Positions 1-64,000 of a DNA stretch of 64,000 nucleotides are shown here, piece by piece. This DNA comes from a virus, in IMG/VR virus record IMGVR_UViG_3300007609_001486, positions 18,511 to 82,510 of that record; one strand, written 5' to 3'. A program made the position numbers and the translations under genes. A model generated the notes under the pieces. That model did not search any database. It worked only from the letters and a program-made list of their open reading frames with translations, and was not told the origin of the DNA. Each line of letters starts with the position of its first letter. Positions within the stretch are counted from its first letter, which is position 1.

Positions 1-3000
1 AATTGGAACGAACTACAACCGGGCGCAACCGTGGATGTATATGAATGGGTAGAATCTAATTTATTGCCCAGTAGTTGGGACAGTATAACAAACACCGCTC
101 AAGGGGATGTGCTAGGCATTACAGGTGTAACACTATACGGCAACGACAGATACAGCAAACGTTTTACCTATGACAGAGAAAGTCAGACATTCAGAGAAGT
201 GTACTATTATTGGGTAAAGAACAAAAGAACAGTGCCTAATATAGAAGGCAGAACGCTTTCTGCATTGGATATTGCGAGGCTTATTGCTCAACCAAGGGAA
301 CAAGGCTATCGTCATGTAAATTTCTTGTCCGACAACAGATTGGTTTTAAACAACTGCAAGCCTTTGATAGAAAACGAAGATGTGGTTTTGAATATCGATT
401 ATGTTTTGGACAAATTGGATGACCAAAACACTCACAGTGCCTATCAGATAATCACAGATGGTTTAGCATCCAGTGTTCCGCACACTGACATCGAACAGAA
501 ATGGTTTGACAGTTTGATAGGCGTAGATAAAAATCAAAAGTCTGTTCCAGACATCAGCCTACCTGAAAATCAAAAATACGGTGTACAAACAAGACCTCGC
601 CAGTCAATGTTTAGAAACAGACCTGAGGCACTTAAACAGGTTATTACGAGAACAAATATTGCGTTAGAATCTAACTTGATTGTAGATGACAGAGACATCA
701 GTGATTTGTTACAAGCAGACGAGATTCCTAACCAAGCGTCTGGTCTTTACGATCTAAGTGTTGATACAAAAGACGAAATGCTGCTTTTAGGCGTTAAGTT
801 CACACAAGCCGAATTAAAGCCGGTTATAATAAACGGAAGAATTATAAGGGTAGAAATCATAAACAGAGGTAGAGGTTATAAACTTCCGCCTTCTTATGTT
901 GTGCAAGGAACTGGTTCAGAAGCAGCAATTGACCTTGATATCAATAATCTTGGCCAGATAACTGCTGCCAGGGTAACCAATCCTGGAAAAAATTATGATG
1001 GTAACACAAAAATAACAGTAAGGCCTTTTGCGGTTTTGGTCAACACCGATGAGGATGCACAAGGCAGATGGTCCATTTACAATTACCAATCTGACAATGA
1101 TAGTTGGTTTAGAACACGTATTCAAACCTTCGATGTAAGCAGATATTGGGAGTATGCAGATTGGTATGATCAAGGATTCAATCAACTCTCAGAAATTGAT
1201 CATTATGTTGATGCACAGTATCAACTAAATGCGTTAGAGGATAACATAGGGGATACAATTAAAATAGCCAATGTGGGATCTGGAGGATGGTTGCTTCTCA
1301 GAAAAATAAACAATACCGATCAAAACTCCGCTGTGGACTACGAAGTAGTGGGCAGACAGAACGGAACAATCCAGTTCAAAGCCAGCTTGTATGATTACAA
1401 TCTAGGAGGTCCAGGCTTTGATAATCGCAGTTTTGGAGAATTATTCTATGATGATACTCCCACTACCGAACTGAGGATTATTCTAGAAACCATAAGAGAT
1501 AAATTGTTTACAGGAAATCTGCGCACAGAATATAACCAGCTATTCATAGCCAGTCTACGTTATGTTTTGAACGAGCAAAAAAATCCAGATTGGTTTTTCA
1601 AAACCAGCTTTGTGAAATTAGCCCACTCAGCAGGCACCCTAGACCAAGATTTGACCTATAATTTTGACAACCTTCAAAGCTATGTAGATTATGTGAATGA
1701 AGTAAAACCGTTCAGTACCGTAGTTAGAGAATTTGTAAGTCATTATACCAAGAATGAAGATTCAAACACTTCAGTGTCTGACTTTGATTTGCCTGCGTCC
1801 TACAACTTGTTGTCAGAAAAAATAGAGCCTGTGGATGTGTTTGTAACCGAAGGCATTGCTGTGCACGACAGCGAATTGCTGGAAAAATATCCTAGGAAGT
1901 ATTGGTTGGATAATTTTGGCTATTCGATAACAGAAATATCTTTGATAGATGGAGGTAGCTTATATACTACCGCTCCTAGGGTAACCATAACCGGCGGGTT
2001 TGGCAAAGGTGCAAAAGCCCAGGCGTTTATTGGATATGGCAGTGTTACAAAGATAATTGTAACCCATCCTGGCACCGGATACACAAAGCGCCCGACGGTG
2101 GAAATTCAACCTCCGCCTAATTCAGCTGGTACTACAGCAAGAGCAGTTGCGAATTTAGGAGATTCGCCTGTAAGATCAGTTAGCACAAGATTGAAATTTG
2201 ACAGAAATACTATTTCGAATCTTTATACAGCTGAGACTCTTGCAGAGACAGAAATATTCACGGGCACGGGTGCAGACACAGACTTCACTTTGAAATGGCC
2301 AATGGATTTAAAAACCACCAGTATCTCTGTAACCATTGACGGACAGGACATTTTCCAAAGCCAATTTGAAATTGAAAACACAATTGACAGTAGTAAATCC
2401 TATACCAGACAGCTTGGAAAAATCAGATTTGCTAATCCTCCTGCTAAAGATGCTGTGATTATAATAAATTATCACAAGAATATTTCTTTGCTTAATGCGG
2501 TTGACAGAATAAAATTTGCATATACTCCGGATACAGGAATGTTTGGTGCACCGAAACTAGACGAGAACAAGTACGATTATAGTCAGCTAATGGAAGGCGT
2601 AGACTTTGGCGGAGTGGAAATCAAGAGCTTTGATTTTGTTACCAGTTCTGGTTGGGACACAGAAGGTTGGTTCAACGACATTTGGGACGACGCTGAACCA
2701 CCAGAAGACGAAGTTGTAACACTGGATGACTCCACAAATATTATCATATTAAACGAGCCTCTAGAAGACGGTGTAACATACAACATATATCGTGTAAGTT
2801 ATAAGGTTAACACAGACGGCATAGAAGAAATATACTCTAACGTAAGATTGGACGATCCAAACTTCGGCACGCCAGGCCAGACAAATTTAAATGCTGTGTG
2901 TGCGCCTTTACAAGGAGACGGAAGTACCCAAGTGGTGGATTTGGATGACCTTGGAATTCGCGTAGATCCCCAGGCAGAAGAAGACAGGGTCACAATTGTT

Positions 3001-3936
3001 GTGAGAAAAACTACTAGCGATGGCGCTATGACTCCGGATAGAAACATTTATGATGCAGACATAGATGGTGGTAGGTTAGATTATGGTAATGCAAAAGGTG
3101 TAAATGCGGAAGAAATTGTTATAGATGGCGACGGATTCGTCACCGAATTCAATGCCGGCGGCGTAGAAGAACTGGTTCCTGGACAGATATTGGATACTTT
3201 AGATATGCAAGTCACAACCAAAGGAGATGACTCAAGCACCGTGGTTAAGTATAGAATATTCAAAGACATATTGAACAGAACCAGTTATAAGAGAATTGAC
3301 ACGGCCGCCACTGTATTGACAGAGGCCCTAGGACAAGATGATCTCAGCATTGTGGTTGAAAGCACAGAAAACTTGCCCACTCCAAATCGTAATCGTAATT
3401 TACCAGGCGTGATTTGGTTAGGAAAAGAAAGAATAGAATATTTTGTAAAAGAAGAAAACAAGCTGAGACAAATACGCAGGGGTACACTAGGGACCGGAGT
3501 TGCAAATGTCCATCCAGTAGGCACGGAAGTATATGACCAAAGTGCGCTGAAAAACATACCATATAGAGATCTAGAACAAACTCAAACTGCAACTAATGTA
3601 GACGAAGTTGTGCTTAATTTCCGTCCTGCATCAGCCTCAGAATTTGAGATGTTTGTTAACGGAATTCGTTTAAATGGGCGCGATGTTGCTGAGTTTGATC
3701 CTGCTAAAGATCAAGATTCCCCAGAAGGCGATGTAATTCGCGCGGCAGATTTTGAATTGGATTACTCCAGCGAAGATGGAGATGTCAAGGTAATAATAAC
3801 GAATTCTGATATTTTGGAAATGTCCACAAAAAATATCGTTATCGTAAGAAAGGCAGGCAGCCTATGGCAAAACCGCGGAGAGTCACTGGCTGAAACAAAT
3901 ACAAATATAGGATTTTTCTTAAGATCTGGAAACTAA
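1..3936 (+). CDS. Very large virion structural protein (baseplate wedge/tail-associated), 5'-truncated by window edge
   Basis: Frame is open from base 1 (NWNELQPGATVDVYEW...), more than 1300 aa. Repeated 'GxGY...P.V.I.GG.G.GA.A' beta-rich motifs typical of large myovirus baseplate proteins. Heads an operon of tail genes. Confidence 0.7.
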   Translation, partial: NWNELQPGATVDVYEWVESNLLPSSWDSITNTAQGDVLGITGVTLYGNDRYSKRFTYDRESQTFREVYYYWVKNKRTVPNIEGRTLSALDIARLIAQPREQGYRHVNFLSDNRLVLNNCKPLIENEDVVLNIDYVLDKLDDQNTHSAYQIITDGLASSVPHTDIEQKWFDSLIGVDKNQKSVPDISLPENQKYGVQTRPRQSMFRNRPEALKQVITRTNIALESNLIVDDRDISDLLQADEIPNQASGLYDLSVDTKDEMLLLGVKFTQAELKPVIINGRIIRVEIINRGRGYKLPPSYVVQGTGSEAAIDLDINNLGQITAARVTNPGKNYDGNTKITVRPFAVLVNTDEDAQGRWSIYNYQSDNDSWFRTRIQTFDVSRYWEYADWYDQGFNQLSEIDHYVDAQYQLNALEDNIGDTIKIANVGSGGWLLLRKINNTDQNSAVDYEVVGRQNGTIQFKASLYDYNLGGPGFDNRSFGELFYDDTPTTELRIILETIRDKLFTGNLRTEYNQLFIASLRYVLNEQKNPDWFFKTSFVKLAHSAGTLDQDLTYNFDNLQSYVDYVNEVKPFSTVVREFVSHYTKNEDSNTSVSDFDLPASYNLLSEKIEPVDVFVTEGIAVHDSELLEKYPRKYWLDNFGYSITEISLIDGGSLYTTAPRVTITGGFGKGAKAQAFIGYGSVTKIIVTHPGTGYTKRPTVEIQPPPNSAGTTARAVANLGDSPVRSVSTRLKFDRNTISNLYTAETLAETEIFTGTGADTDFTLKWPMDLKTTSISVTIDGQDIFQSQFEIENTIDSSKSYTRQLGKIRFANPPAKDAVIIINYHKNISLLNAVDRIKFAYTPDTGMFGAPKLDENKYDYSQLMEGVDFGGVEIKSFDFVTSSGWDTEGWFNDIWDDAEPPEDEVVTLDDSTNIIILNEPLEDGVTYNIYRVSYKVNTDGIEEIYSNVRLDDPNFGTPGQTNLNAVCAPLQGDGSTQVVDLDDLGIRVDPQAEEDRVTIVVRKTTSDGAMTPDRNIYDADIDGGRLDYGNAKGVNAEEIVIDGDGFVTEFNAGGVEELVPGQILDTLDMQVTTKGDDSSTVVKYRIFKDILNRTSYKRIDTAATVLTEALGQDDLSIVVESTENLPTPNRNRNLPGVIWLGKERIEYFVKEENKLRQIRRGTLGTGVANVHPVGTEVYDQSALKNIPYRDLEQTQTATNVDEVVLNFRPASASEFEMFVNGIRLNGRDVAEFDPAKDQDSPEGDVIRAADFELDYSSEDGDVKVIITNSDILEMSTKNIVIVRKAGSLWQNRGESLAETNTNIGFFLRSGN

Positions 3937-3942
3937 TAAATA
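3935..3942 (+). promoter_or_regulatory. T4-late-like promoter (AATAAATA)
   Basis: 7/8 match to TATAAATA, 19 nt before ATG 3962, with an AGGA SD in between. Confidence 0.5.
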
Positions 3943-3961
3943 CACGTATAGGAAAACACAA

Positions 3962-4576
3962 ATGAACAGTCTAAAAGATTTAAATGGAATTTCAGTGCAA
4001 GGTCATATAAAAATCTATGATCCGCAGAGCCAAGAAATTTACATCGAAAAAAGAAATGCAATCCATTACGAAAATATGAGTGTGGCCTTGGCAGAAAGTA
4101 TTGCTAATCTAGGTCAAGGATTTATCTACGAAATCAGTTTCGGAAATGGAGGAACCAGTGTTGACCCAACCGGAATAATAGCATACTTGACTCCTAACAG
4201 CACCGGAACCAACGCAGATTTATACAATCAGACATATTCCAAAGTGGTAGTAGATGACGGTACGCTGAACACAAATCCTGCACAGAACTTTATTGAAACA
4301 AGACATGTAAGCGGAACGAATTACACAGATGTTTTGGTAAGCGTGTTGCTAGACTACGATGAACCAGAAGGCCAAGAAGCCTTTGATAATGCCACTGATA
4401 TGGAGAGTAATTTTGTGTTCGACGAACTCGGACTGAGAAGCAGATCCGCCGACCCTAATGGCACCGGTAGGCTTATCACCCATGTGATTTTTCATCCCGT
4501 GCAAAAAAGTCTCAACAGACAAATTCAAATCGATTACACTGTGCGAATTCAAAGTCTGAGCGGAGGTAATCTATAA
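3962..4576 (+). CDS. Virion structural protein (baseplate/tail-fibre associated)
   Basis: 204 aa. 'GHIKIYD...NAIH', 'FGNGG', 'FDELGL', 'FHPVQKS.NR...IDY' pattern resembles phage baseplate proteins. Structural operon context. Confidence 0.6.
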   Translation: MNSLKDLNGISVQGHIKIYDPQSQEIYIEKRNAIHYENMSVALAESIANLGQGFIYEISFGNGGTSVDPTGIIAYLTPNSTGTNADLYNQTYSKVVVDDGTLNTNPAQNFIETRHVSGTNYTDVLVSVLLDYDEPEGQEAFDNATDMESNFVFDELGLRSRSADPNGTGRLITHVIFHPVQKSLNRQIQIDYTVRIQSLSGGNL

Positions 4577-6927
4577 TGCCCTACAGTATTAGATTCACAG
4601 ATTTTCAAAACAAAGGCGAAATAGTAGTAGAAGATAGCACGTTAAACACAGACACAAGCCTAAGCATTCCTGGCAAAGGTGCCACAGGATATGGAAAATC
4701 TGTGGCAGAGAATTTCCTACATCTTCTAGAAAATTTCGCAGGGTCTAATGAACCTACTAATCCGATAGAAGGTCAACTATGGTACGACACTAGCAATGGT
4801 GTCGACCAACTTAAAATTTATGATGCTACCCAATGGAGAACTGCTAGCGGATTTACCAAAAGTGGAAGCCAACCTGCCGCGTCACAGAGCGAAGCAGGAG
4901 ATCTATGGGTAGATGTTAACAACCAACAATTATTTGTTTACACCGGAAACAGTTGGCAACTTATTGGACCAGAATTTGGTTCGGGTTTGCTTACTGGAGG
5001 CCAGGCAGAAAAAGTCATTGACATTGACAATATTGAAAGACAGGTATTCACTGTAAAGATTGACGATGTACCTTTTCTAATCTTAAGTGGCATTGAGTTC
5101 ACTCCAAAAGCCAAAATTCCAGGATTTACAACTATCAAACAGGGGTTCAACCTAAAGAATGACAATCCACTGGTCGCAAATAATCCCATTAAATTTGTCG
5201 GTGTAGCAGAATCTGCTAAATCTTTGACCGTAGAAACAGATTCAGGGTCACAGAATGTGCAGTCTGAAAACTTTATTAGAAAAGACGCCCCTGGGATAAT
5301 AGATGAGACGCTGAAAATTAAGAACAATGCAGGTATTAATGTAGGAGTTGATGATCAATTTGGTCTAGTAATTAACCAGAACAGTGTTGAGTTGCGCAAT
5401 AATGTAAACGTAAGTTCTGTAGACGTCATCCTCAGGGATAGAAATGCATTTAATAACATTCTCAGGGTCAAAAGTGATAAAAGAGTGGGCATTAATAATT
5501 TGGCGCCTGAAGCTGAGTTGGATGTGGTGGGTAACATCAAAGTATCTCCATTTTCTGACAATGTTGACAGCGGAAAAATTCTAATCACAAACAAGACAGA
5601 CAGCACTGCATTTGACAGCGGTTCATTTGTCACACAAGGCGGCGCTGGCGTTGCGATGAATTTGAATGTAGGCGCCGATCTAGGAGTGAACGGGGTGAGC
5701 ACATTCAACAACGATCTTAAACCGTTACCTGGTAGCCGTCCTAACATAGGCGAGCAGTCTAACATCTTTGGAAATGTATATGCGGACAGTTTTGTAGGAA
5801 ATCTGCAAGGAGATGTAACTGGCAGACTGAGTGGTATATCTGAGTTCGCAAACCAGCTTACTAATGCTACAACCTTCAACGTTAATGGTGATGTGGAAAG
5901 TGACAGTTTTGATTTTGACGGCGCAACCGGCGGCAACACCAAGACATTTAATATTTCTATCAAAAACAGTTTTATTGCAAACAAAACACAGATAAGCAGT
6001 GTGGATAATTCAGACGAATTAATCGTAAACAAGGTCACTGGTAACACAGGTGTGTTTAAAGTAAGCAAGATTGATTTCTTAAAAAGTGTGCCGGTTACTC
6101 CGATAGGAACTCTAGTACCTTACGCAGGACAAACTGCGCCCACAGGTTGGTTGTTATGTGACGGTTCTGTGGTTCTTAAGAGCGATTACAACGATTTATG
6201 GCAAACTATCGGCCACAGTTTTAGAGATCCTACCCTGCTCGAAGACGGCGGCGCACTCAGTTTTGCGTTACCTGACATGCGAGGCCGTTTCCCATTAGGT
6301 GTAGACAACATGGGCGGCCAAGCGGCAAACAGAGTAACTAGTTCAATCCAGAGTTTTACAAATGTGCGTGGCGAAAACACGATTGGAACGGGCTTCAATG
6401 CTGTGTTTAATGTGCAGTCCAGCGTGGGTGTATATAGTGTACAAATTGCACAGGCAGGACAAAACTATCAAGTAGGTGACAGAATTTTAATCACAGGTGA
6501 CATATTCGGTGGTGCTAGTCCTACCCACGATCTTGCAATTACAGTTACTAATGTTACTAATGGTGCAATTACGAATTTTACATTCGATGGTACAGCGTTC
6601 CAAGGCGCTGGGCCAGATCAAGTAGGATCTAATGCTGGACTTCAAAGCAGAGCAATTGAAGTAAGGAATCTGCCAGAGCACGAGCACGACTTACAAGGCG
6701 ATCAAAGCCAATTCTATGCAGTTTCACAAAGACCGCAAGATCCCGATAATCCGGGACAATTGCAAACAGATAACGATGCTATTCCTATTGCGCTTGAGCC
6801 AGGCGCTACAGGATTCCAAGGTGTTCCTAACACAGGGGGCGTAGACGCATCTACTACGCTGGGAGTGCCACTTAATGTAATGAATCCGTATTTGGCTTTG
6901 AATTATCTAATTTATGCAGGGACCTAA
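4576..6927 (+). CDS. Tail fibre protein with phage tail collar domain
   Basis: 783 aa. Collar motif PIGTLVPYAGQTAPTGWLLCDG...FALPDMRGRFPLG, HxH (EHEHD) metal motif and C-terminal NVMNPYLALNYLIY. Confidence 0.85.
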   Translation: MPYSIRFTDFQNKGEIVVEDSTLNTDTSLSIPGKGATGYGKSVAENFLHLLENFAGSNEPTNPIEGQLWYDTSNGVDQLKIYDATQWRTASGFTKSGSQPAASQSEAGDLWVDVNNQQLFVYTGNSWQLIGPEFGSGLLTGGQAEKVIDIDNIERQVFTVKIDDVPFLILSGIEFTPKAKIPGFTTIKQGFNLKNDNPLVANNPIKFVGVAESAKSLTVETDSGSQNVQSENFIRKDAPGIIDETLKIKNNAGINVGVDDQFGLVINQNSVELRNNVNVSSVDVILRDRNAFNNILRVKSDKRVGINNLAPEAELDVVGNIKVSPFSDNVDSGKILITNKTDSTAFDSGSFVTQGGAGVAMNLNVGADLGVNGVSTFNNDLKPLPGSRPNIGEQSNIFGNVYADSFVGNLQGDVTGRLSGISEFANQLTNATTFNVNGDVESDSFDFDGATGGNTKTFNISIKNSFIANKTQISSVDNSDELIVNKVTGNTGVFKVSKIDFLKSVPVTPIGTLVPYAGQTAPTGWLLCDGSVVLKSDYNDLWQTIGHSFRDPTLLEDGGALSFALPDMRGRFPLGVDNMGGQAANRVTSSIQSFTNVRGENTIGTGFNAVFNVQSSVGVYSVQIAQAGQNYQVGDRILITGDIFGGASPTHDLAITVTNVTNGAITNFTFDGTAFQGAGPDQVGSNAGLQSRAIEVRNLPEHEHDLQGDQSQFYAVSQRPQDPDNPGQLQTDNDAIPIALEPGATGFQGVPNTGGVDASTTLGVPLNVMNPYLALNYLIYAGT

Positions 6928-6929
6928 AC

Positions 6930-8798
6930 ATGAGTTATCAACTTAATAAGACAGACGGCACAATATTAGTTGAATTAGTAGATGGAAGATTAGATACTAG
7001 TTCAACAAATTTAACTTTAGTAGGAAGGGGGTATCGTGGATACGGTGAAGTCTTCAATGAAAACTTCATAAAACTTCTAGAAAATTTTGCAAACACTTCT
7101 GCACCAAGTAATCCTCTTAGGGGACAAATATGGTGGGATACTGCAAACGATAAACTAAACATTTGGACAGGAGATCAATGGCGGGCGAATGCAGAGCCTT
7201 ACGTGCAGGCCACACAGCCACTAGACTTGTTGCCGGGGGAATTTTGGTATAACAGCAGAGATAACCAATTGTTCTTCACAAATAATTCTAGTGATCCTGT
7301 ATTGATAGGTCCTTCATTTACATCCAGTCAGGGAAAAAGCGGTCTTTTTGTTGAAAATATATTAAGTGCTGAAAATCAAACTTTCGCTATTGTTAAATTA
7401 TTTATTGCTAATTTAGCAGTTGGAGTTTTCAGCAACAGTGAATTTACTCCTGCTATTGAAAATAGAATCGAGGAATTAGTATCGGCCGATAACCCCTTGG
7501 GAATTATTTTCAAAGGTTTTAATGCGTTTGACAAGGCACAATTCAAATACATAGGCACCGCCGAAAATGCTACAAAGCTTGAAGCACCTGACGGAAGTTT
7601 GATTTCTGCAGATCAATTCTTGAGAGCGGATCAAAATTCTCTCATGCGCGGATCTTTGGAAATTAGAAACCAAAATGGATTGGTGTTCTCAACCGCAGGC
7701 GCAAGATATGTAAACATGCGACCTCAAGGGGAAAACTTTTTCATAGAAAATCAGCTAGCAAATTCCGACATTGCGTTAAGAGTGCGATCACAAAAATTTC
7801 AAGGTAGTATTGTAAATGCTTTGTATGTGGATGCTAGCGAAGGCAGGATTGGAATTTTCAACAGAAGCCGCTTACCGGCATACACATTGGATGTAGAAGG
7901 GGATATCAGAGTTACAGGCGACTTGTTAGTAGAAGGGACCAATTTAATAACCCAGACAGAAACAGTGCAGATTGAGGACAAAAATCTAGAGATTGGCCTT
8001 GTCTCAAGTCCGACAGATACTACAGCAGCCGATGGCGGCATCATTCTTAAAGGCACAACGGATAAAACAATCCTGTGGAAGCAAGATACCGGATCTTGGA
8101 CGTTCAGTGAAAGCATTAATATTGATGATGCAGGAAATAGCTTATCAATAAATGGGAGCGAAAAGCTTTCTAACAACGCACTCACAAACATAGAATTTGC
8201 CACAGATTTAAAAGAAATTGGCACTTTGGAATTCTTGAATGTGGATAATATTGGCATTGATGGAAATGATATCAGCAGCAGTTCTAATTTGCAATTAACA
8301 GCTGCGGATGATATTATCCTTACCACTACAGGACCAATGCAGTTTGCATCACCCAGACAGATCAAAAACGTTGCAACTCCAACAGGAGTAAATGATGTAA
8401 CTAACAAAGCATATGTAGATTCTGAGATTGAATTGAGTCCAATAGTGATGACCTGGGATGTTACAGGATTAGATACAATACCCACATTCCTACTGGATTT
8501 GGCCGAATTTATAGACGACTTATATCCAGCGAACACAGCAAATGTGGGCAAGGTAGCTAGGTTACATACTTACAGCTACTCAGCAGTATCCTATACAGTG
8601 CCAAGCACCATTGCAAATGTGTTAGTAGATGCTAACGGCACATTGAATCAACAGGTAGTAGAAGCAATAGCATTTCAAAATATTCCATTTGGTAACCCCA
8701 ATAGGAAGCTAGAAGAATTTGAAGTACAGTTGGTTGATCCAGGCACAGGAACACCTGTTCCTACATGGGTTCATCAGTCTACATTGCGAGATTATTAA
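6930..8798 (+). CDS. Tail fibre/baseplate protein (N-terminal module shared with neighbours)
   Basis: 622 aa. Shares 'GYG...ENF..LLENFA...P.NP..GQ.W.D' with the ORFs at 4576 and 8834. Contains 'DVTNKAYVD' fibre motif. Confidence 0.75.
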   Translation: MSYQLNKTDGTILVELVDGRLDTSSTNLTLVGRGYRGYGEVFNENFIKLLENFANTSAPSNPLRGQIWWDTANDKLNIWTGDQWRANAEPYVQATQPLDLLPGEFWYNSRDNQLFFTNNSSDPVLIGPSFTSSQGKSGLFVENILSAENQTFAIVKLFIANLAVGVFSNSEFTPAIENRIEELVSADNPLGIIFKGFNAFDKAQFKYIGTAENATKLEAPDGSLISADQFLRADQNSLMRGSLEIRNQNGLVFSTAGARYVNMRPQGENFFIENQLANSDIALRVRSQKFQGSIVNALYVDASEGRIGIFNRSRLPAYTLDVEGDIRVTGDLLVEGTNLITQTETVQIEDKNLEIGLVSSPTDTTAADGGIILKGTTDKTILWKQDTGSWTFSESINIDDAGNSLSINGSEKLSNNALTNIEFATDLKEIGTLEFLNVDNIGIDGNDISSSSNLQLTAADDIILTTTGPMQFASPRQIKNVATPTGVNDVTNKAYVDSEIELSPIVMTWDVTGLDTIPTFLLDLAEFIDDLYPANTANVGKVARLHTYSYSAVSYTVPSTIANVLVDANGTLNQQVVEAIAFQNIPFGNPNRKLEEFEVQLVDPGTGTPVPTWVHQSTLRDY

Positions 8799-8806
8799 GA
8801 TAAATA
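8799..8806 (+). promoter_or_regulatory. T4-late-like promoter (GATAAATA)
   Basis: 7/8 match in an intergenic gap, 27 nt before ATG 8834, with an AGGGG SD. Confidence 0.5.
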
Positions 8807-8833
8807 TACTTTATAACAGGGGTTAAAAAAACA

Positions 8834-10354
8834 ATGGCTTACCAAATTGACAGATTCGACAATTCTTTGCTTACCACAGTTGAGGATGGAACGCTTGATC
8901 AAACAACCAATTTAAAATTTATTGGAAAAAATTATGCCGGTTATGGCGAAATACAAAACGAAAATTTTCTTTTCCTTTTAGAAAATTTTGCAGGCGGAAA
9001 TGCACCTACTAGAGCAATCCGTGGACAGCTTTGGTTCGACACAGCAGAAACAAAATTGAAATATTTTGTTGCAAGCGATGGAGCCGATCCTGGTGTAGGA
9101 TATTGGAAAAGCACAGGTGGATCCAGCGTATCAGCTTCCCAACCAACAGGACTTACAGAAGGCGATTTTTGGTGGGACAGCATCAATGGACAGTTATATG
9201 TCCGCAACGCTGACGGCAATTTTGTGCTTATCGGTCCACAATTGGCAGGCAGTGGCGTAACCAGTATGGTAAGTGATGAAGTGCAGGACAGTTCAGGTGT
9301 TTTGAGAAGCATAATCAAAGCGGTTGTAAATGATGATGTAATTTATATTATAAGCCCTACGGAGTTCTCACTCAACGAATTAACTCCGATAGAAGGGTAT
9401 GATAGGATTAAAAAAGGACTTACATTAAAGTGGACCAAAGTCTTAGATAATGGCGTTACAAACAGCGTAGGCGATAATACTAAAAATTACGAATTCCACG
9501 GCACTGCCTCTAATGCGCAGAAACTAGGCGGAGTAGCATTTGACCAGTTTGTCCTCAAGAGTAATCTTAACTTTTCAGGGTTGGTTGCTTTTGACGATGC
9601 AGGCTTAACCGTAGGTAATAATGTAATAAGAATTTACACCGAAGACACTGATAAAGGTGTAATTGGAAATCAAATCAGTGCATCTAACAGTGAAATTAGA
9701 ATCAAAACCACAGACGGCTCTGGAACTGCAACACATACATGGACTTTCGATATCACCGGGTTCAAACCAAAGCAAGACAATGCATTTGACATTGGCGGAG
9801 CAAACAATCGAGTCAAGGAAATCTATGCCGAACGTCTCAGAGGAGAAGCAGACGAATCCCGCACATTAAGAACTGACGGTGCATCTACCACACACGTTTC
9901 GGCTGATGTAGCGGCTACTCCTGAAAAAATTGCAACCAGAGACAGTAACGGTAATATCAACGCAAATCTTTTCCAAGGCACTGCAACGCAAGCTAGATTT
10001 GCTGACTTGGCAGAAAAATATACCACAGGCGAAGAGCTATCAGTAGGCACAGCGGTTGCAGTTTGTGCACACGGTGATCACGAAGTTCATCCAGCAAAGG
10101 CAAGCGATATATGCGTTGGCGTAATTTCACACAAGCCTGCATATTTGATGAACGCAGAAGCAGAAGGGCAAGCAGTAGGATTGAAAGGCAGGGTTCCTGT
10201 TAGGGTAACAGGACCAGTGTCAAAAGGCATGGCTGTGTATGCATACGATAATGGCGTATGTTCAACGATTGCCAGTGCTGCACTGGTAGGTATAGCATTG
10301 GAAACAAATCAAGACGAGGGCGAAAAACTAGTAGAGTGTATACTTAAAGTATAA
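8834..10354 (+). CDS. Tail fibre/spike protein with C-terminal intramolecular chaperone (peptidase G2-like) domain
   Basis: 506 aa. Shared N-terminal module. C-terminal 'FADLAEKY...VGVIS.KPAYLMN...VGLKGRVPVRV.GPV.KG'. Confidence 0.7.
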   Translation: MAYQIDRFDNSLLTTVEDGTLDQTTNLKFIGKNYAGYGEIQNENFLFLLENFAGGNAPTRAIRGQLWFDTAETKLKYFVASDGADPGVGYWKSTGGSSVSASQPTGLTEGDFWWDSINGQLYVRNADGNFVLIGPQLAGSGVTSMVSDEVQDSSGVLRSIIKAVVNDDVIYIISPTEFSLNELTPIEGYDRIKKGLTLKWTKVLDNGVTNSVGDNTKNYEFHGTASNAQKLGGVAFDQFVLKSNLNFSGLVAFDDAGLTVGNNVIRIYTEDTDKGVIGNQISASNSEIRIKTTDGSGTATHTWTFDITGFKPKQDNAFDIGGANNRVKEIYAERLRGEADESRTLRTDGASTTHVSADVAATPEKIATRDSNGNINANLFQGTATQARFADLAEKYTTGEELSVGTAVAVCAHGDHEVHPAKASDICVGVISHKPAYLMNAEAEGQAVGLKGRVPVRVTGPVSKGMAVYAYDNGVCSTIASAALVGIALETNQDEGEKLVECILKV

Positions 10355-10364
10355 GGAATAGGTT

Positions 10365-11459
10365 ATGGCCGTCGGCGATTTAGTTACAGCATCAAGATTT
10401 AATAGTTTACAGAACAGAATATCCAGCATTTTAGGATTCGGAGCAGGCAACACTGGTTACGGACAAGGACTGTCTGGCTACGGGAGCAGTGTGTCAAGTT
10501 TGGAGGTTTCGAATGACGATCAACAAACAAATAATCAGATCTTAACTGACAATGCCAACAGTCTATATATTGATCTTATTAGGGCAAGAATTCATCAGAT
10601 AGGCCCAAATGACGCAGAAATACAAACCATTGTTGATAGTTTGTTAACTGATGACAGACCTATCCTATTCCAGAAAGATAAAAATATCGTAGCAGAAGAA
10701 ACATCTACATTTGTAGAGATTCCAGAACAAGGTGATCCTGATCAAAGCTACGAAAGAGAAGACCCTCTAGGGGCATTCAAAGGTTTTGCAGATTTCGAAA
10801 GGCTAATGGACGGAATTGAGCAGGATAAATTTCTAATGGACCCTACTCAAGGACAGTACGAACAAGGTTTACAAGACTCATTTTCAAACTCATGGAATAA
10901 CCTCAGAACACACGAAATAAAAGTTACGTTTCGAAGTCCAGACCATCGTCGACATTTTTTTAATGCAGGCGGCGAAATCAGATTAGAATTTGATTTGACA
11001 CCGTCAGGGTCCGACGCCAAATCGTTGGAATGGCAAAATCTTTTAAGCACAGCAGGGGTTGTTATTTTTAATTACAATTCCACAACAAGAAAACAGTCTA
11101 ACGACCCTAACGCATATCAAGGTGCTGTATCCCCAACCGAAACCTCTATCGGAAATTCACAACTTGTTAGTTCCTATCAAGTGATTTACCAGAAGACCAG
11201 TAACTCTTTTGTAGCCGCCGGAATATATTCACAAAATCTTGTTAAGGTTCGTGCAAAAGAATTAAGCCCAACAGAAATTCAATTTGAAGTTAGATTTGAA
11301 GACCTTTCACAAGACCCTGTTATAGATAATACTGTAAATGGCACACTTACCAGTACTATAGGCCACTTCAGAGCTAAAGGAAGCTTCACTGAAGCTAATG
11401 AGGCATATCTTAACATAGAAGTTCCTGCTCCAGTATACGAAACTGTTTCAAGTTTATAA
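10365..11459 (+). CDS. Virion structural protein (paralogue of 11520..12491)
   Basis: 364 aa. Motifs GYGQ, DLIRARIHQ and RRHFFNAGGEIR shared with the next ORF. Tail operon context. Confidence 0.6.
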   Translation: MAVGDLVTASRFNSLQNRISSILGFGAGNTGYGQGLSGYGSSVSSLEVSNDDQQTNNQILTDNANSLYIDLIRARIHQIGPNDAEIQTIVDSLLTDDRPILFQKDKNIVAEETSTFVEIPEQGDPDQSYEREDPLGAFKGFADFERLMDGIEQDKFLMDPTQGQYEQGLQDSFSNSWNNLRTHEIKVTFRSPDHRRHFFNAGGEIRLEFDLTPSGSDAKSLEWQNLLSTAGVVIFNYNSTTRKQSNDPNAYQGAVSPTETSIGNSQLVSSYQVIYQKTSNSFVAAGIYSQNLVKVRAKELSPTEIQFEVRFEDLSQDPVIDNTVNGTLTSTIGHFRAKGSFTEANEAYLNIEVPAPVYETVSSL

Positions 11460-11492
11460 ATTCAAAACGGTGTTCCAGATAATTAATTTTGT

Positions 11493-11500
11493 ATTAAATA
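11493..11500 (+). promoter_or_regulatory. T4-late-like promoter (ATTAAATA)
   Basis: TAAATA core 19 nt before ATG 11520, with an AAGGA SD. Confidence 0.4.
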
Positions 11501-11519
11501 AGCATAACAAGGATTTTCT

Positions 11520-12491
11520 ATGAGCCAAACCCTAATCACTGTAGCGAAGTTTAACGAATTGCAAGAAAGAATTACAGCTATTTTGGGCACTTCGACAACA
11601 GGAGCTCCGCAGTCTGGATATGGTCAGACATTGGAAAGCAGTGTGCATTATCCCGTAGAAGCTACAGTTGATTTAATAACAGCTCAGCAGTATGAAGATA
11701 TCTATATTGATTTAGTCCGGGCAAGAATTCATCAGGTAGGTGCATCTGCTTTTTCAGTAGATCCTTTTGTGATTGGAAGCGGTGCAGCTGGAACCGGAGC
11801 AGACAAAGCAGAGCTTGCTTACATAACAGATTTAGAAACTCTAATGACTACGATAGAACAGAATAAGTTTGATATAGATTCTACACAAATTAGTTTGGAG
11901 TTATTTGATCCAGGAAGCACAGGGTATACAGATCAGAGAACATCAAGTTGGCGTAATCGAATACAACATATATTTCGAATACAATTTGCATCAGTAACAG
12001 ACAGGCGACATTTTTTTAATGCAGGCGGCGAGATTAGATTCGAATCAGATTTGGTGTCTGCATCTGGAAATAAGGCATTAGACTGGGCCGACTTATTGGA
12101 CTCAATGGGAGTAATCAGTTTCGATCATACTGCAACTTCATCATCTGGTGCAGGCACAGGATCTACCATAGGAAATTATGATCTAACTGCAAGCAATCAA
12201 TTGCTGTTCAGAAAAAACAGCAATGCTATTAATAGCAGCGGAGCTTATTCTTCGAACTTTTTTGAATTATATGGTAGAAACATAAATGATTCAACAATAG
12301 AATTCTTAATGGATTTTAGAGATGCCGCAGGTGATAATGTTATTGACGACTTTGCTAGCGGAACTGTTAGAACCTTCATAAGATCAGCAACGCCATTCGG
12401 CACTGCTTCTATAAATGGAACTACATACGACACAGTGAAGCTATCTGATCCTGTTTACTCAATAGTTACTAGTTTAACATCCGGTAATTGA
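11520..12491 (+). CDS. Virion structural protein (paralogue of 10365..11459)
   Basis: 323 aa, Ser/Thr/Gly-rich. Same conserved blocks as the previous ORF. Confidence 0.6.
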   Translation: MSQTLITVAKFNELQERITAILGTSTTGAPQSGYGQTLESSVHYPVEATVDLITAQQYEDIYIDLVRARIHQVGASAFSVDPFVIGSGAAGTGADKAELAYITDLETLMTTIEQNKFDIDSTQISLELFDPGSTGYTDQRTSSWRNRIQHIFRIQFASVTDRRHFFNAGGEIRFESDLVSASGNKALDWADLLDSMGVISFDHTATSSSGAGTGSTIGNYDLTASNQLLFRKNSNAINSSGAYSSNFFELYGRNINDSTIEFLMDFRDAAGDNVIDDFASGTVRTFIRSATPFGTASINGTTYDTVKLSDPVYSIVTSLTSGN

Positions 12492-12516
12492 CAACTGTAG
12501 ATAATCCTGTTATACT
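12488..12516 (+). promoter_or_regulatory. Sigma70-type promoter TTGACA-N17-TATACT with extended -10 (TG)
   Basis: Near-consensus hexamers with 17 nt spacing. AGGAGG SD at 12526-12531 before ATG 12537. Confidence 0.8.
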
Positions 12517-12536
12517 ATTTAGGATAGGAGGACTAT

Positions 12537-12887
12537 ATGGACCAACGACTTTCAAAAGCTCTCGAGTTTGCAAACTATTCTCTCACATTAAGCAATCAGA
12601 AAAGAATTCTGCAGGAAAAGTTCTTTGAAGACTGTTTGTATTTCGCACAAGGCAGACAGTTTACAGTTACACCAGTATTAATAAATTTTGTTTCTTTATT
12701 ATCCAAAGAATCCAGAGATAACAGTGCAATTATAATTGACGATAACAATACTCCTGTAATAATTTCTGATCTAGAATCCTTTTTGAGTGATATTCTTGAA
12801 TGTTATAGCACAGCCTCTCAAGAATATCACGATAAGTATCTAGAATTATCTAAAAAAAGAAGTGTTGAGAGCTTGATAGATGAATAA
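12537..12887 (+). CDS. Hypothetical protein
   Basis: 116 aa with strong SD. 8-nt overlap with the next gene. Confidence 0.75.
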   Translation: MDQRLSKALEFANYSLTLSNQKRILQEKFFEDCLYFAQGRQFTVTPVLINFVSLLSKESRDNSAIIIDDNNTPVIISDLESFLSDILECYSTASQEYHDKYLELSKKRSVESLIDE

Positions 12888-13719
12888 TGGCGCAATACTA
12901 GTAGCTAATAATAATGGCCAGATTGACTATGTAAAACAGGCTGTTTTTCTGTCTACTAGAATTAAGAAATATCTAGATTTACCAACTACCGTTATTACGG
13001 ATTCTCCCGAATATTTAAAAAATAAATTTGATGTGAGCAATATTGATCAAATTTTAGAGATTCCCTATGTAAACACTGACAACAAAAGATTCTATTTTGA
13101 TGGATCTACTAAACATAAAACACTAATGTTCAAAAACCAATCTAGAACATTGGCGTACTTCATGTCGCCTTATGATAAAACAATAGTGTTAGACACTGAT
13201 TTTATTGTATCAAACAGTTTGTTGAAAAATTGCTTCGACAGCCCGAACGATTTAATGATGTATAAAGAAGCCCATGATTTGGCTAATGTAAGAGATATGC
13301 ACGAATTTTCGTATGTAAGTGATAAAGGAATAGAATTCTACTGGGCTACAGTAATATATTTTCAAAAAAATAAGAAAAATGATATATTCTTTGATTTGGT
13401 ATCCTATATAGAAGATAATTGGCAGCATTATCGGAAAGTATATCAAATCAGTAACTCTATGTTTAGAAACGACTTTGCCTTTAGTATTGCAATTAATATA
13501 ATGCAAAATTTTTATCCGGATCAAAGCATAGTAACAAAACTTCCTGGTAAACACTTTTTTACAATAGACAAGGACATCTTATATAAGATTCATGACGATT
13601 ATATGATGTTTTTGGTTGAGAAAAAAGATATTATCGGCGAGTACACTCCTATTTCTACAAAGGGTTTAAATGTACATGTTATGAATAAATTTAGTTTGGA
13701 AAGGTGCATTAATGAGTAG
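12880..13719 (+). CDS. GT-A fold (GT8-like) glycosyltransferase/nucleotide-diphospho-sugar transferase
   Basis: 279 aa. 'SPYDKTIVLDTD' DxD motif and 'RNDFAFSIA'. Confidence 0.65.
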   Translation: MNNGAILVANNNGQIDYVKQAVFLSTRIKKYLDLPTTVITDSPEYLKNKFDVSNIDQILEIPYVNTDNKRFYFDGSTKHKTLMFKNQSRTLAYFMSPYDKTIVLDTDFIVSNSLLKNCFDSPNDLMMYKEAHDLANVRDMHEFSYVSDKGIEFYWATVIYFQKNKKNDIFFDLVSYIEDNWQHYRKVYQISNSMFRNDFAFSIAINIMQNFYPDQSIVTKLPGKHFFTIDKDILYKIHDDYMMFLVEKKDIIGEYTPISTKGLNVHVMNKFSLERCINE

Positions 13720-14551
13720 AGGATTTCTTGTGTTGGCGCAAGATGAAAATACATCGGAAGATAAAAAATTAAGTTATATATCTCAGGCCTGTCTTCTTGC
13801 AAAAACTTTAAAAAAACATAATGCGGAAGAAAAAATTTCTGTGGTTACAAATAACAAGATCCAGACTAAGGATTTGAAATACTTTGATAAAGTTATTTCA
13901 ATTCCGGGTAACGACGATGCAACAAGTACACAATGGAAAATAGAAAATAGGCATAAACTTTATCAGTGCACTCCTTACGATAACACAATTGTAATGGACG
14001 TTGACATGGTTGTACTTGAGGATATAAGTAGATGGTGGACCTATTTAGAAAAATATGATTTATTTTTTACATCAAATGTAAAAACATATAGACAAGAACT
14101 TGTAACGGAGGATTCTTATAGAAAGGTTTTTACTGCAAATAATCTTCCTAATATTTACACAGGATTACATTACTTTAAAAAATCTAAAACCGCAGAAGAG
14201 TTTTATAATATGTTAGAACTAATTTGCAATAATTGGAAAGTTTTTTTTGCAGAGTGTTTGCCAAAAAATACGCCACCTGTGTTGAGTATCGATGTTGCTG
14301 CCAGTTTAGCAATAAAAATTTTAGGGATAGAATCACAAGTTCTCACCCCCAAATCCAGCGTCACCTTTACGCATATGAAATCATTGATACAAAATTGGAA
14401 AACTTATTCAGGAAGCTGGCAAGATAATGTATCTCCATACATAGGACGTAACGGTGATTTAAAAATTGGCAACAGTTTACAAAAAGGTGTTTTACACTAC
14501 ACAGAAGAAACTTTCCTAGACTGTCCGGGGATAGAAAATTTACATGAATAA
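13712..14551 (+). CDS. GT-A fold (GT8-like) glycosyltransferase, paralogue of the previous gene
   Basis: 279 aa. 'TPYDNTIVMDVD' DxD motif and 'FTHMK'. Confidence 0.65.
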   Translation: MSRGFLVLAQDENTSEDKKLSYISQACLLAKTLKKHNAEEKISVVTNNKIQTKDLKYFDKVISIPGNDDATSTQWKIENRHKLYQCTPYDNTIVMDVDMVVLEDISRWWTYLEKYDLFFTSNVKTYRQELVTEDSYRKVFTANNLPNIYTGLHYFKKSKTAEEFYNMLELICNNWKVFFAECLPKNTPPVLSIDVAASLAIKILGIESQVLTPKSSVTFTHMKSLIQNWKTYSGSWQDNVSPYIGRNGDLKIGNSLQKGVLHYTEETFLDCPGIENLHE

Positions 14552-15191
14552 TTTAACAAGTGTTTTTGAAAAAATTAATAAATCGTTGAAGCAAGAAGTT
14601 ACTAACTTCGTTTATTACGATAAACAAGGAGATATCAAAAGAATATCTAATACTTTTGAAAAGGATTCTGTTCTGAAATGCATAGAAGTCCCTCATAATT
14701 TAGTAAAAAATTTAATAATTGGAAAACATAAGTTTAGTGAGTATATGGTCTCATATGATAATTCTACAAAATTATTTTCGGTTGTTAATAAAAAAATAAA
14801 ATTTCAGTCTTGTCAACTGATATATCAAATTCCTAAATTACAGTTAGACGGCACGGCTTGTAGTATTAATCAGCTCAGAGACAACAACGACATGGTAGTA
14901 ATTCAAAATCTTAAAAACAATGTATGGCAAATTTACATTTCAAAAATCATACTGGCAAATATAAAAAAATATTATAACACTGATTTAAAAAAACTTATAC
15001 ATATTAGCATTACTGAAGAAAATGATCCTCATATATTTCTAAATTATGTTGATTTACCTACTAATGGTTTTCTAGGCAACGGCCCTATCGAAATTCCTTT
15101 TACAACGTTATTAGAACAAGAAAATAATGGAGTAAGTTTATTTGTTGAGAAATATTTTGATTCATATATCCACGGAGTCCTAAATGACTAA
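14544..15191 (+). CDS. Hypothetical protein
   Basis: 215 aa, translationally coupled on both sides. Confidence 0.7.
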   Translation: MNNLTSVFEKINKSLKQEVTNFVYYDKQGDIKRISNTFEKDSVLKCIEVPHNLVKNLIIGKHKFSEYMVSYDNSTKLFSVVNKKIKFQSCQLIYQIPKLQLDGTACSINQLRDNNDMVVIQNLKNNVWQIYISKIILANIKKYYNTDLKKLIHISITEENDPHIFLNYVDLPTNGFLGNGPIEIPFTTLLEQENNGVSLFVEKYFDSYIHGVLND

Positions 15192-16827
15192 TAAAAAATT
15201 TAAAGTAATAGATTATGATATTGTTTATCTCAGTTATGACGAACCAAATGCTGAAAAAAATTATGCCGATTTGTTAACGAAAGTACCTTGGGCTAAACGT
15301 GTACACGGTGTAGAAGGTTCTGATGCAGCACATAAAGAGTGCGCTCGTGTATCAGAGACTGAGAGATTTATCACTATTGACGGGGATAATATCATAAATC
15401 CTGAATTTTTGAATCAGGAAATAGACTTTGGGGATAAACAAGGTTTAGAAAACAGTGTTATTAGTTGGGTAGGAAAAAACCAAATTAATGGACTGATGTA
15501 TGGCAACGGCGGAATAAAATGCTGGCCAAAAGACTTAGTACTAAATATGCGGACGCATGAACACGCGGATCCTAATAATCCGCATGCACAAGTAGATTTC
15601 TGTTGGGATATTGAATATATTCAGATGAATACTTGTTTTTCTGAGGTGCATAATAATGCAACCCCGCAACAAGCATGGCGAGCAGGTTTTAGAGAAGGTG
15701 TTAAGATGGCCTTAGTTGAAGGAGTAAGGCCCTCGAAAGACGAGTTCTTAAATGGACATTGGAAAAATCTTAACAGACTATGGATTTGGTTAATGGTAGG
15801 CGCTGATGTAAAAAATGGTATGTGGGCGATTTATGGAGCACGTCATGGGCTATATAAAACCATGTGTACAGATTGGGATTATGTAAATGTAAGAGACTTT
15901 GAATACCTTAATAGTTTATGGCGCGAAATAGAAACCGAATTTGACAGTGCTTCTGGAGTTTACGAAGATACTATTGCATATGGAAATATGTTGCAACAAG
16001 AGTTAGATATTCCTATTGCAAGTGAACCTCTGAATCCAGAACAAAGTATTTTCTTTAAAACTGTGTATCAGAATCCAGTCAGGACGCATGGGCAGTTTAT
16101 AAAAGAAAGTAAGTCTAATGCAACAGCTACAGAAGAATATGATATTGTAATGATTACATATGGCGAGCCTAATGCAGATGAAAATTACGAAAATCTAAAA
16201 TTAAGGTTCCCCCGTGCAAAACGTGTTGATAATGTCGAAGGAATACACAATGCACACAAAAAAGCTGCTACCATTTGTAATACAGATATGTTTTGGGTAG
16301 TAGACGGCGATGCTAAAATAAAAGAAGATTTTAATTTTGAGTATAACGTACCAGAATCTGATAAAAACACTGTACATGTCTGGCGTTGTGAGAATCCTGT
16401 AAATGGATTAATTTACGGATATGGAGGTATTAAGTTATTACCTAGACATCTTACAGAAAACATGGATACAAGCAAGCCCGATATGACCACTAGTATTAGT
16501 AGGCATTTTAAAGTCGTTAATGAACTATCTAACATTACCAGTTTTAACACAGATGAATTTAATGCATGGCGAAGTGGATTCAGAGAGTGCTGTAAGTTAG
16601 CTTCTAAGGTAATCGATAGGCAAAAGACAGACGAAACAGAAGAACGGCTCAATATCTGGTGTACAGTAGGTGCAGATAAACCGTTTGGTAATTTTGCTAT
16701 TGCTGGCGCAATTGCTGGAAGAAAATATGGCCAAGAGCACACTGGTAATATAGACGCACTTAAAAAAATAAATGATTTTGATTGGTTGAGAAGACACTAT
16801 GACGAATACTACAGAAACAACGCTTAA
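15184..16827 (+). CDS. Two-domain glycosyltransferase-like protein (internal tandem duplication)
   Basis: 547 aa. Two copies of 'YDIV...Y.EPNA..NY..L......AKRV..VEG...AHK..A....T..F...DGD...NGL.YG.GGIK...AWR.GFRE..K'. Confidence 0.65.
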   Translation: MTNKKFKVIDYDIVYLSYDEPNAEKNYADLLTKVPWAKRVHGVEGSDAAHKECARVSETERFITIDGDNIINPEFLNQEIDFGDKQGLENSVISWVGKNQINGLMYGNGGIKCWPKDLVLNMRTHEHADPNNPHAQVDFCWDIEYIQMNTCFSEVHNNATPQQAWRAGFREGVKMALVEGVRPSKDEFLNGHWKNLNRLWIWLMVGADVKNGMWAIYGARHGLYKTMCTDWDYVNVRDFEYLNSLWREIETEFDSASGVYEDTIAYGNMLQQELDIPIASEPLNPEQSIFFKTVYQNPVRTHGQFIKESKSNATATEEYDIVMITYGEPNADENYENLKLRFPRAKRVDNVEGIHNAHKKAATICNTDMFWVVDGDAKIKEDFNFEYNVPESDKNTVHVWRCENPVNGLIYGYGGIKLLPRHLTENMDTSKPDMTTSISRHFKVVNELSNITSFNTDEFNAWRSGFRECCKLASKVIDRQKTDETEERLNIWCTVGADKPFGNFAIAGAIAGRKYGQEHTGNIDALKKINDFDWLRRHYDEYYRNNA

Positions 16828-17653
16828 TTGGGTCAGAGGCCTTTCTTCATATTTTGAATATGAAGGTGATCAAGAAGCTTACAAATTTATGCAGTTTTTA
16901 GAAAAAGCAATGTATTCAGATAATCCTGTTATTGATACTACAAACCCTAGTGGAATGATTGAGTTTATTAGCATTTTGCGAAAGTTTGCTCCTAACAAAA
17001 TTTTTGATATTTTTCACAAATATTATAGGCTAGACAACGATCCGGTTGCTTTACAAGATGCTTTCAGCAGGGGACAAGTCCTAAGTAAAATTTGGATAAT
17101 ACAAGAACTAAAAAAAATAAAGGAAGGCAATTTAGGAAATATTTTAGTTTTAGCAGGATGGTTTGGCCAATTTATTTCTTATATCGATAACTTTGACTTC
17201 GATGATGCAAGAATAATCGAATTAGATAAATCTGCATGTATAGCAAGTGATAGAATATTTAACTTAGACCATATTGAAGGTCATAAAGTCAAATCTGTTT
17301 TAGCTAATATAAATAATCTTGAATTGAATAAGAACGGTTATAATTTAAATGTAAAAACATACCATTCCGATAACGACGAAGGTTATACACAACAATTTTT
17401 ACCTAATCTTATAGTTAACACTAGTTCAGAACATATGTCAGAAGAATGGTTTTTTCAGCTTAAATTTAAAGAGTTAAATTCTGATCCACTGGTAATAATA
17501 CAGTCTAACAATTTATTTGACATTGAAGAACACGTAAATTGTGTACACAGCATCGATCACATGAAGAAAAAATATCCCTTTGATCAAATTTTGTACGAAG
17601 GCGAATTAGAACTTTATGGATATAAAAGATTTATGTTAATAGGAAGACCATGA
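16799..17653 (+). CDS. Class I SAM-dependent methyltransferase-like protein
   Basis: 284 aa. 'ILVLAGWFG' motif I, acidic 'IELD' and 'IVNTSSEH'. Confidence 0.6.
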   Translation: MTNTTETTLNWVRGLSSYFEYEGDQEAYKFMQFLEKAMYSDNPVIDTTNPSGMIEFISILRKFAPNKIFDIFHKYYRLDNDPVALQDAFSRGQVLSKIWIIQELKKIKEGNLGNILVLAGWFGQFISYIDNFDFDDARIIELDKSACIASDRIFNLDHIEGHKVKSVLANINNLELNKNGYNLNVKTYHSDNDEGYTQQFLPNLIVNTSSEHMSEEWFFQLKFKELNSDPLVIIQSNNLFDIEEHVNCVHSIDHMKKKYPFDQILYEGELELYGYKRFMLIGRP

Positions 17654-17877
17654 AATTAGATAATCTTACACTGCGGGAACTGCAAAAAGAAAGTGCCAGG
17701 GCATTAAGCACGATGCAGGCGACAAATAATAACATTTATCAATTTAACAAAGAAGCCCATCATAATAGTCACAATTGGTACAAAGCAGTAATAAAATGGT
17801 ATGTAGCCCAATATGGAGATTTACCAAGCAATATTGGACCTGGTAAAGATATTCAATTAATAGCAGGTGAAAAATGA
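17650..17877 (+). CDS. Small hypothetical protein (75 aa)
   Basis: ATGA overlaps at both ends, with an AGGA SD. Confidence 0.7.
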   Translation: MKLDNLTLRELQKESARALSTMQATNNNIYQFNKEAHHNSHNWYKAVIKWYVAQYGDLPSNIGPGKDIQLIAGEK

Positions 17878-18599
17878 ATAAAAAGACAATTGCTGTTATA
17901 GGTTGTAGCTTTAGTCTTCATAGACACAAATATGATACAAAGGTATGGCCCCAACTCCTTGCAGAACGTGTGTCCCCGCAAATAATAGTAAAAAATTTTT
18001 CAATGTTTTGTAACAGTGTGTCTAACCAGTGTCTACAAGCATTGGAAATTGTTAAATCTAAACCAGATTTAATTATAATCCAGTGGACCACAGATGGTCG
18101 TGTTACCTTTATAGAGGACGCAAACAAGTATAAGCATTTTTTATCCAGCAAAAAATACATGCGAGAATACTCGAAAGGATATTACGAGTATGATAGAAAT
18201 TATTTAGTTACCAAAGAGCAAAAAGCAAAAGGAAATTTTGATAATTACTGTATTCATTTCAATCCTGCAGATTTAGAATTGTATAAAAATAAATTTATAG
18301 ATACATACCAAACTATGTTACTGCACGGAGTAGGACCTTTAGGCGAATTCTCTGATAGATATTCTTATCTGCTTAAATCTTCTATTGCACACGAATGTAA
18401 AGAAAATGAGATAGGCTTGATAATGTTTGATTTCTTGGATAGATATCGTAATTGTCAAACACAGCACCTGGATTTCGTTGCAGAGAGAGAAATAGTTGAT
18501 TTTCCTAAAAAAGTTGTAGATACAGGGTTTCATTTAGGTCAAGATGGTCATAAAGAATTATCTAAAATTATGTATCCAAAAGTTAACAAGTTTATTTAG
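17874..18599 (+). CDS. SGNH/GDSL hydrolase-like protein
   Basis: 'IAVIGCSFS' block I and C-terminal 'DTGFHLGQDGH' block V. Confidence 0.55.
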   Translation: MNKKTIAVIGCSFSLHRHKYDTKVWPQLLAERVSPQIIVKNFSMFCNSVSNQCLQALEIVKSKPDLIIIQWTTDGRVTFIEDANKYKHFLSSKKYMREYSKGYYEYDRNYLVTKEQKAKGNFDNYCIHFNPADLELYKNKFIDTYQTMLLHGVGPLGEFSDRYSYLLKSSIAHECKENEIGLIMFDFLDRYRNCQTQHLDFVAEREIVDFPKKVVDTGFHLGQDGHKELSKIMYPKVNKFI

Positions 18600-18607
18600 G
18601 TTCTATA

Positions 18608-19564
18608 ATGAAGAAATTAAAAGTAGAAAGAGCATCTATAGAAATTTTTGGTGGCTGTAACTATAAATGCGTAATGTGTCCCCAGTCGAAAGGAAGGGGC
18701 TCGTCGTGGACTCGGAAAATGCCATTACCACATTTTGTAAAATTGCTCGATCAATTAGACGGCAATCCTCTTATACAATTAGAAGGTTCGGGAGAAGCGT
18801 TTCTTGCAAAAGACTTAGATTTATATATTGCTGAATGTTCTAAAAGAAATATGAAAACATTCGTTAAAACAAATGGCTCTTTCAACACAACTCTTATGGA
18901 TAAATGTCTAAAAGCGGGGTTGACGTACATCAGATTTAGCGTAATAGGGCATGACAGACTTTCATATAAGAAAAATATGTCTGTTGATAACTTTGACTTG
19001 ATCATGGATAATATAACATATTGTATTGATCAAATAAGAAAAAAGCATTACAATTGCGAAATTAGCATATATCACATTTTATTGTCTTCTGATGACGAGG
19101 AACTCCAAAAATATAAAACAATAGCAAAAAAACTAAACTGTAAATCATATGTTTGGAAAATGCACAATTGGAGCGGTAACATTGATAGTAAAAATAGAAA
19201 AATTGTTAATAAGCGCAGAACTTGTGGCCGACCTTTTGCTAATGAAATTACAATTAGAGCAGGAGGAGAACCGGGCAGATATGGTGCGGTAACACCCTGC
19301 GCACAAACACTAGGACCGCCCAATGAGACAAAGAGTGTATTAGGATATTCTGACAAAGAAAGTTTACATGATATATGGAATGGAGCTTTATACAACGAAC
19401 TAAGAGAAAAACATCTCAAGGAAGACTTTGATAATATAGATTATTGTAAAAAATGTGACTTTTTATATGATGATCCTGACGTGTTAGTTTGGACAAATGA
19501 TGAGGCTACCGATGTAGGTGATATACAAGGGACTAGCCTAAATTTATTAAGGCATTTAAAATGA
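18608..19564 (+). CDS. Radical SAM protein with C-terminal SPASM/twitch domain
   Basis: CNYKCVMC, GSGE and TNG motifs. C-terminal CGRPF...PC...CKKC. Confidence 0.9.
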   Translation: MKKLKVERASIEIFGGCNYKCVMCPQSKGRGSSWTRKMPLPHFVKLLDQLDGNPLIQLEGSGEAFLAKDLDLYIAECSKRNMKTFVKTNGSFNTTLMDKCLKAGLTYIRFSVIGHDRLSYKKNMSVDNFDLIMDNITYCIDQIRKKHYNCEISIYHILLSSDDEELQKYKTIAKKLNCKSYVWKMHNWSGNIDSKNRKIVNKRRTCGRPFANEITIRAGGEPGRYGAVTPCAQTLGPPNETKSVLGYSDKESLHDIWNGALYNELREKHLKEDFDNIDYCKKCDFLYDDPDVLVWTNDEATDVGDIQGTSLNLLRHLK

Positions 19565-20511
19565 AACTTGACCGAGACATATCCGACTTACCTCGTTTAC
19601 CCAACGAAGCATACGAATGCTTCAAAAATTATTTCTTTTATTACTTACCAAAATACCCCACTAGAAATATCTTAAAACAAGCGTTATGGGATCCAAACAG
19701 AGTGCCCGAATATGCTGAGCCTCACCGTTATTTAAATTTGGATTATAAAATGATGAAATTTTATCATACAGTGCCGGCGATAAAAAGTTATGCAGAACAA
19801 TTGTGGTTTTTAGTTTCAAGCATAGATCAAAAAGGAATACAAAGTCCATTATGTTCGGAGAATCTTAAAACTTTCCATCCTGGGGGTAAAAGGTATGCAA
19901 TTGCAGGTTATTTAGATATTCCCACAATGCCTGTACTTTTACAATCAACCAAAAAAATTCAAGAATATAACAGTCGGCAATTGCATCATTTATTTGAAAT
20001 TACAAATTTATATAATAATCAGTGTAGTATGAAAGTTAGAAAAGACACTGGTGCCTTGGAAGTTTCTTGGCATGGCGAAACTTCAATGCGTGACAATAAT
20101 GGTTATGATGATTGGAGGAAAAAAGCAGACAATGTGCTATCAAATACGAATACGAATACAAATTTTAACATACCAAAGTTTTTGCTACAAAACGGACTAG
20201 ATGTTGTTAATAAATTTAGGGTAGGAACAAAAATTGACGGTATTTTTAAGACAAATTATTGTAGGAAATCTAATAGCCCTATCAAAATTATAATTGATGA
20301 TATCAAGTATATTGATTTAGATTTGTGGGAGCTATATTTTCATATAGATCCCACTGTGCATTTGAAGGTAGATAAATCAAGTTACATACAGATTGTAAAT
20401 GAAATTGCTTCTAAAGACATTGTTTATAATAACTGTAGATTATTAGAAACATTAACTAGAAAAAAAATTTTTACAGCAGAGACTGTGTTACTAAACAGAA
20501 AAGGCAGATAA
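19561..20511 (+). CDS. Hypothetical protein, possible ParB/sulfiredoxin-like N-terminal domain
   Basis: 316 aa. 'SIDQKGIQSPL...HPGGKRYAIA.YL....MPV' resembles the ParB-N G..R motif. Confidence 0.35.
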   Translation: MKLDRDISDLPRLPNEAYECFKNYFFYYLPKYPTRNILKQALWDPNRVPEYAEPHRYLNLDYKMMKFYHTVPAIKSYAEQLWFLVSSIDQKGIQSPLCSENLKTFHPGGKRYAIAGYLDIPTMPVLLQSTKKIQEYNSRQLHHLFEITNLYNNQCSMKVRKDTGALEVSWHGETSMRDNNGYDDWRKKADNVLSNTNTNTNFNIPKFLLQNGLDVVNKFRVGTKIDGIFKTNYCRKSNSPIKIIIDDIKYIDLDLWELYFHIDPTVHLKVDKSSYIQIVNEIASKDIVYNNCRLLETLTRKKIFTAETVLLNRKGR

Positions 20512-21593
20512 TGTATACATATGATGATATAAAAGAAGTTCATTTAGAAGTAACACAGCGGTGTCAAGCATCTTGTCCTATGTGTGACCGTAATATGAAC
20601 GGCGGTGCAGATAATCCACATATAACAAACGCAGAACTAACACTTGCAGATTGCAAACGTATATTCAAACCAGAATTTATCAAACAATTAAAAACGATGT
20701 ACATGTGCGGCAATTTAGGCGATCCTATTGTTGCTAGAGATACGCTGGATATTTTTAAATATTTCAGGCAGCATAATCCAAGCATGTGGCTCAGTATGAA
20801 TACAAATGCAGGAGCAAGGGACGAAGACTGGTGGACTGAACTAGCTGATACATTGGGAAGAATGGGTGCTGTCATTTTTAGTGTAGACGGACTGAAAGAC
20901 ACTAATCATATATATAGGCAAGGAGTGAATTGGGAAATCGTAGAAAGGTCAATGCAGTCATTTATAAGGGCAGGCGGCCGAGCTAGGTGGGATTTTTTAA
21001 TTTTTCAACACAATGAACATCAGGTCGAAGAAGCAGAACAACTTGCAAGATCCTGGGGAGTAGAAAGATTTATAAAAAAGAAATCAGGCAGATTTGTTAC
21101 ATCAGATATTAAACCAAAAGAACTGCATCAAGCAATTAACAGAAAAGGTGAACATACGGCCAAAATAGCAAAGCCAAGTAAAGAAGTTAATGTTAATCTT
21201 GCGTTACAAAAGCAAAAAGAAATTGAAAAAACATATGGTAGTATGAAAGAGTATCTTAACAAATGTTCAATTAATTGCAAGGTTGCAGAACAAGGTAGTA
21301 TATTCATAACGGCAGAAGGTTTACTGATGCCATGCTGTTGGACAGCAGGTCGTATGTACAAATGGTGGCACCAAGATCCTAGGGTAGAGCAAATTTGGGA
21401 TCACATAGAAATGGCCGGCGGCAAAGAGGGCATAAACGTAATAAATAACGATATACAAGATGTAATTAATGGTAACCTAATAAAAAGTATTAGTGATAGC
21501 TGGTCGCTCACTGGAGTGGAAAATGGAAAATTAGGAGTTTGCGCTCAGAAGTGCGGTTCCGATTTTGATCCATTTTCTGAACAGTTCAAATAA
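20511..21593 (+). CDS. Radical SAM protein (CGNxGDP subfamily, C-terminal twitch)
   Basis: CQASCPMC, CGNLGDP, 'IFITAEGLLMPCCW' and CAQKC. Confidence 0.9.
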   Translation: MYTYDDIKEVHLEVTQRCQASCPMCDRNMNGGADNPHITNAELTLADCKRIFKPEFIKQLKTMYMCGNLGDPIVARDTLDIFKYFRQHNPSMWLSMNTNAGARDEDWWTELADTLGRMGAVIFSVDGLKDTNHIYRQGVNWEIVERSMQSFIRAGGRARWDFLIFQHNEHQVEEAEQLARSWGVERFIKKKSGRFVTSDIKPKELHQAINRKGEHTAKIAKPSKEVNVNLALQKQKEIEKTYGSMKEYLNKCSINCKVAEQGSIFITAEGLLMPCCWTAGRMYKWWHQDPRVEQIWDHIEMAGGKEGINVINNDIQDVINGNLIKSISDSWSLTGVENGKLGVCAQKCGSDFDPFSEQFK

Positions 21594-22819
21594 AATTCTC
21601 TAAGTTCAGGAAACGTAGATGTAAAATCTGTGTTTCTCAGCGCATCAAATTTTTGTAGACTGCTAGCAAATCTAGTTTTTGCAACATGTAATTTATTATC
21701 AGCTTCTCTTGTGTTTAGAAATGATTTAAGATGTGCTATATTCCAAGAATTGTTTCCTTGTATAATATTATTCAAAATATCTAGTTGTTGATTGGCTTGT
21801 GCAAATAATTCTTCGTCTACCTGTAAAAACTTTGCAGTGTATGGTAAAGGATCGTACCAAGGATTTATTTTTCTATCTCTTCGGTCGACTTTAGTATTGT
21901 CGTCATACCATTGATATAGTTCTGCCAAGTGTAGTGCATTAAATACACTATAACAAGTTTGAATATTTACATTAACATTTGCATTTTGCAAATTATTCAA
22001 AGTTTCTAACCATTTCTGCTGTTTTAGTCCGTAACGAACATATTCACCTTGTTTGCCATGTCCGTCGTGGCTGATAGTTATAATGCACTTTTTACCCCAT
22101 CTTGCGAGGTAGTCGTCAATAATGTTTATGCTTTTGTATTTGCTTATACTGCCATTAGTGTGAGACCAGATTGTAATTTTTTTATGAAGATTGTGTTTTA
22201 TCATTATTTCTAAAAGCTCATGGACATCTTCTTGCATAAAAGGTTCGCCGCCGTTTAGATGTATTTTTTCTATACTGTCTTGATGCTTTAGAATATAGTC
22301 TATTTTATTATCATTATTATTTCTCCATAATTTTGAATTTAGACTATCGCTATTGCATCCGTGTGCTAAGGCAAAAGCCTCGTTATAATTTTGTGCAATA
22401 GTGCTAGATAGTTCTCCATTACAACCAAGGCATGCAAAGTTACATTTATTGGTCCATAAAAAATCTAACATCACTGGAAATTGTTGCTGCATATACCCGG
22501 TTGAATCGGTTGCAATTATTGCCTCTTTAATTTTCGATCTTCCAAATTTATTAGAGGCATCTCTTACATCTGCAATTGAGCCTGTTTCTTTTTCAAAATT
22601 AGAACATGTATCGCATTCTTTAGGGAAAGTATTGTTGAGGAAAGATTTTCTGATATTCTTAAATTTCTCATTGTTAACAATAGATTCTAGATCTGCTTGA
22701 TGTGTAGATCCTAATTCTGTATACATTGCACAACATGCAGTTACTTTACCAAACTGTCCTTCGTATAGAGAAGTAAATGGCGCAGCACAAAACTTGTCGC
22801 CCATTTTGTTAGATACCAT
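21545..22819 (-). CDS. N-terminal twitch-domain radical SAM protein
   Basis: N-terminal CAAPF...ACC...CDTC, then CNFACLGC, GGEPF and TNG. C-terminal D..R...F...FPEL. Confidence 0.9.
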   Translation of the reverse strand: MVSNKMGDKFCAAPFTSLYEGQFGKVTACCAMYTELGSTHQADLESIVNNEKFKNIRKSFLNNTFPKECDTCSNFEKETGSIADVRDASNKFGRSKIKEAIIATDSTGYMQQQFPVMLDFLWTNKCNFACLGCNGELSSTIAQNYNEAFALAHGCNSDSLNSKLWRNNNDNKIDYILKHQDSIEKIHLNGGEPFMQEDVHELLEIMIKHNLHKKITIWSHTNGSISKYKSINIIDDYLARWGKKCIITISHDGHGKQGEYVRYGLKQQKWLETLNNLQNANVNVNIQTCYSVFNALHLAELYQWYDDNTKVDRRDRKINPWYDPLPYTAKFLQVDEELFAQANQQLDILNNIIQGNNSWNIAHLKSFLNTREADNKLHVAKTRFASSLQKFDALRNTDFTSTFPELREFYLNCSENGSKSEPHF

Positions 22820-22840
22820 AAAAATAATTTCCTTAAATAC

Positions 22841-22869
22841 TTGACCTAAATATTTATAAAGTGTATTAT
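22841..22869 (+). promoter_or_regulatory. Sigma70-type promoter TTGACC-N17-TATTAT
   Basis: 5/6 and 5/6 hexamer matches with 17 nt spacer, just upstream of ATG 22876. Confidence 0.55.
22851..22858 (-). promoter_or_regulatory. T4-late-type promoter TATAAATA
   Basis: Perfect consensus on the - strand, 31 nt upstream of the 22819 start, with an AAGGA SD. Confidence 0.65.
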
Positions 22870-22875
22870 AGTGTA

Positions 22876-23502
22876 ATGTTTGAATTAGAGTCTCTTAATA
22901 AAATTGAATTAGAAATTACTAGTAATTGTAATGCTGCTTGTCCGGGTTGTGCAAGAACGCTTAATCCTGATAAATTTTCAATCAATACGATAACTTTTGC
23001 CGATATAAAACAAATGTTCCCTTCACGTAGCACAATCGAAGGTAAAAAATTTAAATTCTGCGGAGTTTTAGGAGATCCTGCTTTTAATAAAGAATGTGTA
23101 GATATGGTAGATTACCTAGTTTCGTATGACGGGTTTTGTGAAATTAGCACAAACGGAGGAATACAGTCGGCCGACTGGTGGTCTAAATTAGGCAAAATAG
23201 CCTCAAGTAGTCCTAACTTACTCCATATACATTTTTGCGTCGACGGTTACAAAGAAACTAATCATATATATCGTGTTAACACAATATATGATGTTATTGA
23301 TAGAAATATGCAAGCATTTTGTGATTCAGCTCCTCCTAATCACGCTAGTTGGATTTATATAGTATTCGATCATAATGAACACGAATTACTATTAGCTGAA
23401 CAACGTGCAAAAGAATTAAATTTTATGTTTGCAACTAGAACCGGTATGCGTAATAGTTACAACGAATGGATTGCTCAAATTAAGAAGAAAAAAAATGTCT
23501 AA
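22876..23502 (+). CDS. Radical SAM protein (CGxxGDP subfamily), N-terminal part of a split/frameshifted gene
   Basis: CNAACPGC, CGVLGDP and TNGG. Ends right after an A8 run. ATG 22876 preferred over GTG 22861. Confidence 0.8.
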   Translation: MFELESLNKIELEITSNCNAACPGCARTLNPDKFSINTITFADIKQMFPSRSTIEGKKFKFCGVLGDPAFNKECVDMVDYLVSYDGFCEISTNGGIQSADWWSKLGKIASSSPNLLHIHFCVDGYKETNHIYRVNTIYDVIDRNMQAFCDSAPPNHASWIYIVFDHNEHELLLAEQRAKELNFMFATRTGMRNSYNEWIAQIKKKKNV

Positions 23503-23953
23503 CAAAATAATAATAACAACAACAGGTTCTAAAGAACACAGTAAAAAAGATATAGTACAAGAACTAGATAATTTTATTAAAGAATATGAAGATCATAACC
23601 TTGATGAGGAAAAACTCAAAGAAGTTCTTAATAGTATTGTATGCAAATATGTGCACGAAGGAGAAATTTTTATTGCTAGCGATAAAACAGTTTGGCCGTG
23701 CTGCTTTCTCTGGGATAGTTATTTTAGAAACAAAGACAATATAAAAGAAACATTTTCTGACTTTAGAGAAAACTGGAATAGTTTACAGGAAAATAACATT
23801 GATGATATTTTGTCTCATCCTTGGTTTAAAACCATACTAGGAGAAAGTTGGGACCCTCGACACCCCAAGCATATTAGTCGTTGTATTAGAACGTGTGCTA
23901 AGAATAAAGCATACCACAATGAAATAAATTACAAAGATACCACGAACAAATAA
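23495..23953 (+). CDS. C-terminal twitch-domain part of the split radical SAM gene
   Basis: 'IVC...EIFIASDKTVWPCCFL...CIRTC' matches the C-termini of paralogues 20511 and 31611. +1 frame relative to the upstream ORF. Confidence 0.75.
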   Translation: MSNKIIITTTGSKEHSKKDIVQELDNFIKEYEDHNLDEEKLKEVLNSIVCKYVHEGEIFIASDKTVWPCCFLWDSYFRNKDNIKETFSDFRENWNSLQENNIDDILSHPWFKTILGESWDPRHPKHISRCIRTCAKNKAYHNEINYKDTTNK

Positions 23954-23969
23954 CATACTGATGTATAAA

Positions 23970-23977
23970 GGTAAGTA
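23970..23977 (+). promoter_or_regulatory. Late-like promoter variant GGTAAGTA, 5 nt before ATG
   Basis: TAAGTA core with the same spacing as other enzyme starts. Confidence 0.35.
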
Positions 23978-23982
23978 AATTT

Positions 23983-25395
23983 ATGAAAAATAAAATATCC
24001 GATACCTGGTGCATTCTGCCCTGGGTACATTTAAGCACTCGGCCTGATGGAAGTATGAGGGTATGTTGTACAGCAAATGCAAGTTCGGTAGGTCCTACTA
24101 ACGATAAAGAACACGGCGGACAAGTTGGTATACTAAAAACTGAAGACGGAAAACCTAACAATCTAAATGTAAGCGACTTTGAAACAGCATGGAATAGCAC
24201 ATACATGCGCAATGTGCGCAAACAAATGCTTAATGGCGAAATACCTCCGAGTTGTGTGAAATGTTTTAAAGAAGAAGCAGCCGGTCATAACAGTAAAAGA
24301 ATGTGGGAAACACACTACTGGAGCCAACGAGTTGATGTAGATAAGTTAATTCAAAATACTGCCGAGGACGGTAGTGTTCCTCCTCAGTTGGCATATATTG
24401 ATTTGCGATTTGGTACTAAGTGTCAATTAGCGTGTGTAATGTGTTCTCCCCATGACAGTTCGGGCTGGATTAAAGACTATAAAGCAATTTTTCCAGCAGT
24501 AGAAAATGCATCACTAAAAGAAACTATGCAGTGGCAGGACAAAGGAAGTTATAACGGAAGTAGTTATAATTGGCATAAACAGAATCCTGTATTCTGGGAG
24601 CAGTTCTATGAGCAAATGCCAAATATGCAGCAAATTTATTTTGCAGGCGGCGAAAGTCTTATTATCGAAGAGCATTACGAAATATTAGAGCATGCAATAA
24701 AAATGGGATATGCGAAAGATCTTGAATTGCGTTATAATTCGAATGGTGTCGAATGGCGAGAAGATTTATTTGATTTGTGGAAAGAGTTTAAATTAGTTCG
24801 ATTCCATTATAGTGTTGATAGTATACACAAAATGAATGACTATATTCGTTATCCAAGCAAATGGGACAGAACACGAGAAGTGTTCCATATTTTAGATAAA
24901 GAAACATCAAATAATGTCGAAGTTACTGTTGCTTGTGCAGTACAAGCATTAAACATTTATTATATTCCTGATTTCATTCGTTGGAAACTAGAAGAAGGAT
25001 TTAATAAAATTAACATGTGGCCATTTGGAGCGGGCGGTGTTAACTATCATTTTGTATATCATCCTCCGCACTTAAATGTTAAAGTATTACCCAAATGGTT
25101 TAAAGAAGAAGTACGCAGAAAATATGAAGAATTTTATCCATGGTGGGAAGAAAATTGGGAATTAGGTGTCCCTAATTGGCATCGAGGCAAAGTTACAAAG
25201 GAACAGTTTATGGAAGCAGGATATGGGATTAAACGCTTGAAAGGAATGCTACAGTTTATGGAAAGTGAAGACTGGAGTATACGTTTACCTGAAATGAAAG
25301 AATTTTTAGATTTATGCGATAAACAGCGCGGAATAACATTTGCAGAAACATTTCCAGAGATGAAAAATATTTTTAGTGAGGACCCTAATGTTTGA
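23983..25395 (+). CDS. N-terminal twitch-domain radical SAM protein
   Basis: CILPWVH...DG..RVCC...CVKC, then CQLACVMC and FAGGE. Confidence 0.9.
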   Translation: MKNKISDTWCILPWVHLSTRPDGSMRVCCTANASSVGPTNDKEHGGQVGILKTEDGKPNNLNVSDFETAWNSTYMRNVRKQMLNGEIPPSCVKCFKEEAAGHNSKRMWETHYWSQRVDVDKLIQNTAEDGSVPPQLAYIDLRFGTKCQLACVMCSPHDSSGWIKDYKAIFPAVENASLKETMQWQDKGSYNGSSYNWHKQNPVFWEQFYEQMPNMQQIYFAGGESLIIEEHYEILEHAIKMGYAKDLELRYNSNGVEWREDLFDLWKEFKLVRFHYSVDSIHKMNDYIRYPSKWDRTREVFHILDKETSNNVEVTVACAVQALNIYYIPDFIRWKLEEGFNKINMWPFGAGGVNYHFVYHPPHLNVKVLPKWFKEEVRRKYEEFYPWWEENWELGVPNWHRGKVTKEQFMEAGYGIKRLKGMLQFMESEDWSIRLPEMKEFLDLCDKQRGITFAETFPEMKNIFSEDPNV

Positions 25396-26215
25396 AGATA
25401 ATAATCTACTTTACAAAGACTTACATGAAAACTTAATCAAAGAAACAATTAGTGGTTTAGATATCTATCTAGATCCAAACTGGAAAAAAATTGCAGTAAA
25501 TCTCAGTGGCGGTGCAGACAGTGCATTACTAACCTATATAGTTTGCAGTATCATTAAAAAATACAAACTCAACATTCGAGTAAATGTTATTACATACCAA
25601 AGATGCTGGACAACTAGACCTTGGCAAGGATGGTGGAGTATACAGGTTTATAACAAGCTAAAAAGTTATTTTCCAAATATTATTGCAGATAGAATTACAA
25701 ATTATATTCCTCCTGAATTAGAATATGGAGTTTCTGGACCTATTATAGACGGTAGAAGTGGAGATCAAATTATTGTTGGAAGTTTCAATAAATTTGCTGC
25801 ATGGGAATATAATCTAGATGCAATTTTTAATGCTACAAGTAAGAACCCTGATAACGATACTAGAAGTGATAGAATGAATAATAGAGACGGTGATGCTGCT
25901 AGTGGAAATGTAAAAGATGTGTGGTCTCATAACGATACATTAAATGTTGTATTGGCGCATCCGTTTAAATATGTACAAAAGGATTGGATAGTAACACAAT
26001 ATCATGTGTTAGATATTATAGAATTGTACGATACAACAAGAAGTTGCGAGGGAGACATTAATCTTCATTCAGAAATTAAAAGAGCAGTACCCTCGGCGAC
26101 TGATTATGTAGAAGGCATGAAGATTCCAACTTGTGGAGAATGTTGGTGGTGTTACGAACGAGAATGGGCAGAGAGTAGAGTACAAACAATGATGGAAGCT
26201 CTTAACAATGTCTGA
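25388..26215 (+). CDS. QueC-like PP-loop ATP pyrophosphatase (adenine nucleotide alpha-hydrolase family)
   Basis: SGGADS PP-loop. C-terminal TRSC...CGECWWC..R Zn-type motif as in QueC. Confidence 0.7.
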   Translation: MFEDNNLLYKDLHENLIKETISGLDIYLDPNWKKIAVNLSGGADSALLTYIVCSIIKKYKLNIRVNVITYQRCWTTRPWQGWWSIQVYNKLKSYFPNIIADRITNYIPPELEYGVSGPIIDGRSGDQIIVGSFNKFAAWEYNLDAIFNATSKNPDNDTRSDRMNNRDGDAASGNVKDVWSHNDTLNVVLAHPFKYVQKDWIVTQYHVLDIIELYDTTRSCEGDINLHSEIKRAVPSATDYVEGMKIPTCGECWWCYEREWAESRVQTMMEALNNV

Positions 26216-27527
26216 CACATTTTGTCCTATACCTTGGATATTTCAGGCTGCTAGGGCAAACGGAGATCTGCGAGTTTGTTGTCAAGCCAATGTTACAGAA
26301 AATAGGGGCGTAATACGGAAATCCAACGGGAATGCTTACAATGCGGGATCGGATGACTTAGACGAAGCAAGAAACGCAGATATTATGAAAGAAATGCGTA
26401 TTAACATGCTCCAAGGTGTTTGGAATAACGAATGCGGAAGATGCAAAGCAGAGGAAGAAGCAGGTCTAAATAGTAGAAGACAATACGAAAATGAAAATTG
26501 GAATTTTTCTGTTCAAGATGCAGCATTAGTGACTGATGCAGATGGCACAATTGATGTAGAACAATCTCCTGTCCAATATTATGATTTACGGTTTGGAAAT
26601 TTTTGTAATCTAAAATGCCGTATGTGCGGACCAACCGATAGCAATGCCTGGTACGATGATTGGATTAAACTTACAGGTTCTAATTTTTTTAAAGAAACAA
26701 GCGGCAATGTAGAAATAAAAGAAGTAAACGGAAAATTGTGTGCGAGCGAATATGACTGGCCCAATCATGAACCGTTTTGGGAATATCTTGAAAAACATAT
26801 TGAAAACATTGGACATATCTATTTTGCCGGCGGCGAGCCAATGTTGATTGAACGTCATTATGATTTCCTACAACGCTGTATAGATCAAGGACATGCAAAG
26901 AATATAATTATTGAATACAATACTAATATGAGTACACTACCGCCTAGAGTATCAAAGATGTGGGAGAGTTTTAAACAAGTTCGTGTTGGCGCAAGCGTCG
27001 ACGGTTACGGTAAAGTTTTAGAGTATCAAAGATATCCTGCAAAGTGGGAAAAAATATATAAAAACTTGCAAACGCTAGACGCTATGCCAAAAAATATCTA
27101 TGGGTGGTTAGCGTTTACTGTTACAGCATACAATGTAAATCATATGATAGATTTTATGAAATGGAAACTGACTGAAAGTGGATTTACGACTATCAATAGT
27201 ACATTAAAACGTCCTGTTATTACGCATCATGTTGCTCATCATCCTAAGCACCTGAATATTAGAGTCTTGCCAGAAGATGCAAAACAAAAATTAACAAAAC
27301 GTTTTGAAGAATTTATAAAATGGATTAATGATAATAATTTTGAAAGCCATGTGGTAAAACATGCTACAGATATAGCAACTGGTGTTTGTAATTATATGAA
27401 TTCTGAAAGTTATTACGACACACATTGGAACGAATTTAAAACTTATACGAAGAAGCTAGATACCATGCGTAACGAAAGTTTATTTGAAATAGAACCTGCA
27501 TTTAAGGAATATATAGATGAGTTTTGA
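26208..27527 (+). CDS. N-terminal twitch-domain radical SAM protein
   Basis: CPIPW...RVCC...CGRC, then CNLKCRMC and FAGGEP. Confidence 0.9.
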   Translation: MSDTFCPIPWIFQAARANGDLRVCCQANVTENRGVIRKSNGNAYNAGSDDLDEARNADIMKEMRINMLQGVWNNECGRCKAEEEAGLNSRRQYENENWNFSVQDAALVTDADGTIDVEQSPVQYYDLRFGNFCNLKCRMCGPTDSNAWYDDWIKLTGSNFFKETSGNVEIKEVNGKLCASEYDWPNHEPFWEYLEKHIENIGHIYFAGGEPMLIERHYDFLQRCIDQGHAKNIIIEYNTNMSTLPPRVSKMWESFKQVRVGASVDGYGKVLEYQRYPAKWEKIYKNLQTLDAMPKNIYGWLAFTVTAYNVNHMIDFMKWKLTESGFTTINSTLKRPVITHHVAHHPKHLNIRVLPEDAKQKLTKRFEEFIKWINDNNFESHVVKHATDIATGVCNYMNSESYYDTHWNEFKTYTKKLDTMRNESLFEIEPAFKEYIDEF

Positions 27528-28728
27528 TACAATTGATTTACTTACAGGGGGAGTATTTCAGGTAACTTGGGATACAGGTCGTAGATGTAATTACGATTGT
27601 TCATACTGCCCCGCAATACGGCACGATAATTTTTCTCCGCATGCAACATTAGAAGAATTAAAAAATAACACAGACTTCCTATTTGAATATATTGACTTGC
27701 ATATGCAGTATAGAAAATATAAGTCTGCTAATATAGGGTTTACTGGAGGAGAGCCCACCGTTAATCCTAATTTTATTCCATTTGCCAAATACCTTAAAAC
27801 AGAATACGAAAACAAATACAGAGATAAATGGAACTGCGGATTTGCGCTTACGACAAATGGTGCAATGGGTAAAAAAATGGCCAATGCGGTCATGGAAAAC
27901 TTTGGCTTTGCAACAGTTAGTTATCATGCTGAGAGTGATAACAAATTAAAACAGCAGGTTAGAGACAGAATTATGCAATTCCATACCGAAGGACCTGACC
28001 ACAATTTTGGTGTTAGTGTTAATGTAATGTTTCATGCAGCCTACTTTGACGAATGTAAAGACCTATGTGATTTCCTACATGATAATGGTGTTAAATATGT
28101 GCCTCGTGTAATAGGAGAAGAACCAGGAAGTCGAAGTAATTTTGCTCACACCTATTCAGACGATCAACTTGATTACATGAAAAATTATTGGCAATACAAA
28201 AATGCTGAATTAAATGGAGAGAAAGAAGTTTCAGACCGTCTTAGGGCCACAGGCGAACCGACTCCAGAAGAAATAAAAGCCAAAGAATTAGAAATAATAA
28301 AGAAAAAAGAATCCGAAAAGAAAGGTTATAAAATAGGAAGGCCGTGTTGCGGAAGCAGAGAAATGTGTCTAAGTAACGCGGGCGAAAGCAGAAAGAGTAC
28401 TTTCGTTGACTTTAGAGAGTTTAAAGGTTGGCATTGCAGTGTAAATTGGTTCTTCCTGCATCTAGAGCAACAAACAGATAGTGTATTCCATCATCAAACC
28501 TGTCAAGCAAGGTTTGATAAAACTAGAGGGCCTATAGGAAAAATTAGTGAAGGAAAAAAACTTATAGCCCAATTAAAACAACAAATGGAAAGCGGAACTT
28601 TACCTACTGTGATATGTCCTAAACATACATGCGGATGCGGATTATGTGCACCTAAAAGCCAGTATGAAGAGAATTACTACGATGTTATTAAAGGTCATAT
28701 AGATACAAATATTATTGGAAAAGCATAA
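27517..28728 (+). CDS. Radical SAM protein (FKGWxC subfamily) with Cys-rich C-terminus
   Basis: CNYDCSYC, TGGEPT, RPCC, FKGWHC and CPKHTCGCGLC. Confidence 0.9.
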   Translation: MSFDTIDLLTGGVFQVTWDTGRRCNYDCSYCPAIRHDNFSPHATLEELKNNTDFLFEYIDLHMQYRKYKSANIGFTGGEPTVNPNFIPFAKYLKTEYENKYRDKWNCGFALTTNGAMGKKMANAVMENFGFATVSYHAESDNKLKQQVRDRIMQFHTEGPDHNFGVSVNVMFHAAYFDECKDLCDFLHDNGVKYVPRVIGEEPGSRSNFAHTYSDDQLDYMKNYWQYKNAELNGEKEVSDRLRATGEPTPEEIKAKELEIIKKKESEKKGYKIGRPCCGSREMCLSNAGESRKSTFVDFREFKGWHCSVNWFFLHLEQQTDSVFHHQTCQARFDKTRGPIGKISEGKKLIAQLKQQMESGTLPTVICPKHTCGCGLCAPKSQYEENYYDVIKGHIDTNIIGKA

Positions 28729-28732
28729 AGTT

Positions 28733-29959
28733 ATGTCAAGAAATACATATTGTAAATATCCCTTTAAACAACTGGCAATGAAAAATTTTGAAAATAATAA
28801 AGCAAGGTCGTTTTGGCCTTGTTGTAACATGCCAAACACTCAAGAAGGAGTTTATGATCCTGATGTTTTAGGTACCGGAGAAATAAGCAATTTGACTCCG
28901 GAAGAAATGTTTAATCATCCTAGAATGGACCAATTGCGCAATAATCTTATTGCAGGAATAAGAGATCCTGCATGTAGTGTATGCTGGAAAATGGAAGATA
29001 AAGGACTTAAATCATATAGAAATAATTCTTTTGACGAAAACACCGCTCTAGATTATGAAAAAAATCTAGAAATAATTGATGTGACTATTTCAAATATTTG
29101 TAACCTTAGGTGTAGAATGTGCACCCCTGGTAACAGTAATCTGTTAATGAAAGACCACAAATACTTCGAAGAAAACAATTTATTATCAGAATTAGGCGAT
29201 GCAATTAAAGACAGATGGAGCGCAAGTGTACCGCATGCTACACACCAGTCTCCTCAGTGGAAATGGCTTTTAGAAAATCCTAGTAAAATTAAAATGCTTA
29301 AAATGTCAGGAGGAGAACCATTTTATGATAAAGAAGTGATCAAACTTTTGCAAAGCTATATTGACAATGACACTGCAAAGGATATAGTCTTAGCCTTTCA
29401 CACAAACGGAACACAATTTGACGATAATCTGATAAGCATGCTTCAACAATTTAAAGGAAATAAACATACACTCAGCATAGACGGCGTCAACAAGGTTTAT
29501 GACTATATCAGATATCCAGGAACATTTAAAGAAATAGAAAATCAGTTACCAAAATATATCAGTGAAGTTGTTGACGTAGAAGATTGGGTTGATTTTAATT
29601 TTGTTTTGACCTCTCTAAATGTGCTTAATGCTGGCGATTACATAAAATGGTGTTTATCCCTTGTGCAAAAGCCTGCTCTTGTTTTTACAGAAGTATATCC
29701 TACCGAGCGTGGCATTGCAATTAAAAGACTGCCTTGCTATATATTAGAGGAAGCAAAACGCAGAATTATACCTTATATGGATGTTCCTTATGTAGATTAC
29801 GCAGTGAGCGAACTTATAAATCAAATTAATTGGGCAATAAAGAATAATAACGAAGATAAGAGTTTATTGCTAAAGGAAATTACATTGTTTGATAGATCGA
29901 GGAATCAATATTTTGGAGATTATATAGATCCATTGCTTACAGATTGGTTAGAATCATGA
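28733..29959 (+). CDS. N-terminal twitch-domain radical SAM protein
   Basis: CKYPF...PCC...CSVC, then CNLRCRMC and SGGEPF. Start may be TTG 28715. Confidence 0.9.
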   Translation: MSRNTYCKYPFKQLAMKNFENNKARSFWPCCNMPNTQEGVYDPDVLGTGEISNLTPEEMFNHPRMDQLRNNLIAGIRDPACSVCWKMEDKGLKSYRNNSFDENTALDYEKNLEIIDVTISNICNLRCRMCTPGNSNLLMKDHKYFEENNLLSELGDAIKDRWSASVPHATHQSPQWKWLLENPSKIKMLKMSGGEPFYDKEVIKLLQSYIDNDTAKDIVLAFHTNGTQFDDNLISMLQQFKGNKHTLSIDGVNKVYDYIRYPGTFKEIENQLPKYISEVVDVEDWVDFNFVLTSLNVLNAGDYIKWCLSLVQKPALVFTEVYPTERGIAIKRLPCYILEEAKRRIIPYMDVPYVDYAVSELINQINWAIKNNNEDKSLLLKEITLFDRSRNQYFGDYIDPLLTDWLES

Positions 29960-30510
29960 TAATAACCGGAAATCCAAATCAAGGACTAGCCCGAGCACTA
30001 TCTAAAATTTTTCCGACTGCAGAATTTTTCAGTAAGTCGACCGGATGGGATTTATGCAAAACAGAACACCAGCAACAATTTGCAAAACTCTGTCTATCCC
30101 ATGACACAATTATAAACTGTGTAGCACTATGGCGGTTTGAACAAACCACCCTCTTAGACGCAATATATAGGTCGTGTGTGGACGCAAATCATACTCCGCA
30201 TATAGTATGCATAGGAAGCACAACTGACAGAGTAAAAAACGGAAAGCCTTGGCTATATAATGCAGAGAAAAAAGCACTCAGGGATTACAGTAACACTTTA
30301 GCTATAGGCGGAGTGTGGTCTGACAAACCAAAAGTAAGTTATATTAGTTTTGGCACACTTTCAAACAAGCAAGAAAAACATACTGATAGAAAGTGTCTTG
30401 ATATAGACACAGCTGCTCAGTACGTTCAGTGGTTGATAGAACAACCTAAACATGTTAATATAAATGAGATAAGTATAGATCCTATGCAATGCGAGAAATG
30501 GTATGAATGA
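29956..30510 (+). CDS. Short-chain dehydrogenase/reductase
   Basis: 'IITGNPNQGLA' Rossmann motif and YNAEK (YxxxK). ATGA overlap with the upstream stop. Confidence 0.7.
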   Translation: MIITGNPNQGLARALSKIFPTAEFFSKSTGWDLCKTEHQQQFAKLCLSHDTIINCVALWRFEQTTLLDAIYRSCVDANHTPHIVCIGSTTDRVKNGKPWLYNAEKKALRDYSNTLAIGGVWSDKPKVSYISFGTLSNKQEKHTDRKCLDIDTAAQYVQWLIEQPKHVNINEISIDPMQCEKWYE

Positions 30511-31618
30511 AGATCTCAAATGGAGTAATTACGATTTTACGAAAATTCCCTTTCATGATATTACGCAAGTAGGCCAGCGCACACTTTTATACAGAGATAT
30601 CTTCACAGTGTCGTGGCTCCTTGGAAGATTCTGTAATTATAGATGTAGCTATTGCTGGCCATACGCCAGATCTGACAAAAAAGATCATCGACCGACAGAA
30701 CTTTGTCTTAAAACAATAGATGAAATAAAGCGCCAAGCACGGGATAACGGATTTAACAGTTTTCATTTTAGTCTCAGCGGTGGAGAACCAACTTTTCATC
30801 CAGGATATTTAGATATTTTAAAATACCTTGCAGACGATGTACAGAATACTAATTATACCAGTATTCATATGACTAGTAATTGTAGTCGAAATATGAAATG
30901 GTTTGAAGAATATGTGGAAAGCGCAAAACCCTTCCACCGTGCAAGTATAACTGCAAGCTTACACACAGAGCATGTAAACACTCCGGAAAAAATGCAGGAA
31001 TTTGCGGACAAATTAATCTTTTGCCAAGAACATGATGTTCAAGTGACCATTAACCAAGTAATGGTCCCAGACTGGTTTGAACGAGATTGGGAAAATGCTC
31101 TTTTCTTTCATGAGCAGGGCATAAATGTAACGTTAAAACCTCAGAGCGACCCCACGGCCAGCAGGGTTGTTGATGGGTATACCGAAGACATGTTAAAACG
31201 ATTATATAACGGAATGCCTCAGAGAGCATATACAGAATTAAAAAGAAAATGGGCAGGTAGACCCAAGCCCAACTTTCAAATTCCAGTTGGAGTAAACGGA
31301 AAAAATGATGCTAGTGTGCCGTGGCATATGCAAGTTGAGTTTAAAGATTCCACCGGCAAAAAATGGTACATGGATCAAGCAGAAAGGTTTAATGCATTCA
31401 ACTTTAACAAATTTAAAGGTTGGAACTGCAATGCAGGCTTCCAAGGTATTATAATTAGAGAGCCCGACGGAAGCGTTAAACGGTCTTATAGTTGCCATGA
31501 TGTTCCTTTAGGAAATATAGAAACAGGATTTAATTTATTTGACCAACCGATGCCTTGCATAACTGAAAGTTGTGTAAGTTCTGCAGATAGCAAGATTCCA
31601 AAAAGAAAAGATGTATAA
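30503..31618 (+). CDS. Radical SAM protein (FKGWxC subfamily)
   Basis: CNYRCSYC, SGGEPT, FKGWNCNAG and CITESCVS. Confidence 0.9.
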   Translation: MNEDLKWSNYDFTKIPFHDITQVGQRTLLYRDIFTVSWLLGRFCNYRCSYCWPYARSDKKDHRPTELCLKTIDEIKRQARDNGFNSFHFSLSGGEPTFHPGYLDILKYLADDVQNTNYTSIHMTSNCSRNMKWFEEYVESAKPFHRASITASLHTEHVNTPEKMQEFADKLIFCQEHDVQVTINQVMVPDWFERDWENALFFHEQGINVTLKPQSDPTASRVVDGYTEDMLKRLYNGMPQRAYTELKRKWAGRPKPNFQIPVGVNGKNDASVPWHMQVEFKDSTGKKWYMDQAERFNAFNFNKFKGWNCNAGFQGIIIREPDGSVKRSYSCHDVPLGNIETGFNLFDQPMPCITESCVSSADSKIPKRKDV

Positions 31619-32663
31619 TGTAAACGATGTTCGGGAATTACATATTGAGCTGACAGATAAATGCCAGGCGCAATGTCCTATGTGTGCTAGGAATTATAAC
31701 GGATATGGCACTAGAACTTTTATTGAAAATAGAGAAATATCATTCAACGAGTTTAAAGAATGGTTCCCTGAAGAATTCCTAGCACGATTAGATAATTTTT
31801 ACAGTTGTGGTAACTATGGTGATCCTGCATTTGCTAGTGACTGTCTAGAAATATTTGCATATGCTCGCAAATGTAATCCTACCGCCAAAATGTCATTACA
31901 TACTAATGGCGGCATGCGCAATCCGAAATGGTGGTCCGAACTTGCAAAACATAATATTGAGGTTGTATTTGCGGTAGACGGATTCAAGGGTAAACATGAA
32001 CTTTATCGTAAAAATACAAAATTTGAAAAGGTAATTGAAAACTTAAAAGCATTTATCGATGCAGGCGGAAGTGCCTGTGTTGATAGTTTAGTATTTGCAC
32101 ATAACGAATTTGAAACAGAATTATTAGAAGATTATTTGTTAAAATTAGGTGTCAAATACGTAAACTTTGTTAGCACTACTAGGTTTTACGAAATGAAAGA
32201 ATTCTATGTTTATAACGAAGATAAAAATTTTCAATATTCGTTAAAGCCACCAACATTACCTCCTTATAAACGGGAACCTAATAATACATTAGAGTCTTTA
32301 TTAAACCATAACGTAAGAAAACAAGTAGTACACGATGCTGTAATTTCTCCAAAATGTACTAGTGTAAAAGGAATCTACGTTGATCCAAGGGGAAACTTAT
32401 ATCCCTGCTGTCTAATAGGACACGATTATATTGAGGATGACGTAAAGGAAATTCTGCCAGTACACACCTTACATAATATTTCAATAAAACACACTAAGAA
32501 TATTCTTGGTAAAGTAGGATTACAAAACTGTAAAGATAGAATATTATATACAAATGAAGTTTTATTTAAAGATTTTGATAAAACATGGAGTAATGAAGAC
32601 AAATGTTTAACATGTGTAAATGCTTGCTCTAAAACAGTATACGAGTATACAAAAAATGTCTAA
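31611..32663 (+). CDS. Radical SAM protein (CGNxGDP subfamily, C-terminal twitch)
   Basis: CQAQCPMC, CGNYGDP, GNLYPCC and CLTCVNAC. Confidence 0.9.
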   Translation: MYNVNDVRELHIELTDKCQAQCPMCARNYNGYGTRTFIENREISFNEFKEWFPEEFLARLDNFYSCGNYGDPAFASDCLEIFAYARKCNPTAKMSLHTNGGMRNPKWWSELAKHNIEVVFAVDGFKGKHELYRKNTKFEKVIENLKAFIDAGGSACVDSLVFAHNEFETELLEDYLLKLGVKYVNFVSTTRFYEMKEFYVYNEDKNFQYSLKPPTLPPYKREPNNTLESLLNHNVRKQVVHDAVISPKCTSVKGIYVDPRGNLYPCCLIGHDYIEDDVKEILPVHTLHNISIKHTKNILGKVGLQNCKDRILYTNEVLFKDFDKTWSNEDKCLTCVNACSKTVYEYTKNV

Positions 32664-33975
32664 GATAGATAAATTGAAAAAAGAAATAGAGGAAAAAACA
32701 GGATCTACTACATTCTGTGCGTTACCTTGGACGCATGTTGCGACAGAAACAAACGGCTCTATGCGGTTGTGCTGTGCATCTAATACTAAAGGCATTGTAT
32801 CTAATCCTAAAAATACCGGCACTCAGGCAACTTTAGACAATACTACAATCACTAAAGAATGGAATAACGAATATTACAAGAATATTCGTAACAAAATGTT
32901 ATCAAATGAAGAGCCCTTAGATTGTCAAAAGTGTTTCCAACAAGAAAAATTAGGGATTATCTCTAAACGACTTTGGGAAACCAGAGAATGGCTTAATAGA
33001 CGTTTGGATACATCTTTCCTATCTGAGATTGCAGAGCCACCAGTATACTTAGATTTACGTTTAGGCAATAGCTGTAATTTAAAATGCGTAATGTGCTCTC
33101 CGCATGACAGTTCACAGTGGGTAAAGGATTATAAAAATTTAAACGCAGAAACCAAAGCACTGGTAGATTGGGATCAAGAAACAAAAAATCCTTTTTGGCA
33201 TAGAAATAAACCTTTTATACACGATCTTTATAAATTAATACCTACCTTGGAACAAGTTCAGTTTGCAGGCGGAGAGCCTTTAATGATCCCTGAACATTTT
33301 AATTTATTAAACGAAATTATAAATGAAGGACGAAGTCACCATGTAGTTTTGAAATATAATACCAATGGTACAATTGTTAATGATGAGATCTTAGACATAT
33401 GGAAAAATTTTAAAAAAGTCAAAGTTTCTATAAGTTTAGACGGAATAGAGGGCAGAGGTGAATATATCAGACACCCGATGGCTTGGGAGCAAATTAAAGA
33501 AAATCTACAAATCCTTGATAAATCACCGGAAAACATTGATGTAAATTTAGCTGTCACAGTTCAATTATTAAACATAAAACATTTGCCTGATTTTGCGAAA
33601 TGGAAAATTGCACAAAAATTTAAAAAAATTAATTTAGAAATTATAGAAGGATATCAAATAGGCGCAGGTATTTTTAACATGCATCTCCTTTATATTCCTA
33701 CCTTTTTAAGTATTCAGTGTTTACCAGAACAAGATAAAAAAGAAGTGGAAGAAAGTTTTTTACAATTTAAAAAGTGGCTTAAAGACAATTATAACCAATC
33801 ATTTTGGCATAATCCTGTTGGCTGGCAAAAATGGCAATCATTGTTAGATTACATGTATAAACACGATGGATCCGACCAAATTCCTAATTTTCAAAAATAT
33901 ATTTTAAATTTAGATTCTATAAGAGGAACTGATGCAAAAGAAATATTTCCTGAACTATCACATCTTTTTCTTTGA
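32656..33975 (+). CDS. N-terminal twitch-domain radical SAM protein
   Basis: CALPWTH...RLCC...CQKC, then CNLKCVMCSPHDSS and FAGGEP. Closest in-window paralogue of 23983. Confidence 0.9.
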   Translation: MSKIDKLKKEIEEKTGSTTFCALPWTHVATETNGSMRLCCASNTKGIVSNPKNTGTQATLDNTTITKEWNNEYYKNIRNKMLSNEEPLDCQKCFQQEKLGIISKRLWETREWLNRRLDTSFLSEIAEPPVYLDLRLGNSCNLKCVMCSPHDSSQWVKDYKNLNAETKALVDWDQETKNPFWHRNKPFIHDLYKLIPTLEQVQFAGGEPLMIPEHFNLLNEIINEGRSHHVVLKYNTNGTIVNDEILDIWKNFKKVKVSISLDGIEGRGEYIRHPMAWEQIKENLQILDKSPENIDVNLAVTVQLLNIKHLPDFAKWKIAQKFKKINLEIIEGYQIGAGIFNMHLLYIPTFLSIQCLPEQDKKEVEESFLQFKKWLKDNYNQSFWHNPVGWQKWQSLLDYMYKHDGSDQIPNFQKYILNLDSIRGTDAKEIFPELSHLFL

Positions 33976-34851
33976 TATAGGAATATCGCCTGCACAAGTG
34001 CACCAATTTCGTGTGCAAATTACAGGTTCTTCAGGAACTTCAAAACTACCTTCATAGATATTACCTAAACTCCCCCCAACTCTGCATGTAGCACGATGCA
34101 CTTCTCCGTCCCAGTTTATCATTAAACTTTCTAATCCCACATTGCAACTCCATCCCTTGAATTTATTGAGGTGATTCTTTATAATTTCGTTTGCGTGCAT
34201 GGTTGATGTATCATCTATAACACAATTTGGCCTTGCAGTTCCAGTGTTTTGTAGAATCCAGTCTAAATCTTCTGTAGCATACTTTAAATCGTCAAACCAG
34301 TCATGATCGCCATTAGTCCATCTTATGCGTCTTATTACTGTAGGAATATTCATTGATTGCAACATTTCCCATGCTCTTTTTACCATATCCATATATTCGT
34401 GGTGTGCCATTAAATGTACTATTACGTCTCTATCAAATACTTTACCTACATTAATTGCATTGTTTAAACTTTTAGACCATAACTCGTTGTCAAAGTGTAG
34501 ACTGAATACGTATTGATTCACAGGCTGATCAAGGTACCATTGCACATTACGTAACCCGTTTGAAGTTACATTTATCCATTTAACATGCATTGATTCATCT
34601 ATATGATTTATAAGTTCTTCAATTTTAGGGTGAACAGTTGGCTCGCCCCCGGTCAGACTCATTCTTACAGGTTTTGCAAGTTCTTCTAATTTATCTACAG
34701 CATCTAACATATGCTTAATTTCGGCATGGGGACTAAAATTATCATGTATACTCGGAGGACAATAGGCACAATCTAAATTGCATCTTTTACCTATATTCCA
34801 TTCTACTTTAACAGTGTCAGTATTGTCGTAAACATTTTCGACTTTAAACAT
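33958..34851 (-). CDS. Radical SAM protein (FKGWxC subfamily)
   Basis: CNLDCAYC, TGGEPT, FKGWSCNVG and CTRNWCTC. Confidence 0.9.
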   Translation of the reverse strand: MFKVENVYDNTDTVKVEWNIGKRCNLDCAYCPPSIHDNFSPHAEIKHMLDAVDKLEELAKPVRMSLTGGEPTVHPKIEELINHIDESMHVKWINVTSNGLRNVQWYLDQPVNQYVFSLHFDNELWSKSLNNAINVGKVFDRDVIVHLMAHHEYMDMVKRAWEMLQSMNIPTVIRRIRWTNGDHDWFDDLKYATEDLDWILQNTGTARPNCVIDDTSTMHANEIIKNHLNKFKGWSCNVGLESLMINWDGEVHRATCRVGGSLGNIYEGSFEVPEEPVICTRNWCTCAGDIPISKKKM

Positions 34852-36109
34852 ATTTCTTAAACTCTGGATTGATATGTTCGAAAGGTCCCTGCGATCTAGT
34901 TTTATCTAATGCGCGATTAAACTCAATAGTTTCCCGCCATAAATGATGTTGATCAGTGGCTTTTATATATGTTATTACGTCGTTAATTTGGTTAATTGTA
35001 AATTCCAATAACTTACCATTATCTTTGACAAGTTTAAAATTTGGAACTTTTTCTTTAACCTGTTCTAGTCTTTTCACTACTTCTTGTTTTAGATCTTTTG
35101 GTAATACTTGAGCAGAAAGAACCCTAGGATGGTCGACACTTTTAGCATAAAATATTATGCCCAAATCATCTAAGAAATATTCTATCATTTTATCTAAGAC
35201 CATAATGTTATTTACTTGGAATGCAACTGCTCCTACAATACGATTAATATTGGGAATATCTTGCATTACTTTTATATTTTTTATTAGGGTTTCCCAATCA
35301 CCATTTCCTCTTACATATTCATAACTTTTACCTATTCCATCTATGCTAACATTTACAGCGACACTTTTAAATCTAGGCCAGTAATCGTGTATATTCCTGC
35401 CACCTTTTATACCTAAAATCGTCCCATTAGTTGCATATTTAATTTCGATATTTTCTCCGTATGTGGAAAGCATATCTAAGATCTTATAATGGTGCGGGTC
35501 CATGAGAGGCTCGCCTCCGGCAAATTCAACCCTTCGGAAATATGGCAACAACTTTTCAAAACTGTTCCACCAGTTTGTGTTATCTTCAAAATGACCTAAA
35601 TAAGGATTCTTTTTGAGGTTTAAATTATCTACCATGTTAGGTAAGAAAACATCGTCGTCCTTATAGTAACCTTCGATAGAATCCCAATCTTTCCACGAAG
35701 TGCTGTCAACAGGATTGCACATTCTGCACTTTAAATTACATAGATTGTTAATTTTAATTTCAATGGTAGGGATTTCAAAAGGCATTGAGTAATCTTCATT
35801 AAGGTTGTCTAAAGCATTAGGATAAAGATTTATTCTTGACTCTGGAATAACATTCTCTATATGTCGTTGTCGTAAACTTTGTACTCCTTGATCCTCCAAC
35901 ATATAACAGGGTAAACATTCAGGCGGCCTCTCATCATTTAACACCTGCTGTCTGATACGTAGCATATTTTCGTTATTCCAAATTTCTTCTAAACTTTCAT
36001 CTTGAATGTAGCCAACAGGGTGACTGCGGCAGCATATTTTTACTGCGCCGTCCTCTCGGGTAGCAAGTCCAGTAAAAGGGTGCATACAAAATGTACAGGA
36101 TTTTTTCAT
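34844..36109 (-). CDS. N-terminal twitch-domain radical SAM protein
   Basis: CMHPF...DG.VKICC...CLPC, then CNLKCRMC and FAGGEP. Confidence 0.9.
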   Translation of the reverse strand: MKKSCTFCMHPFTGLATREDGAVKICCRSHPVGYIQDESLEEIWNNENMLRIRQQVLNDERPPECLPCYMLEDQGVQSLRQRHIENVIPESRINLYPNALDNLNEDYSMPFEIPTIEIKINNLCNLKCRMCNPVDSTSWKDWDSIEGYYKDDDVFLPNMVDNLNLKKNPYLGHFEDNTNWWNSFEKLLPYFRRVEFAGGEPLMDPHHYKILDMLSTYGENIEIKYATNGTILGIKGGRNIHDYWPRFKSVAVNVSIDGIGKSYEYVRGNGDWETLIKNIKVMQDIPNINRIVGAVAFQVNNIMVLDKMIEYFLDDLGIIFYAKSVDHPRVLSAQVLPKDLKQEVVKRLEQVKEKVPNFKLVKDNGKLLEFTINQINDVITYIKATDQHHLWRETIEFNRALDKTRSQGPFEHINPEFKKYV

Positions 36110-36114
36110 AATGT

Positions 36115-36143
36115 TACTTATCTCATATGGCTAATTATAAATA
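36115..36143. promoter_or_regulatory. Back-to-back late-type promoters: GATAAGTA (- strand, 36115-36122) and TATAAATA (+ strand, 36136-36143)
   Basis: Each motif lies exactly 5 nt before an ATG (36109 on -, 36149 on +). Confidence 0.6.
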
Positions 36144-36148
36144 ATTTT

Positions 36149-36817
36149 ATGATAACTCCCACTATGTATTCATTAGACGAAAATATTTTACAAGAAGCAG
36201 TCAATTCTTTACCTCAAATAAGTTTTAAACTTTCCTTAAATCACCCTACAGAAGATTTTTTTTATAGTCCATGGGTTATAAAAGACGAATATAAAGGCAC
36301 GGTATGGAACGACGTTTTGAAAAGTTTACCAGAAATGCAGGGAGAAGCTAGATTAATAAAACTAGATCCTGGATTTTGTTATTATGCTCATGCTGATATA
36401 GATGACAGATGGCACTTATCGTTACAAGCCGAACATTCCTTTTTAGTTGACATACAAAATGAAAAACTACATAAAGTACAAGTTGATGGAAAATGGTATT
36501 ATTTCGAAGCAACTAATATTCATAGCGCAACAAACTTTAGTAACAAACCTCGTATTCAATTAGTTGTGAGAAAATTATTGCAAAAAAATAAAATTATAGA
36601 TCCCATATGTGTAAATTTAATTTTAAAAGAGTATAGACATGATTATAGATATCTATTTGATAGCACAGTAAGCCCATGGTTAAATAAAGCTAATAAAACT
36701 GGATATATCTCTAACTTTGAAAAGAAAGATAAATCTGTAAAATTTATAATTTCCGAGTATGCGCTAAGTTCGCTTAAACAAATTTTACCAAAGGAGTTTG
36801 AATTAAGATGTCTGTAA
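36149..36817 (+). CDS. Fe(II)/2OG oxygenase (Asp/Asn beta-hydroxylase-like)
   Basis: YAHAD...IHSATN...PRIQLV (HxD...H...R). Start reassigned to ATG 36149. Confidence 0.7.
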   Translation: MITPTMYSLDENILQEAVNSLPQISFKLSLNHPTEDFFYSPWVIKDEYKGTVWNDVLKSLPEMQGEARLIKLDPGFCYYAHADIDDRWHLSLQAEHSFLVDIQNEKLHKVQVDGKWYYFEATNIHSATNFSNKPRIQLVVRKLLQKNKIIDPICVNLILKEYRHDYRYLFDSTVSPWLNKANKTGYISNFEKKDKSVKFIISEYALSSLKQILPKEFELRCL

Positions 36818-37356
36818 GGTTTGTAGGAAATTGTAAGACAGTAAACTGGCAAGAATTAATCGAATCAATAAGCCGTATAGACGGAGACGTAAGAACATAT
36901 GGAGTAAACTTTTATCAAGATTCTAATCAAAATTTTAATGAGATAATAGATTTATGGAAGACTGCAGGATACGATAAAACAGAAACAGTAGAATGGATAA
37001 ATTATTATCCAGGAAAACATTTTGGAACCCATTACGTAACACAATTTGAAGAGTATACTGATACTTTATGTGCACGTGCTTGGATTAGTAAAATACGTCC
37101 TGGGAAGTATGCGCCTTATCATAAAGATATCGATGATAATATAGAAGAATACCTAGCCAGGGGAGATTTAGTACGATATACCGCGCATCCTTGTATTCCT
37201 AAAAAAGGACAAATCTTAATTATAGACGAAACCGTATTACATTTAGAAGAACAAGGAAATGTGTACAAGTGGTCAGATTACTTTGCATGGCATGGCGGCG
37301 GAAATATAAGTTTTGAACCTAAATACTTATTCAATTATCTAGGAGTCAAAAAATGA
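36808..37356 (+). CDS. Fe(II)/2OG-type oxygenase (DSBH fold)
   Basis: IRPGKYAPYHKD...WHGGGN. Confidence 0.65.
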   Translation: MSVRFVGNCKTVNWQELIESISRIDGDVRTYGVNFYQDSNQNFNEIIDLWKTAGYDKTETVEWINYYPGKHFGTHYVTQFEEYTDTLCARAWISKIRPGKYAPYHKDIDDNIEEYLARGDLVRYTAHPCIPKKGQILIIDETVLHLEEQGNVYKWSDYFAWHGGGNISFEPKYLFNYLGVKK

Positions 37357-37886
37357 GATTTATAGGTAACAGTAGTGAAGTAATTGATTGGGATCAGTAT
37401 GTAAATTTGATCGAATGTGATCAAGGAAGAATTAGGGGAACAGCTCAAAGAGATGATATTCATCATAATCCTAAGGTTGCCGAATTAAAAAATATATGGG
37501 AAGTAGCTGGCTACACAAATAATAATGCTGTTGGCTGGATAGATTACGAAATATCACAGGATATAGTTGACAAATTTGCATTTTGGGCAGGAATGAATCC
37601 AATAGCTGGTTGGATTACTAGTGTTCCGCCAGGCTATTGTGTTCCGTGGCATCCCGACTATACAGATGACGAGGAAAAAATACTTTCTAACGGTGAGGTA
37701 TTTAGATTCACCTGTCATATTGGTAAGCCAAGATGGGGCCAAGTCTTTGTACTAGAAGAGCATGTATTTCATATGGAGTCGCAAGGAAACTCATATCAAT
37801 GGTCGGACTGGCAGGACTGGCACGGCGGATTAAATATGGGGTTACACTCTAAACTCCTCTTTAACTTTTTGGGATATAAGCGTTGA
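37353..37886 (+). CDS. Fe(II)/2OG-type oxygenase, tandem paralogue of the previous gene
   Basis: VPPGYCVPWHPD...WHGGLN...LFNFLG. Confidence 0.65.
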   Translation: MRFIGNSSEVIDWDQYVNLIECDQGRIRGTAQRDDIHHNPKVAELKNIWEVAGYTNNNAVGWIDYEISQDIVDKFAFWAGMNPIAGWITSVPPGYCVPWHPDYTDDEEKILSNGEVFRFTCHIGKPRWGQVFVLEEHVFHMESQGNSYQWSDWQDWHGGLNMGLHSKLLFNFLGYKR

Positions 37887-38452
37887 AAAATAAATTTTGT
37901 TTCGATTTAAAACTTCCAATTAGCGGACCATTAAATAATTTTAAATGTATATACAGGAACGATGCAGAGCCAGACATTTTCTTCATAGATCATTCTGACG
38001 TAAGCGAAGATTATAAAAATTGGATAAGTGAATGTGGATTAATAATGACATATCCGCCTTTGATTTTTTATACACCCATTGGACATCAAATAGGTGTTCA
38101 CATAGACGGTCCTGGCAAAGTTATGGATAGGGCTTGTATGAACTGGTGCGTACAAGGAGCAGGGAGTCTAATGCACTGGTACGAAGTTAAAGCAGGGTGT
38201 TCTCCATTTGAAGAAACAGAGACACAAGCCGGCACACCATATACACAATACCATCCTAAGGATCTAAATCATCTTCATAGTCAAACTGTTAAATGGCCTA
38301 GTGTTGTTCAAACAGGAATACCCCACAATGTTCATAATAGCACTTGGGAGCCTAGGTGGACAATTAGTTGCGATCTAAGTTTTAAAGATACTCCTGAACA
38401 AGGACTCACAATGTTTCAAGCACAGGAAATATTTTTTAAATGGATGATTTAG
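37883..38452 (+). CDS. Fe(II)/2OG-type oxygenase
   Basis: IGVHID...PHNVHN...PRW. TTG start overlaps the upstream TGA. Confidence 0.6.
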   Translation: MKNKFCFDLKLPISGPLNNFKCIYRNDAEPDIFFIDHSDVSEDYKNWISECGLIMTYPPLIFYTPIGHQIGVHIDGPGKVMDRACMNWCVQGAGSLMHWYEVKAGCSPFEETETQAGTPYTQYHPKDLNHLHSQTVKWPSVVQTGIPHNVHNSTWEPRWTISCDLSFKDTPEQGLTMFQAQEIFFKWMI

Positions 38453-39153
38453 ATATTCAATTTTACAAAGCTAATAAAAATAAAACCTTCAAATTAGAAC
38501 AATTACCGGATGGAACTTATGAGTATCAAGCTATGTGGATTATGGAGCAAAGACACATTGGGTGGTTAGAACTGGAATGCAATCACCCAGTTGAAATCTA
38601 CAATGAATTGGAATATTATCTTCATAGAGGACACGAAACACATGTTGGGTGGAGCAGTGTGTGTTTACATGGGCTTGGAGCTGATAAAATAGCTACTGCT
38701 CCTACATATGGTTATAATGAGTTTACTGCTCCTTACACTTTTACAGATATTTCAACATATTTTCCTAAAACCGTTGAATATTGGAAAAAATTTCCTGCAG
38801 AGCGGTTTACAAGAATACGATTTATGAAACTTGAAGCAGGGGGGAGCATTAGTGTACACAATGACAACTATGAAAATGTACCAGAAGATTTTAATCCTTT
38901 AGATGGTATACTGCCTATTAATGTTGCAATAGTTCATCCTGATAATTGCGATATGATTATAGAAGATTGCGGGTCAGTGCCTTTTACTTCTGGCAAAGTT
39001 TTTCTAATTAACGTAGCAAAAAATCACATGGTAGTAAATAACTCCAACAAAGATAGAATACACCTTATATCAAACATTATTTTAGGAAATAAACGAAGTG
39101 AATTTTGTAAATTACTGGTAAGAAGTTATGAAAAATGTTATAACCTTCAATAA
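38440..39153 (+). CDS. Fe(II)/2OG oxygenase (Asp/Asn beta-hydroxylase-like)
   Basis: RIRFMKLEAGGSISVHND...NHMVVNNSNKDRIHL. Confidence 0.75.
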   Translation: MDDLDIQFYKANKNKTFKLEQLPDGTYEYQAMWIMEQRHIGWLELECNHPVEIYNELEYYLHRGHETHVGWSSVCLHGLGADKIATAPTYGYNEFTAPYTFTDISTYFPKTVEYWKKFPAERFTRIRFMKLEAGGSISVHNDNYENVPEDFNPLDGILPINVAIVHPDNCDMIIEDCGSVPFTSGKVFLINVAKNHMVVNNSNKDRIHLISNIILGNKRSEFCKLLVRSYEKCYNLQ

Positions 39154-40540
39154 AACATCCCAAGAAATAGTATTTTGTATTGTAGATAACACTGCAAAAA
39201 TAAAACATGATTGGACCAGAGAAATTATTAAAAACTTATCTGATTTTGTCTTATCGAATATAATACAAAAAGGCTATACTGTATTACAGGGTGTTTCTGA
39301 GGAAGCATTGTTAAGAGAAAGTGCGTCAAAGTATAAACATGCTGTAGTTATATCCACCGGAACAGAGTTTTTAAATGGAGATAATTTTTTTAAAGCTATT
39401 GAAAAGGCAACTTTTCAAGATTATTTTATACAAGGTCATGTTGCTGATAGAAAGGATGGTTACTATGAACTACACGATCAATGTTATTTAATTAATTTAA
39501 GTATCTATAAGAAGTTAGGTTATCCTTCAATTGGTAGCTTTTCTTATTACGATTCACATGAACAAATAGAACCACATAGAAGTGATGAAAACATTCACGA
39601 TGATTATACGCCAGTGTGGATAAAACCGGGCTCATCAAGGCGGAGATACGAGCATAAGTGGCATGGATGGAATATATTATCAATTGCATTAGATAATAAT
39701 TTACCTGTAATAGTATTCAATGAAGATATAAGAAATAATAAAAAATTTTATTATCCTGATTATGAACCTTCATTTCAACTGGCTCATGAGTACTTGTATG
39801 GCAAGCAAATTATAAGTAGCCAGGCTTTCTTTTATCCTTTCAACACTGAACAATACAATACTTCGAATGTAGATTCTATAAATCAGTTAGTAACACAGGC
39901 AAGTGGCCTTAATTGGATCGATTACTTAATTAATAATAATTATTCTAAAGGAACAATTGTAAATTTTGTAGACAATAATACATTTGCATTAGAAACAATG
40001 AAATATATCACTGAATGGAACGGCGAAGATTATCCCCAAATGCTTGAAGACTACGTGCTATCTAGAAGTAGTTTTATGAAGGTATCAAAAAATAATAGAT
40101 TAGCAAATATGGATGATCCTTTAACTACATGTTGGGAATATTTTCTAGAACAACATCCTAATTGGAAGGATACGTGGCAAGATATCAAACATAAGGTACA
40201 ATTTAAATTCACTCATGCAGACTTAGTCCTTAATAAATCACTACCGATTGAACATTGGTTAGAGGAAAAAACAAACACACTTATTAATTTAAGTCATATT
40301 TTTAATTATGATCCAGTTGCTCCATTTATTCCTCTTCAATTGCGTGTAAATAATGAGAATAATCTTATAAAGAAGATTAGACAATATATGCCTGATGCAA
40401 CTATTATATTTAGCGCAAGATCTGCAGAAGGTTTTTTTGATTCGTCACCTAACCATTATGTATGCCAAGCAAGTAAAATGCCTTTGGTTACCATAAAGGA
40501 TTTGACTTTCCCCACATGGCGTTATGGGGAGTGGTTATGA
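39128..40540 (+). CDS. Hypothetical two-domain protein; C-terminal half possibly a SAM-binding transferase fold
   Basis: 470 aa. 'LVTQASGLNWIDYL...IVNFVDNN..AL' weakly resembles SAM-binding motifs I/II. Confidence 0.35.
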   Translation: MKNVITFNKTSQEIVFCIVDNTAKIKHDWTREIIKNLSDFVLSNIIQKGYTVLQGVSEEALLRESASKYKHAVVISTGTEFLNGDNFFKAIEKATFQDYFIQGHVADRKDGYYELHDQCYLINLSIYKKLGYPSIGSFSYYDSHEQIEPHRSDENIHDDYTPVWIKPGSSRRRYEHKWHGWNILSIALDNNLPVIVFNEDIRNNKKFYYPDYEPSFQLAHEYLYGKQIISSQAFFYPFNTEQYNTSNVDSINQLVTQASGLNWIDYLINNNYSKGTIVNFVDNNTFALETMKYITEWNGEDYPQMLEDYVLSRSSFMKVSKNNRLANMDDPLTTCWEYFLEQHPNWKDTWQDIKHKVQFKFTHADLVLNKSLPIEHWLEEKTNTLINLSHIFNYDPVAPFIPLQLRVNNENNLIKKIRQYMPDATIIFSARSAEGFFDSSPNHYVCQASKMPLVTIKDLTFPTWRYGEWL

Positions 40541-41130
40541 AGATAGCAATTACGGGGCACACAAGCGGTATAGGTAAAGGTATATATACCTTTTATAGAC
40601 GTAGAGCAGTTGAAGTGAAAGGATATAGTTTAGATAATGGCTATAATATTAATGAATACGAATCTATTCTTAAAGATAGTGCAGATTGTAACATTTTTAT
40701 AAACAATGCCTATAGTCATTATAAGCAAAGTGAGATAATTTCTACTTGGGGCGAAATGCATAAAAATTATAAACATTTAATTATTAGTACAAGTAGTATA
40801 GCTGCAGAGCCGCTATTAGAAATAGAAAAAATATTTCCCCATCTCGTACCATACGGCGAAGAAAAATATGCTATTAATAAAGCAAGTTGGTTTTTAAATC
40901 ACAGCGGCTCTAGATGTAAATCCAGCGTTATTATGCCAGGGGTAGTAGAAACTAATTTTTATAATCCCTACGACACAGAAGACGAAAACGGAATAGAATT
41001 ATATAATCAAGTCATGAATACCAATAGTATAATCACTGTTGACGATTTAGTTAAGACTGTAGATTTTATTATTCAAAGTTGGAACGGAAGAAACTTTATA
41101 GCAAGTATGACGGTGTTAAATGCTTATTAA
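40537..41130 (+). CDS. Short-chain dehydrogenase/reductase
   Basis: MKIAITGHTSGIG, INNA, YGEEK and PGVVET. Confidence 0.8.
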   Translation: MKIAITGHTSGIGKGIYTFYRRRAVEVKGYSLDNGYNINEYESILKDSADCNIFINNAYSHYKQSEIISTWGEMHKNYKHLIISTSSIAAEPLLEIEKIFPHLVPYGEEKYAINKASWFLNHSGSRCKSSVIMPGVVETNFYNPYDTEDENGIELYNQVMNTNSIITVDDLVKTVDFIIQSWNGRNFIASMTVLNAY

Positions 41131-41539
41131 AGATTGGATAGATAGAATTTCAAAACCGCAAGAATTACTAGGAGGATATTCAGTGTGTCCTTATTCTAGG
41201 CATGCGCAGTATGAAATAGTACAAGTATATGGGCGTAATATAGTTGTTCCAAATGCAGACTTTGACTTAATAATTTATATACTTTCGGATAACTTTTCTC
41301 AAATACAAGTTGAAAGTATAGCAAAGGAGTATAATCTACTGTACAAGGAATTGGTTTTCTTACCAGATCCTAAAGATCGATATACAGAAATCAATGGCGT
41401 AAAAACAAATAATGGTGAACAGAATCTAATACTTTGCCAACCAAGAGCTAAATTAAGAAAAGCAAGAGAAAATCTGTCTAAAACAGATTATTATAGTTTC
41501 TGGAGTGAAGATTATCTTCGGGAGATCTTAGATACATGA
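41120..41539 (+). CDS. Hypothetical protein (DUF1415-like N-terminal 'W....CPY' motif)
   Basis: 139 aa. 'DWIDRIS...LGGYSVCPYS'. Confidence 0.4.
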   Translation: MLIKDWIDRISKPQELLGGYSVCPYSRHAQYEIVQVYGRNIVVPNADFDLIIYILSDNFSQIQVESIAKEYNLLYKELVFLPDPKDRYTEINGVKTNNGEQNLILCQPRAKLRKARENLSKTDYYSFWSEDYLREILDT

Positions 41540-42609
41540 CATGCTGGACAGAGTACGATCCGTTAAAGGAAATAATTGTAGGAGATTGTAATCAGCCCGG
41601 CGATTTTGATTGGTTCCTTGACGAAAGAGTAAAATCAAAATTCAATCTAATACTAGAAGAAACAAAAGAAGATTTACAAAATCTTAGCGAGTATCTATCC
41701 GGTTTAGGTATTCGTGTGCATAGGCCTAAACCTACAAAGTTTGAAAGTCGAGTCAGTTTAGGAAGTTTTACAATCCCTAATCCTGCAAGTCCTATAGTTC
41801 CCAGGGATCAGTATTTGGCATACAATAATATTATCATACAAACTTATACAAGTATGGTAGATAGATATTTAGATAGTGCAACATATTACCACATCTTTAA
41901 AGAACAATTTGATAAGGGCATTAATTGGATTAGTATGCCACCGCCTGTGTTAATAGATATAGGAGAAACAGAAAAGTGGTGGATAAAGGGCGAAGAAATT
42001 TATCATGATATATTAAAAGATAGATTGCTATGGCATACAGCAACCATGTATAAATTAGGTGATACATTGATTACAAACACAAAAGGTCCTGGTAATTATA
42101 ACGGTTTAGAATGGATGACAAGGAATCTTCCTAATATTAAAATTATCGAAAATACACAAACGCATCAGCAAGGATATGGGCATATTGATCACGGCTGGTT
42201 TATGACAGACGACGAAACAGTATTTTGTGTTGATAAAAGTTGGGTTCCATTAGTGCTCCTTGACAAAGAGATTATTGAGTTGCATAAATTTTTTGATCCT
42301 TTTGACGATCAAAAATTCTTTATGGATTACAATAGTACTGGCGGAAAATACAGTGTAGATTGGTTAGATAAATGGTTAAACGGCTGGAAGGGTTACGCAC
42401 AGGAATGTTTTTTTGATACCAACGTTTTAGTCCTAGATAAGGAAAATATACTATTCACAAACGAACAACCTCGTATATTTAAATTAATGGAAAATAGAGG
42501 AATCAACTGTCACGTAGTTCCGCAAAGACACAGTTTCTTCTGGGAGGGCGGCGTTCATTGCTTAACTTTAGATTTGGTCAGGGATGGCAGTTGTAGATCG
42601 GTTATATGA
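41536..42609 (+). CDS. Amidinotransferase (glycine/inosamine-phosphate amidinotransferase family, pentein fold)
   Basis: EYDPLKEIIVG, PRD, GHID and C-terminal GGVHCLTLDLVR carrying the catalytic Cys. Confidence 0.85.
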   Translation: MTCWTEYDPLKEIIVGDCNQPGDFDWFLDERVKSKFNLILEETKEDLQNLSEYLSGLGIRVHRPKPTKFESRVSLGSFTIPNPASPIVPRDQYLAYNNIIIQTYTSMVDRYLDSATYYHIFKEQFDKGINWISMPPPVLIDIGETEKWWIKGEEIYHDILKDRLLWHTATMYKLGDTLITNTKGPGNYNGLEWMTRNLPNIKIIENTQTHQQGYGHIDHGWFMTDDETVFCVDKSWVPLVLLDKEIIELHKFFDPFDDQKFFMDYNSTGGKYSVDWLDKWLNGWKGYAQECFFDTNVLVLDKENILFTNEQPRIFKLMENRGINCHVVPQRHSFFWEGGVHCLTLDLVRDGSCRSVI

Positions 42610-43812
42610 TGCTAGTGCACTTATAAGTCTCTTTGATAACTCTATAAAATAATCATCAGTTGCAGATAATGGGATAATTATCAAAAGTCCATCCCCTGCT
42701 TCGTTAAACATACCGCTGCTCAATCCAAACTTTTTAAAATGACTTTCCAGGGTATCTTGATTTTCTAAGTAATTTTCATTTAACAGATTAAGATTAAATA
42801 CCAGTCCGTGGTTGTTAAAGCCTTTTATAAGATTCTCTTGTTTTAGTTTTTCGAATAAAGAAACGGCTGAATTTTTTATCGCAGAATGATTTTTTAGAAT
42901 TTGTTCTTTTTCTAGAATATCCATATATTCTAAAACACTGTAGATGCCACTTAGGCTGAAACTATATGAGAATCCATGCAGTAACGGCAAATTCATTATT
43001 GTTTGGTATATAATGTCATTTACAAGTGTTGCACTCAATGGATAAAAGCCACCTGTAAACCCTTTACCCATTGTGAATATATCAGGCTGTATCAAAGTTT
43101 CCCCATGTTCGTTTTTCCATCCAAACATGTTTCCGGTTTTTCCTCCGCACATTGCAATATCGTCAACTATCAAAATCACATCGTTTTCAGTGCAGACACG
43201 TCTAAGTTTTTGCCAAAATTCCTGTGTCACAGGCTTCAGTCCATCCTGCCAGCTACAAGTCTCAATGACAACACATAGTGTGTTACTCCAGTCTCTGTCC
43301 AGGTCTGTTTCCTGTCTTCTCAAAGTAACACAATTACCTTCTCTGCCATATATATGATGCATGTCTCTGGTATCTGCAATACTGCTACTTAAGAATGTGC
43401 TACCGTGATAACTGTTTTCAAAACCTATTATCTCTTTCCTGTCTTGATTTTTTGCAACATTATATAGATGTGCAACTCTAATTGCACCCTCTATGGCATC
43501 ACTGCCCGATAAGCTGAAAATACTACGATACCCGCCGCTTAAGTCAAACAGTTTAGATGCAAGTGTCTGAATGACTGAGTTAGAAGTTTTGAACTCGCCG
43601 CTACAAAAAGGTGTGTCTTTTATTTTTTCGCCTACCTTATCAACAATATCAGTTCTATCAAACCCTAGTGTAAAACACCCGCAGTTCCCCATACTGAGAT
43701 CAATAAAATTAACATTGTCCTCATAAAAACCAAAAGACCAGTATTTTTCTAAAAGTCTATATTCTTCTAGATTATCGTTTATTGCGTAAGGAAAAAGTGC
43801 TCGGGATATCAT
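42568..43812 (-). CDS. PLP-dependent class III aminotransferase
   Basis: SGSDAIE, SYHG, LIVDDI..G.KTG and PDIFTMGKGFTGG (PLP lysine). Confidence 0.9.
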   Translation of the reverse strand: MISRALFPYAINDNLEEYRLLEKYWSFGFYEDNVNFIDLSMGNCGCFTLGFDRTDIVDKVGEKIKDTPFCSGEFKTSNSVIQTLASKLFDLSGGYRSIFSLSGSDAIEGAIRVAHLYNVAKNQDRKEIIGFENSYHGSTFLSSSIADTRDMHHIYGREGNCVTLRRQETDLDRDWSNTLCVVIETCSWQDGLKPVTQEFWQKLRRVCTENDVILIVDDIAMCGGKTGNMFGWKNEHGETLIQPDIFTMGKGFTGGFYPLSATLVNDIIYQTIMNLPLLHGFSYSFSLSGIYSVLEYMDILEKEQILKNHSAIKNSAVSLFEKLKQENLIKGFNNHGLVFNLNLLNENYLENQDTLESHFKKFGLSSGMFNEAGDGLLIIIPLSATDDYFIELSKRLISALASYNRSTTAIPDQI

Positions 43813-43837
43813 AATTTTTTACTAATATACTTTTTGC

Positions 43838-44446
43838 TTATATTACACTTAAGGTTAAAGATATTCTTTTACTACCTGGATTTATATTTTCTACACTATG
43901 GATTTTATTTGCTGGTAATAAATGCCATCTGTCTAATGGCACTTTTATTTCTTCCTTCTTTGTAACTTTATCATAAGGAATAAACATTTGTGGGTGTATC
44001 CAGGTATTATCCTTGTAGTCATTTAATTCATAAAATATTAACGAAACATCTCCGCCTGTTTGTATCAGATAATTATAAGCCTTGGATCTTAATTCGTCTA
44101 TGTGAGGAGGTATAATCGATCCTTCTTCCATTACTTGAATATTAATGGAATCGTATTTGATTGGAATATGTGTATTAACCCATTTACTTATAGTGTCAGA
44201 TACATCTATAAAACTATATTTTACTAGTCCGGGAAATCTTTCACGTGCTTCTTGTCCGCTGTACCCTAGTTTAGATTTGTTAATATTAGGATCATATGCA
44301 TTTTCTACTAAGTTTAGAATCTCCTCAGAAGAACTTATAAGAAGTGTGTCCAAACGAGTATTTTCGCTTTTAGCTACTACATCAAATATTTCTTGTTTTA
44401 TTTCTTCAGGCATTAAGGGATATGCAGGATATTTTAAGTATGCCAT
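43838..44446 (-). CDS. Fe(II)/2OG-type oxygenase
   Basis: IIPPHID...IHSVEN...KRISL. Confidence 0.65.
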   Translation of the reverse strand: MAYLKYPAYPLMPEEIKQEIFDVVAKSENTRLDTLLISSSEEILNLVENAYDPNINKSKLGYSGQEARERFPGLVKYSFIDVSDTISKWVNTHIPIKYDSINIQVMEEGSIIPPHIDELRSKAYNYLIQTGGDVSLIFYELNDYKDNTWIHPQMFIPYDKVTKKEEIKVPLDRWHLLPANKIHSVENINPGSKRISLTLSVI

Positions 44447-44454
44447 TATTTGTT

Positions 44455-45939
44455 TTATATACCTTCCTTGTTCGTCCGAAAATAACCATGCAGGACAGCA
44501 TCTGTATTAGTCTTACAACTAGACATATTTCGAATCTGTATTTTTTTCCATGCCTCAAAATCTTTAATAATTTCCACTTCTCTTCCTGTGATATGATTTT
44601 TTGCAACCTGTTTATTTATAAAGCCCAACCCTGCAAGAATCTGATTCCATGCATTATATCCTATACTATTTTCTTTGTTAGGAACATCAGATGCTGTAAG
44701 TAAACGAGTCTTAGAAATGTCAATAATATTTTTAACGAAATCTGTAGCAATGTCAGATTTCTTTATGTAATCCCAAAACGGAGATCCTGATTTTCCCCCT
44801 AAATAATGCAAAATTATAAAATCTTTGATTTCGTCATACATTTCTGTAATTTCTTCGTTATATTTTTTGAAGTCATTTGAACCTATATAATCTACAAATT
44901 TTTGTATTTGAATTATTGTTGCATGTATGCTCGTGGCCTCTAACGGTTCAATAAAAGCACTAGCTAACCCTAATGCCAAACAATTTTTCCGCCAAGGCGC
45001 ATCTAATCTTCCTGAATCAAACTTAATTTGTTTTATAGGGGTTATTTCGTGTCCTAATAAGGCTTCGATTTCATTTTGTGCTTCATTAAAGGTTATAAAC
45101 TTGTCACAAAATACGTAGCCGCATCCGAACCTTTCTGCAGTTGGTATCTGCCACATCCAGCCCGCACTTAAGGCTTTTGAAATGGTCAAGGGTTTAGGCC
45201 AAACTGGCGGAACATAGTCTAAAACAAATGGCATAGCACTGTTCATAAGTAGGTGTCTGTTATAACTTACCCATTTTGCACCTAGGCTCTTCATTAAAGT
45301 TTGCGCAAATCCTGTGCAATCTATAAAGAAATCCCCAGGTATAGTCATATTATTAGATAACTTTAATGAGTCTATAGCGTTATTTTCATTATGGATTATT
45401 TTTTCAACTGTTGCATCAATAACTGAACCGCCCATAGAGAGAACACGCTTTTTAAAAAATTTGCCAACTTTACTTCCGTCAAAATGAAAACTTTGTCCGG
45501 TGATCCTTAATATTTCTGATTCGTCGTTCTTAATTAGAGATCGATCTTGGTCGATAAACATTCCTAATTTACTTACTGAATGAATGTATTCGTCATTTGC
45601 AATTAAAAAAGCAAGTCTATCTGTAATTTTGTTATCATTGTCTAAATTTAAATCTAAGGGGTTATAATAGCACCTATGTTGATTCGACCAATTTTCGTGT
45701 TTGACTCCTACTTTAAACGTGGCATCCGTTTCCTTAATAAAATCCTTTATGTCAATACCAAAGTCTATGTCCTGATTACCTATAATGCTTCCTAATATAT
45801 GTGTGCCACCCTCGCCTGCTCCGATAATACCTATACTACTACTTTCGATAATTGTTACGTTATAAGTAGGATTAGTTTTTAAAATATAAAAGGCTGCTAT
45901 CCATCCCGCAGTACCGCCTCCTACAATTACTAATTTCAT
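44455..45939 (-). CDS. Flavin-dependent halogenase (tryptophan halogenase family)
   Basis: GGGTAG, IGAGE, ATFKVG (catalytic Lys position), WMWQIP and FIEPLEATS. Confidence 0.9.
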   Translation of the reverse strand: MKLVIVGGGTAGWIAAFYILKTNPTYNVTIIESSSIGIIGAGEGGTHILGSIIGNQDIDFGIDIKDFIKETDATFKVGVKHENWSNQHRCYYNPLDLNLDNDNKITDRLAFLIANDEYIHSVSKLGMFIDQDRSLIKNDESEILRITGQSFHFDGSKVGKFFKKRVLSMGGSVIDATVEKIIHNENNAIDSLKLSNNMTIPGDFFIDCTGFAQTLMKSLGAKWVSYNRHLLMNSAMPFVLDYVPPVWPKPLTISKALSAGWMWQIPTAERFGCGYVFCDKFITFNEAQNEIEALLGHEITPIKQIKFDSGRLDAPWRKNCLALGLASAFIEPLEATSIHATIIQIQKFVDYIGSNDFKKYNEEITEMYDEIKDFIILHYLGGKSGSPFWDYIKKSDIATDFVKNIIDISKTRLLTASDVPNKENSIGYNAWNQILAGLGFINKQVAKNHITGREVEIIKDFEAWKKIQIRNMSSCKTNTDAVLHGYFRTNKEGI

Positions 45940-46574
45940 ATAATTGACCTCTGTATATAAGAAGATACAGGATAATTGCCTGTTGCTCCTACATTGAAGG
46001 ACACTGCATATCTAGGTAAGTTTGTTTCATTTATTTTTGTTTTATGTCTTAACCATCCGGGAAAGATGAGCACATCGCCGGATTGTATCGAAACTGTCTC
46101 CTCTATGTCATATTGTACGCCTTCGGGCCCTTGCCATCCAAATGGCTGGAGGCTAGCAACAAGGTGATTAGGGTTTTCGAAAATTATATCTCCCATACCT
46201 GGATCCATCTTAATATACATTACACCACTCAGTAAATATGGTGTATGGTTGTGTGCAATGATGCCACTATTCTTACATGTTTTGTTAATCCACATTTCAC
46301 ATATTTGAGGAGTGAGTCCGTTGTAAAATTTATATTCGGCCCAACATTTTTTTATCATCGGTTCAAGTTGTAAGGTAATATTTTCAAATGCCGGGTGATT
46401 ATGAAATGTATTCAACGAGTTGTATGTTGTATATGTAAATGGGCCTACATCGTTGTGAGATGCAGACGGCTTTGACCATTCTATCTCAACTTCGTGTTGA
46501 ACTTTAGCAAAGGCTTCGTCTAAGCCTAATATTTTATCTCTAAAAATTTTTACAGGAAACAGTGATTTGAACAT
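45936..46574 (-). CDS. Putative 2OG-Fe(II) oxygenase (TIGR02466-like)
   Basis: WIN...HNH...LSGVMY...G.I.F..P...GDVLIFPGWLRH...RYAVSFN. Confidence 0.8.
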   Translation of the reverse strand: MFKSLFPVKIFRDKILGLDEAFAKVQHEVEIEWSKPSASHNDVGPFTYTTYNSLNTFHNHPAFENITLQLEPMIKKCWAEYKFYNGLTPQICEMWINKTCKNSGIIAHNHTPYLLSGVMYIKMDPGMGDIIFENPNHLVASLQPFGWQGPEGVQYDIEETVSIQSGDVLIFPGWLRHKTKINETNLPRYAVSFNVGATGNYPVSSYIQRSII

Positions 46575-46601
46575 AATTTTTATACTGATGTTATTTAAAT
46601 T

Positions 46602-46645
46602 TATTTATCATAAAATATGATACCAAAAAAAAAATTTTATAAATA
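46602..46645. promoter_or_regulatory. Divergent late-type promoters: GATAAATA (- strand, 46602-46609) and TATAAATA (+ strand, 46638-46645)
   Basis: The + motif is a perfect consensus 5 nt before ATG 46651. The - motif precedes the 46574 start. Confidence 0.6.
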
Positions 46646-46650
46646 TCACT

Positions 46651-47265
46651 ATGGAAAGAACCTCAAAAAAATATTTTCAATACGACGCAAATTTTGCCTC
46701 TATTTATAATGATGTTAATTTTGACGATATTTGCTATTACTTTGTAAAGCAGTTTGAATTAACACATGCATATCCTACAGGATCGTTAGTAGACCTCTGT
46801 TGTGGTACAGGTCAAATTGCAAACATTTTTAAAACAAGATTCGAAGACCTGGAAGTAGTTGGATATGATTTGTCGCAAAACATGTTAGAATTTGCAAATT
46901 ATAATAATATTACTTTTAGAAACGACTCTATATTATCTATAAATGAAAAATTTGACAATATTGTATGCAATAATGCATATCATCATTTTGATGACATAAG
47001 TCTGTTTTGGGATACAATCCACAGGATTTCTCATGAAAGCACAAACTTTTTAATATCTGATAATGTAAGACCAGACACTGAAGCGCAGCTTAACAATATT
47101 GTGACAGGTGTCCTAGGAAATAATTCTCCTCTCAGTGAGTCATTTGAGTTAGCTTTATCTTCAAGTTATTCGATAGAGGAACTAAATGATCATGCTAAAG
47201 ATTATAATCTTATAGTTCATGATACTCCTGTAGCTGATCTTAAAATTTTTTTTATACATAATTAA
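46651..47265 (+). CDS. Class I SAM-dependent methyltransferase
   Basis: LVDLCCGTG, VVGYDLSQNML and NAYHHF. Confidence 0.85.
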   Translation: MERTSKKYFQYDANFASIYNDVNFDDICYYFVKQFELTHAYPTGSLVDLCCGTGQIANIFKTRFEDLEVVGYDLSQNMLEFANYNNITFRNDSILSINEKFDNIVCNNAYHHFDDISLFWDTIHRISHESTNFLISDNVRPDTEAQLNNIVTGVLGNNSPLSESFELALSSSYSIEELNDHAKDYNLIVHDTPVADLKIFFIHN

Positions 47266-47285
47266 TTTTTATTATAGGAAAATAG

Positions 47286-48833
47286 ATGAAAATCGTGATT
47301 CTCGGTGGCGGCACAGCAGGTTGGATGGCAGCATCATATCTATCTAAACGCTTCCGAGATTTTAATTTAACAGTAATAGAAAGTCCAAATATTCCTCGAA
47401 TCGGAGTGGGAGAAAGCGTAACTCCTCATGTTGCACAATTCTTTACTGATCTTGGTATAGATACGCATACTTGGATGAAAGATACAGGAAGTGTATATAA
47501 GTGGGCCAACAAGTTTATTAACTGGCATAATGGAAATGACTATGAGTATTTTAGTTTTTCATATCCTACAAACACTGAAATGTTATATAAAGACATAGAT
47601 AAACCCTTTTCTATTGACCAGGTATATGGTGATAAGGATAATGAATTAAGTACGGATTATTTGTTAAAGTTATACAATGACGGGCATATAGATAAGTTCG
47701 ATAGGTATTTTAACAGCCAATTTTATTACATGGAAAATAATGTTGCTCCATTTGAAGGTACTACCCGGCTTCTAAATGTTCCATTTAGCGGTGCACAACA
47801 TATTGATGCAGAGAAAGCAGCTGATTTTTTAAAAGATAATGTTGCTCTTAGAAATGGAGTTGAACATCTTCAACATGACGTAGTTGATATTATAGTCGAC
47901 GGAGAAAATATAAAATATCTTGTCTTAGAAAGTGGAGAGCAAGTTGTAGCAGATCTATTCTTAGATGCAACTGGATTTAAACGCATCTTAACCAAAGCAT
48001 TAGGATGGACAACCGTAAAATATAAAAACAATCCTATAAACAGGGCATGGGTTTGCCCACTAGAATATGAAAACAAAGAAACTGAGTTACTCAATTATAC
48101 CCAATCCATTGCGCAAAACCATGGTTGGCTTTTTAAAATAGGACTAAATCACAGAATGGGCAGTGGCTATTGTTTTAGTAGTGAGTTTACAGATGATGAT
48201 GATGCGCTAAAAGATTATATGTCTATAACAAAAAATCACAAGGCTGAACCTAGATTAATTAAGTGGACACCTGAAAGATTAAAATATTCTGCAAAGGGTA
48301 ACACTGTTGCAATAGGATTAAGTTGTGGGTTTGTAGAACCAATGGAAGCCAATGCTTTGTATACTATTATTAATAGTATTGTTAGATTAGCTGAGACTAT
48401 TGAGTCATGTCGGAGTATAAACCTAATAGATTATACTGAGTATAATAATATAATTGCCCATGGCATTGATGATATTTCTGATTTTATACTCGTACATTAT
48501 ACATTAAGTAATAGAAAGACTAATGCTTTTTGGAACGAAATGTCTGCTTTAGGTGTCAGAAATAATCATATTGACCTTATGTACGAAAAATATAGGAGTA
48601 AGTTTAACACAATGTCTGCCGCCTTACAAGGTTATACAATGTTTCCACAGTACATGTGGGCACAACTAGCTACTTATTTGAAAATAGATACCTCCACATG
48701 GTATGACTTAAAAGAAGATGTTACATATGAAATTGCAAAACTGTACTTTAAAAATCTAGAACACAAGCATCGTCTTATTAGTTCAACTAGAATGAATAAT
48801 TCTCAGTGGTTATCTAAATATATTTTTCGATAA
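47286..48833 (+). CDS. Flavin-dependent halogenase-family protein (degenerate WxWxIP motif)
   Basis: GGGTAG, IGVGES, SVYKWA (Lys) and FVEPMEA. GWLFKIG in place of WxWxIP. Confidence 0.85.
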   Translation: MKIVILGGGTAGWMAASYLSKRFRDFNLTVIESPNIPRIGVGESVTPHVAQFFTDLGIDTHTWMKDTGSVYKWANKFINWHNGNDYEYFSFSYPTNTEMLYKDIDKPFSIDQVYGDKDNELSTDYLLKLYNDGHIDKFDRYFNSQFYYMENNVAPFEGTTRLLNVPFSGAQHIDAEKAADFLKDNVALRNGVEHLQHDVVDIIVDGENIKYLVLESGEQVVADLFLDATGFKRILTKALGWTTVKYKNNPINRAWVCPLEYENKETELLNYTQSIAQNHGWLFKIGLNHRMGSGYCFSSEFTDDDDALKDYMSITKNHKAEPRLIKWTPERLKYSAKGNTVAIGLSCGFVEPMEANALYTIINSIVRLAETIESCRSINLIDYTEYNNIIAHGIDDISDFILVHYTLSNRKTNAFWNEMSALGVRNNHIDLMYEKYRSKFNTMSAALQGYTMFPQYMWAQLATYLKIDTSTWYDLKEDVTYEIAKLYFKNLEHKHRLISSTRMNNSQWLSKYIFR

Positions 48834-49474
48834 ATATCAGGCAACGGATCTTCAGGCCATTTTACATATTCTGTAAGACTGTGTTTATTAAGAATAGAAA
48901 AATCTACTTTACCGTCTGGCCAAACACTATTAATAAATTTAGATCTTTCTTCGTTTAGAATAGGTCTATAAAGATTTATATCAATAGGCTGTTCTTCGTA
49001 ATCACAAGTAGTATAAAATGCAAATGCTTTTAATTTATCTTCTTTAATAAAGTGATAACACGGATACATAGTTATTTTATACACTTCGTTTATTTTTATA
49101 TCTAAAACTATCTGTTGTAGTTGTTCCTTCCAATCAGGTAAAATATTTGATAAATCAGCACCATTTACTATTGTTTGCTCGCAACATTCTATATTCCATT
49201 CTATGTAGATTTCTCTTTTGCTGGTATCTACATCTATTAAATTAGCACACCATGGATATTTATTAAATTTTTTAAGATATTTTATTTCTCTTGTAAAACA
49301 ATCGTTAATTAATTCGTTGCTTACCGGTTTATTCCTAAATTTACTATCGGGATCGAATCTCATGCAGAGAATTTTTTGGTCTAAACTTACTAAAGGTTCG
49401 TATAATGCTCCAGTTTTCCAGCGTTTGTTGCTCTGATCTGTCACATAGTAGTGTTGCCAATCAGTAGTGTTCAA
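48803..49474 (-). CDS. Protein kinase-like fold protein (degenerate catalytic motifs)
   Basis: REIKYL...LPDWKEQL...VYKITMYP...LKAFAFY. Paralogous to 50297. Confidence 0.4.
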   Translation of the reverse strand: MNTTDWQHYYVTDQSNKRWKTGALYEPLVSLDQKILCMRFDPDSKFRNKPVSNELINDCFTREIKYLKKFNKYPWCANLIDVDTSKREIYIEWNIECCEQTIVNGADLSNILPDWKEQLQQIVLDIKINEVYKITMYPCYHFIKEDKLKAFAFYTTCDYEEQPIDINLYRPILNEERSKFINSVWPDGKVDFSILNKHSLTEYVKWPEDPLPDIYRKIYLDNH

Positions 49475-50270
49475 TATGATCTATACCTATGGTCTTCCTA
49501 AATTCTTTTGTAAACGTGCAATCGATTCGTAATCCGTATTCTTGTTCTTTAGAACCTTCTCCGCCGTGCCAGTCTTGATCGTTCCAGAAAGCTGCATTAC
49601 AGTTTAGATAGTATTTGTTCTCATTTTCTGGATCCCATATGTAGAATCCGCGTTTAGTTCGATATCGAATATGTATAAATTCGTTGTTATGTGGAGAATA
49701 ACCTTGATTGTCACCGTTCTTACCATCAAGATCTCTGTGTTCAAATGCATGCCCGTTATGATCGCAATGAAAGAATATAACACGCCCGATACTGTCAATA
49801 ACATTTTCCTCAATAAGATTCTCTACCCATTTGACTACGCCTGGAAAATGTTCCTGTTCTTCGGTGGGGTTGCGTTCAGCATTGCGTTCGTCCCAACTAC
49901 CTTCTTCCCAAAGAAAATAGTATATGTAAGGATCGTTTGCACCCAACGCACCTTTGAGATATCTTGTAAATAAGTTCCTTTGACGATAATCTTTGAAGTC
50001 TTGAGGAAATATTGTTTGTCCATGTATTTTAATTGGGTCATTTTCCGGCAATGCTTGATATTCTGCAAATGCCTTATATATAGGCTTCCAGTTCAAAGTA
50101 TAACTCATATCATTTAAGTCAAAGCCTGGACTCATCCAAGTCCCTTCTTTGGCATATTCCCTCGCCAGTGCAAATCCTTTACATATTTCAGGATGAAGAT
50201 TTTTGAAACCCTCAATGTCGAGATGTGGATCTAAATTTATATACGGCCTACCGCCAATTCCTTTAAACAT
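49461..50270 (-). CDS. Fe(II)/2OG-type oxygenase-like protein
   Basis: GRVIFF...AFEHRD...WHGG...LRID. Start reassigned to ATG 50270. Confidence 0.55.
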   Translation of the reverse strand: MFKGIGGRPYINLDPHLDIEGFKNLHPEICKGFALAREYAKEGTWMSPGFDLNDMSYTLNWKPIYKAFAEYQALPENDPIKIHGQTIFPQDFKDYRQRNLFTRYLKGALGANDPYIYYFLWEEGSWDERNAERNPTEEQEHFPGVVKWVENLIEENVIDSIGRVIFFHCDHNGHAFEHRDLDGKNGDNQGYSPHNNEFIHIRYRTKRGFYIWDPENENKYYLNCNAAFWNDQDWHGGEGSKEQEYGLRIDCTFTKEFRKTIGIDHIEHY

Positions 50271-50275
50271 ATTAA

Positions 50276-50292
50276 TAGTTATCAAATAAGTA
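50276..50292. promoter_or_regulatory. Back-to-back late-like motifs: GATAACTA (- strand, 50276-50283) and AATAAGTA (+ strand, 50285-50292)
   Basis: 5 nt and 4 nt before ATG 50270 (-) and ATG 50297 (+). No SD sequences. Confidence 0.45.
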
Positions 50293-50296
50293 CCAT

Positions 50297-50992
50297 ATGC
50301 AAAATAACTTTGAATATTATTACAATAACGTGCCAGGTGAAGGTAAATGTAGAAATAATCTTATCTATACAAGCCTTATCAATAACAAACAAAACAAATT
50401 TATACAATGGTACTACAATGACTCTGAATATCACCAAGGAAAAAATGAAGTTGTTGATCCTGAATTAATGGAATCAAAATGGAATAGAGAAATAAACAAT
50501 TTAATGTACATAGACAGAGAAGGGTATGGAAATTATCTTCCTAGTTTTGAAATTGACCGAGACCAAAAGCAGATAATTTTAGATATACAAGGTCCAGATT
50601 TTTGGGAACAAAGTGGATGTCTTACTGAAAACTTTGACAAGATTCTGCCAGACTGGCAGGAGCAAATGCTCGAAATATTTAAAATGCATAAAGATTTAGG
50701 AATTTATAAATTTAGTTTGCATCCAAGTAGCTATTTTATTATAAACAATGAATTAAAAAGTATAAATTATTTTTTTGCTTATCACGAAAATGAAGAAAAA
50801 ATAAACGTGAGAAGCCATTTGTCACATATTAGCTCTAAGCGCAGAGAAAAGTTATTCCCTCAAATGGAAGCCATGGGCATAGATTTAGATGAACCACAAG
50901 AATGGGTGCCGTTGCAAATTTTGTGCTTTGAAAGCTTTTCAAATAACTATTCAAAAGATTTTATTAACAAGGCAAAAGCATTGTATGTATAA
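50297..50992 (+). CDS. Protein kinase-like fold protein (degenerate catalytic motifs)
   Basis: REINNL...LPDWQEQM...IYKFSLHPSSYFI...LKSINYF. Confidence 0.4.
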   Translation: MQNNFEYYYNNVPGEGKCRNNLIYTSLINNKQNKFIQWYYNDSEYHQGKNEVVDPELMESKWNREINNLMYIDREGYGNYLPSFEIDRDQKQIILDIQGPDFWEQSGCLTENFDKILPDWQEQMLEIFKMHKDLGIYKFSLHPSSYFIINNELKSINYFFAYHENEEKINVRSHLSHISSKRREKLFPQMEAMGIDLDEPQEWVPLQILCFESFSNNYSKDFINKAKALYV

Positions 50993-51539
50993 AGTTGTGC
51001 CTTTTTCAGATGATCTAGATCTAGAATTATTCTACAAGAAAGCCAAAGAAAAAGGATTCGAAAATAATTCAACTAAACATATGTTAGTTGACTGTTTTAA
51101 AAATGAAAGAAAATCCCAGACTTGGATACTTTACTACGATAATAGTCCTATCGGATCTGTGGCAGCCCATTCATTTGACGAAATGGGGAAAAATTGCTAT
51201 AGAATAGCGGCCAGAACCTGTGCTTTTACAGATGAAATACCTACTCCTACGTTAAGAACAAGAAATCAAATAGTAACGCAACAGCACGTAACAGGACAAT
51301 TCCTTATACCTGCTTGTATTGAATGGGCAGGCAGGAAAAATAATCTTTATATTACTTCAAATAATCTTGAAGGCGGCAGTCAGCGTCTGGTACATACAGT
51401 ATATTTTCCAGCAATGGTAAAAACGGGGCAAGCTGAACATATTTGTGATATGTTATACAGAGGTGTTATGCAAAGCGTATGGAAACTAAATGTCGATAAG
51501 TACTATGAAGTATTAGGAAAAAATCCAAGATGGCAATAA
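50985..51539 (+). CDS. GNAT-like acyltransferase
   Basis: 'WILYYDNSPIGSVA...YRIAAR...LIPACIEWA...LYIT.N' fits GNAT topology. Start reassigned to ATG 50985. Confidence 0.5.
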   Translation: MYKVVPFSDDLDLELFYKKAKEKGFENNSTKHMLVDCFKNERKSQTWILYYDNSPIGSVAAHSFDEMGKNCYRIAARTCAFTDEIPTPTLRTRNQIVTQQHVTGQFLIPACIEWAGRKNNLYITSNNLEGGSQRLVHTVYFPAMVKTGQAEHICDMLYRGVMQSVWKLNVDKYYEVLGKNPRWQ

Positions 51540-52666
51540 TTAAACAAATAACAAAGTTTTTACAATCATTTAAAGATAGAAAGTTGAAAGACACAGTAGC
51601 CCTTTGTGAAAATTGTTACAGACATTTGCCTGCTAGAACCTTTCAACGAGAGGACTCTATATGGTTATCAAAAGAATGTCCAGAGCACGGGTATAAAGAA
51701 TACATTATAGAAAAAGATGCGGATTTTTATCATAAGTTAGATTATGATACCCATGCTTATGATATTCCAGCAGGAATAATGGTCGAAGTTACAGACAAAT
51801 GTAATCTTAACTGTCCGCATTGTTATCATGAACCAGAAAATAAAACCACAGATAAACCAATTGATGATATATTAAAACAAATACAACAATGGCCTGACGG
51901 TGCAGGAAGCGTTATATTAGCAGGAGCCGAGCCTACTGTAAGAAAAGATTTGCCCGAATTGATATCCGAAATAAAGTCTTTGCAAGACCAATTAGGTCGA
52001 ACACATCAGGATATCAGCATTCTAACTAATGGTGTCAAATTCCATGATAAAAAATGGGTTAAACAAATTAAGGATGCAGGTTGCCGTGCGGTTATGATAG
52101 GATTAAATCATCCTTCATACCAGGGCGAAAAAGTTCATCAAAAGCAATTACAAGGTATAAGAAACTGCAAGGAAGCAGGTATCTTTGTTTATTATGTAGG
52201 GTATACGATAGAATCCTATGATCACTTACCATTTGTATTAAAAGAAATACAGGAATTGGGAGATACTGCATTTCAGTATAGGATTAGAGCAGGAAGCGAT
52301 ATTGGCAGAAATCCAGATGAACCTAGAGTTTTTCTCAGTGATAATGTTAAAGAAATTAAAGAATTAGTTGAGCAATACGGATGGGACTGGGAAAAAATTC
52401 CAGGGGATGATAACCTTTATCATTATATGGTAAACATAAATGGTATTACCCATAGGATTATTCAGTGGAGTGATGCCAAAACATTAGATCTCGAAGAAAT
52501 AAGATGTGGTCCCTGGTGTGACTTTGTCCCTGGCAAACCTATTTCAAATTTCTTACATCAAGTAATGTTGCGAGATTATGCTATAAATCAAAATAGAATA
52601 CTGTTTGATACAGTGCCTGAAAGATATACATTCAGAACAAGAGACCAAGTAAGGAAGGAACACTAA
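51530..52666 (+). CDS. Radical SAM protein with N-terminal rubredoxin-like CxxC...CPEHG domain (MJ0619/Tes-like N-terminus)
   Basis: LCENC...KECPEHG, then EVTDKCNLNCPHC, AGAEPT and TNG. Confidence 0.8.
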   Translation: MAIIKQITKFLQSFKDRKLKDTVALCENCYRHLPARTFQREDSIWLSKECPEHGYKEYIIEKDADFYHKLDYDTHAYDIPAGIMVEVTDKCNLNCPHCYHEPENKTTDKPIDDILKQIQQWPDGAGSVILAGAEPTVRKDLPELISEIKSLQDQLGRTHQDISILTNGVKFHDKKWVKQIKDAGCRAVMIGLNHPSYQGEKVHQKQLQGIRNCKEAGIFVYYVGYTIESYDHLPFVLKEIQELGDTAFQYRIRAGSDIGRNPDEPRVFLSDNVKEIKELVEQYGWDWEKIPGDDNLYHYMVNINGITHRIIQWSDAKTLDLEEIRCGPWCDFVPGKPISNFLHQVMLRDYAINQNRILFDTVPERYTFRTRDQVRKEH

Positions 52667-53016
52667 GCAGATCTTTTAAGAAATGTTTCTTGAATACTAG
52701 AAGGCTTGAAATAATTTTCGATAACGGAAACAACAATATCTTTATCGAAGTGTTTACAGCTGAAAATGTCAATGTATGCGCTTTTTTGTTTCGTAACAAA
52801 GTGTGCGGTAATATTACTGGTTGTTATCATTTGTAGTAAACTGTAGCCTTCATTATCAGATCCCTCAAGTAAATATTCTAATTGTATTTCCCCATGGGGT
52901 ATCATATCGATAGCTGTTAATAGCTCATCTACAAAGCTTTTTATTATGTTGTAATCAGAAATATTCTCACAATGAGAACAATCTAATATTAAGTGATATC
53001 CCCAATATTTTTCCAT
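52663..53016 (-). CDS. speD: S-adenosylmethionine decarboxylase proenzyme
   Basis: GYHLILD, GYS..Q.ITTSNITAH (pyruvoyl-forming Ser) and YIDIFSCK.FD. Start reassigned to ATG 53016. Confidence 0.8.
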   Translation of the reverse strand: MEKYWGYHLILDCSHCENISDYNIIKSFVDELLTAIDMIPHGEIQLEYLLEGSDNEGYSLLQMITTSNITAHFVTKQKSAYIDIFSCKHFDKDIVVSVIENYFKPSSIQETFLKRSA

Positions 53017-53684
53017 AATAGTTCCGCTAAACGTTGATGTGCATCTTCTCCATAGTGCAGCAATGGCATTTGTGTAAAGCCATTGCTTTCGCACCACTTT
53101 AAGTAGTTTCCTTGACCTTCGAAATCAAACATTCTTTGGTCAATAAATGTGGACATTGGTAAATGTATGATATCACAAGAGTATGCATAAGCAATACAAC
53201 TTACTTGTTTAAAAAAATGCTCTATGCTATTGTAAGGTCTGTGTATATATTTAAGATATACCTGGTTAAATGGATGATACATTCTAGATTTATCATATAA
53301 ATTTTCTATTGGACCAGTCCATTGGATTCCTGTCTGTACAAACAAATCGTTATCTCGGCCCAGAAACATTCCGTCGTCTGGGTAATAAAATTCTGCTCTA
53401 TCGCAGTCAGTATAACCAAAGAGTATGAGACAGTTATAATCTATTGCTTCTAATAATTTCCTAACGCTTCTCTGATTACTACCGCCTGAAAGCGCATAGT
53501 TTTCGCATAGCGTGTCTGTCAGTTTTCCTAGTATATTCGGAAATGCTAATTGCTTACCGTAGTTGTCGGCATCTTCTAGAGTGATTTTGCCGGCTAGATA
53601 ATCCTCAAAGATAGTAGCTGAGGACAATTCGCATCCTGCTACGTGACTGTCACCAAAAGCCAGTATTTTTTTATATGATTTCAT
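52989..53684 (-). CDS. SGNH/GDSL hydrolase-like protein
   Basis: ILAFGDSHVAG, NYALSGGSN and HYGEDAH. Confidence 0.7.
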   Translation of the reverse strand: MKSYKKILAFGDSHVAGCELSSATIFEDYLAGKITLEDADNYGKQLAFPNILGKLTDTLCENYALSGGSNQRSVRKLLEAIDYNCLILFGYTDCDRAEFYYPDDGMFLGRDNDLFVQTGIQWTGPIENLYDKSRMYHPFNQVYLKYIHRPYNSIEHFFKQVSCIAYAYSCDIIHLPMSTFIDQRMFDFEGQGNYLKWCESNGFTQMPLLHYGEDAHQRLAELLWKNIGDIT

Positions 53685-53690
53685 TAAATA
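53683..53690 (+). promoter_or_regulatory. Late-like motif ATTAAATA, 4 nt before ATG 53695
   Basis: TAAATA core, no SD. Confidence 0.4.
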
Positions 53691-53694
53691 ACAT

Positions 53695-55314
53695 ATGTTC
53701 CAAGTTGTATTATTTACCGATGCTCCTTATCCCCATCATCGGATTCGTGGTTATGGAGTCCACAGAATTGCTAGCGAAATAAGAGCCAACGGGTATACCT
53801 GTTTAGTAGTAGATTTTAGTTCTGCATTAACATTTGAAAAATATAAAGAATTAATAGATAATGCAGTTGGACCTCAAACTCTAATGATAGGGTTTTCTAC
53901 CACTTGGCTTCCTTATCGTCTTCCTAATCAAGAAGGATATACAAACGAGATTCCCGGACATCGCATCGGAGATGATAATAGATTATCCAGCGATAAAGTA
54001 GAAAAACATAACTGGAGGACCGAAAATATGGTTGCACAGTTTGGAAAAGCTGAAGTCGACGAATGGTTACTCTATCCCAAAAAACTCAATCCCAGCGTAA
54101 AGGTTGTTTTAGGAGGTGCAAAAACAGATTTTTATATGGATTTACCTCATGTCGATAATTTTATCTTCGGTATTGCTGAAACTATGACTATAGATTATCT
54201 TAACAGTTTAAGCGGAAAAGGACCTGCTAAGATTTTTAACAAGTATATTGATTATGATCGCAAAGCACACAGACCTACCTGGGATTTTAGAGAAAGTCAA
54301 ACACAATACACAGAATGGGATTTCATACAACCTCAAGAAACACTTAATCTAGAAGTAGGACGTGGTTGCCGTTTTAAATGTGCATTTTGTAACTTTCCGC
54401 TCATTGGCCAAAAAAACGTAAACGATTACTTAAAATATCCGGAAAATATCAAAGACGAATTGCAAAAAAATTACGAACTCTGGGGTACCACAAAATATTT
54501 TATTGTAGACGACACGTTTAATGATAGCACAGAAAAATTAGAAATGTTGTGTAAGGTTATGGACGAGTTACCATTTGATATAAAATTTTGGTGCTACACT
54601 CGTGTTGATTTATTAGCGGCCAAACCCGAACAAATAGAATTAATGAAACATCTAGGTGTAGCAGAAACCTTCTTCGGTTTAGAAACATTTAATGATAAAA
54701 GTTCTCGCACTATCGGTAAAGGAATGCCATCTAGCAAAAGAAAAGATACTTTATATAAAGCAAAAGAAATCTGGGGAGAACGTGTGTGGATGGAAGGCGG
54801 ATTTATGATAGGTCTACCCTATGAAACCAGACAAAGTTGGAGAGACACTGTTGATTGGTTAAAGCGAGATGATTGTCCCTTAGATATATTTACATGTTAT
54901 CCTTTGAATATTACAAAAAAGACCGAACGAAATCAATGGTTCCCCCTTAGTTGGTTTGATGAAAATTATGAAAAGTTTGGTTATTACTTTCCTATTGAAG
55001 ACAACACTCTTGATGGTCTACTATATTGGGAAAAACAAGACGACACCGATATAGGTAATTTTTTTGAAGCCGCAAACATAGCAGAAGAAACAACAAAAGA
55101 ATTACAACCCTATCAAAACATTAGACGCGGCGATTTCTATGTAAGTTCTTTTAATGATTATAGGTTTCGTGACCGAGAAAAAACATTAGACATGTCTGTT
55201 ATAGAATATAAAAAACTTATAGATGGTGTTGATTTTGAGCAATTGTACTATAATACAGTAACAAAGGATTATTTCGATAAATTATTTAATAAATTAAAGG
55301 GGAAAAATGTTTAA
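53695..55314 (+). CDS. Cobalamin-binding (class B) radical SAM protein
   Basis: B12-domain pattern (G...IAS.IR..GY...VVD, IGFSTT, VVLGG), RGCRFKCAFC, DDTF, GLET and MIGLPYET. Confidence 0.85.
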   Translation: MFQVVLFTDAPYPHHRIRGYGVHRIASEIRANGYTCLVVDFSSALTFEKYKELIDNAVGPQTLMIGFSTTWLPYRLPNQEGYTNEIPGHRIGDDNRLSSDKVEKHNWRTENMVAQFGKAEVDEWLLYPKKLNPSVKVVLGGAKTDFYMDLPHVDNFIFGIAETMTIDYLNSLSGKGPAKIFNKYIDYDRKAHRPTWDFRESQTQYTEWDFIQPQETLNLEVGRGCRFKCAFCNFPLIGQKNVNDYLKYPENIKDELQKNYELWGTTKYFIVDDTFNDSTEKLEMLCKVMDELPFDIKFWCYTRVDLLAAKPEQIELMKHLGVAETFFGLETFNDKSSRTIGKGMPSSKRKDTLYKAKEIWGERVWMEGGFMIGLPYETRQSWRDTVDWLKRDDCPLDIFTCYPLNITKKTERNQWFPLSWFDENYEKFGYYFPIEDNTLDGLLYWEKQDDTDIGNFFEAANIAEETTKELQPYQNIRRGDFYVSSFNDYRFRDREKTLDMSVIEYKKLIDGVDFEQLYYNTVTKDYFDKLFNKLKGKNV

Positions 55315-56947
55315 CGTAATATTATTTACAGACACTCCCGAAATGAATTCGCGGACAAGGGGTTACGGTGTTCACAGATTAGCTACGCATATAAGAAATG
55401 AAGGATATAGTTGTTTAGTGGTTGATTTTATGTCAGGTCTTACATTAAGCGATTACAAAAAAATTTGTGATTATGCTGTAGGAAACCAAACACTTATGAT
55501 AGGAGTATCACTAACATGGCTTCCTTATAGATTGGGATCTAATGAGTCAGGAGAAAATAAATTACAAACCCATGACCCCGGACGCGACATTCAAAACGGA
55601 ATTAAAGATAAGATTATAAACAAGGAATATGGGTATTTTTCAAATAAAATGAATTTGGCAATTTCAAATAATGATGTTGATCCTTGGTTCGACTATGTAA
55701 AGAAATTGAATCCAAATATAAAAATTTGCCTAGGTGGTTCTAAAATAGGAATGTATTTAGATATAAAAATGGTGGATCATTTTTTTGTAGGGTATTCTGA
55801 AACAATGTTAACTGATTATTTAGATAGTCTAAGCGGAAAGAAAGAGGGAATAATATGGAATAGAATTATTGACTATGATCCAAAAGCACAAAAACCAGTT
55901 TGGGATTTCACTTTAAGCCGAACGCAATACACAGAATTTGATTTAATTCAGTCTCAAGAGCCCCTATCATTAGAAGTAGGCCGAGGTTGCCGTTTTAAAT
56001 GTAAATTTTGCTCGTATCCTCTAATCGGAATGAAAAATATAAATTCTTATATAAAAAAATCGGATAATTTACGCGACGAACTTATTGATAACTATGAAAA
56101 ACACGGGACTACAAGGTATTTTATCATTGATGATACATTTAACGATAGCTTAGAAAAAGTAGAATATTTTTTAAACGTTGTAAAAAGCTTGCCGTTCAGA
56201 ATATATTATTGGTGTTATTTACGATTAGACTTGTTGGCGGCATTCCCTAAAATGATACCAATGTTGAAAGAATCAGGAATGATACAATGTTACTTTGGTA
56301 TAGAAACATTTAATGTAAAAGCTGGTAGATCTGTAGGGAAAGGTGGTAGACCAGATAAGCTGAAAGAAACCCTATATAAATGTAAAGAAATTTGGGGAGG
56401 AGAAGTTAGCATTCAGGCCGGCTTTATCGTAGGATTGCCTCACGAAGATTCGGAATCAATAATGAATACTGCTATGTGGTTAGCACGGCCAGATTGTCCA
56501 ATAGATATTAAATGGATTGTCCCTTTGAGTATTGGCGGTCCTAGTGAAGTAATGAAATATACATACACAAGTGAGTTCGACAGGAATTTTGAAAAATATG
56601 GATACAGCTTTCCTAATCCCGCCGAATTTTGGAAGTGGCAAAAACAAGATGGAACAGATATTACGTCAAGTGAAATTGCTGAAGATATATCGAAAAAAGC
56701 AGAGACTTTTTTGCAAAACAAGACATTTACAAAGGACTTAAATACTGCTAGTTTACCCCATCATGTATTATCTGATATAGAACTCACTGGATCAATGACT
56801 GCGGAAGATTATACACGCATAGTGCAAACAATTGATATACCTGAACTCTATCAAAGATCAGTCAAGATAGATTATTTTACAGAATTAATTGAAAAATTAC
56901 GCATAAAGCGGAATATATTTAGTAGTTCCGTTGACAGAGACTTCTAA
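55307..56947 (+). CDS. Cobalamin-binding (class B) radical SAM protein, tandem paralogue
   Basis: Same architecture: RGCRFKCKFC, DDTF, GIET and IVGLPHED. Confidence 0.85.
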   Translation: MFNVILFTDTPEMNSRTRGYGVHRLATHIRNEGYSCLVVDFMSGLTLSDYKKICDYAVGNQTLMIGVSLTWLPYRLGSNESGENKLQTHDPGRDIQNGIKDKIINKEYGYFSNKMNLAISNNDVDPWFDYVKKLNPNIKICLGGSKIGMYLDIKMVDHFFVGYSETMLTDYLDSLSGKKEGIIWNRIIDYDPKAQKPVWDFTLSRTQYTEFDLIQSQEPLSLEVGRGCRFKCKFCSYPLIGMKNINSYIKKSDNLRDELIDNYEKHGTTRYFIIDDTFNDSLEKVEYFLNVVKSLPFRIYYWCYLRLDLLAAFPKMIPMLKESGMIQCYFGIETFNVKAGRSVGKGGRPDKLKETLYKCKEIWGGEVSIQAGFIVGLPHEDSESIMNTAMWLARPDCPIDIKWIVPLSIGGPSEVMKYTYTSEFDRNFEKYGYSFPNPAEFWKWQKQDGTDITSSEIAEDISKKAETFLQNKTFTKDLNTASLPHHVLSDIELTGSMTAEDYTRIVQTIDIPELYQRSVKIDYFTELIEKLRIKRNIFSSSVDRDF

Positions 56948-58135
56948 CCAAGTATCGACCGTGCCTGTGTCTACAGGAGTAATTCCAGTTTCCCCTGTAA
57001 ATGCAAGGTTCACAATGTTTCCACTAGAGTCTGTAATTTGGGTGTTACCATCCTGTGTATAAAGTGCGTCTGTCTTAACTTCCGGTGAATTCACAGATAC
57101 CGGAGAATTGAATGACCCATCTGCTAGAGCTGTAAATTCTTGAAACTCTGTGCCATTAGTTTCCGGCTTCGGAATTATAAACCCAGCACCTCCCTCTAAC
57201 TCACCCGAATTACCATTTATACCAGAAATAAACGTCCCTACTGCTCCTACACCTTGGTAGGATGTTCCGTCATATGCTTCTGCTATTAGTGCAGTCGTTT
57301 GATCGCCGATTTGTAAAGTTTCTTTCTCGCCACCAGCACCTTCTCTTGCGGAAAATACTCGGATTACTGGAGCGGTGCCTAGCGTGTTGAGAAATCCGTT
57401 AATGTGTAGTCCGTCTCCTTTGCCCGAAAATACTCGCAAACTTGTTGTAGCACCACCTTCCTCGCCAAAATTTATTGGACTCTCTAAATCTGCATCATTA
57501 GGTAAGTCACTTACAACTTTGCCAATAATAAAATCTTTTGTAGTACTGTTGAATATTACTGTAGAGTCTTCGGCAATCAATGAGCCTTGAACGTCGCCCT
57601 CAAGAAGCCCTGTTATAGTACCTGTGGCAATTATGTCTCTGGAAATTATATCTTTGGTCAAAGAATTTACCAAAATAGTAGAGTCATTTGATACTAAATT
57701 GCCATTTACGTCACCGAATACGTTAGTACCGTAGATATTGTTCCAGCGTAGAGTATCGGAACCTATGTTATATAATTCATTTGTTGAAGGCGTAACATTA
57801 GAATTTATTAATCCAGTTAAATTAAGTGAATCTTCCGTGCTATCACCAAGGTTGATGTTGCCGGTTGCTGTGATAGTGCCGTCTATGTTTATGTTCCCCG
57901 TACCTACAATATTATTTGCATTTAAATCTAGATCGCCGCCTAGTTGGGGCGTAGTGTCACTAATTACATCAACTAGGCCGCCGCCTGAGCTTTCACTGGT
58001 AACTTCAATTCCACCTGTGGTAGTACCGTCACCTATGTATAGTTTTTTGGTATCAGTTGTGTAAATGGGCTCCCCAACGGCTGGGGTTATAGATAAACGT
58101 TCTGCATCTGTACCACGTCTTAGTCGCAAAGGCAT
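56897..58135 (-). CDS. Tail fibre-like protein with Mtd-N/hyaluronidase-like N-terminal domain
   Basis: MPLRLRRGT..ER...TPAVGEPIYTTDTKKLYIGDG and 'DTTPQLGGDLDLN' fibre motif. Confidence 0.7.
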   Translation of the reverse strand: MPLRLRRGTDAERLSITPAVGEPIYTTDTKKLYIGDGTTTGGIEVTSESSGGGLVDVISDTTPQLGGDLDLNANNIVGTGNINIDGTITATGNINLGDSTEDSLNLTGLINSNVTPSTNELYNIGSDTLRWNNIYGTNVFGDVNGNLVSNDSTILVNSLTKDIISRDIIATGTITGLLEGDVQGSLIAEDSTVIFNSTTKDFIIGKVVSDLPNDADLESPINFGEEGGATTSLRVFSGKGDGLHINGFLNTLGTAPVIRVFSAREGAGGEKETLQIGDQTTALIAEAYDGTSYQGVGAVGTFISGINGNSGELEGGAGFIIPKPETNGTEFQEFTALADGSFNSPVSVNSPEVKTDALYTQDGNTQITDSSGNIVNLAFTGETGITPVDTGTVDTWLEVSVNGTTKYIPLYA

Positions 58136-58162
58136 TATAAACTCCTACAATATTAATACTTG

Positions 58163-58170
58163 TATTTATA
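58163..58170 (-). promoter_or_regulatory. T4-late-type promoter TATAAATA
   Basis: Perfect consensus 27 nt before the 58135 start, with an AGGAG SD. Confidence 0.7.
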
Positions 58171-58172
58171 CC

Positions 58173-58490
58173 TTATTTGAGTTTTTTCATAAACGATTTT
58201 GTGCGTTTTTGAATATCGTGTTTGACTTTGGGTGTGTCTATGCTGAAGTCTATGCTTTTTATGTGGGTGTCGTAGTCTGAAAAGAATTCTTCCAAAGATT
58301 CCTCTAGAGAAGCTGTGTCTTTGTACTTGTTTCGCTCTTTTCTTACGTCAATCGTGAACAGTTTTCCACTGTGAAAGAACACGTGAATACTATTGATATA
58401 ATCGATTGGCACGGATTTGATTTCAATATCATCGAAAACTTCCGGCCAATGCTCGATTATTTCTGGTGGTAGTTTATTCTGCTTGCTCAC
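58173..58490 (-). CDS. Phage hypothetical protein
   Basis: About 105 aa, GTG start likely. Overlaps the upstream gene. Confidence 0.6.
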   Translation of the reverse strand: MSKQNKLPPEIIEHWPEVFDDIEIKSVPIDYINSIHVFFHSGKLFTIDVRKERNKYKDTASLEESLEEFFSDYDTHIKSIDFSIDTPKVKHDIQKRTKSFMKKLK

Positions 58491-59079
58491 TCTTTGCTTT
58501 CTTTTTAATAGGAGCAAGTTCTTCCGCCTGCTCTCTCAGTCTCTTAGCCTCCTTGAACATAGCATCAGCTTGTGATCTATATTGTTTTGCCAAGTCCTCA
58601 TCCGTGAGCACACCGTCTGTTGACGCAGGTTGCGCTGTTTCGACAACTTCTTCCGGTGCGGTTTGCGCGGTATTAGGTTGTGTAGTTGCACCGTCTGCCA
58701 TTGCGAGATCTGCTACTGTAACACCCATCTGTTGGGCAATTAACTCGTTTAGTTCGTTAAGTGGCACAGATGTAGTGTTGTTAGGAAGCATTTCCACTTC
58801 ACTGGTAGCTTGTTTCATCATTTTTCCAGTAGTGTGGAAGGCCGCAAGCATATTACGACCATCTGGTAGTACAGATCGTGACAGTACCGGAGCAAGTTCA
58901 TTTGCTGACTGTGCCGCATGTGATTCAACCACATTCATCAGAGCATCGTGTTCGTCTGCTGAAAGGGTTTCTGTTGTTATCACAACACAGTTCTCAGGCT
59001 CGCCCGGTACTACGCGATAGGCAACAACCACACGTCTTTTACTCTTAATGAGTCTGCCGACATGCTTTATGTTTACCAT
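58474..59079 (-). CDS. Phage hypothetical protein
   Basis: 201 aa from MVNIKHVG, with an AAGGA SD. C-terminal coiled coil. Confidence 0.7.
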   Translation of the reverse strand: MVNIKHVGRLIKSKRRVVVAYRVVPGEPENCVVITTETLSADEHDALMNVVESHAAQSANELAPVLSRSVLPDGRNMLAAFHTTGKMMKQATSEVEMLPNNTTSVPLNELNELIAQQMGVTVADLAMADGATTQPNTAQTAPEEVVETAQPASTDGVLTDEDLAKQYRSQADAMFKEAKRLREQAEELAPIKKKAKSEQAE

Positions 59080-59083
59080 TGTC

Positions 59084-59416
59084 TTATCCTTGTGCTTGAG
59101 CTTGGTCCTGCTCTTGCGTTTGATTCTGTTGTGAAGCGGCAATCGCAGCCAAGAACTGCTCCAGCTTCGTGTAAGTTGCACCCACTGTGGTCATTTCGTT
59201 AGGACGGAATGCGCCACGCTGACTTGCAACGTCGATGATTACTTTAAGGGCCTGTAGATCTTGTACTGTTAGATCTGCAACACCAGCTTCTTCACCAGCT
59301 GTTGTAGCCTGTGCGTCTGCAACCTGCTCTTCTGCAGAGTTCTTCATTTGCTCTTCCATTGTGGTATCTCCAATTGTTGGTTCTTCAAAAGTGCTTTCCT
59401 GAGTTTGTTCTGTCAT
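59084..59416 (-). CDS. Phage hypothetical protein
   Basis: 110 aa with GAGGAG SD. Core 'LTVQDL...IIDVASQRGAF..NEM..VG..Y.KL..FL'. Confidence 0.75.
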   Translation of the reverse strand: MTEQTQESTFEEPTIGDTTMEEQMKNSAEEQVADAQATTAGEEAGVADLTVQDLQALKVIIDVASQRGAFRPNEMTTVGATYTKLEQFLAAIAASQQNQTQEQDQAQAQG

Positions 59417-59455
59417 TTAAAGTCTCCTCTGACATAATTAATTATCAACTTATAA

Positions 59456-59752
59456 TTAGTTGTATTTCAAATATGGACAAGCTAAAAGGAAGTAAGATAG
59501 CTCTTTGCTATCCTCAAAACCTATCCTTACACCTCTGGACACAGAATTATCTTTGTCCAGTTTCACTGATTGACCGATATAATATCGGCTTTTCAGATTC
59601 GTTTCTACCCATTTGATAATAGCATCTTTGATATTGTAATTATATTCTATGTTGCTGTATTCAAAATGTTCTGGCGGAAAACTAACTCTCCTCACGCCAA
59701 AAACATTGTATGGGTTTATATCAAATGATTCGTTAAGCGGCTGATTCTTCAT
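59456..59752 (-). CDS. Phage hypothetical protein
   Basis: 98 aa in the - strand operon. Confidence 0.65.
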   Translation of the reverse strand: MKNQPLNESFDINPYNVFGVRRVSFPPEHFEYSNIEYNYNIKDAIIKWVETNLKSRYYIGQSVKLDKDNSVSRGVRIGFEDSKELSYFLLACPYLKYN

Positions 59753-61052
59753 AGTGTGCTGTTAATCCAAATGGAGCCTGCATGTCCTTGTTGTGATGTC
59801 CATGCACAATAAAGATAGTGTCGCAGTAGTCTTCGTCTCCCCAGGAGTTCCATGGGTAACCGTCTGTAAACATAATAAACTTCTTGGGCTCAATGCCATT
59901 CTGCTTCATGTAATCCCAATTGCACATAAAGTCTGTGCCACCACCGCCTGTGATTTCGTAATCAAGCAAGTCTCGACCGTCGTCGGACGAAAAGTCATCT
60001 TCTCCGCTGACTTCTGTGTCAAAGCACCAAATCTTAATATTATAGTCTTTAAACTCGTCCATAATACCTTTTACCTCAGACAGAAAGTCCTTGAGCTGAG
60101 TGTCCATAATACTGCCACTGACATCAAGTCCGATAGCAACATCAATGCTTTCGTCAAAGTTTTGTCCTGGAATAATTGCGCCTGTGTGCATGGCTTTGCG
60201 GTTAGGGCGTTGGAATGTAAAATCATTCTTAAGTGTGCTTTGAATTTGCTGTCGAATGATCTCTCTCCAGCTCATCTTAGGCTCAGTGAGTTCTTTGATC
60301 ATGCGCTGTACATCGCTGGGCACGTTTCCTGCACCTGCCGCCTGTGCCGCTGAAATCATATTCTCCTTGATTTCGTCGCGAATCTTTTTCATTTCTTCTT
60401 TGCTGTACTTGGGACGCTTGCTTTCGCTACCGTTGCCTTCGGAGGATTCACCGTCGCCGTCCGCGTCATCTCCGTCACCGTCTTCCCAATCAACATGTTC
60501 GTCAAGCAGATTGCCCATTTGCTCCATCTGCTCGAGGAATTCTTCCATGTCTTCTTTGGCTTTATCAAACAGTTCGTCGTACACTTCCTCTGAAGTCCAA
60601 CCGTCATACTTAAAGTCTTGGAAACAATCCACTAACTTGGGTACTTCGCCAATGCGCTCACGCACCAGTGTGTTGTTTACACAATAGTCTGCGGCAATGT
60701 TATACAGCATGGGAACTCTGTCTTCGCGGCGCATAAGGTGGTCGTATACACAGTGTAGGATTTCATGCGCAATAACAAACTCAATCTCTTTGTTAGACAT
60801 TGCATTAAAGAACTGTGTGTTGTAGTACAGAAATCTACCATCAGTGGCCGCCGTAGGACACCAGTCGTCGCACGACGTAATCTGTAAACGTGTTGCCATG
60901 TTACCAAAGAACGGATGTCTCAGCAAAAGACCTACACGAGCTGTGATGACACGGTCTTTGACATCAACTCGCATCGCTGCAAGTTCTTCTTCTGTGATAT
61001 CTGGATCTGGTTGGAAACCTTTTGCTTTACTGGCGGTGTCTTTGATGCTCAT
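59733..61052 (-). CDS. VWA-domain protein with N-terminal zinc metallopeptidase motif (DUF2201-like)
   Basis: TAATDG, AHEILH (HExxH), acidic linker, MIDAS DVSGS, GGGGTDF and FTDG. Confidence 0.85.
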   Translation of the reverse strand: MSIKDTASKAKGFQPDPDITEEELAAMRVDVKDRVITARVGLLLRHPFFGNMATRLQITSCDDWCPTAATDGRFLYYNTQFFNAMSNKEIEFVIAHEILHCVYDHLMRREDRVPMLYNIAADYCVNNTLVRERIGEVPKLVDCFQDFKYDGWTSEEVYDELFDKAKEDMEEFLEQMEQMGNLLDEHVDWEDGDGDDADGDGESSEGNGSESKRPKYSKEEMKKIRDEIKENMISAAQAAGAGNVPSDVQRMIKELTEPKMSWREIIRQQIQSTLKNDFTFQRPNRKAMHTGAIIPGQNFDESIDVAIGLDVSGSIMDTQLKDFLSEVKGIMDEFKDYNIKIWCFDTEVSGEDDFSSDDGRDLLDYEITGGGGTDFMCNWDYMKQNGIEPKKFIMFTDGYPWNSWGDEDYCDTIFIVHGHHNKDMQAPFGLTAHYEESAA

Positions 61053-61079
61053 ACGTGCTCCGGTGCTTACTATTCATAT

Positions 61080-61108
61080 ATAGTAACAAAAGAAATGTTG
61101 TTTGTCAA
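61080..61108 (-). promoter_or_regulatory. Sigma70-type (early) promoter TTGACA-N17-TACTAT, extended -10
   Basis: Perfect -35 and TGT-TACTAT, upstream of the 61052 start. Confidence 0.7.
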
Positions 61109-61110
61109 GT

Positions 61111-61131
61111 CAAGGGACGCAGGGTCCCTTG
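61111..61131 (-). terminator. Hairpin CAAGGGAC-N5-GTCCCTTG right after the AAA ATPase stop
   Basis: 8-bp perfect stem, but no clear U-tract. Confidence 0.3.
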
Positions 61132-61133
61132 TG

Positions 61134-62219
61134 TTAGGACCCTTGTGCGGCTTTGATATACTTGCCATATCGCTCGTGGAATTCATCGAAGCAGTCTACA
61201 GCATCTGGATCAATAGGCAGGCTGTATTGTGTGAGCGCAAGTTTAATGCCCATAACTACCAGTTCAGTTTCAAAATTGTCCATCGCAAACCGCAGGAAGT
61301 GGTTGACTTTTTTGTCAAAGTCCTTGTCGTTTTTGTTGCAAGCGTCACGCAATTCATAGCACAAACTCACAGTAAGCGAATACATTGCGGAAATTTCTTT
61401 GGTCTTTAGCTCTTTGACCTTGCCCTTTAGGATATCTGTAGGATTAGGCAGTTGGCTTGCAATCTTGCGGTGCGCCATAAACTTCACAGCAACACCCTCT
61501 CCAACGGAGCCACTCACAAGATCTGTTGTGACTTCTTCGTCGACATCATCGTCCAGCAACTCGCTAACAAAACTCCACGAACGAGGCGTTGCGAACGAAC
61601 GACTGGAGCCTTTGGGATCAAATGTGTACAGGTCTTGCTTGGCAAATGTCAGATAACCAACAACATCTGAGTGAATGTTGTTTGCGGTTGCCCAGTGAGA
61701 CCAATCGTCAAAGTCCACTTCCATTTCCAAGTGAACAAAGCGGTTAGCCAACGGAGCAGGCATACGATATGTAACACCTTTGTCTGCTTCGCGGTTACCT
61801 GCCGCTACAATAAGAACGTTGTCTGGTAACTCGTAAGTACCAACCTTGCGGTTAAGAATAAGCTGATAAGCCGCCGCCTGTACAGCAGGAGCCGCTGAGT
61901 TCATCTCGTCCAGGAACAACACAATGTTGTCATACTGTGCCGCCATTTCTGCGCTTGGAAGTTCTGAAGGAGCACCCCACACCATCGTGCCGGAGTTGCT
62001 GTCAAAGTAGGGAATACCTTTTACGTCAGTGGGTTCCCACAAACTCAACCGAATATCAATGAGATAAGAGTTTGCAAGGCTGTTCGTGATCTGCTCTACA
62101 ATCTCACTCTTGCCAATGCCCGGAGGTCCCCAAAGAAAAATAGGACGCTTCTTGAGAATGGCGTGCTTGATTGAAGCTTTTGCCTTGTTAGGCGTTACTG
62201 TGCGAGTATTTTCTGACAT
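61134..62219 (-). CDS. MoxR-type AAA+ ATPase
   Basis: Walker A GPPGIGKS, Walker B LFLDEMN, AAGN, LANRF and TPRSW. Confidence 0.9.
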   Translation of the reverse strand: MSENTRTVTPNKAKASIKHAILKKRPIFLWGPPGIGKSEIVEQITNSLANSYLIDIRLSLWEPTDVKGIPYFDSNSGTMVWGAPSELPSAEMAAQYDNIVLFLDEMNSAAPAVQAAAYQLILNRKVGTYELPDNVLIVAAGNREADKGVTYRMPAPLANRFVHLEMEVDFDDWSHWATANNIHSDVVGYLTFAKQDLYTFDPKGSSRSFATPRSWSFVSELLDDDVDEEVTTDLVSGSVGEGVAVKFMAHRKIASQLPNPTDILKGKVKELKTKEISAMYSLTVSLCYELRDACNKNDKDFDKKVNHFLRFAMDNFETELVVMGIKLALTQYSLPIDPDAVDCFDEFHERYGKYIKAAQGS

Positions 62220-62251
62220 GTTGTACCCTTCTGTGTTGTCTATGTTCTACT

Positions 62252-62279
62252 ATAGTAACATCTACACAGACAGTGTCAA
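62252..62279 (-). promoter_or_regulatory. Sigma70-type (early) promoter TTGACA-N16-TACTAT, extended -10
   Basis: Same TGTTACTATA element as at 61080. Confidence 0.65.
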
Positions 62280-62665
62280 CCATTATCTTCCTGGTCTTGA
62301 CGCATTGCCTTTGTGAGTCCGTACTTGCGAAGATCTCCTGAGAACATTGTGAGCTCTACAGCTTTCTTTTCATCAGTTACGGTAATCCATTTGTTGGTGA
62401 GATAATAAGGACAGTCTATAAATTTATCAAGATAAATTATGATCTGTGTGGTGATAGGTATATCTGGAGGGTATGGAATATCATATGTTGCGATTTCCAG
62501 TTCCTCTAGCACCTTGTATCCTGCATCTGTGAGGCGCAAACCACCCTCATCTTTTTCTCTGGTGTTTTGCCACCAGACTGGAAGATATTCTTTTACGGTG
62601 ATATCGTTTGTGCTTTTACCTAATTGTTGCAGGAAGATTTTAGTATAGGTTTCTTTCCAGTTCAT
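62276..62665 (-). CDS. Phage hypothetical protein
   Basis: 129 aa. 'GGLRLT..G' and 'IDCPYYL'. Confidence 0.7.
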   Translation of the reverse strand: MNWKETYTKIFLQQLGKSTNDITVKEYLPVWWQNTREKDEGGLRLTDAGYKVLEELEIATYDIPYPPDIPITTQIIIYLDKFIDCPYYLTNKWITVTDEKKAVELTMFSGDLRKYGLTKAMRQDQEDNG

Positions 62666-62952
62666 TCTTCTTCAACGTACTGTCCGTCTACCAGTTTGTA
62701 CACCGCAAAGTCCTCACACTTGAACATGGTGTTGAGGCGATCTGCAAGATTGTGTGCGTGTCCTGGGTTAGAAAAAGAAGTCTTTTTGTATTTGGGACCA
62801 GGATAGTTTGTGAGCACGTTTGAGCTCTTTAGATTGAAGGGCTTGCCCTGATAGAACACAGCCCAGATAGCTTCCGCTTCAAGGATCTGTTCACATTTGT
62901 ATGTTTTATTATCCGTGTGTTCAAGCAACACGGTGGGCTTAGGCCTGCTCAT
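62662..62952 (-). CDS. Phage hypothetical protein
   Basis: 96 aa from MSRPKP, with an AAGGA SD and an upstream CTAAATA motif. Confidence 0.7.
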   Translation of the reverse strand: MSRPKPTVLLEHTDNKTYKCEQILEAEAIWAVFYQGKPFNLKSSNVLTNYPGPKYKKTSFSNPGHAHNLADRLNTMFKCEDFAVYKLVDGQYVEEE

Positions 62953-63007
62953 GGTGTGCAAATTTCCTTCATTATCCTGCACAGTATTTAGCATAATATC
63001 TTCGATT

Positions 63008-63250
63008 TTAGTCTTTGAAACCTGATCCGCCATCTATTTTTACCTCTATAACTTCCTCTGTTGTGCTGTTTTTTGTTAACAGCTTTTCTAGATCTCCATT
63101 TAATCTAGACATCACTAATCCTAATGTGTATGTAAGATTTTTTGCCTGTTGCATTGACAGTTTTATTTCCTTGGCATTGCTGGAGTCAGCCGCCTTGACC
63201 TGTTGTATAAACTGCTGTATTGGCATTGTGTTCAAGGGTTCATTTGACAT
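63008..63250 (-). CDS. Phage hypothetical protein
   Basis: 80 aa in operon. Confidence 0.65.
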   Translation of the reverse strand: MSNEPLNTMPIQQFIQQVKAADSSNAKEIKLSMQQAKNLTYTLGLVMSRLNGDLEKLLTKNSTTEEVIEVKIDGGSGFKD

Positions 63251-63707
63251 TCCACAATGCCTCTTTCATTTCCGACTCTGTCTTGAAGGGTCCTTTGGAA
63301 ACATATCGTTCAATGGTCAACAGCTTGGGACAAAAACTTTTCACCCATCCCTTGTCAAATTGAATGATGTAATATCCTGCACAGTACAAACTCTTGGATT
63401 TTGCCGACTTTGTAAACAATGGAAGATTTTTTTTGACATCAAACATTGTGTTGTGGGGAGTAACGCTTGTGGGGTAACCGTGCACTTCTTTTGACACACC
63501 GTTAGCACCGGCATCGCTCAGTGTAACACTTTTCTTTAGATCAATCCCCAAGAAGCGTTTCACTTGTTTTTTGTTGTCAAAGAATTTGGTCTGCGCAGAG
63601 TTTGAGAACACATACTTCTCATTGTCAAAAGCCAACGTACCGATGCGCTCCCCTTGATCTTCCACTATCCAAAATTTATCTTTCAATAATGCTTTTAGTT
63701 CTATCAT
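63240..63707 (-). CDS. Phage hypothetical protein
   Basis: 155 aa from MIELK, with ATGA overlap. Confidence 0.7.
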   Translation of the reverse strand: MIELKALLKDKFWIVEDQGERIGTLAFDNEKYVFSNSAQTKFFDNKKQVKRFLGIDLKKSVTLSDAGANGVSKEVHGYPTSVTPHNTMFDVKKNLPLFTKSAKSKSLYCAGYYIIQFDKGWVKSFCPKLLTIERYVSKGPFKTESEMKEALWNVK

Positions 63708-64000
63708 TTTATATACCTTGCATTTAAGGGTTCTGAAAAGCTCTGTGCTTGATCGGCAATGCGTTGCATGTCCCATTTTGCACAAAACTTCATTAGCCGC
63801 ATACCTACTTGGCTAATGTTTTTGGTCTCTACTGTATCGATTGTTTCGTTAATAATTGCCCTGATGTCTTCAGGTTGGGCGGTTAAATCACACAGGGTAA
63901 CATTTCTACTGTAATCATCCAGTACCCGATGTTCTTCTCCGTTATGGTCTACCCACCGTTGTAGCATTAGATTGTTCCAATTAAATCCTTTGCTGGACTT
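63704..64000 (-). CDS. C-terminus of T4 RNase H-like 5'-3' exonuclease (truncated by window edge)
   Basis: Frame is open to the edge. 'DYSRNVTLCDLTAQPEDIRAII' resembles the T4 RNase H/FEN C-terminal 'Y..N..LID...IP..I...I'. Confidence 0.55.
   Translation of the reverse strand, partial: KSSKGFNWNNLMLQRWVDHNGEEHRVLDDYSRNVTLCDLTAQPEDIRAIINETIDTVETKNISQVGMRLMKFCAKWDMQRIADQAQSFSEPLNARYIK

Follow-up and report, generated by a model that had tools for sequence, protein, structure and literature searches.

What would a phage do with some 44 kb of enzyme genes set among its tail-fibre genes? The question is posed by the 64,000-nucleotide stretch of DNA from an uncultured giant phage analyzed here (the window; genes are named by their first position in it and lie on the plus strand unless marked minus), in which 49 ORFs fill positions 12537-56947 with 99.5% coding sequence at a GC content of 0.34, versus 0.40 in the remaining contig. 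An earlier note on this DNA had described about 50 closely packed genes with tail-fibre genes on both sides, and both points stand. To the left lie the C-terminal 1311 of the 4692 aa of a giant protein (1..3936; the ORF is complete in the contig) and a tail-fibre module (3962..12491; syntenic with the 256-kb relative G001 at 28-72% identity) that includes a 204-aa protein (3962), three proteins with common N-termini (4576 with a Collar domain, 6930, and 8834 with a Peptidase_G2 domain) and the paralogues 10365 and 11520. The right border is a fibre-like protein with an Mtd_N domain (56897..58135, minus; Pfam), whose homologue bounds the G001 island on that side too, and beyond it are the backbone genes for a DUF2201/VWA protein and a MoxR-type AAA ATPase (59733..62219, minus; Pfam; 68% and 79% identical in G001). 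The synteny comparison that the note had proposed finds the island at the same site across a lineage of ~355-kb jumbo phages, with a conserved core and otherwise variable content. Fibre-like genes lie immediately upstream in 9 of 9 informative related loci, and the linkage extends to G001 and to the cultured phage RsoM2USA.

Our tools gave firm assignments for 29 of the 49 ORFs, weak ones for 4, a lead for 1 and none for 15, so the description of the block as nearly all tailoring enzymes is not borne out. The firm set comprises 16 radical SAM (rSAM) genes, one of them split by a frameshift, two halogenases, three 2OG oxygenases, a methyltransferase, a class III aminotransferase, a StrB1-like amidinotransferase, an AdoMetDC-family protein and three GT-A glycosyltransferase genes; the unassigned ORFs include those called kinase-like, GNAT and SGNH as well as five of eight called oxygenases. 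A Pfam scan of 48 island ORFs found no NRPS/PKS or transporter family, as had been stated. Since paralogue-group identities are only 21-48% (BLAST), the island carries no DNA repeats beyond coding motifs, and the matches in five relatives lack internal stops, the paralogues are, judging by their sequences, old and have been kept intact.

The conserved left module argues that the island most likely makes and edits a sugar structure. It begins with a 116-aa protein (12537..12887) that has no family match and has homologues at 14 of 80 loci and in G001 and RsoM2USA. The three GT-like genes of the earlier note turn out to encode four GT-A domains in all. The first two (12880 and 13712; 12880..14551) are paralogous, retaining-type, GT6/GT8-like enzymes whose DxD motif (D105, D107) is invariant across 15 sequences and which match glycogenin at E 1e-4; the AF2 model of 12880 (pLDDT 90.3) retrieves ABO transferases, alpha3GalT and glycogenin in Foldseek (E 2.5e-6 to 8e-6, probability 1.00, TM 0.34-0.49). 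After a 215-aa protein without a family (14544..15191; G001 homologue 25% identical) comes a tandem of two GT-A domains (15184..16827; AF2 pLDDT 89.5) with Foldseek matches to the K4CP chondroitin polymerase (7e-7), mimivirus R699, LH3, PBCV-1 A64R, ppGalNAcT and SunS/ThuS. The TM values here are low (0.16-0.22) because the domain orientations differ, and the modelled fold points to two-domain GT-A polymerases and protein-glycosylating GT-As, PBCV-1 A64R and mimivirus R699 among them. These two domains are separate genes in many relatives; at one related locus and in RsoM2USA the two halves flank a lone N-twitch rSAM gene. The next gene (16799..17653) may have a methyltransferase-like fold (Spermine_synth at E 0.008, below the cut-off; an Atlas lead to Methyltransf_31 clusters; no match in a PDB search), making it the weaker of the two methyltransferases that had been called; it is a core member with homologues at 73 of 80 loci and, at 30-33% identity, in Bdellovibrionota. 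A 75-aa Cys-free protein (17650..17877; 73% identical in G001) and a 241-aa protein that is SGNH-like solely by a motif read by eye, with no family match (17874..18599), follow. Among 349 ORFs of related islands without a homologue in this one, the 114 representatives surveyed include Sulfotransfer_2 (2), FkbM (2), carbamoyltransferase, NAD epimerase/GDP-mannose dehydratase, UDP-glucose dehydrogenase and cytidylyltransferase families. The earlier note had proposed a macromolecular substrate, and a glycan built by the glycosyltransferases is its best-supported form because of the four GT-A domains, the rSAM gene between GT-A halves, and these nucleotide-sugar and sugar-tailoring families.

Where such a glycan ends up is a separate matter. 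A core of two GT-A domains, the methyltransferase-like gene and three rSAM types recurs in Bdellovibrionota chromosomes at 40-66% identity, the methyltransferase-like gene excepted. In the one cluster checked, the flanks are housekeeping genes (rho, prfA, prmC, murA-type, serS), GC content is native and no phage structural genes lie nearby. The chemistry is therefore not specific to virions, and the pathway needs none. Of 325 neighbours of the bacterial homologues, 145 were scanned, and these included GT2 (5), GDSL (5), carbamoyltransferase (3), Gly_transf_sug (2) and Caps_synth (2) families. The island's start is also preceded by a predicted sigma-70-type promoter (12488..12516; TTGACA, 17 nt, TGnTATACT; top match of the scan, 11/12) within the 45-nt gap before the first gene. 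A TTGAC -35 with a TATA-type -10 recurs upstream of the 12537 homologue at 8 of 10 distinct related phage loci and is absent in RsoM2USA. Its conservation suggests that unmodified host polymerase transcribes the island, which need not be expressed alongside the late virion genes; as a prediction, the promoter does not fit simple co-transcription with them. It is thus possible, though doubtful, that the same glycan chemistry serves a host envelope acceptor (such as the LPS core at the inner membrane face) or a soluble glycoconjugate released at lysis. In the envelope case the surface of the infected cell, and not the virion, would be altered, with superinfection exclusion or receptor masking as the outcome. 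Early expression from the conserved promoter would suit this scenario, as would a cellular pathway in Bdellovibrionota whose cluster includes ORFs with 3-4 hydrophobic segments, a polytopic membrane protein in the G001 island and a TctA-family match tallied among relatives' ORFs. GT8-type enzymes include LPS-core transferases, and receptor-modifying genes beside receptor-binding ones would explain the fibre linkage equally well. The island itself speaks against an envelope target: the family scan turned up no flippase, polymerase, ligase or exporter, none of the 49 ORFs has a convincing membrane span, and we saw no lipid-carrier transferase. Nor does the phage lineage have a known host, so that no envelope target can be named.

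The rSAM enzymes bear on whether a sugar is the substrate at all. Pfam finds Radical_SAM in 16 island ORFs (14 above the curated cut-off, 2 below), matching the number claimed earlier, each has one CxxxCxxC motif, and together they are all the rSAM matches of the 82.5-kb contig. Thirteen form an array on both strands (18608..36109) of four paralogue groups with invariant Cys residues and 21-36% identity between groups (BLAST): the N-terminal-twitch group A (21545 minus, 23983, 26208, 28715, 32620 and 34844 minus), group B (20511, 22861+23429 and 31611), group C (27517, 30503 and 33958 minus) and group E (18608). Two members of group A, 23983 and 32620, match NF033640 at 417 and 379 bits. The frameshift that splits 22861+23429 lies beside an A8 run; its counterparts are single ORFs of 348-364 aa in the 12 closest relatives listed, and both parts are matched by 66 of the 67 relatives' ORFs that have a match to 23429. 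Interspersed are 19561, without assignment, and the weakly matching 25376 (PP-loop-like) and 29944 (SDR-like). Farther right are an rSAM with an N-terminal zinc ribbon of the HMPTM/Tes/TrsS-like kind (51530..52666; Radical_SAM 76 bits, Zn_ribbon_HMPTM; TrsS 1e-27 and Tes 2e-25, both well under their cut-offs) and a pair of ~540-aa rSAMs with 48% mutual identity (53695..56947). By similarity the pair would belong to the B12-binding class (PhpK family at 5.5e-25, lipid B12/rSAM and HpnJ, all sub-cut-off), and Pfam finds no B12-binding domain in it. Group B has the sugar enzyme BlsE as its nearest solved protein (3.4e-9), and at the N-terminus group A matches the twitch domain of BtrN (4e-4).

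Peptides or proteins are the substrates of most SPASM/twitch rSAMs studied so far, and it is conceivable, if rather unlikely, that the rSAMs, 2OG hydroxylases, halogenases and B12-class methylases modify protein or peptide residues directly, with the sugars as side decoration, in the manner of proteusin/RiPP tailoring or of thioether or carbon-carbon cross-links in virion proteins. A SPASM rSAM that makes protein thioether cross-links is reported in a 2026 paper (PMC13692751). Sub-threshold NCBIfam matches are mainly to peptide maturases (PapB, SkfB, YhhB, CefB). SkfB and anSME are among the nearest solved proteins of group A, the peptide glycosyltransferases SunS and ThuS are among the fold matches of 15184, and the Asp/Asn beta-hydroxylase family found in the island targets proteins. 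Set against this, a PqqD/RRE domain occurs in 0 of 48 scanned ORFs, and the coding density leaves no space for a hidden precursor gene. The only small ORF is the Cys-free 17650, which is conserved at full length (median identity 75% over 75 tblastn hits to phage loci) and was not found in the bacterial clusters, where tblastn gave just 4 chance-level hits. Seven neighbouring structural proteins have 0-0.8% Cys and no Gly-X-Y runs, and the single rSAM of RsoM2USA sits between glycosyltransferase genes.

The remaining genes supply further tailoring candidates. In the oxygenase cluster (36002..39153), 36002 and 38440 belong to the Asp/Asn beta-hydroxylase family (Pfam), and 36808, 37353 and 37883 have no family, the first two also lacking a PDB match. 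With 45936 (minus), these account for three of the eight Fe/2OG oxygenases once claimed; the other five found no tool support. A 470-aa protein without a family (39128..40540) has Atlas rows for Fringe and GT2 at TM 0.37-0.40, a weak lead to another GT-A fold. On both strands of 40516..43812 lie the SDR-like 40516, the 139-aa 41120, the amidinotransferase 41536, whose profile with three relatives matches StrB1 (1bwd) at E 2.5e-71, and the class III aminotransferase 42568 (minus; Aminotran_3, E 1e-41). The next block (43838..48833, both strands; Pfam) holds two flavin-dependent halogenases (44455 minus and 47286; Trp_halogenase at E 7e-88 and 1e-88), the 2OG oxygenase 45936, the class-I methyltransferase 46651 and a 202-aa protein without a family (43838, minus). 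No family or PDB match was found for 48803 (minus), 49461 (minus), 50297 and 50889 (48803..51539), of which 48803 and 50297 are paralogues whose profile found nothing. An AdoMetDC-family protein (52663-53097, minus; AdoMet_dc, E 7e-16) and a 231-aa ORF without family support, in which a GDS motif was read by eye (52989-53684, minus), complete the set. The halogenase, amidinotransferase, aminotransferase and SAM decarboxylase calls of the earlier note are thus confirmed; its two SDRs and QueC-like ATPase have NCBIfam matches that are all sub-threshold, its two SGNH proteins keep only their motifs, and its GNAT and kinase-like calls found no match.

StrB1 acts on inosamine phosphate, and the amidinotransferase, class III aminotransferase, BtrN-matching twitch rSAMs, BlsE-like group B, glycosyltransferases and B12-class rSAMs with sub-threshold similarity to AprD4 and PhpK would together suit an aminoglycoside- or aminocyclitol-like soluble molecule, made by scaffold oxidation, transamination, amidination, glycosylation and methylation. 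We consider this improbable. The 48 scanned ORFs include neither a cyclitol synthase nor a resistance gene nor an exporter, and the aminotransferase, halogenases and B12-class pair are absent from G001 and are therefore accessories. By sequence comparison, the core of glycosyltransferases, methyltransferase-like gene and rSAMs is the only part conserved from RsoM2USA to bacteria. Glycosylated or otherwise decorated bases in the phage DNA are highly improbable. Phage glycosyltransferases that decorate DNA are described (10.1101/2023.12.21.572611), and the early-type promoter and the PP-loop-like and AdoMetDC-family genes would be compatible with such a role. In the Pfam scan, however, no island ORF matches a DNA methyltransferase, TET/JBP, thymidylate-synthase or transglycosylase family, just one of 5 related records has the thymidylate synthase family, far away from the island, and the core is chromosomal in bacteria. 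A separate TET/JBP search retrieved neither a match nor its own controls.

We therefore favor, at roughly one chance in three, a cytoplasmic glycan-building and tailoring set at a fast-changing site in the fibre region, with the glycan carried on the phage's own virion proteins. The four GT-A domains would draw on nucleotide sugars of the host to build an oligo- or polysaccharide, which the conserved rSAM trio 20511, 23983 and 30503 and the methyltransferase-like 16799 may then edit. A variable set of ten more auxiliary-cluster rSAMs, the two B12-class rSAMs and the zinc-ribbon rSAM could act with the 2OG oxygenases, SDR-like proteins, aminotransferase, amidinotransferase, methyltransferase and halogenases. 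Plausible chemistry would start with C-H abstraction, by which the glycan could be oxidised, epimerised, deoxygenated, decarboxylated or C-methylated; amination and amidination would come next. Given the fibre-gene linkage and the lack of a membrane protein, lipid-carrier enzyme or exporter, the product would be placed on the fibres or the giant structural protein and vary together with them. Several observations weigh against virion glycosylation: the sugar families turned up in small numbers (5 of 145 bacterial neighbours, 1-2 of 114 representatives), the Foldseek TM values of 15184 and 12880 are low, the known amidinotransferases in the match list of 41536 are all small-molecule enzymes, and the nearest solved proteins of group A are the lipid enzyme GDGT-MAS, SkfB and anSME. 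The chromosomal core in Bdellovibrionota, the sigma-70-type promoter and the 15 unassigned ORFs count on the same side.

The T4-like cyanophages invoked by the earlier note are not the applicable comparison, the nearest cultured kin being the jumbo phages RsoM2USA and, via the flanking MoxR-type ATPase (49.7% identity), the PA5oct group. The giant protein is distant kin of RsoM2USA ORF361 (21-27% matches to the RsoM2USA locus), which is reported as detected in virions by mass spectrometry (PMC8504454). The module of this Ralstonia phage comprises the 116-aa gene, two GT8-like genes, a 184-aa ORF that has no match and takes the position of 14544, the two GT-A halves with one rSAM between them, and the methyltransferase-like gene. 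Glycosyltransferases, one rSAM and a methyltransferase-like gene thus make up a minimal version of the island, in a phage amenable to laboratory culture.

The contig that carries the island is an 82.5-kb linear IMG/VR record, of which the window is bases 18511-82510, and its CheckV completeness of 23% implies a genome of roughly 355 kb. We count 49 ORFs in 12537-56947; this block is 99.5% coding and has a GC content of 0.34, against 0.40 in the remaining contig. Pfam, run on 48 ORFs of the island and 18 of its flanks, bore out the claim, made earlier from the sequence alone, that tail-fibre genes lie on both sides. On the left are genes with Collar and Peptidase_G2 matches and three for proteins with common N-termini, and on the right is a fibre-like protein with an Mtd_N match (56897-58135, minus strand), Mtd being the tropism determinant of a Bordetella phage. 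The window opens (1-3936) with the end of a 4692-aa ORF that starts upstream in the contig and is 42% identical to its counterpart in a related 256-kb phage record (G001); in our experience this ORF ranks among the largest phage proteins called. In the 45-nt gap before the island, at 12488-12516, lies a near-consensus sigma-70-type promoter with an extended -10 box, the top match in 16 kb, and its two boxes are kept upstream in 8 of 10 distinct related phage regions, with a spacer of differing sequence. The T4-late box TATAAATA was dropped as an enriched element, there being 7 matches for 9.9 expected; four of the seven (22851, 36136, 46638 and 58163) precede a gene at a strand switch by no more than about 35 nt. 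The only public run containing the island is a DNA run labelled soil metagenome, which may be its own source, and no RNA run is listed as containing it; close orthologues are labelled Tara Oceans. Megablast of 12537-37000 and 57000-64000 against cultured phages gave no match.

The count of 16 radical SAM genes in the earlier note proved exact. Radical_SAM (PF04055) is matched by 16 ORFs and by no others on the contig; 14 score above the curated cut-off, the two below it are clear paralogues, and each of the 16 has a single CxxxCxxC motif, all of which places them in the superfamily. BLAST sorts them into group A (six ORFs of 414-470 aa), groups B and C (three ORFs each), group D (a pair of ~540 aa, 53695 and 55307) and two singletons. 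Since identities within groups are 21-48% and DNA repeats in the window are limited to short coding motifs, the copies are old. Group A belongs to NF033640 (N_Twi_rSAM, twitch domain-containing radical SAM protein): 23983 and 32620, the two members covered by the NCBIfam scan, match it over their full length at 417 and 379 bits (cut-off 170), and 21545-, 26208, 28715 and 34844- (a trailing minus denotes the minus strand) were placed by BLAST paralogy and alignment. The auxiliary cysteines of this group precede the core, with C10, C91 and C94 invariant and C28 nearly so across 11 sequences, followed by C147/C151/C154, and profile positions 4-70 match residues 185-256 of BtrN, its twitch domain, at E 4e-4; the twitch domain is thus N-terminal, as in NF033640. 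The solved proteins nearest group A are GDGT-MAS, an unnamed radical SAM protein, SkfB and anSME, those nearest groups B and C being the sugar enzyme BlsE (3.4e-9) and anSME (2.5e-4), respectively. In group D, 53695 resembles PhpK, HpnJ and lipid B12-radical SAM families with every NCBIfam score below cut-off, 55307 is placed with it by their 48% identity, and Pfam reported Radical_SAM alone on both. One group B gene (22861-23953) is frameshifted near 23487-23500, beside an A8 run, into a core part (22861) and a SPASM part (23429). In the 12 closest relatives listed the gene is one unbroken ORF of 348-364 aa, and of 67 ORFs from relatives with a match to the 23429 part, 66 extend the match to the 22861 part; the break could reflect faulty assembly, a genuine pseudogene or slippage.

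Other parts of the proposed tailoring inventory were upheld to varying degrees. Pfam recovers both putative flavin-dependent (Trp-type) halogenases (Trp_halogenase, PF04820, E 7e-88 and 1e-88), the class III aminotransferase and the SAM decarboxylase (AdoMet_dc), one ORF for each of the latter two. Eight Fe/2OG-type oxygenases had been proposed, three of which are backed by Pfam (two Asp_Arg_Hydrox, one 2OG-FeII_Oxy_5) and five of which have no tool-backed assignment. One of the two methyltransferases is a class-I enzyme by Pfam, and the second, 16799, can tentatively be called a methyltransferase fold; similarly weak calls make 29944 and 40516 SDR-like and 25376 PP-loop-like, in line with the two SDRs and the QueC-like ATPase of the earlier note. 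Its kinase-like, GNAT and SGNH genes did not find a tool-backed assignment. Neither Pfam nor NCBIfam has a match for 15 island ORFs, in some of which GDS-type and HxD...H-type motifs can be seen by eye, and PDB profile searches returned nothing for 15184, 16799, 36808/37353, 48803/50297 and 49461. The amidinotransferase, 41536, is firmly placed: when it was aligned with three relatives, positions 3-347 of the resulting profile matched StrB1 (1bwd), an inosamine-phosphate amidinotransferase, at E 2.5e-71. A C-terminal His-Cys provides active-site residues in StrB1/AGAT amidinotransferases, and the corresponding H341 and C342 are invariant in all four sequences, as expected of a member of that family.

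Hypermodification of the phage's DNA is a very improbable function for the island, in which no base-modifying enzyme was recognised; Pfam finds no thymidylate-synthase family, TET/JBP or DpdA among the 48 island ORFs scanned. A thymidylate synthase family does occur in one of five related records, all of them fragments, but far from the island, and a TET/JBP search gave no match, with the positive controls likewise unmatched.

The three genes described as glycosyltransferase-like can be placed more closely. In the paralogous pair 12880 and 13712 the DxD motif is invariant, and the profile of the pair matches glycogenin at E 1e-4; an AlphaFold model of 12880 (pLDDT 90.3) matches the retaining GT-A enzymes ABO transferases, alpha-1,3-galactosyltransferase and glycogenin at probability 1.00. 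The third protein, 15184, has an internal duplication and no match in Pfam or NCBIfam, and its model (pLDDT 89.5) matches the two-domain GT-A enzymes K4 chondroitin polymerase, LH3, LARGE1 and PmHS2 in Foldseek, while also resembling protein-glycosylating GT-As that include PBCV-1 A64R and mimivirus R699. All three are therefore predicted GT-A enzymes, by modelled fold and DxD motif for the pair and by two modelled GT-A domains for 15184. These two domains are fused in the window (15184-16827) and are encoded by separate genes in many relatives (compare L030:1757-4681 and L180:14058-17102), two of which have a radical SAM gene set between the halves; in G001 the halves are about 18 kb apart.

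Comparison with related phages separates a conserved part of the island from a changing one. A scan of viral contigs with the group A enzyme 23983 gave 262 relatives, the best 80 at 84-90% identity, and a protein collection yielded 2800 proteins at E <= 1e-10, of which the 120 listed are 81-90% identical, with some Tara labels among them; their contigs include ones of 322-354 kb, the longest measuring 353,636 bases. The best 80 of the 262 loci share the anchors 15184 (69 loci), 16799 (73), 20511 (79, median identity 65%), 23983 (80, 86%) and 30503 (57, 87%), between which stand radical SAM paralogues that vary from locus to locus; five long related records contain 8-19 Radical_SAM matches apiece, all free of internal stops. 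Examined in full, G001 (72% complete) is syntenic with our contig, and its island (136442-192761; 56 kb, GC 0.328 versus 0.363) is flanked by the same fibre-like genes. When 46 island ORFs were compared with it (36002, 50889 and the AdoMetDC gene 52663 were left out by an overlap filter), 24 matched at E <= 1e-5, seven of them at 45% identity or more, and no match at this threshold was found for the halogenases, the aminotransferase, the methyltransferase, the oxygenase cluster, the zinc-ribbon radical SAM protein or the group D pair. In all nine loci that reach far enough left, some of which are near-duplicates, the 12537 homologue comes immediately after fibre-like genes, so that the linkage expected in the earlier note holds in relatives and the genes are not scattered. 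We conclude that the conserved unit consists of the glycosyltransferases, the radical SAM enzymes and the methyltransferase-like protein, the remainder being accessory. As to gene content particular to relatives, G001 encodes at 187613-188902 (L090:7613-8902) a 429-aa protein with nine hydrophobic segments, the window's island having no membrane protein, and a TctA-family transporter match was tallied among relatives' ORFs.

A minimal form of this unit is present in a culturable phage. A tblastn search with 15184 reached a single cultured phage, the jumbo Ralstonia phage RsoM2USA (MG752970.1, 344 kb), at E 3e-79; searches of phages with 23983 found three records only, at 22% identity, and with 30503 none. 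Next to ORF361, a structural protein of 2541 aa, and a fibre-like gene, ORF347-354 of RsoM2USA follow the gene order of the window: a homologue of 12537 (a 116-aa gene, 30%), two GT8-like genes (35-36%), a 184-aa ORF that has no match and stands where the window has 14544, the N-terminal GT-A half (45%), one N-twitch radical SAM gene (ORF349, 26% to 32620), the C-terminal GT-A half (42%) and a homologue of 16799 (26%). Locus L030 likewise has its radical SAM gene between the GT halves. RsoM2USA thus has one radical SAM gene where the window has 16, and it lacks the remaining tailoring genes; every gene of the module is annotated as hypothetical. ORF361 was detected in RsoM2USA virions by mass spectrometry, and the accessible text of the paper reporting this mentions radical SAM and glycosyltransferase zero times each (PMC8504454).

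The same core also occurs in bacteria. A one-genome-per-species scan with the group A alignment gave 79 loci, mostly in Bdellovibrionota, and in four of these the phage core is found together, with homologues of 23983 (60-62%), 30503 (64-66%), 20511 (41-45%), 26208 (31-48%), the 15184 halves (40-45%) and 16799 (30-33%). A 936-kb contig, the source of loci L132 and L173-L174, has 23983 (60%), 30503 (66%), 20511 (43%), 26208 (48%), 27517 (40%), a GT-A half (40%), 16799 (33%) and the SDR-like 29944 (42%), as well as homologues of 25376 and 53695; its cluster follows rho, prfA, prmC, an EPSP-synthase-family gene, a TPR protein gene and serS, and has a GC content of 0.451 between flanks of 0.464 and 0.415. 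These clusters are bacterial, with native GC and housekeeping flanks in the 936-kb contig, and unlike the window they have no GT8-like pair, no counterpart of the 75-aa protein encoded at 17650-17877 and no fibre genes. NF033640 matches number 19-22 per genome in five such genomes, partly in tandem rows. A FastTree analysis covered 72 group A sequences out of 300; its deep joins are unsure and long branches are flagged. Phage and bacterial rows interleave in it and well-supported branches force at least eight label changes, so the paralogue types predate the transfers. A contig binned in a Chloroflexota MAG (L122) has a phage-like array (23983 53%, 30503 72%) that groups with phage orthologues in the tree, and may be a mis-binned phage contig.

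The neighbours of these genes, though small in number, point to carbohydrates in both settings. Among 145 scanned of 325 non-radical-SAM neighbours at 54 bacterial loci the commonest families were Glycos_transf_2 (5), GDSL hydrolases (5), carbamoyltransferase (3), SDR (2), Gly_transf_sug (2) and Caps_synth (2). Representatives (114) of 349 related-phage ORFs with no window homologue gave Asp_Arg_Hydrox (3), FkbM methyltransferase (2), Sulfotransfer_2 (2), B12-binding (2) and single matches to carbamoyltransferase, NAD epimerase/GDP-mannose dehydratase, UDP-glucose dehydrogenase and cytidylyltransferase. The 25 commonest Pfam families of each tally, pooled over ORFs, include no peptide-maturation family. 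Taken with the conserved unit and the fold evidence, they leave a carbohydrate as the likeliest substrate. A role for the island enzymes on peptides or proteins nevertheless keeps weight, because the SPASM/twitch enzymes studied so far mostly serve peptides, and protein cross-links are reported in the available portion of a 2026 paper (PMC13692751). Against such a role, the island has no RRE domain and, in so tightly coding a block, no room for a precursor gene, and the 48 scanned ORFs include no PqqD, peptidase or transporter family. The 75-aa protein was rejected as a RiPP precursor: it is Cys-free, conserved (~75% over 75 phage loci) and absent from the bacterial clusters; in G001 its gene is just upstream of a 20511-type radical SAM gene. 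The fibres are nearly Cys-free, and a search for collagen-like or Cys-rich fibre targets found none.

Since the island encodes soluble proteins only, its acceptor has to be accessible from the cytoplasm. We tentatively favor virion proteins, given that RsoM2USA and this lineage both keep the island next to fibre genes and that there are viral precedents for GT-A enzymes that decorate virions. The presence of the same core in bacterial chromosomes and the sigma-70-type promoter before the island both count against this choice. One possibility is that the widespread ~355-kb phage lineage and predatory Bdellovibrionota share an exchangeable kit, in which a glycan laid down by GT-A enzymes would be rewritten by a changing battery of old and distinct radical SAM types through radical chemistry undescribed on sugars, with the phage product decorating the fibres and diversifying with them. 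We give this full reading a probability of roughly 15%. Were it true, two kinds of bacterial killers would carry a radical-SAM-written "glycan code" at the surface where they meet their prey.

No pathway that we found described comes near the 16 radical SAM enzymes of this island. New here are the synteny across the entire island, the folds of the glycosyltransferases, the housekeeping genes beside the bacterial cluster, the minimal module of RsoM2USA and the promoter. Enzymes centred on glycosyltransferases, the same core in predatory bacteria and a one-radical-SAM version in a culturable phage provide three handles, so that what a twitch-first radical SAM enzyme does to a sugar or a protein, and whether fibre glycosylation occurs in giant phages, can be asked directly. 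If the glycan reading is right, radical chemistry enters viral glycobiology and a hypervariable region beside host-range genes is explained; if it is wrong, a large and conserved reservoir of enzyme chemistry is still there to be tested.

Several known systems share features with the island. PBCV-1 A64R, the mimivirus R699 cluster and the mycobacteriophage virion glycans also involve virus-encoded GT-A enzymes beside structural genes, although in our case it is gene linkage to fibre genes that suggests glycosylated virion proteins; those systems are not known to include radical SAM enzymes. Like 15184, its top Foldseek matches E. coli K4 chondroitin polymerase, PmHS2 and LARGE1 have two GT-A domains per chain, but at 7-12% identity and TM scores of 0.16-0.22, low because the two domains of 15184 sit differently, a polymerising role can at most be predicted. 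Aminoglycoside tailoring (BtrN, StrB1, BlsE, AprD4, class III aminotransferases) uses the same enzyme classes as the island, which has twitch radical SAM enzymes, an amidinotransferase closest to StrB1, a BlsE-like radical SAM enzyme and B12-class radical SAM enzymes. An aminoglycoside-like small molecule is still an unlikely product, as this case is built on accessory genes missing from relatives, the matches other than that of the amidinotransferase are far below family cut-offs, and the island, unlike aminoglycoside clusters, is without scaffold synthase, resistance and export genes: no cyclitol synthase, resistance or export family appears at E <= 0.01 among its ORFs, 15 of which lack an assignment. 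The "Moraphages" were set aside as the same lineage: the available part of their description (PMC12619734) shows a separate one with predicted Bacteroidota hosts and has no mention of radical SAM. Our literature searches found no description of this island, of this lineage's radical SAM array or of NF033640 function, NF033640 being a catalogue entry whose function is undescribed in the titles and abstract openings of papers that use the phrase. Tblastn with 23983 and 30503 matched no Campylobacter phage. Two of these, CP220 and CPt10, are radical-SAM-rich like the island though not close kin, and the portion of their report available to us describes no GT core; their unexplained 11 and 12 radical SAM genes, five of them in an interchangeable module and none with an assigned function there, are the nearest published item (PMC2853527).

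Follow-up and report, generated by a model that had tools for sequence, protein, structure and literature searches.

A densely packed and mainly co-directional run of thirteen genes, lying between positions 18608 and 36109 of a 64,000-nucleotide stretch of viral DNA (hereafter the window), is best explained, on sequence evidence, as an array of functional radical SAM enzymes of the twitch/SPASM type. The carrier is an uncultured giant phage of the T4 superfamily, whose genome is estimated at ~350 kb and whose capsid protein is 70-75% identical to those of PA5oct, Phosso and Vibrio 2.275.O, the nearer phages to the present lineage; the array sits in a low-GC accessory island bounded by tail-fibre genes. 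Comparison of the loci further establishes a backbone common to related phages, made up of a putative dual GT-A glycosyltransferase (OG3), OG2 and the radical SAM genes B1, A2 and C2, between whose anchors other radical SAM genes are rapidly gained, lost and swapped as interchangeable cassettes. That T4-like phages are rich in radical SAM genes is already known from reports published in 2010, 2017 and 2020.

The thirteen open reading frames lie where a previous sequence-only reading of this DNA had placed them, and all of them match the Pfam Radical_SAM model (PF04055, E <= 1.1e-4) and carry one copy each of CxxxCxxC, the SAM-binding [4Fe-4S] motif. The Pfam gathering score of 29.5 bits was exceeded by 11 of the 13 genes, the remaining two being the N-terminal piece of B2 (22.9 bits) and A1 (26.8 bits), which nevertheless passes the model NF033640. 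The same reading had sorted the genes into subfamilies A, B and C plus a singleton, and an all-against-all BLASTP among the thirteen (E <= 1e-3) returned identical groups: A with six members at 21-36% identity, B with three at 33-35%, one of them (B2) frameshifted, and C with three at 22-24%, with zero matches between groups and none at all for the singleton. The N-terminal twitch proposed for subfamily A was also borne out, all six A genes passing NF033640 end to end (237-417 bits; cut-off 170), a model on which B, C and the singleton scored 45 bits at most.

Across 68 members of the A family, with a mean column identity of 18%, the invariant residues were C10, C91, C94, C147, C151, C154 and a GGE motif. 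Their auxiliary domain lies N-terminal to the core, with C10, C28/29, C91 and C94 conserved ahead of C147, and the Pfam SPASM model covers the N-terminal 61-85 residues of A1, A2, A5 and A6. The B family conserves C18, C22, C25, C275 and C344, and the C family C44, C48, C51, GGE and four C-terminal cysteines. With hhalign, the cores of A and B were matched at 99.4% (E 3e-21), B and C at 98.3%, and residues 8-98 of A with the C-terminus of B at 96.3% (E 2e-9). To judge from these alignments, A and B differ in the placement of one and the same auxiliary Fe-S (twitch) domain, which precedes the core in A and follows it in B, C bears another, four-cysteine C-terminal domain, and the three subfamilies are ancient relatives with a common radical SAM core. 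A C-terminal SPASM match (the two-cluster, seven-cysteine class) was seen in the singleton only, and the 4-5 conserved C-terminal cysteines of B and C seem to fit better with one auxiliary cluster. In profile searches the best solved relatives were the peptide maturases 8vpo (2.7e-17), SkfB (1.7e-14) and CteB (4e-13), BlsE reaching no better than 6e-9, and the first Foldseek matches were CteB, SkfB and SuiB. The VIA Z scores were tied at 10.5-12.1 (anSME 12.1, BlsE 11.8, CteB 11.6, viperin 11.6, DesII 11.3), and no substrate class was singled out by the fold and profile searches.

Upstream of the array, the backbone gene OG3 (15184..16827, + strand) was without a Pfam match. Its AF2 model (pLDDT 73.4, pTM 0.46) gave the chondroitin polymerase K4CP as the best Foldseek match (E 5.3e-6), together with SunS, RmlT, PBCV-1 A64R and WrtF at probabilities of 0.99-1.0 and low TM (0.14-0.23), and from this middling model we take it as a putative dual glycosyltransferase with two domains of the GT-A type. 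Profile matches to OG3 occur in 45 of 52 dereplicated loci. The backbone gene OG2 (16799..17653, +), for which neither a Pfam nor a PDB sequence match was found and which is left without family assignment, has profile matches in 47 of these loci and mostly lies directly upstream of B1 (in 25). In the window, an insertion (17874-20511) between OG2 and B1 contains the singleton (18608..19564, +; Pfam Radical_SAM 45.2 bits), with the motif CNYKCVMC at residue 17 and a C-terminal SPASM domain (PF13186, 35.6 bits at residues 225-284), for which no orthologue was found among 80 loci. The core gene B1 (20511..21593, +; Pfam 33.1 bits), with a C-terminal auxiliary-cluster domain, has an orthologue of at least 45% identity in 74 of the 80 loci, or 48 of the 52 dereplicated ones, and a dN/dS of 0.125. 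It is followed by A1 (21545..22819, - strand; NF033640 237.5 bits), an N-terminal-twitch enzyme like A3 to A6, with orthologues in 8 of the 80 loci (45-56% identity, dN/dS 0.25).

The B-family gene B2 (22861..23953, +) is interrupted at an A8 homopolymer (near 23484-23491), where a +1 shift in frame leaves it as two pieces, 22861-23502 and 23429-23953. The split is real in the window sequence: the region of the break (23266-24000) showed no difference in a second assembly of the sole public run holding this DNA, which is possibly the window's own source. The B2 orthologue is a single unbroken ORF of 339-374 aa in 43 of 43 relatives. Next to it, the core gene A2 (23983..25395, +; NF033640 417.1 bits) is the most conserved of the array, with 84-90% identity across the 80 loci, which were themselves selected using A2, a dN/dS of 0.043 and an AF2 model of pLDDT 89.4. 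A PP-loop ATPase-like gene (25376..26215, +) with an SGGADS motif and a C-terminal cysteine cluster gave a weak TilS N-terminal match (E 9e-4); a paralogue of it in a relative matched the Pfam PP-loop model (E 8e-4), and the PP-loop profiles OG7 and OG13 each match 34 of the 52 dereplicated loci and every one of the 11 loci from a second lineage.

Further along, A3 (26208..27527, +; NF033640 373.7 bits) and C1 (27517..28728, +; Pfam 40.4 bits) both occur in 25 of the 52 dereplicated loci, with dN/dS of 0.167 and 0.093, respectively. A4 (28715..29959, +; NF033640 238.3 bits), whose likelier start is the ATG at 28733, has its closest relatives at 40-44% identity, and a small conserved gene (29944..30510, +), weakly SDR-like through NCBIfam SDR matches at E 1e-4 only, belongs to an orthogroup present in 21 of the 52 loci (dN/dS 0.123). 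The right-hand anchor of the array is the core gene C2 (30503..31618, +; Pfam 51.6 bits), with identities of 80% or more in 29 of the 80 loci, many of which stop short of it. B3 (31611..32663, +; Pfam 45.9 bits) has an orthologue in L093 (64% identity), and A5 (32620..33975, alternative start 32656, +; NF033640 378.9 bits) has orthologues in five loci (L093-L096 and L100) at 45-47%. Finally, A6 (34844..36109, -; NF033640 331.2 bits) has orthologues on 11 contigs (61-65% identity), and those of its downstream partner C3 (33958..34851, -; Pfam 44.8 bits), 45-57% identical, lie beside those of A6 in all 11 second-lineage loci (L092-L102).

By these comparisons the array enzymes prove to be old paralogues, each maintained by purifying selection, which is strong among orthologues. 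On the 68-member family tree, the six A copies of this genome are no more clustered than under shuffled labels (6 label changes; mean of the shuffles 5.9), and five of them have a gene of another phage as their partner. Among the 25 of 28 orthogroups usable for the analysis, median dN/dS was 0.079 for A (14 orthogroups), 0.084 for B (6) and 0.061 for C (5), with a maximum of 0.37, and the five radical SAM genes of the window with usable pairs gave 0.04-0.25 against their orthologues. None of the copies is pseudogene-like, and the suggestion that they perform iterative steps on related substrates would fit these sequences. On the other hand, the accordion-like expansion that had been proposed for this genome was rejected: its paralogues are too far apart (21-36% identity in A) and the A copies do not cluster in the tree, the variation among relatives consisting of cassette gain, loss and replacement.

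A close relative of A2 was found on 262 viral contigs, and grouping at 45% identity yielded 142 radical SAM orthogroups across 81 sequences. Subfamily totals over the loci reached 379 for A, 190 for B and 100 for C, with copy ratios that differ widely among loci, and the median fraction of shared orthogroups was 0.50 between loci with 94-97% A2 identity and 0.27 at 90-94%. The order of the subfamilies, which could have been random across genomes, is not so over 48 related loci, where B is followed by A 53 times (41 expected), A by C 33 times (24 expected) and C by A only 9 times (24 expected), in part because of the inherited backbone order B1...A2...C2. For the window itself, adjacency is weaker than the sequence-only reading had it: B genes are followed by A genes in 3 of 3 cases, with a permutation P of 0.036 when B2 is counted once and of 0.27 when its pieces are counted apart, and the adjacency of each C gene to an A or B gene has a P of 0.50.

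As for its function, we tentatively favour the array as a set of independent tailoring enzymes acting on a phage-made glycan or aminosugar, a reading that falls just short of probable. Every radical SAM enzyme would work alone, cleaving SAM to give the 5'-deoxyadenosyl radical, and would introduce a single edit into the glycan, at a unit that is a sugar, an aminosugar or a cyclitol, with oxidation, epimerisation, dehydration, decarboxylation and C-C or C-methyl formation as candidate edits. The conserved glycosyltransferase may assemble this glycan, which other island enzymes (aminotransferase, amidinotransferase, PP-loop enzyme, methyltransferases, oxygenases and halogenases) would then decorate, and the cassette set would lead to a strain-specific product displayed by the virion or at the surface of the infected cell. 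In favour of a sugar context, the island encodes, besides the putative dual glycosyltransferase, an amidinotransferase, a class III aminotransferase, a methyltransferase, a 2OG oxygenase, two halogenases and B12-type radical SAM enzymes. Neither a glycan, nor its acceptor, nor a gene for sugar-nucleotide synthesis was identified. A combinatorial diversification of this glycan, in which the fixed scaffold (the dual glycosyltransferase, B1, A2 and C2) would build a base structure whose sugars are rewritten by a pool of well over 100 interchangeable cassettes traded between phages, is doubtful; if true, it would represent a radical chemistry new for carbohydrates, and each strain would have its own virion or host-surface glycan, either for host recognition or for excluding rival phages.

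The main rival to the glycan reading is the modification of a protein or peptide, with crosslinks, epimerisations or methylations placed on structural proteins of the phage (tail fibres) or on a precursor peptide that escaped recognition, and with the hydroxylases and halogenases acting on the same protein target. It would agree with the RiPP maturases found as nearest solved relatives by profile (8vpo, SkfB, CteB) and fold (CteB, SkfB, SuiB), with the two Asp_Arg_Hydrox genes (Asp/Asn beta-hydroxylase-type, protein modifiers by family name) and two Trp halogenases of the island, and with the flanking tail-fibre genes. We consider it rather unlikely, however, in view of a conserved neighbour that is a dual glycosyltransferase and of the zero matches to PqqD/RRE Pfam models (E <= 0.01) in the thirteen radical SAM genes and the scanned neighbours. 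A detectable RRE is absent from some RiPP maturases. Moreover, no precursor peptide was found in the gaps of the island, only two of which reach 60 bp; their lone small ORF (17650-17877, 75 aa) contains neither cysteines nor repeats, the fibre proteins have 0-4 cysteines without cysteine repeats, and no CX3CX3C was found in the 64 ORFs of the window that were examined. Unlikely as well is a free small molecule, aminoglycoside-like, guanidino or halogenated, made during infection against the host or competitors. Here we find an island amidinotransferase closest to HsvA (8.5e-23) and StrB1 (6.8e-18), a class III aminotransferase, halogenases, B12-type radical SAM enzymes and a BtrN-like twitch domain, and in the Campylobacter phages CP220 and CPt10, too, an amidinotransferase accompanies five radical SAM genes (PMC2853527). 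Most of this evidence is nevertheless shared with the glycan reading, genes for export or resistance were not identified, and the position between fibres and the quick turnover of cassettes better suit a product linked to recognition.

Obligate heteromers of A, B and C, which had also been suggested, are very unlikely: the polar gene order over the 48 loci (B to A, A to C), the A6-C3 neighbourhood kept throughout the second lineage and a conserved core with one member per subfamily speak in their favour, but each subfamily possesses both an auxiliary-cluster domain and a full radical SAM core of its own, copy ratios are variable, A-only pairs are present in other phages, and the inherited backbone can account for the order. 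We regard as highly improbable a modification of DNA or nucleotides, whether of the 7-deazaguanine type, through a hypermodified base or by a viperin-like nucleotide chemistry. The recurrence of the PP-loop gene in the arrays, matches to the C-terminal part of QueC, all below threshold, in three of five records of relatives and weak matches of array genes to the viperin and QueE models would point to it. Against it, QueC scores stayed below the cut-off of 22 bits in 5 of 5 records (<=15.4 bits), TGT/DpdA was matched in 0 of 5, records that are 23-72% complete and therefore leave its absence unproven, and scores with the viperin model (NF038283) peaked at 43.7 bits, for C2, against a cut-off of 180.

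Among known systems, the A genes resemble the N_Twi_rSAM family NF033640 in having an N-terminal cysteine-rich domain followed by CxxxCxxC and GGE; unlike in this family as catalogued, a single operon here contains six copies that have diverged deeply, accompanied by two sister subfamilies. A literature search found no assayed member of NF033640. BtrN, the butirosin 2-deoxy-scyllo-inosamine dehydrogenase and founding twitch enzyme, has a domain that matches the N-terminus of A (E 1.1e-7; A profile positions 4-79 with BtrN 164-241). BtrN binds one auxiliary cluster through few cysteines, as A probably does, and the two share a similar context of aminosugar- or cyclitol-type enzymes, but BtrN carries its twitch domain at the C-terminus, opposite to A, and the cores are no closer to that of BtrN than to those of many other radical SAM enzymes. 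The top core matches, in both profile and fold, were anSME and the SPASM/twitch peptide maturases (CteB, SkfB, SuiB and the cyclopropyl synthase 8vpo), with TM of only 0.30-0.35 because of the different domain order; unlike in these systems, an RRE, a precursor peptide and a cysteine-rich target were not found. The T4-like phages already published likewise have many radical SAM genes: 11 and 12 in CP220 and CPt10, with their interchangeable module of five such genes plus the amidinotransferase (PMC2853527), 12 in a marine environmental genome (PMC5332604), and cassettes in the host recognition cluster of pelagimyophages, a hypervariable island with tail-fibre genes (PMC7029224), the accessible text of these reports giving counts and positions only. 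Cultured phages rich in radical SAM genes matched B1 and C2 weakly (24-33% over <=53% of the query), and no A2 match was found in them.

The window contains 16 radical SAM genes in total, since another three of other classes, overlooked by the earlier reading, lie outside the array on the + strand. Their top NCBIfam matches all fall below the respective cut-offs, and they comprise a Zn-ribbon, TrsS/Tes-like gene (51530-52666; Pfam Radical_SAM 76.3 bits) and two B12-binding, PhpK-like genes (53695-55314, 66.2 bits; 55307-56947, 52.1 bits).

The region 18608-36109 is densely packed, with 17 ORFs, nearly no spacing and overlaps of a few bases between most neighbours. The sequence-only reading had counted thirteen radical SAM genes here, and this number was confirmed, one gene being in two pieces: all 13 matched the Pfam Radical_SAM profile, 11 of them above the gathering score (A1, with 26.8 bits, and the N-terminal piece of B2, with 22.9 bits, stayed below it), and each carries a single CxxxCxxC motif. 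The three paralogue subfamilies and the singleton proposed at that stage were recovered exactly by all-against-all BLASTP (E ≤ 1e-3), which separated the groups cleanly, with zero matches between A, B and C. Subfamily A comprises A1 to A6, in order of coordinate (21545(-), 23983, 26208, 28715, 32620 and 34844(-); 21-36% identity), and all six passed NCBIfam NF033640, an N-terminal-twitch family (237-417 bits, cut-off 170). Subfamily B comprises B1 (20511), B2 (22861/23429) and B3 (31611), with 33-35% identity, and subfamily C comprises C1 (27517), C2 (30503) and C3 (33958(-)), with 22-24%; the singleton at 18608 had no BLASTP match to other array genes. Four further ORFs are interleaved with the radical SAM genes, counting the second piece of B2: one with no family found (19561-20511), a PP-loop-like gene (25376-26215) and a weakly SDR-like gene (29944-30510). 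The initial observation is both confirmed and extended.

The frame of B2 shifts (+1) at a run of eight A, at about 23484-23491. The stretch 23266-24000 was identical, at a depth of about 7.5, in a second assembly of the sole public run with this DNA, a run that is possibly the window's own source, so that this check is not fully independent. That run is DNA labelled as a soil metagenome, and no RNA run was listed among the public runs containing this stretch. The agreement of the second assembly, together with an orthologue that forms one ORF of 339-374 aa in 43/43 relatives, indicates that B2 is frameshifted in this phage. A putative rescue of the gene by transcriptional slippage on the A run is conceivable.

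Profile comparisons revealed how the subfamilies are related at the domain level. The cores of A and B align with a probability of 99.4% (E 3e-21), and those of B and C with 98.3% (E 1.8e-14). Moreover, the N-terminal domain of A (residues 8-98) aligns, C...CC...C pattern included, with the C-terminal domain of B (96.3%, E 2e-9), which indicates that A and B are built from the same two modules in reversed order; in the same comparison the tail of the C family did not align (21%).

The source record is an 82.5-kb IMG/VR fragment with a completeness rating of 23%, and a T4-type Gp23 capsid gene is present in its long relatives, one of which, of 256.6 kb and rated 72% complete, points to a genome size near 350 kb. 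Among cultured phages, the closest capsid proteins come from Sinorhizobium phage Phosso (75%), Vibrio phage 2.275.O (72%) and PA5oct (70%), and the AAA ATPase encoded at 61134-62219(-) has 50% identity to its counterpart in Pseudomonas phage PA5oct. Together the two matches group the phage with PA5oct-like giant phages and not with cyanophages or pelagimyophages; the source is a giant phage of the T4 superfamily. Public data, Tara Oceans included, are rich in A2 orthologues (of 4495 candidates, 2800 proteins reached E ≤ 1e-10), some of which lie on contigs of 320-350 kb. In deposited phage genomes relatives of the array are almost absent: A2 matched 3 records at 22% identity, B1 matched 4 with a query coverage of at most 53%, C2 matched 17 with at most 48%, and when the array and the first 12 kb were compared with 50,697 phage records by megablast, nothing matched. 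No close relatives of A5 were found in viral contigs, and a scan for bacterial context, made with a single protein, returned a MAG contig of 2.8 kb and a single weak match, neither of them informative.

The array lies within a low-GC island at about 12.5-57 kb of the window (GC 0.315-0.384; left flank, 1-12 kb, 0.395-0.419; right flank, 58-64 kb, 0.410-0.465). Tail-fibre and baseplate-type genes occupy the left flank, and the right edge is marked by a fibre gene with an Mtd_N domain, the N-terminus of the major tropism determinant (56897-58135, minus strand). The island adds three radical SAM genes of other classes, which brings the window to 16: one with an N-terminal Zn-ribbon, TrsS/Tes-like (51530-52666), and a tandem pair of B12-type, PhpK-like genes of 540 aa each (53695-55314 and 55307-56947). 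An amidinotransferase gene (41536-42609), whose closest solved proteins are HsvA (8.5e-23) and StrB1 (6.8e-18), is convergent with a class III aminotransferase gene within 41536-43812. Two flavin-dependent Trp-halogenase genes (44455-45939(-) and 47286-48833(+); Pfam E about 1e-88) bracket two genes, one for a 2OG oxygenase and one for a methyltransferase, and two Asp/Asn hydroxylase-type genes are also present. An S-adenosylmethionine (AdoMet) decarboxylase gene (52663-53097, minus strand; Pfam E 7e-16) stands amid SAM-consuming enzymes. The T4 late-promoter box TATAAATA was not enriched in the window (7 seen, 9.9 expected); two boxes, at 22851-22858(-) and 36136-36143(+), fall in divergent gaps beside minus-strand radical SAM genes, and one of these two precedes the A1 start by 32 bases.

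The island was compared in the best 80 of 262 viral contigs with a close A2 relative, a set in which A2 is 84-90% identical by construction. Among 52 dereplicated sequences, the orthogroup of B1 was present in 48, that of B2 in 26, those of A3 and C1 in 25 each, and that of C2 in 22, many loci stopping before C2 is reached. A profile search found the dual-domain gene at 15184-16827 (OG3) in 45 dereplicated loci and the gene at 16799-17653 (OG2) in 47, and the stretch 17874-20511, with the singleton and the two genes next to it, is an insertion between these upstream backbone genes and B1. The 31 dereplicated loci that span 20 kb or more each hold between 6 and 13 radical SAM ORFs (median 9), and the 13 genes that the window carries in 17.5 kb exceed the maximum of 12 in the other loci. 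At 45% identity, the radical SAM genes of 81 sequences fall into 142 orthogroups (A 92, B 32, C 17 and the singleton 1). The content of these cassettes turns over fast: compared by their radical SAM orthogroups, pairs with A2 protein identity of at least 99% had a median Jaccard index of 1.00, those at 94-97% one of 0.50 and those at 90-94% one of 0.27. A second lineage of 11 contigs has retained A6 (61-65%) and C3 (45-57%) together, adjacent in 3 contigs and with one gene between them in 8, and all 11 have a PP-loop gene in the vicinity; ten further contigs (L104-L113) hold an A-gene pair only.

The accordion-like expansion originally suggested for the subfamilies was rejected by the A-family tree, a quick IQ-TREE search with 68 sequences (the six of the window plus one per orthogroup from relatives). 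The six window copies required 6 label changes, with a shuffled mean of 5.9 and 500/500 shuffles as low, so that they cluster no more than shuffled labels do; the partner of A1, A2, A3, A4 and A6 is in each case a gene of another phage, and A5 is placed near A2 with a support of 85. The copies were not amplified recently in this genome. Nor do the copies show the pseudogene-like dN/dS that the same reading had named as contrary evidence. By the Nei-Gojobori method, used throughout, window genes against their orthologues gave 0.043 for A2, 0.125 for B1, 0.167 for A3, 0.093 for C1 and 0.25 for A1, all of them rough with dS saturated at ~2; C2 had no usable pair against the window gene, and its orthogroup gave 0.075 among close pairs. 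For close pairs (80-97% protein identity; 25/28 orthogroups usable), the median was 0.079 in A (14 orthogroups), 0.084 in B (6) and 0.061 in C (5), the highest orthogroup reached 0.37 and none exceeded 0.5. Moreover, the cluster cysteines, like GGE, do not vary over the 68 A members, which have a mean column identity of 18%, and the cluster cysteines are likewise kept in the B and C families.

The proposal that B genes are followed by A genes, and that each C gene adjoins an A or a B, was only weakly borne out by the window itself: B preceded A in 3/3 cases (P 0.036 with B2 counted once, 0.27 with its pieces apart), and the C adjacency gave P 0.50. It is across relatives that the order proved nonrandom, in a within-locus permutation with 48 loci, 678 genes and 2000 shuffles, a test that takes account neither of shared ancestry nor of the inherited B1...A2...C2 order. 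B then A occurred 53 times (41.0 expected, P 0.010) and A then C 33 times (24.0 expected, P 0.012); C then A was seen 9 times (24.0 expected, 0/2000 shuffles as low) and A then B 29 times (40.9 expected). As for the heteromers also suggested, a complex prediction for A6 with C3, using custom alignments, scored 0.00, which speaks neither for nor against association.

Radical SAM enzymes catalyse some of biology's hardest reactions, and we know of no function for most of their subfamilies. The A2 AF2 model is confident (pLDDT 89.4, pTM 0.90), and the fold searches return the generic radical SAM core only, with CteB, SkfB and SuiB as best Foldseek matches (TM 0.30-0.35) and VIA Z values of 10.5-12.1 tied among anSME, BlsE, CteB, viperin, DesII and MoaA. 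Among solved proteins, sequence profiles rank the peptide maturases 8vpo (which features in a paper dealing with radical SAM cyclopropyl synthases), SkfB and CteB first, followed by viperin, GDGT-MAS and BlsE. This proximity to peptide maturases would favour protein modification by the array enzymes, an option that we nevertheless consider rather unlikely: an RRE/PqqD domain was found in none of the 13 array genes, no precursor-like ORF was found, the fibres are nearly devoid of Cys, and a search of the fibre proteins for Cys-repeat targets found none.

We tentatively prefer independent tailoring of glycans or aminosugars by the array enzymes, a reading suggested by this lack of peptide-substrate signs, by the GT-A gene and by an aminosugar-like set of enzymes. 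The model of the conserved upstream gene OG3 has two GT-A domains (pLDDT 73.4, middling; TM 0.14-0.23), with bifunctional polysaccharide polymerases and other GT-A transferases as best matches, and the Protein Atlas gave only a GT2 lead for this gene and unnamed viral clusters for A2. In this line, the amidinotransferase, the aminotransferase and the B12-type radical SAMs of the island recall aminosugar and aminocyclitol pathways, as does the N-terminal domain of A through its match to the BtrN twitch domain (E 1.1e-7). That the array might instead yield a free small molecule seems to us quite improbable. DNA modification is unlikely: a search for the 7-deazaguanine pathway in records rated 23-72% complete gave TGT in 0/5 and QueC below the cut-off. 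If glycan tailoring were true, the array would suggest new carbohydrate radical chemistry and a new means for a phage to vary its own surface or that of its host.

The array is a large example of a kind that is known but has received no study. Campylobacter phages CP220 and CPt10 encode 11 and 12 radical SAM proteins and carry an interchangeable module of five radical SAM genes plus an amidinotransferase (Timms et al. 2010, PMC2853527), a pairing also seen in the island. A T4-like marine genome holds 12 radical SAM genes (Nishimura et al. 2017, PMC5332604), and the host recognition cluster of pelagimyophages carries radical SAM cassettes (Zaragoza-Solas et al. 2020, PMC7029224); the accessible portions of these three articles contain neither a dissection of the families nor an assignment of function. 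A literature search on N-terminal twitch/SPASM enzymes and on clusters of phage radical SAM genes did not turn up a characterisation.

As the array illustrates, one widespread, uncultured giant-phage lineage keeps a very large radical SAM pool, with up to 16 genes per genome, under purifying selection, and does so in the most variable spot of its genome, between tail-fibre genes. The conserved B1-A2-C2 core offers an experimental entry point, and so does the cultured Vibrio phage K566 (L114, OZ196521, 255 kb), a possible laboratory model in which a small cluster of four A-family genes lies among unnamed genes at 161548-168284.
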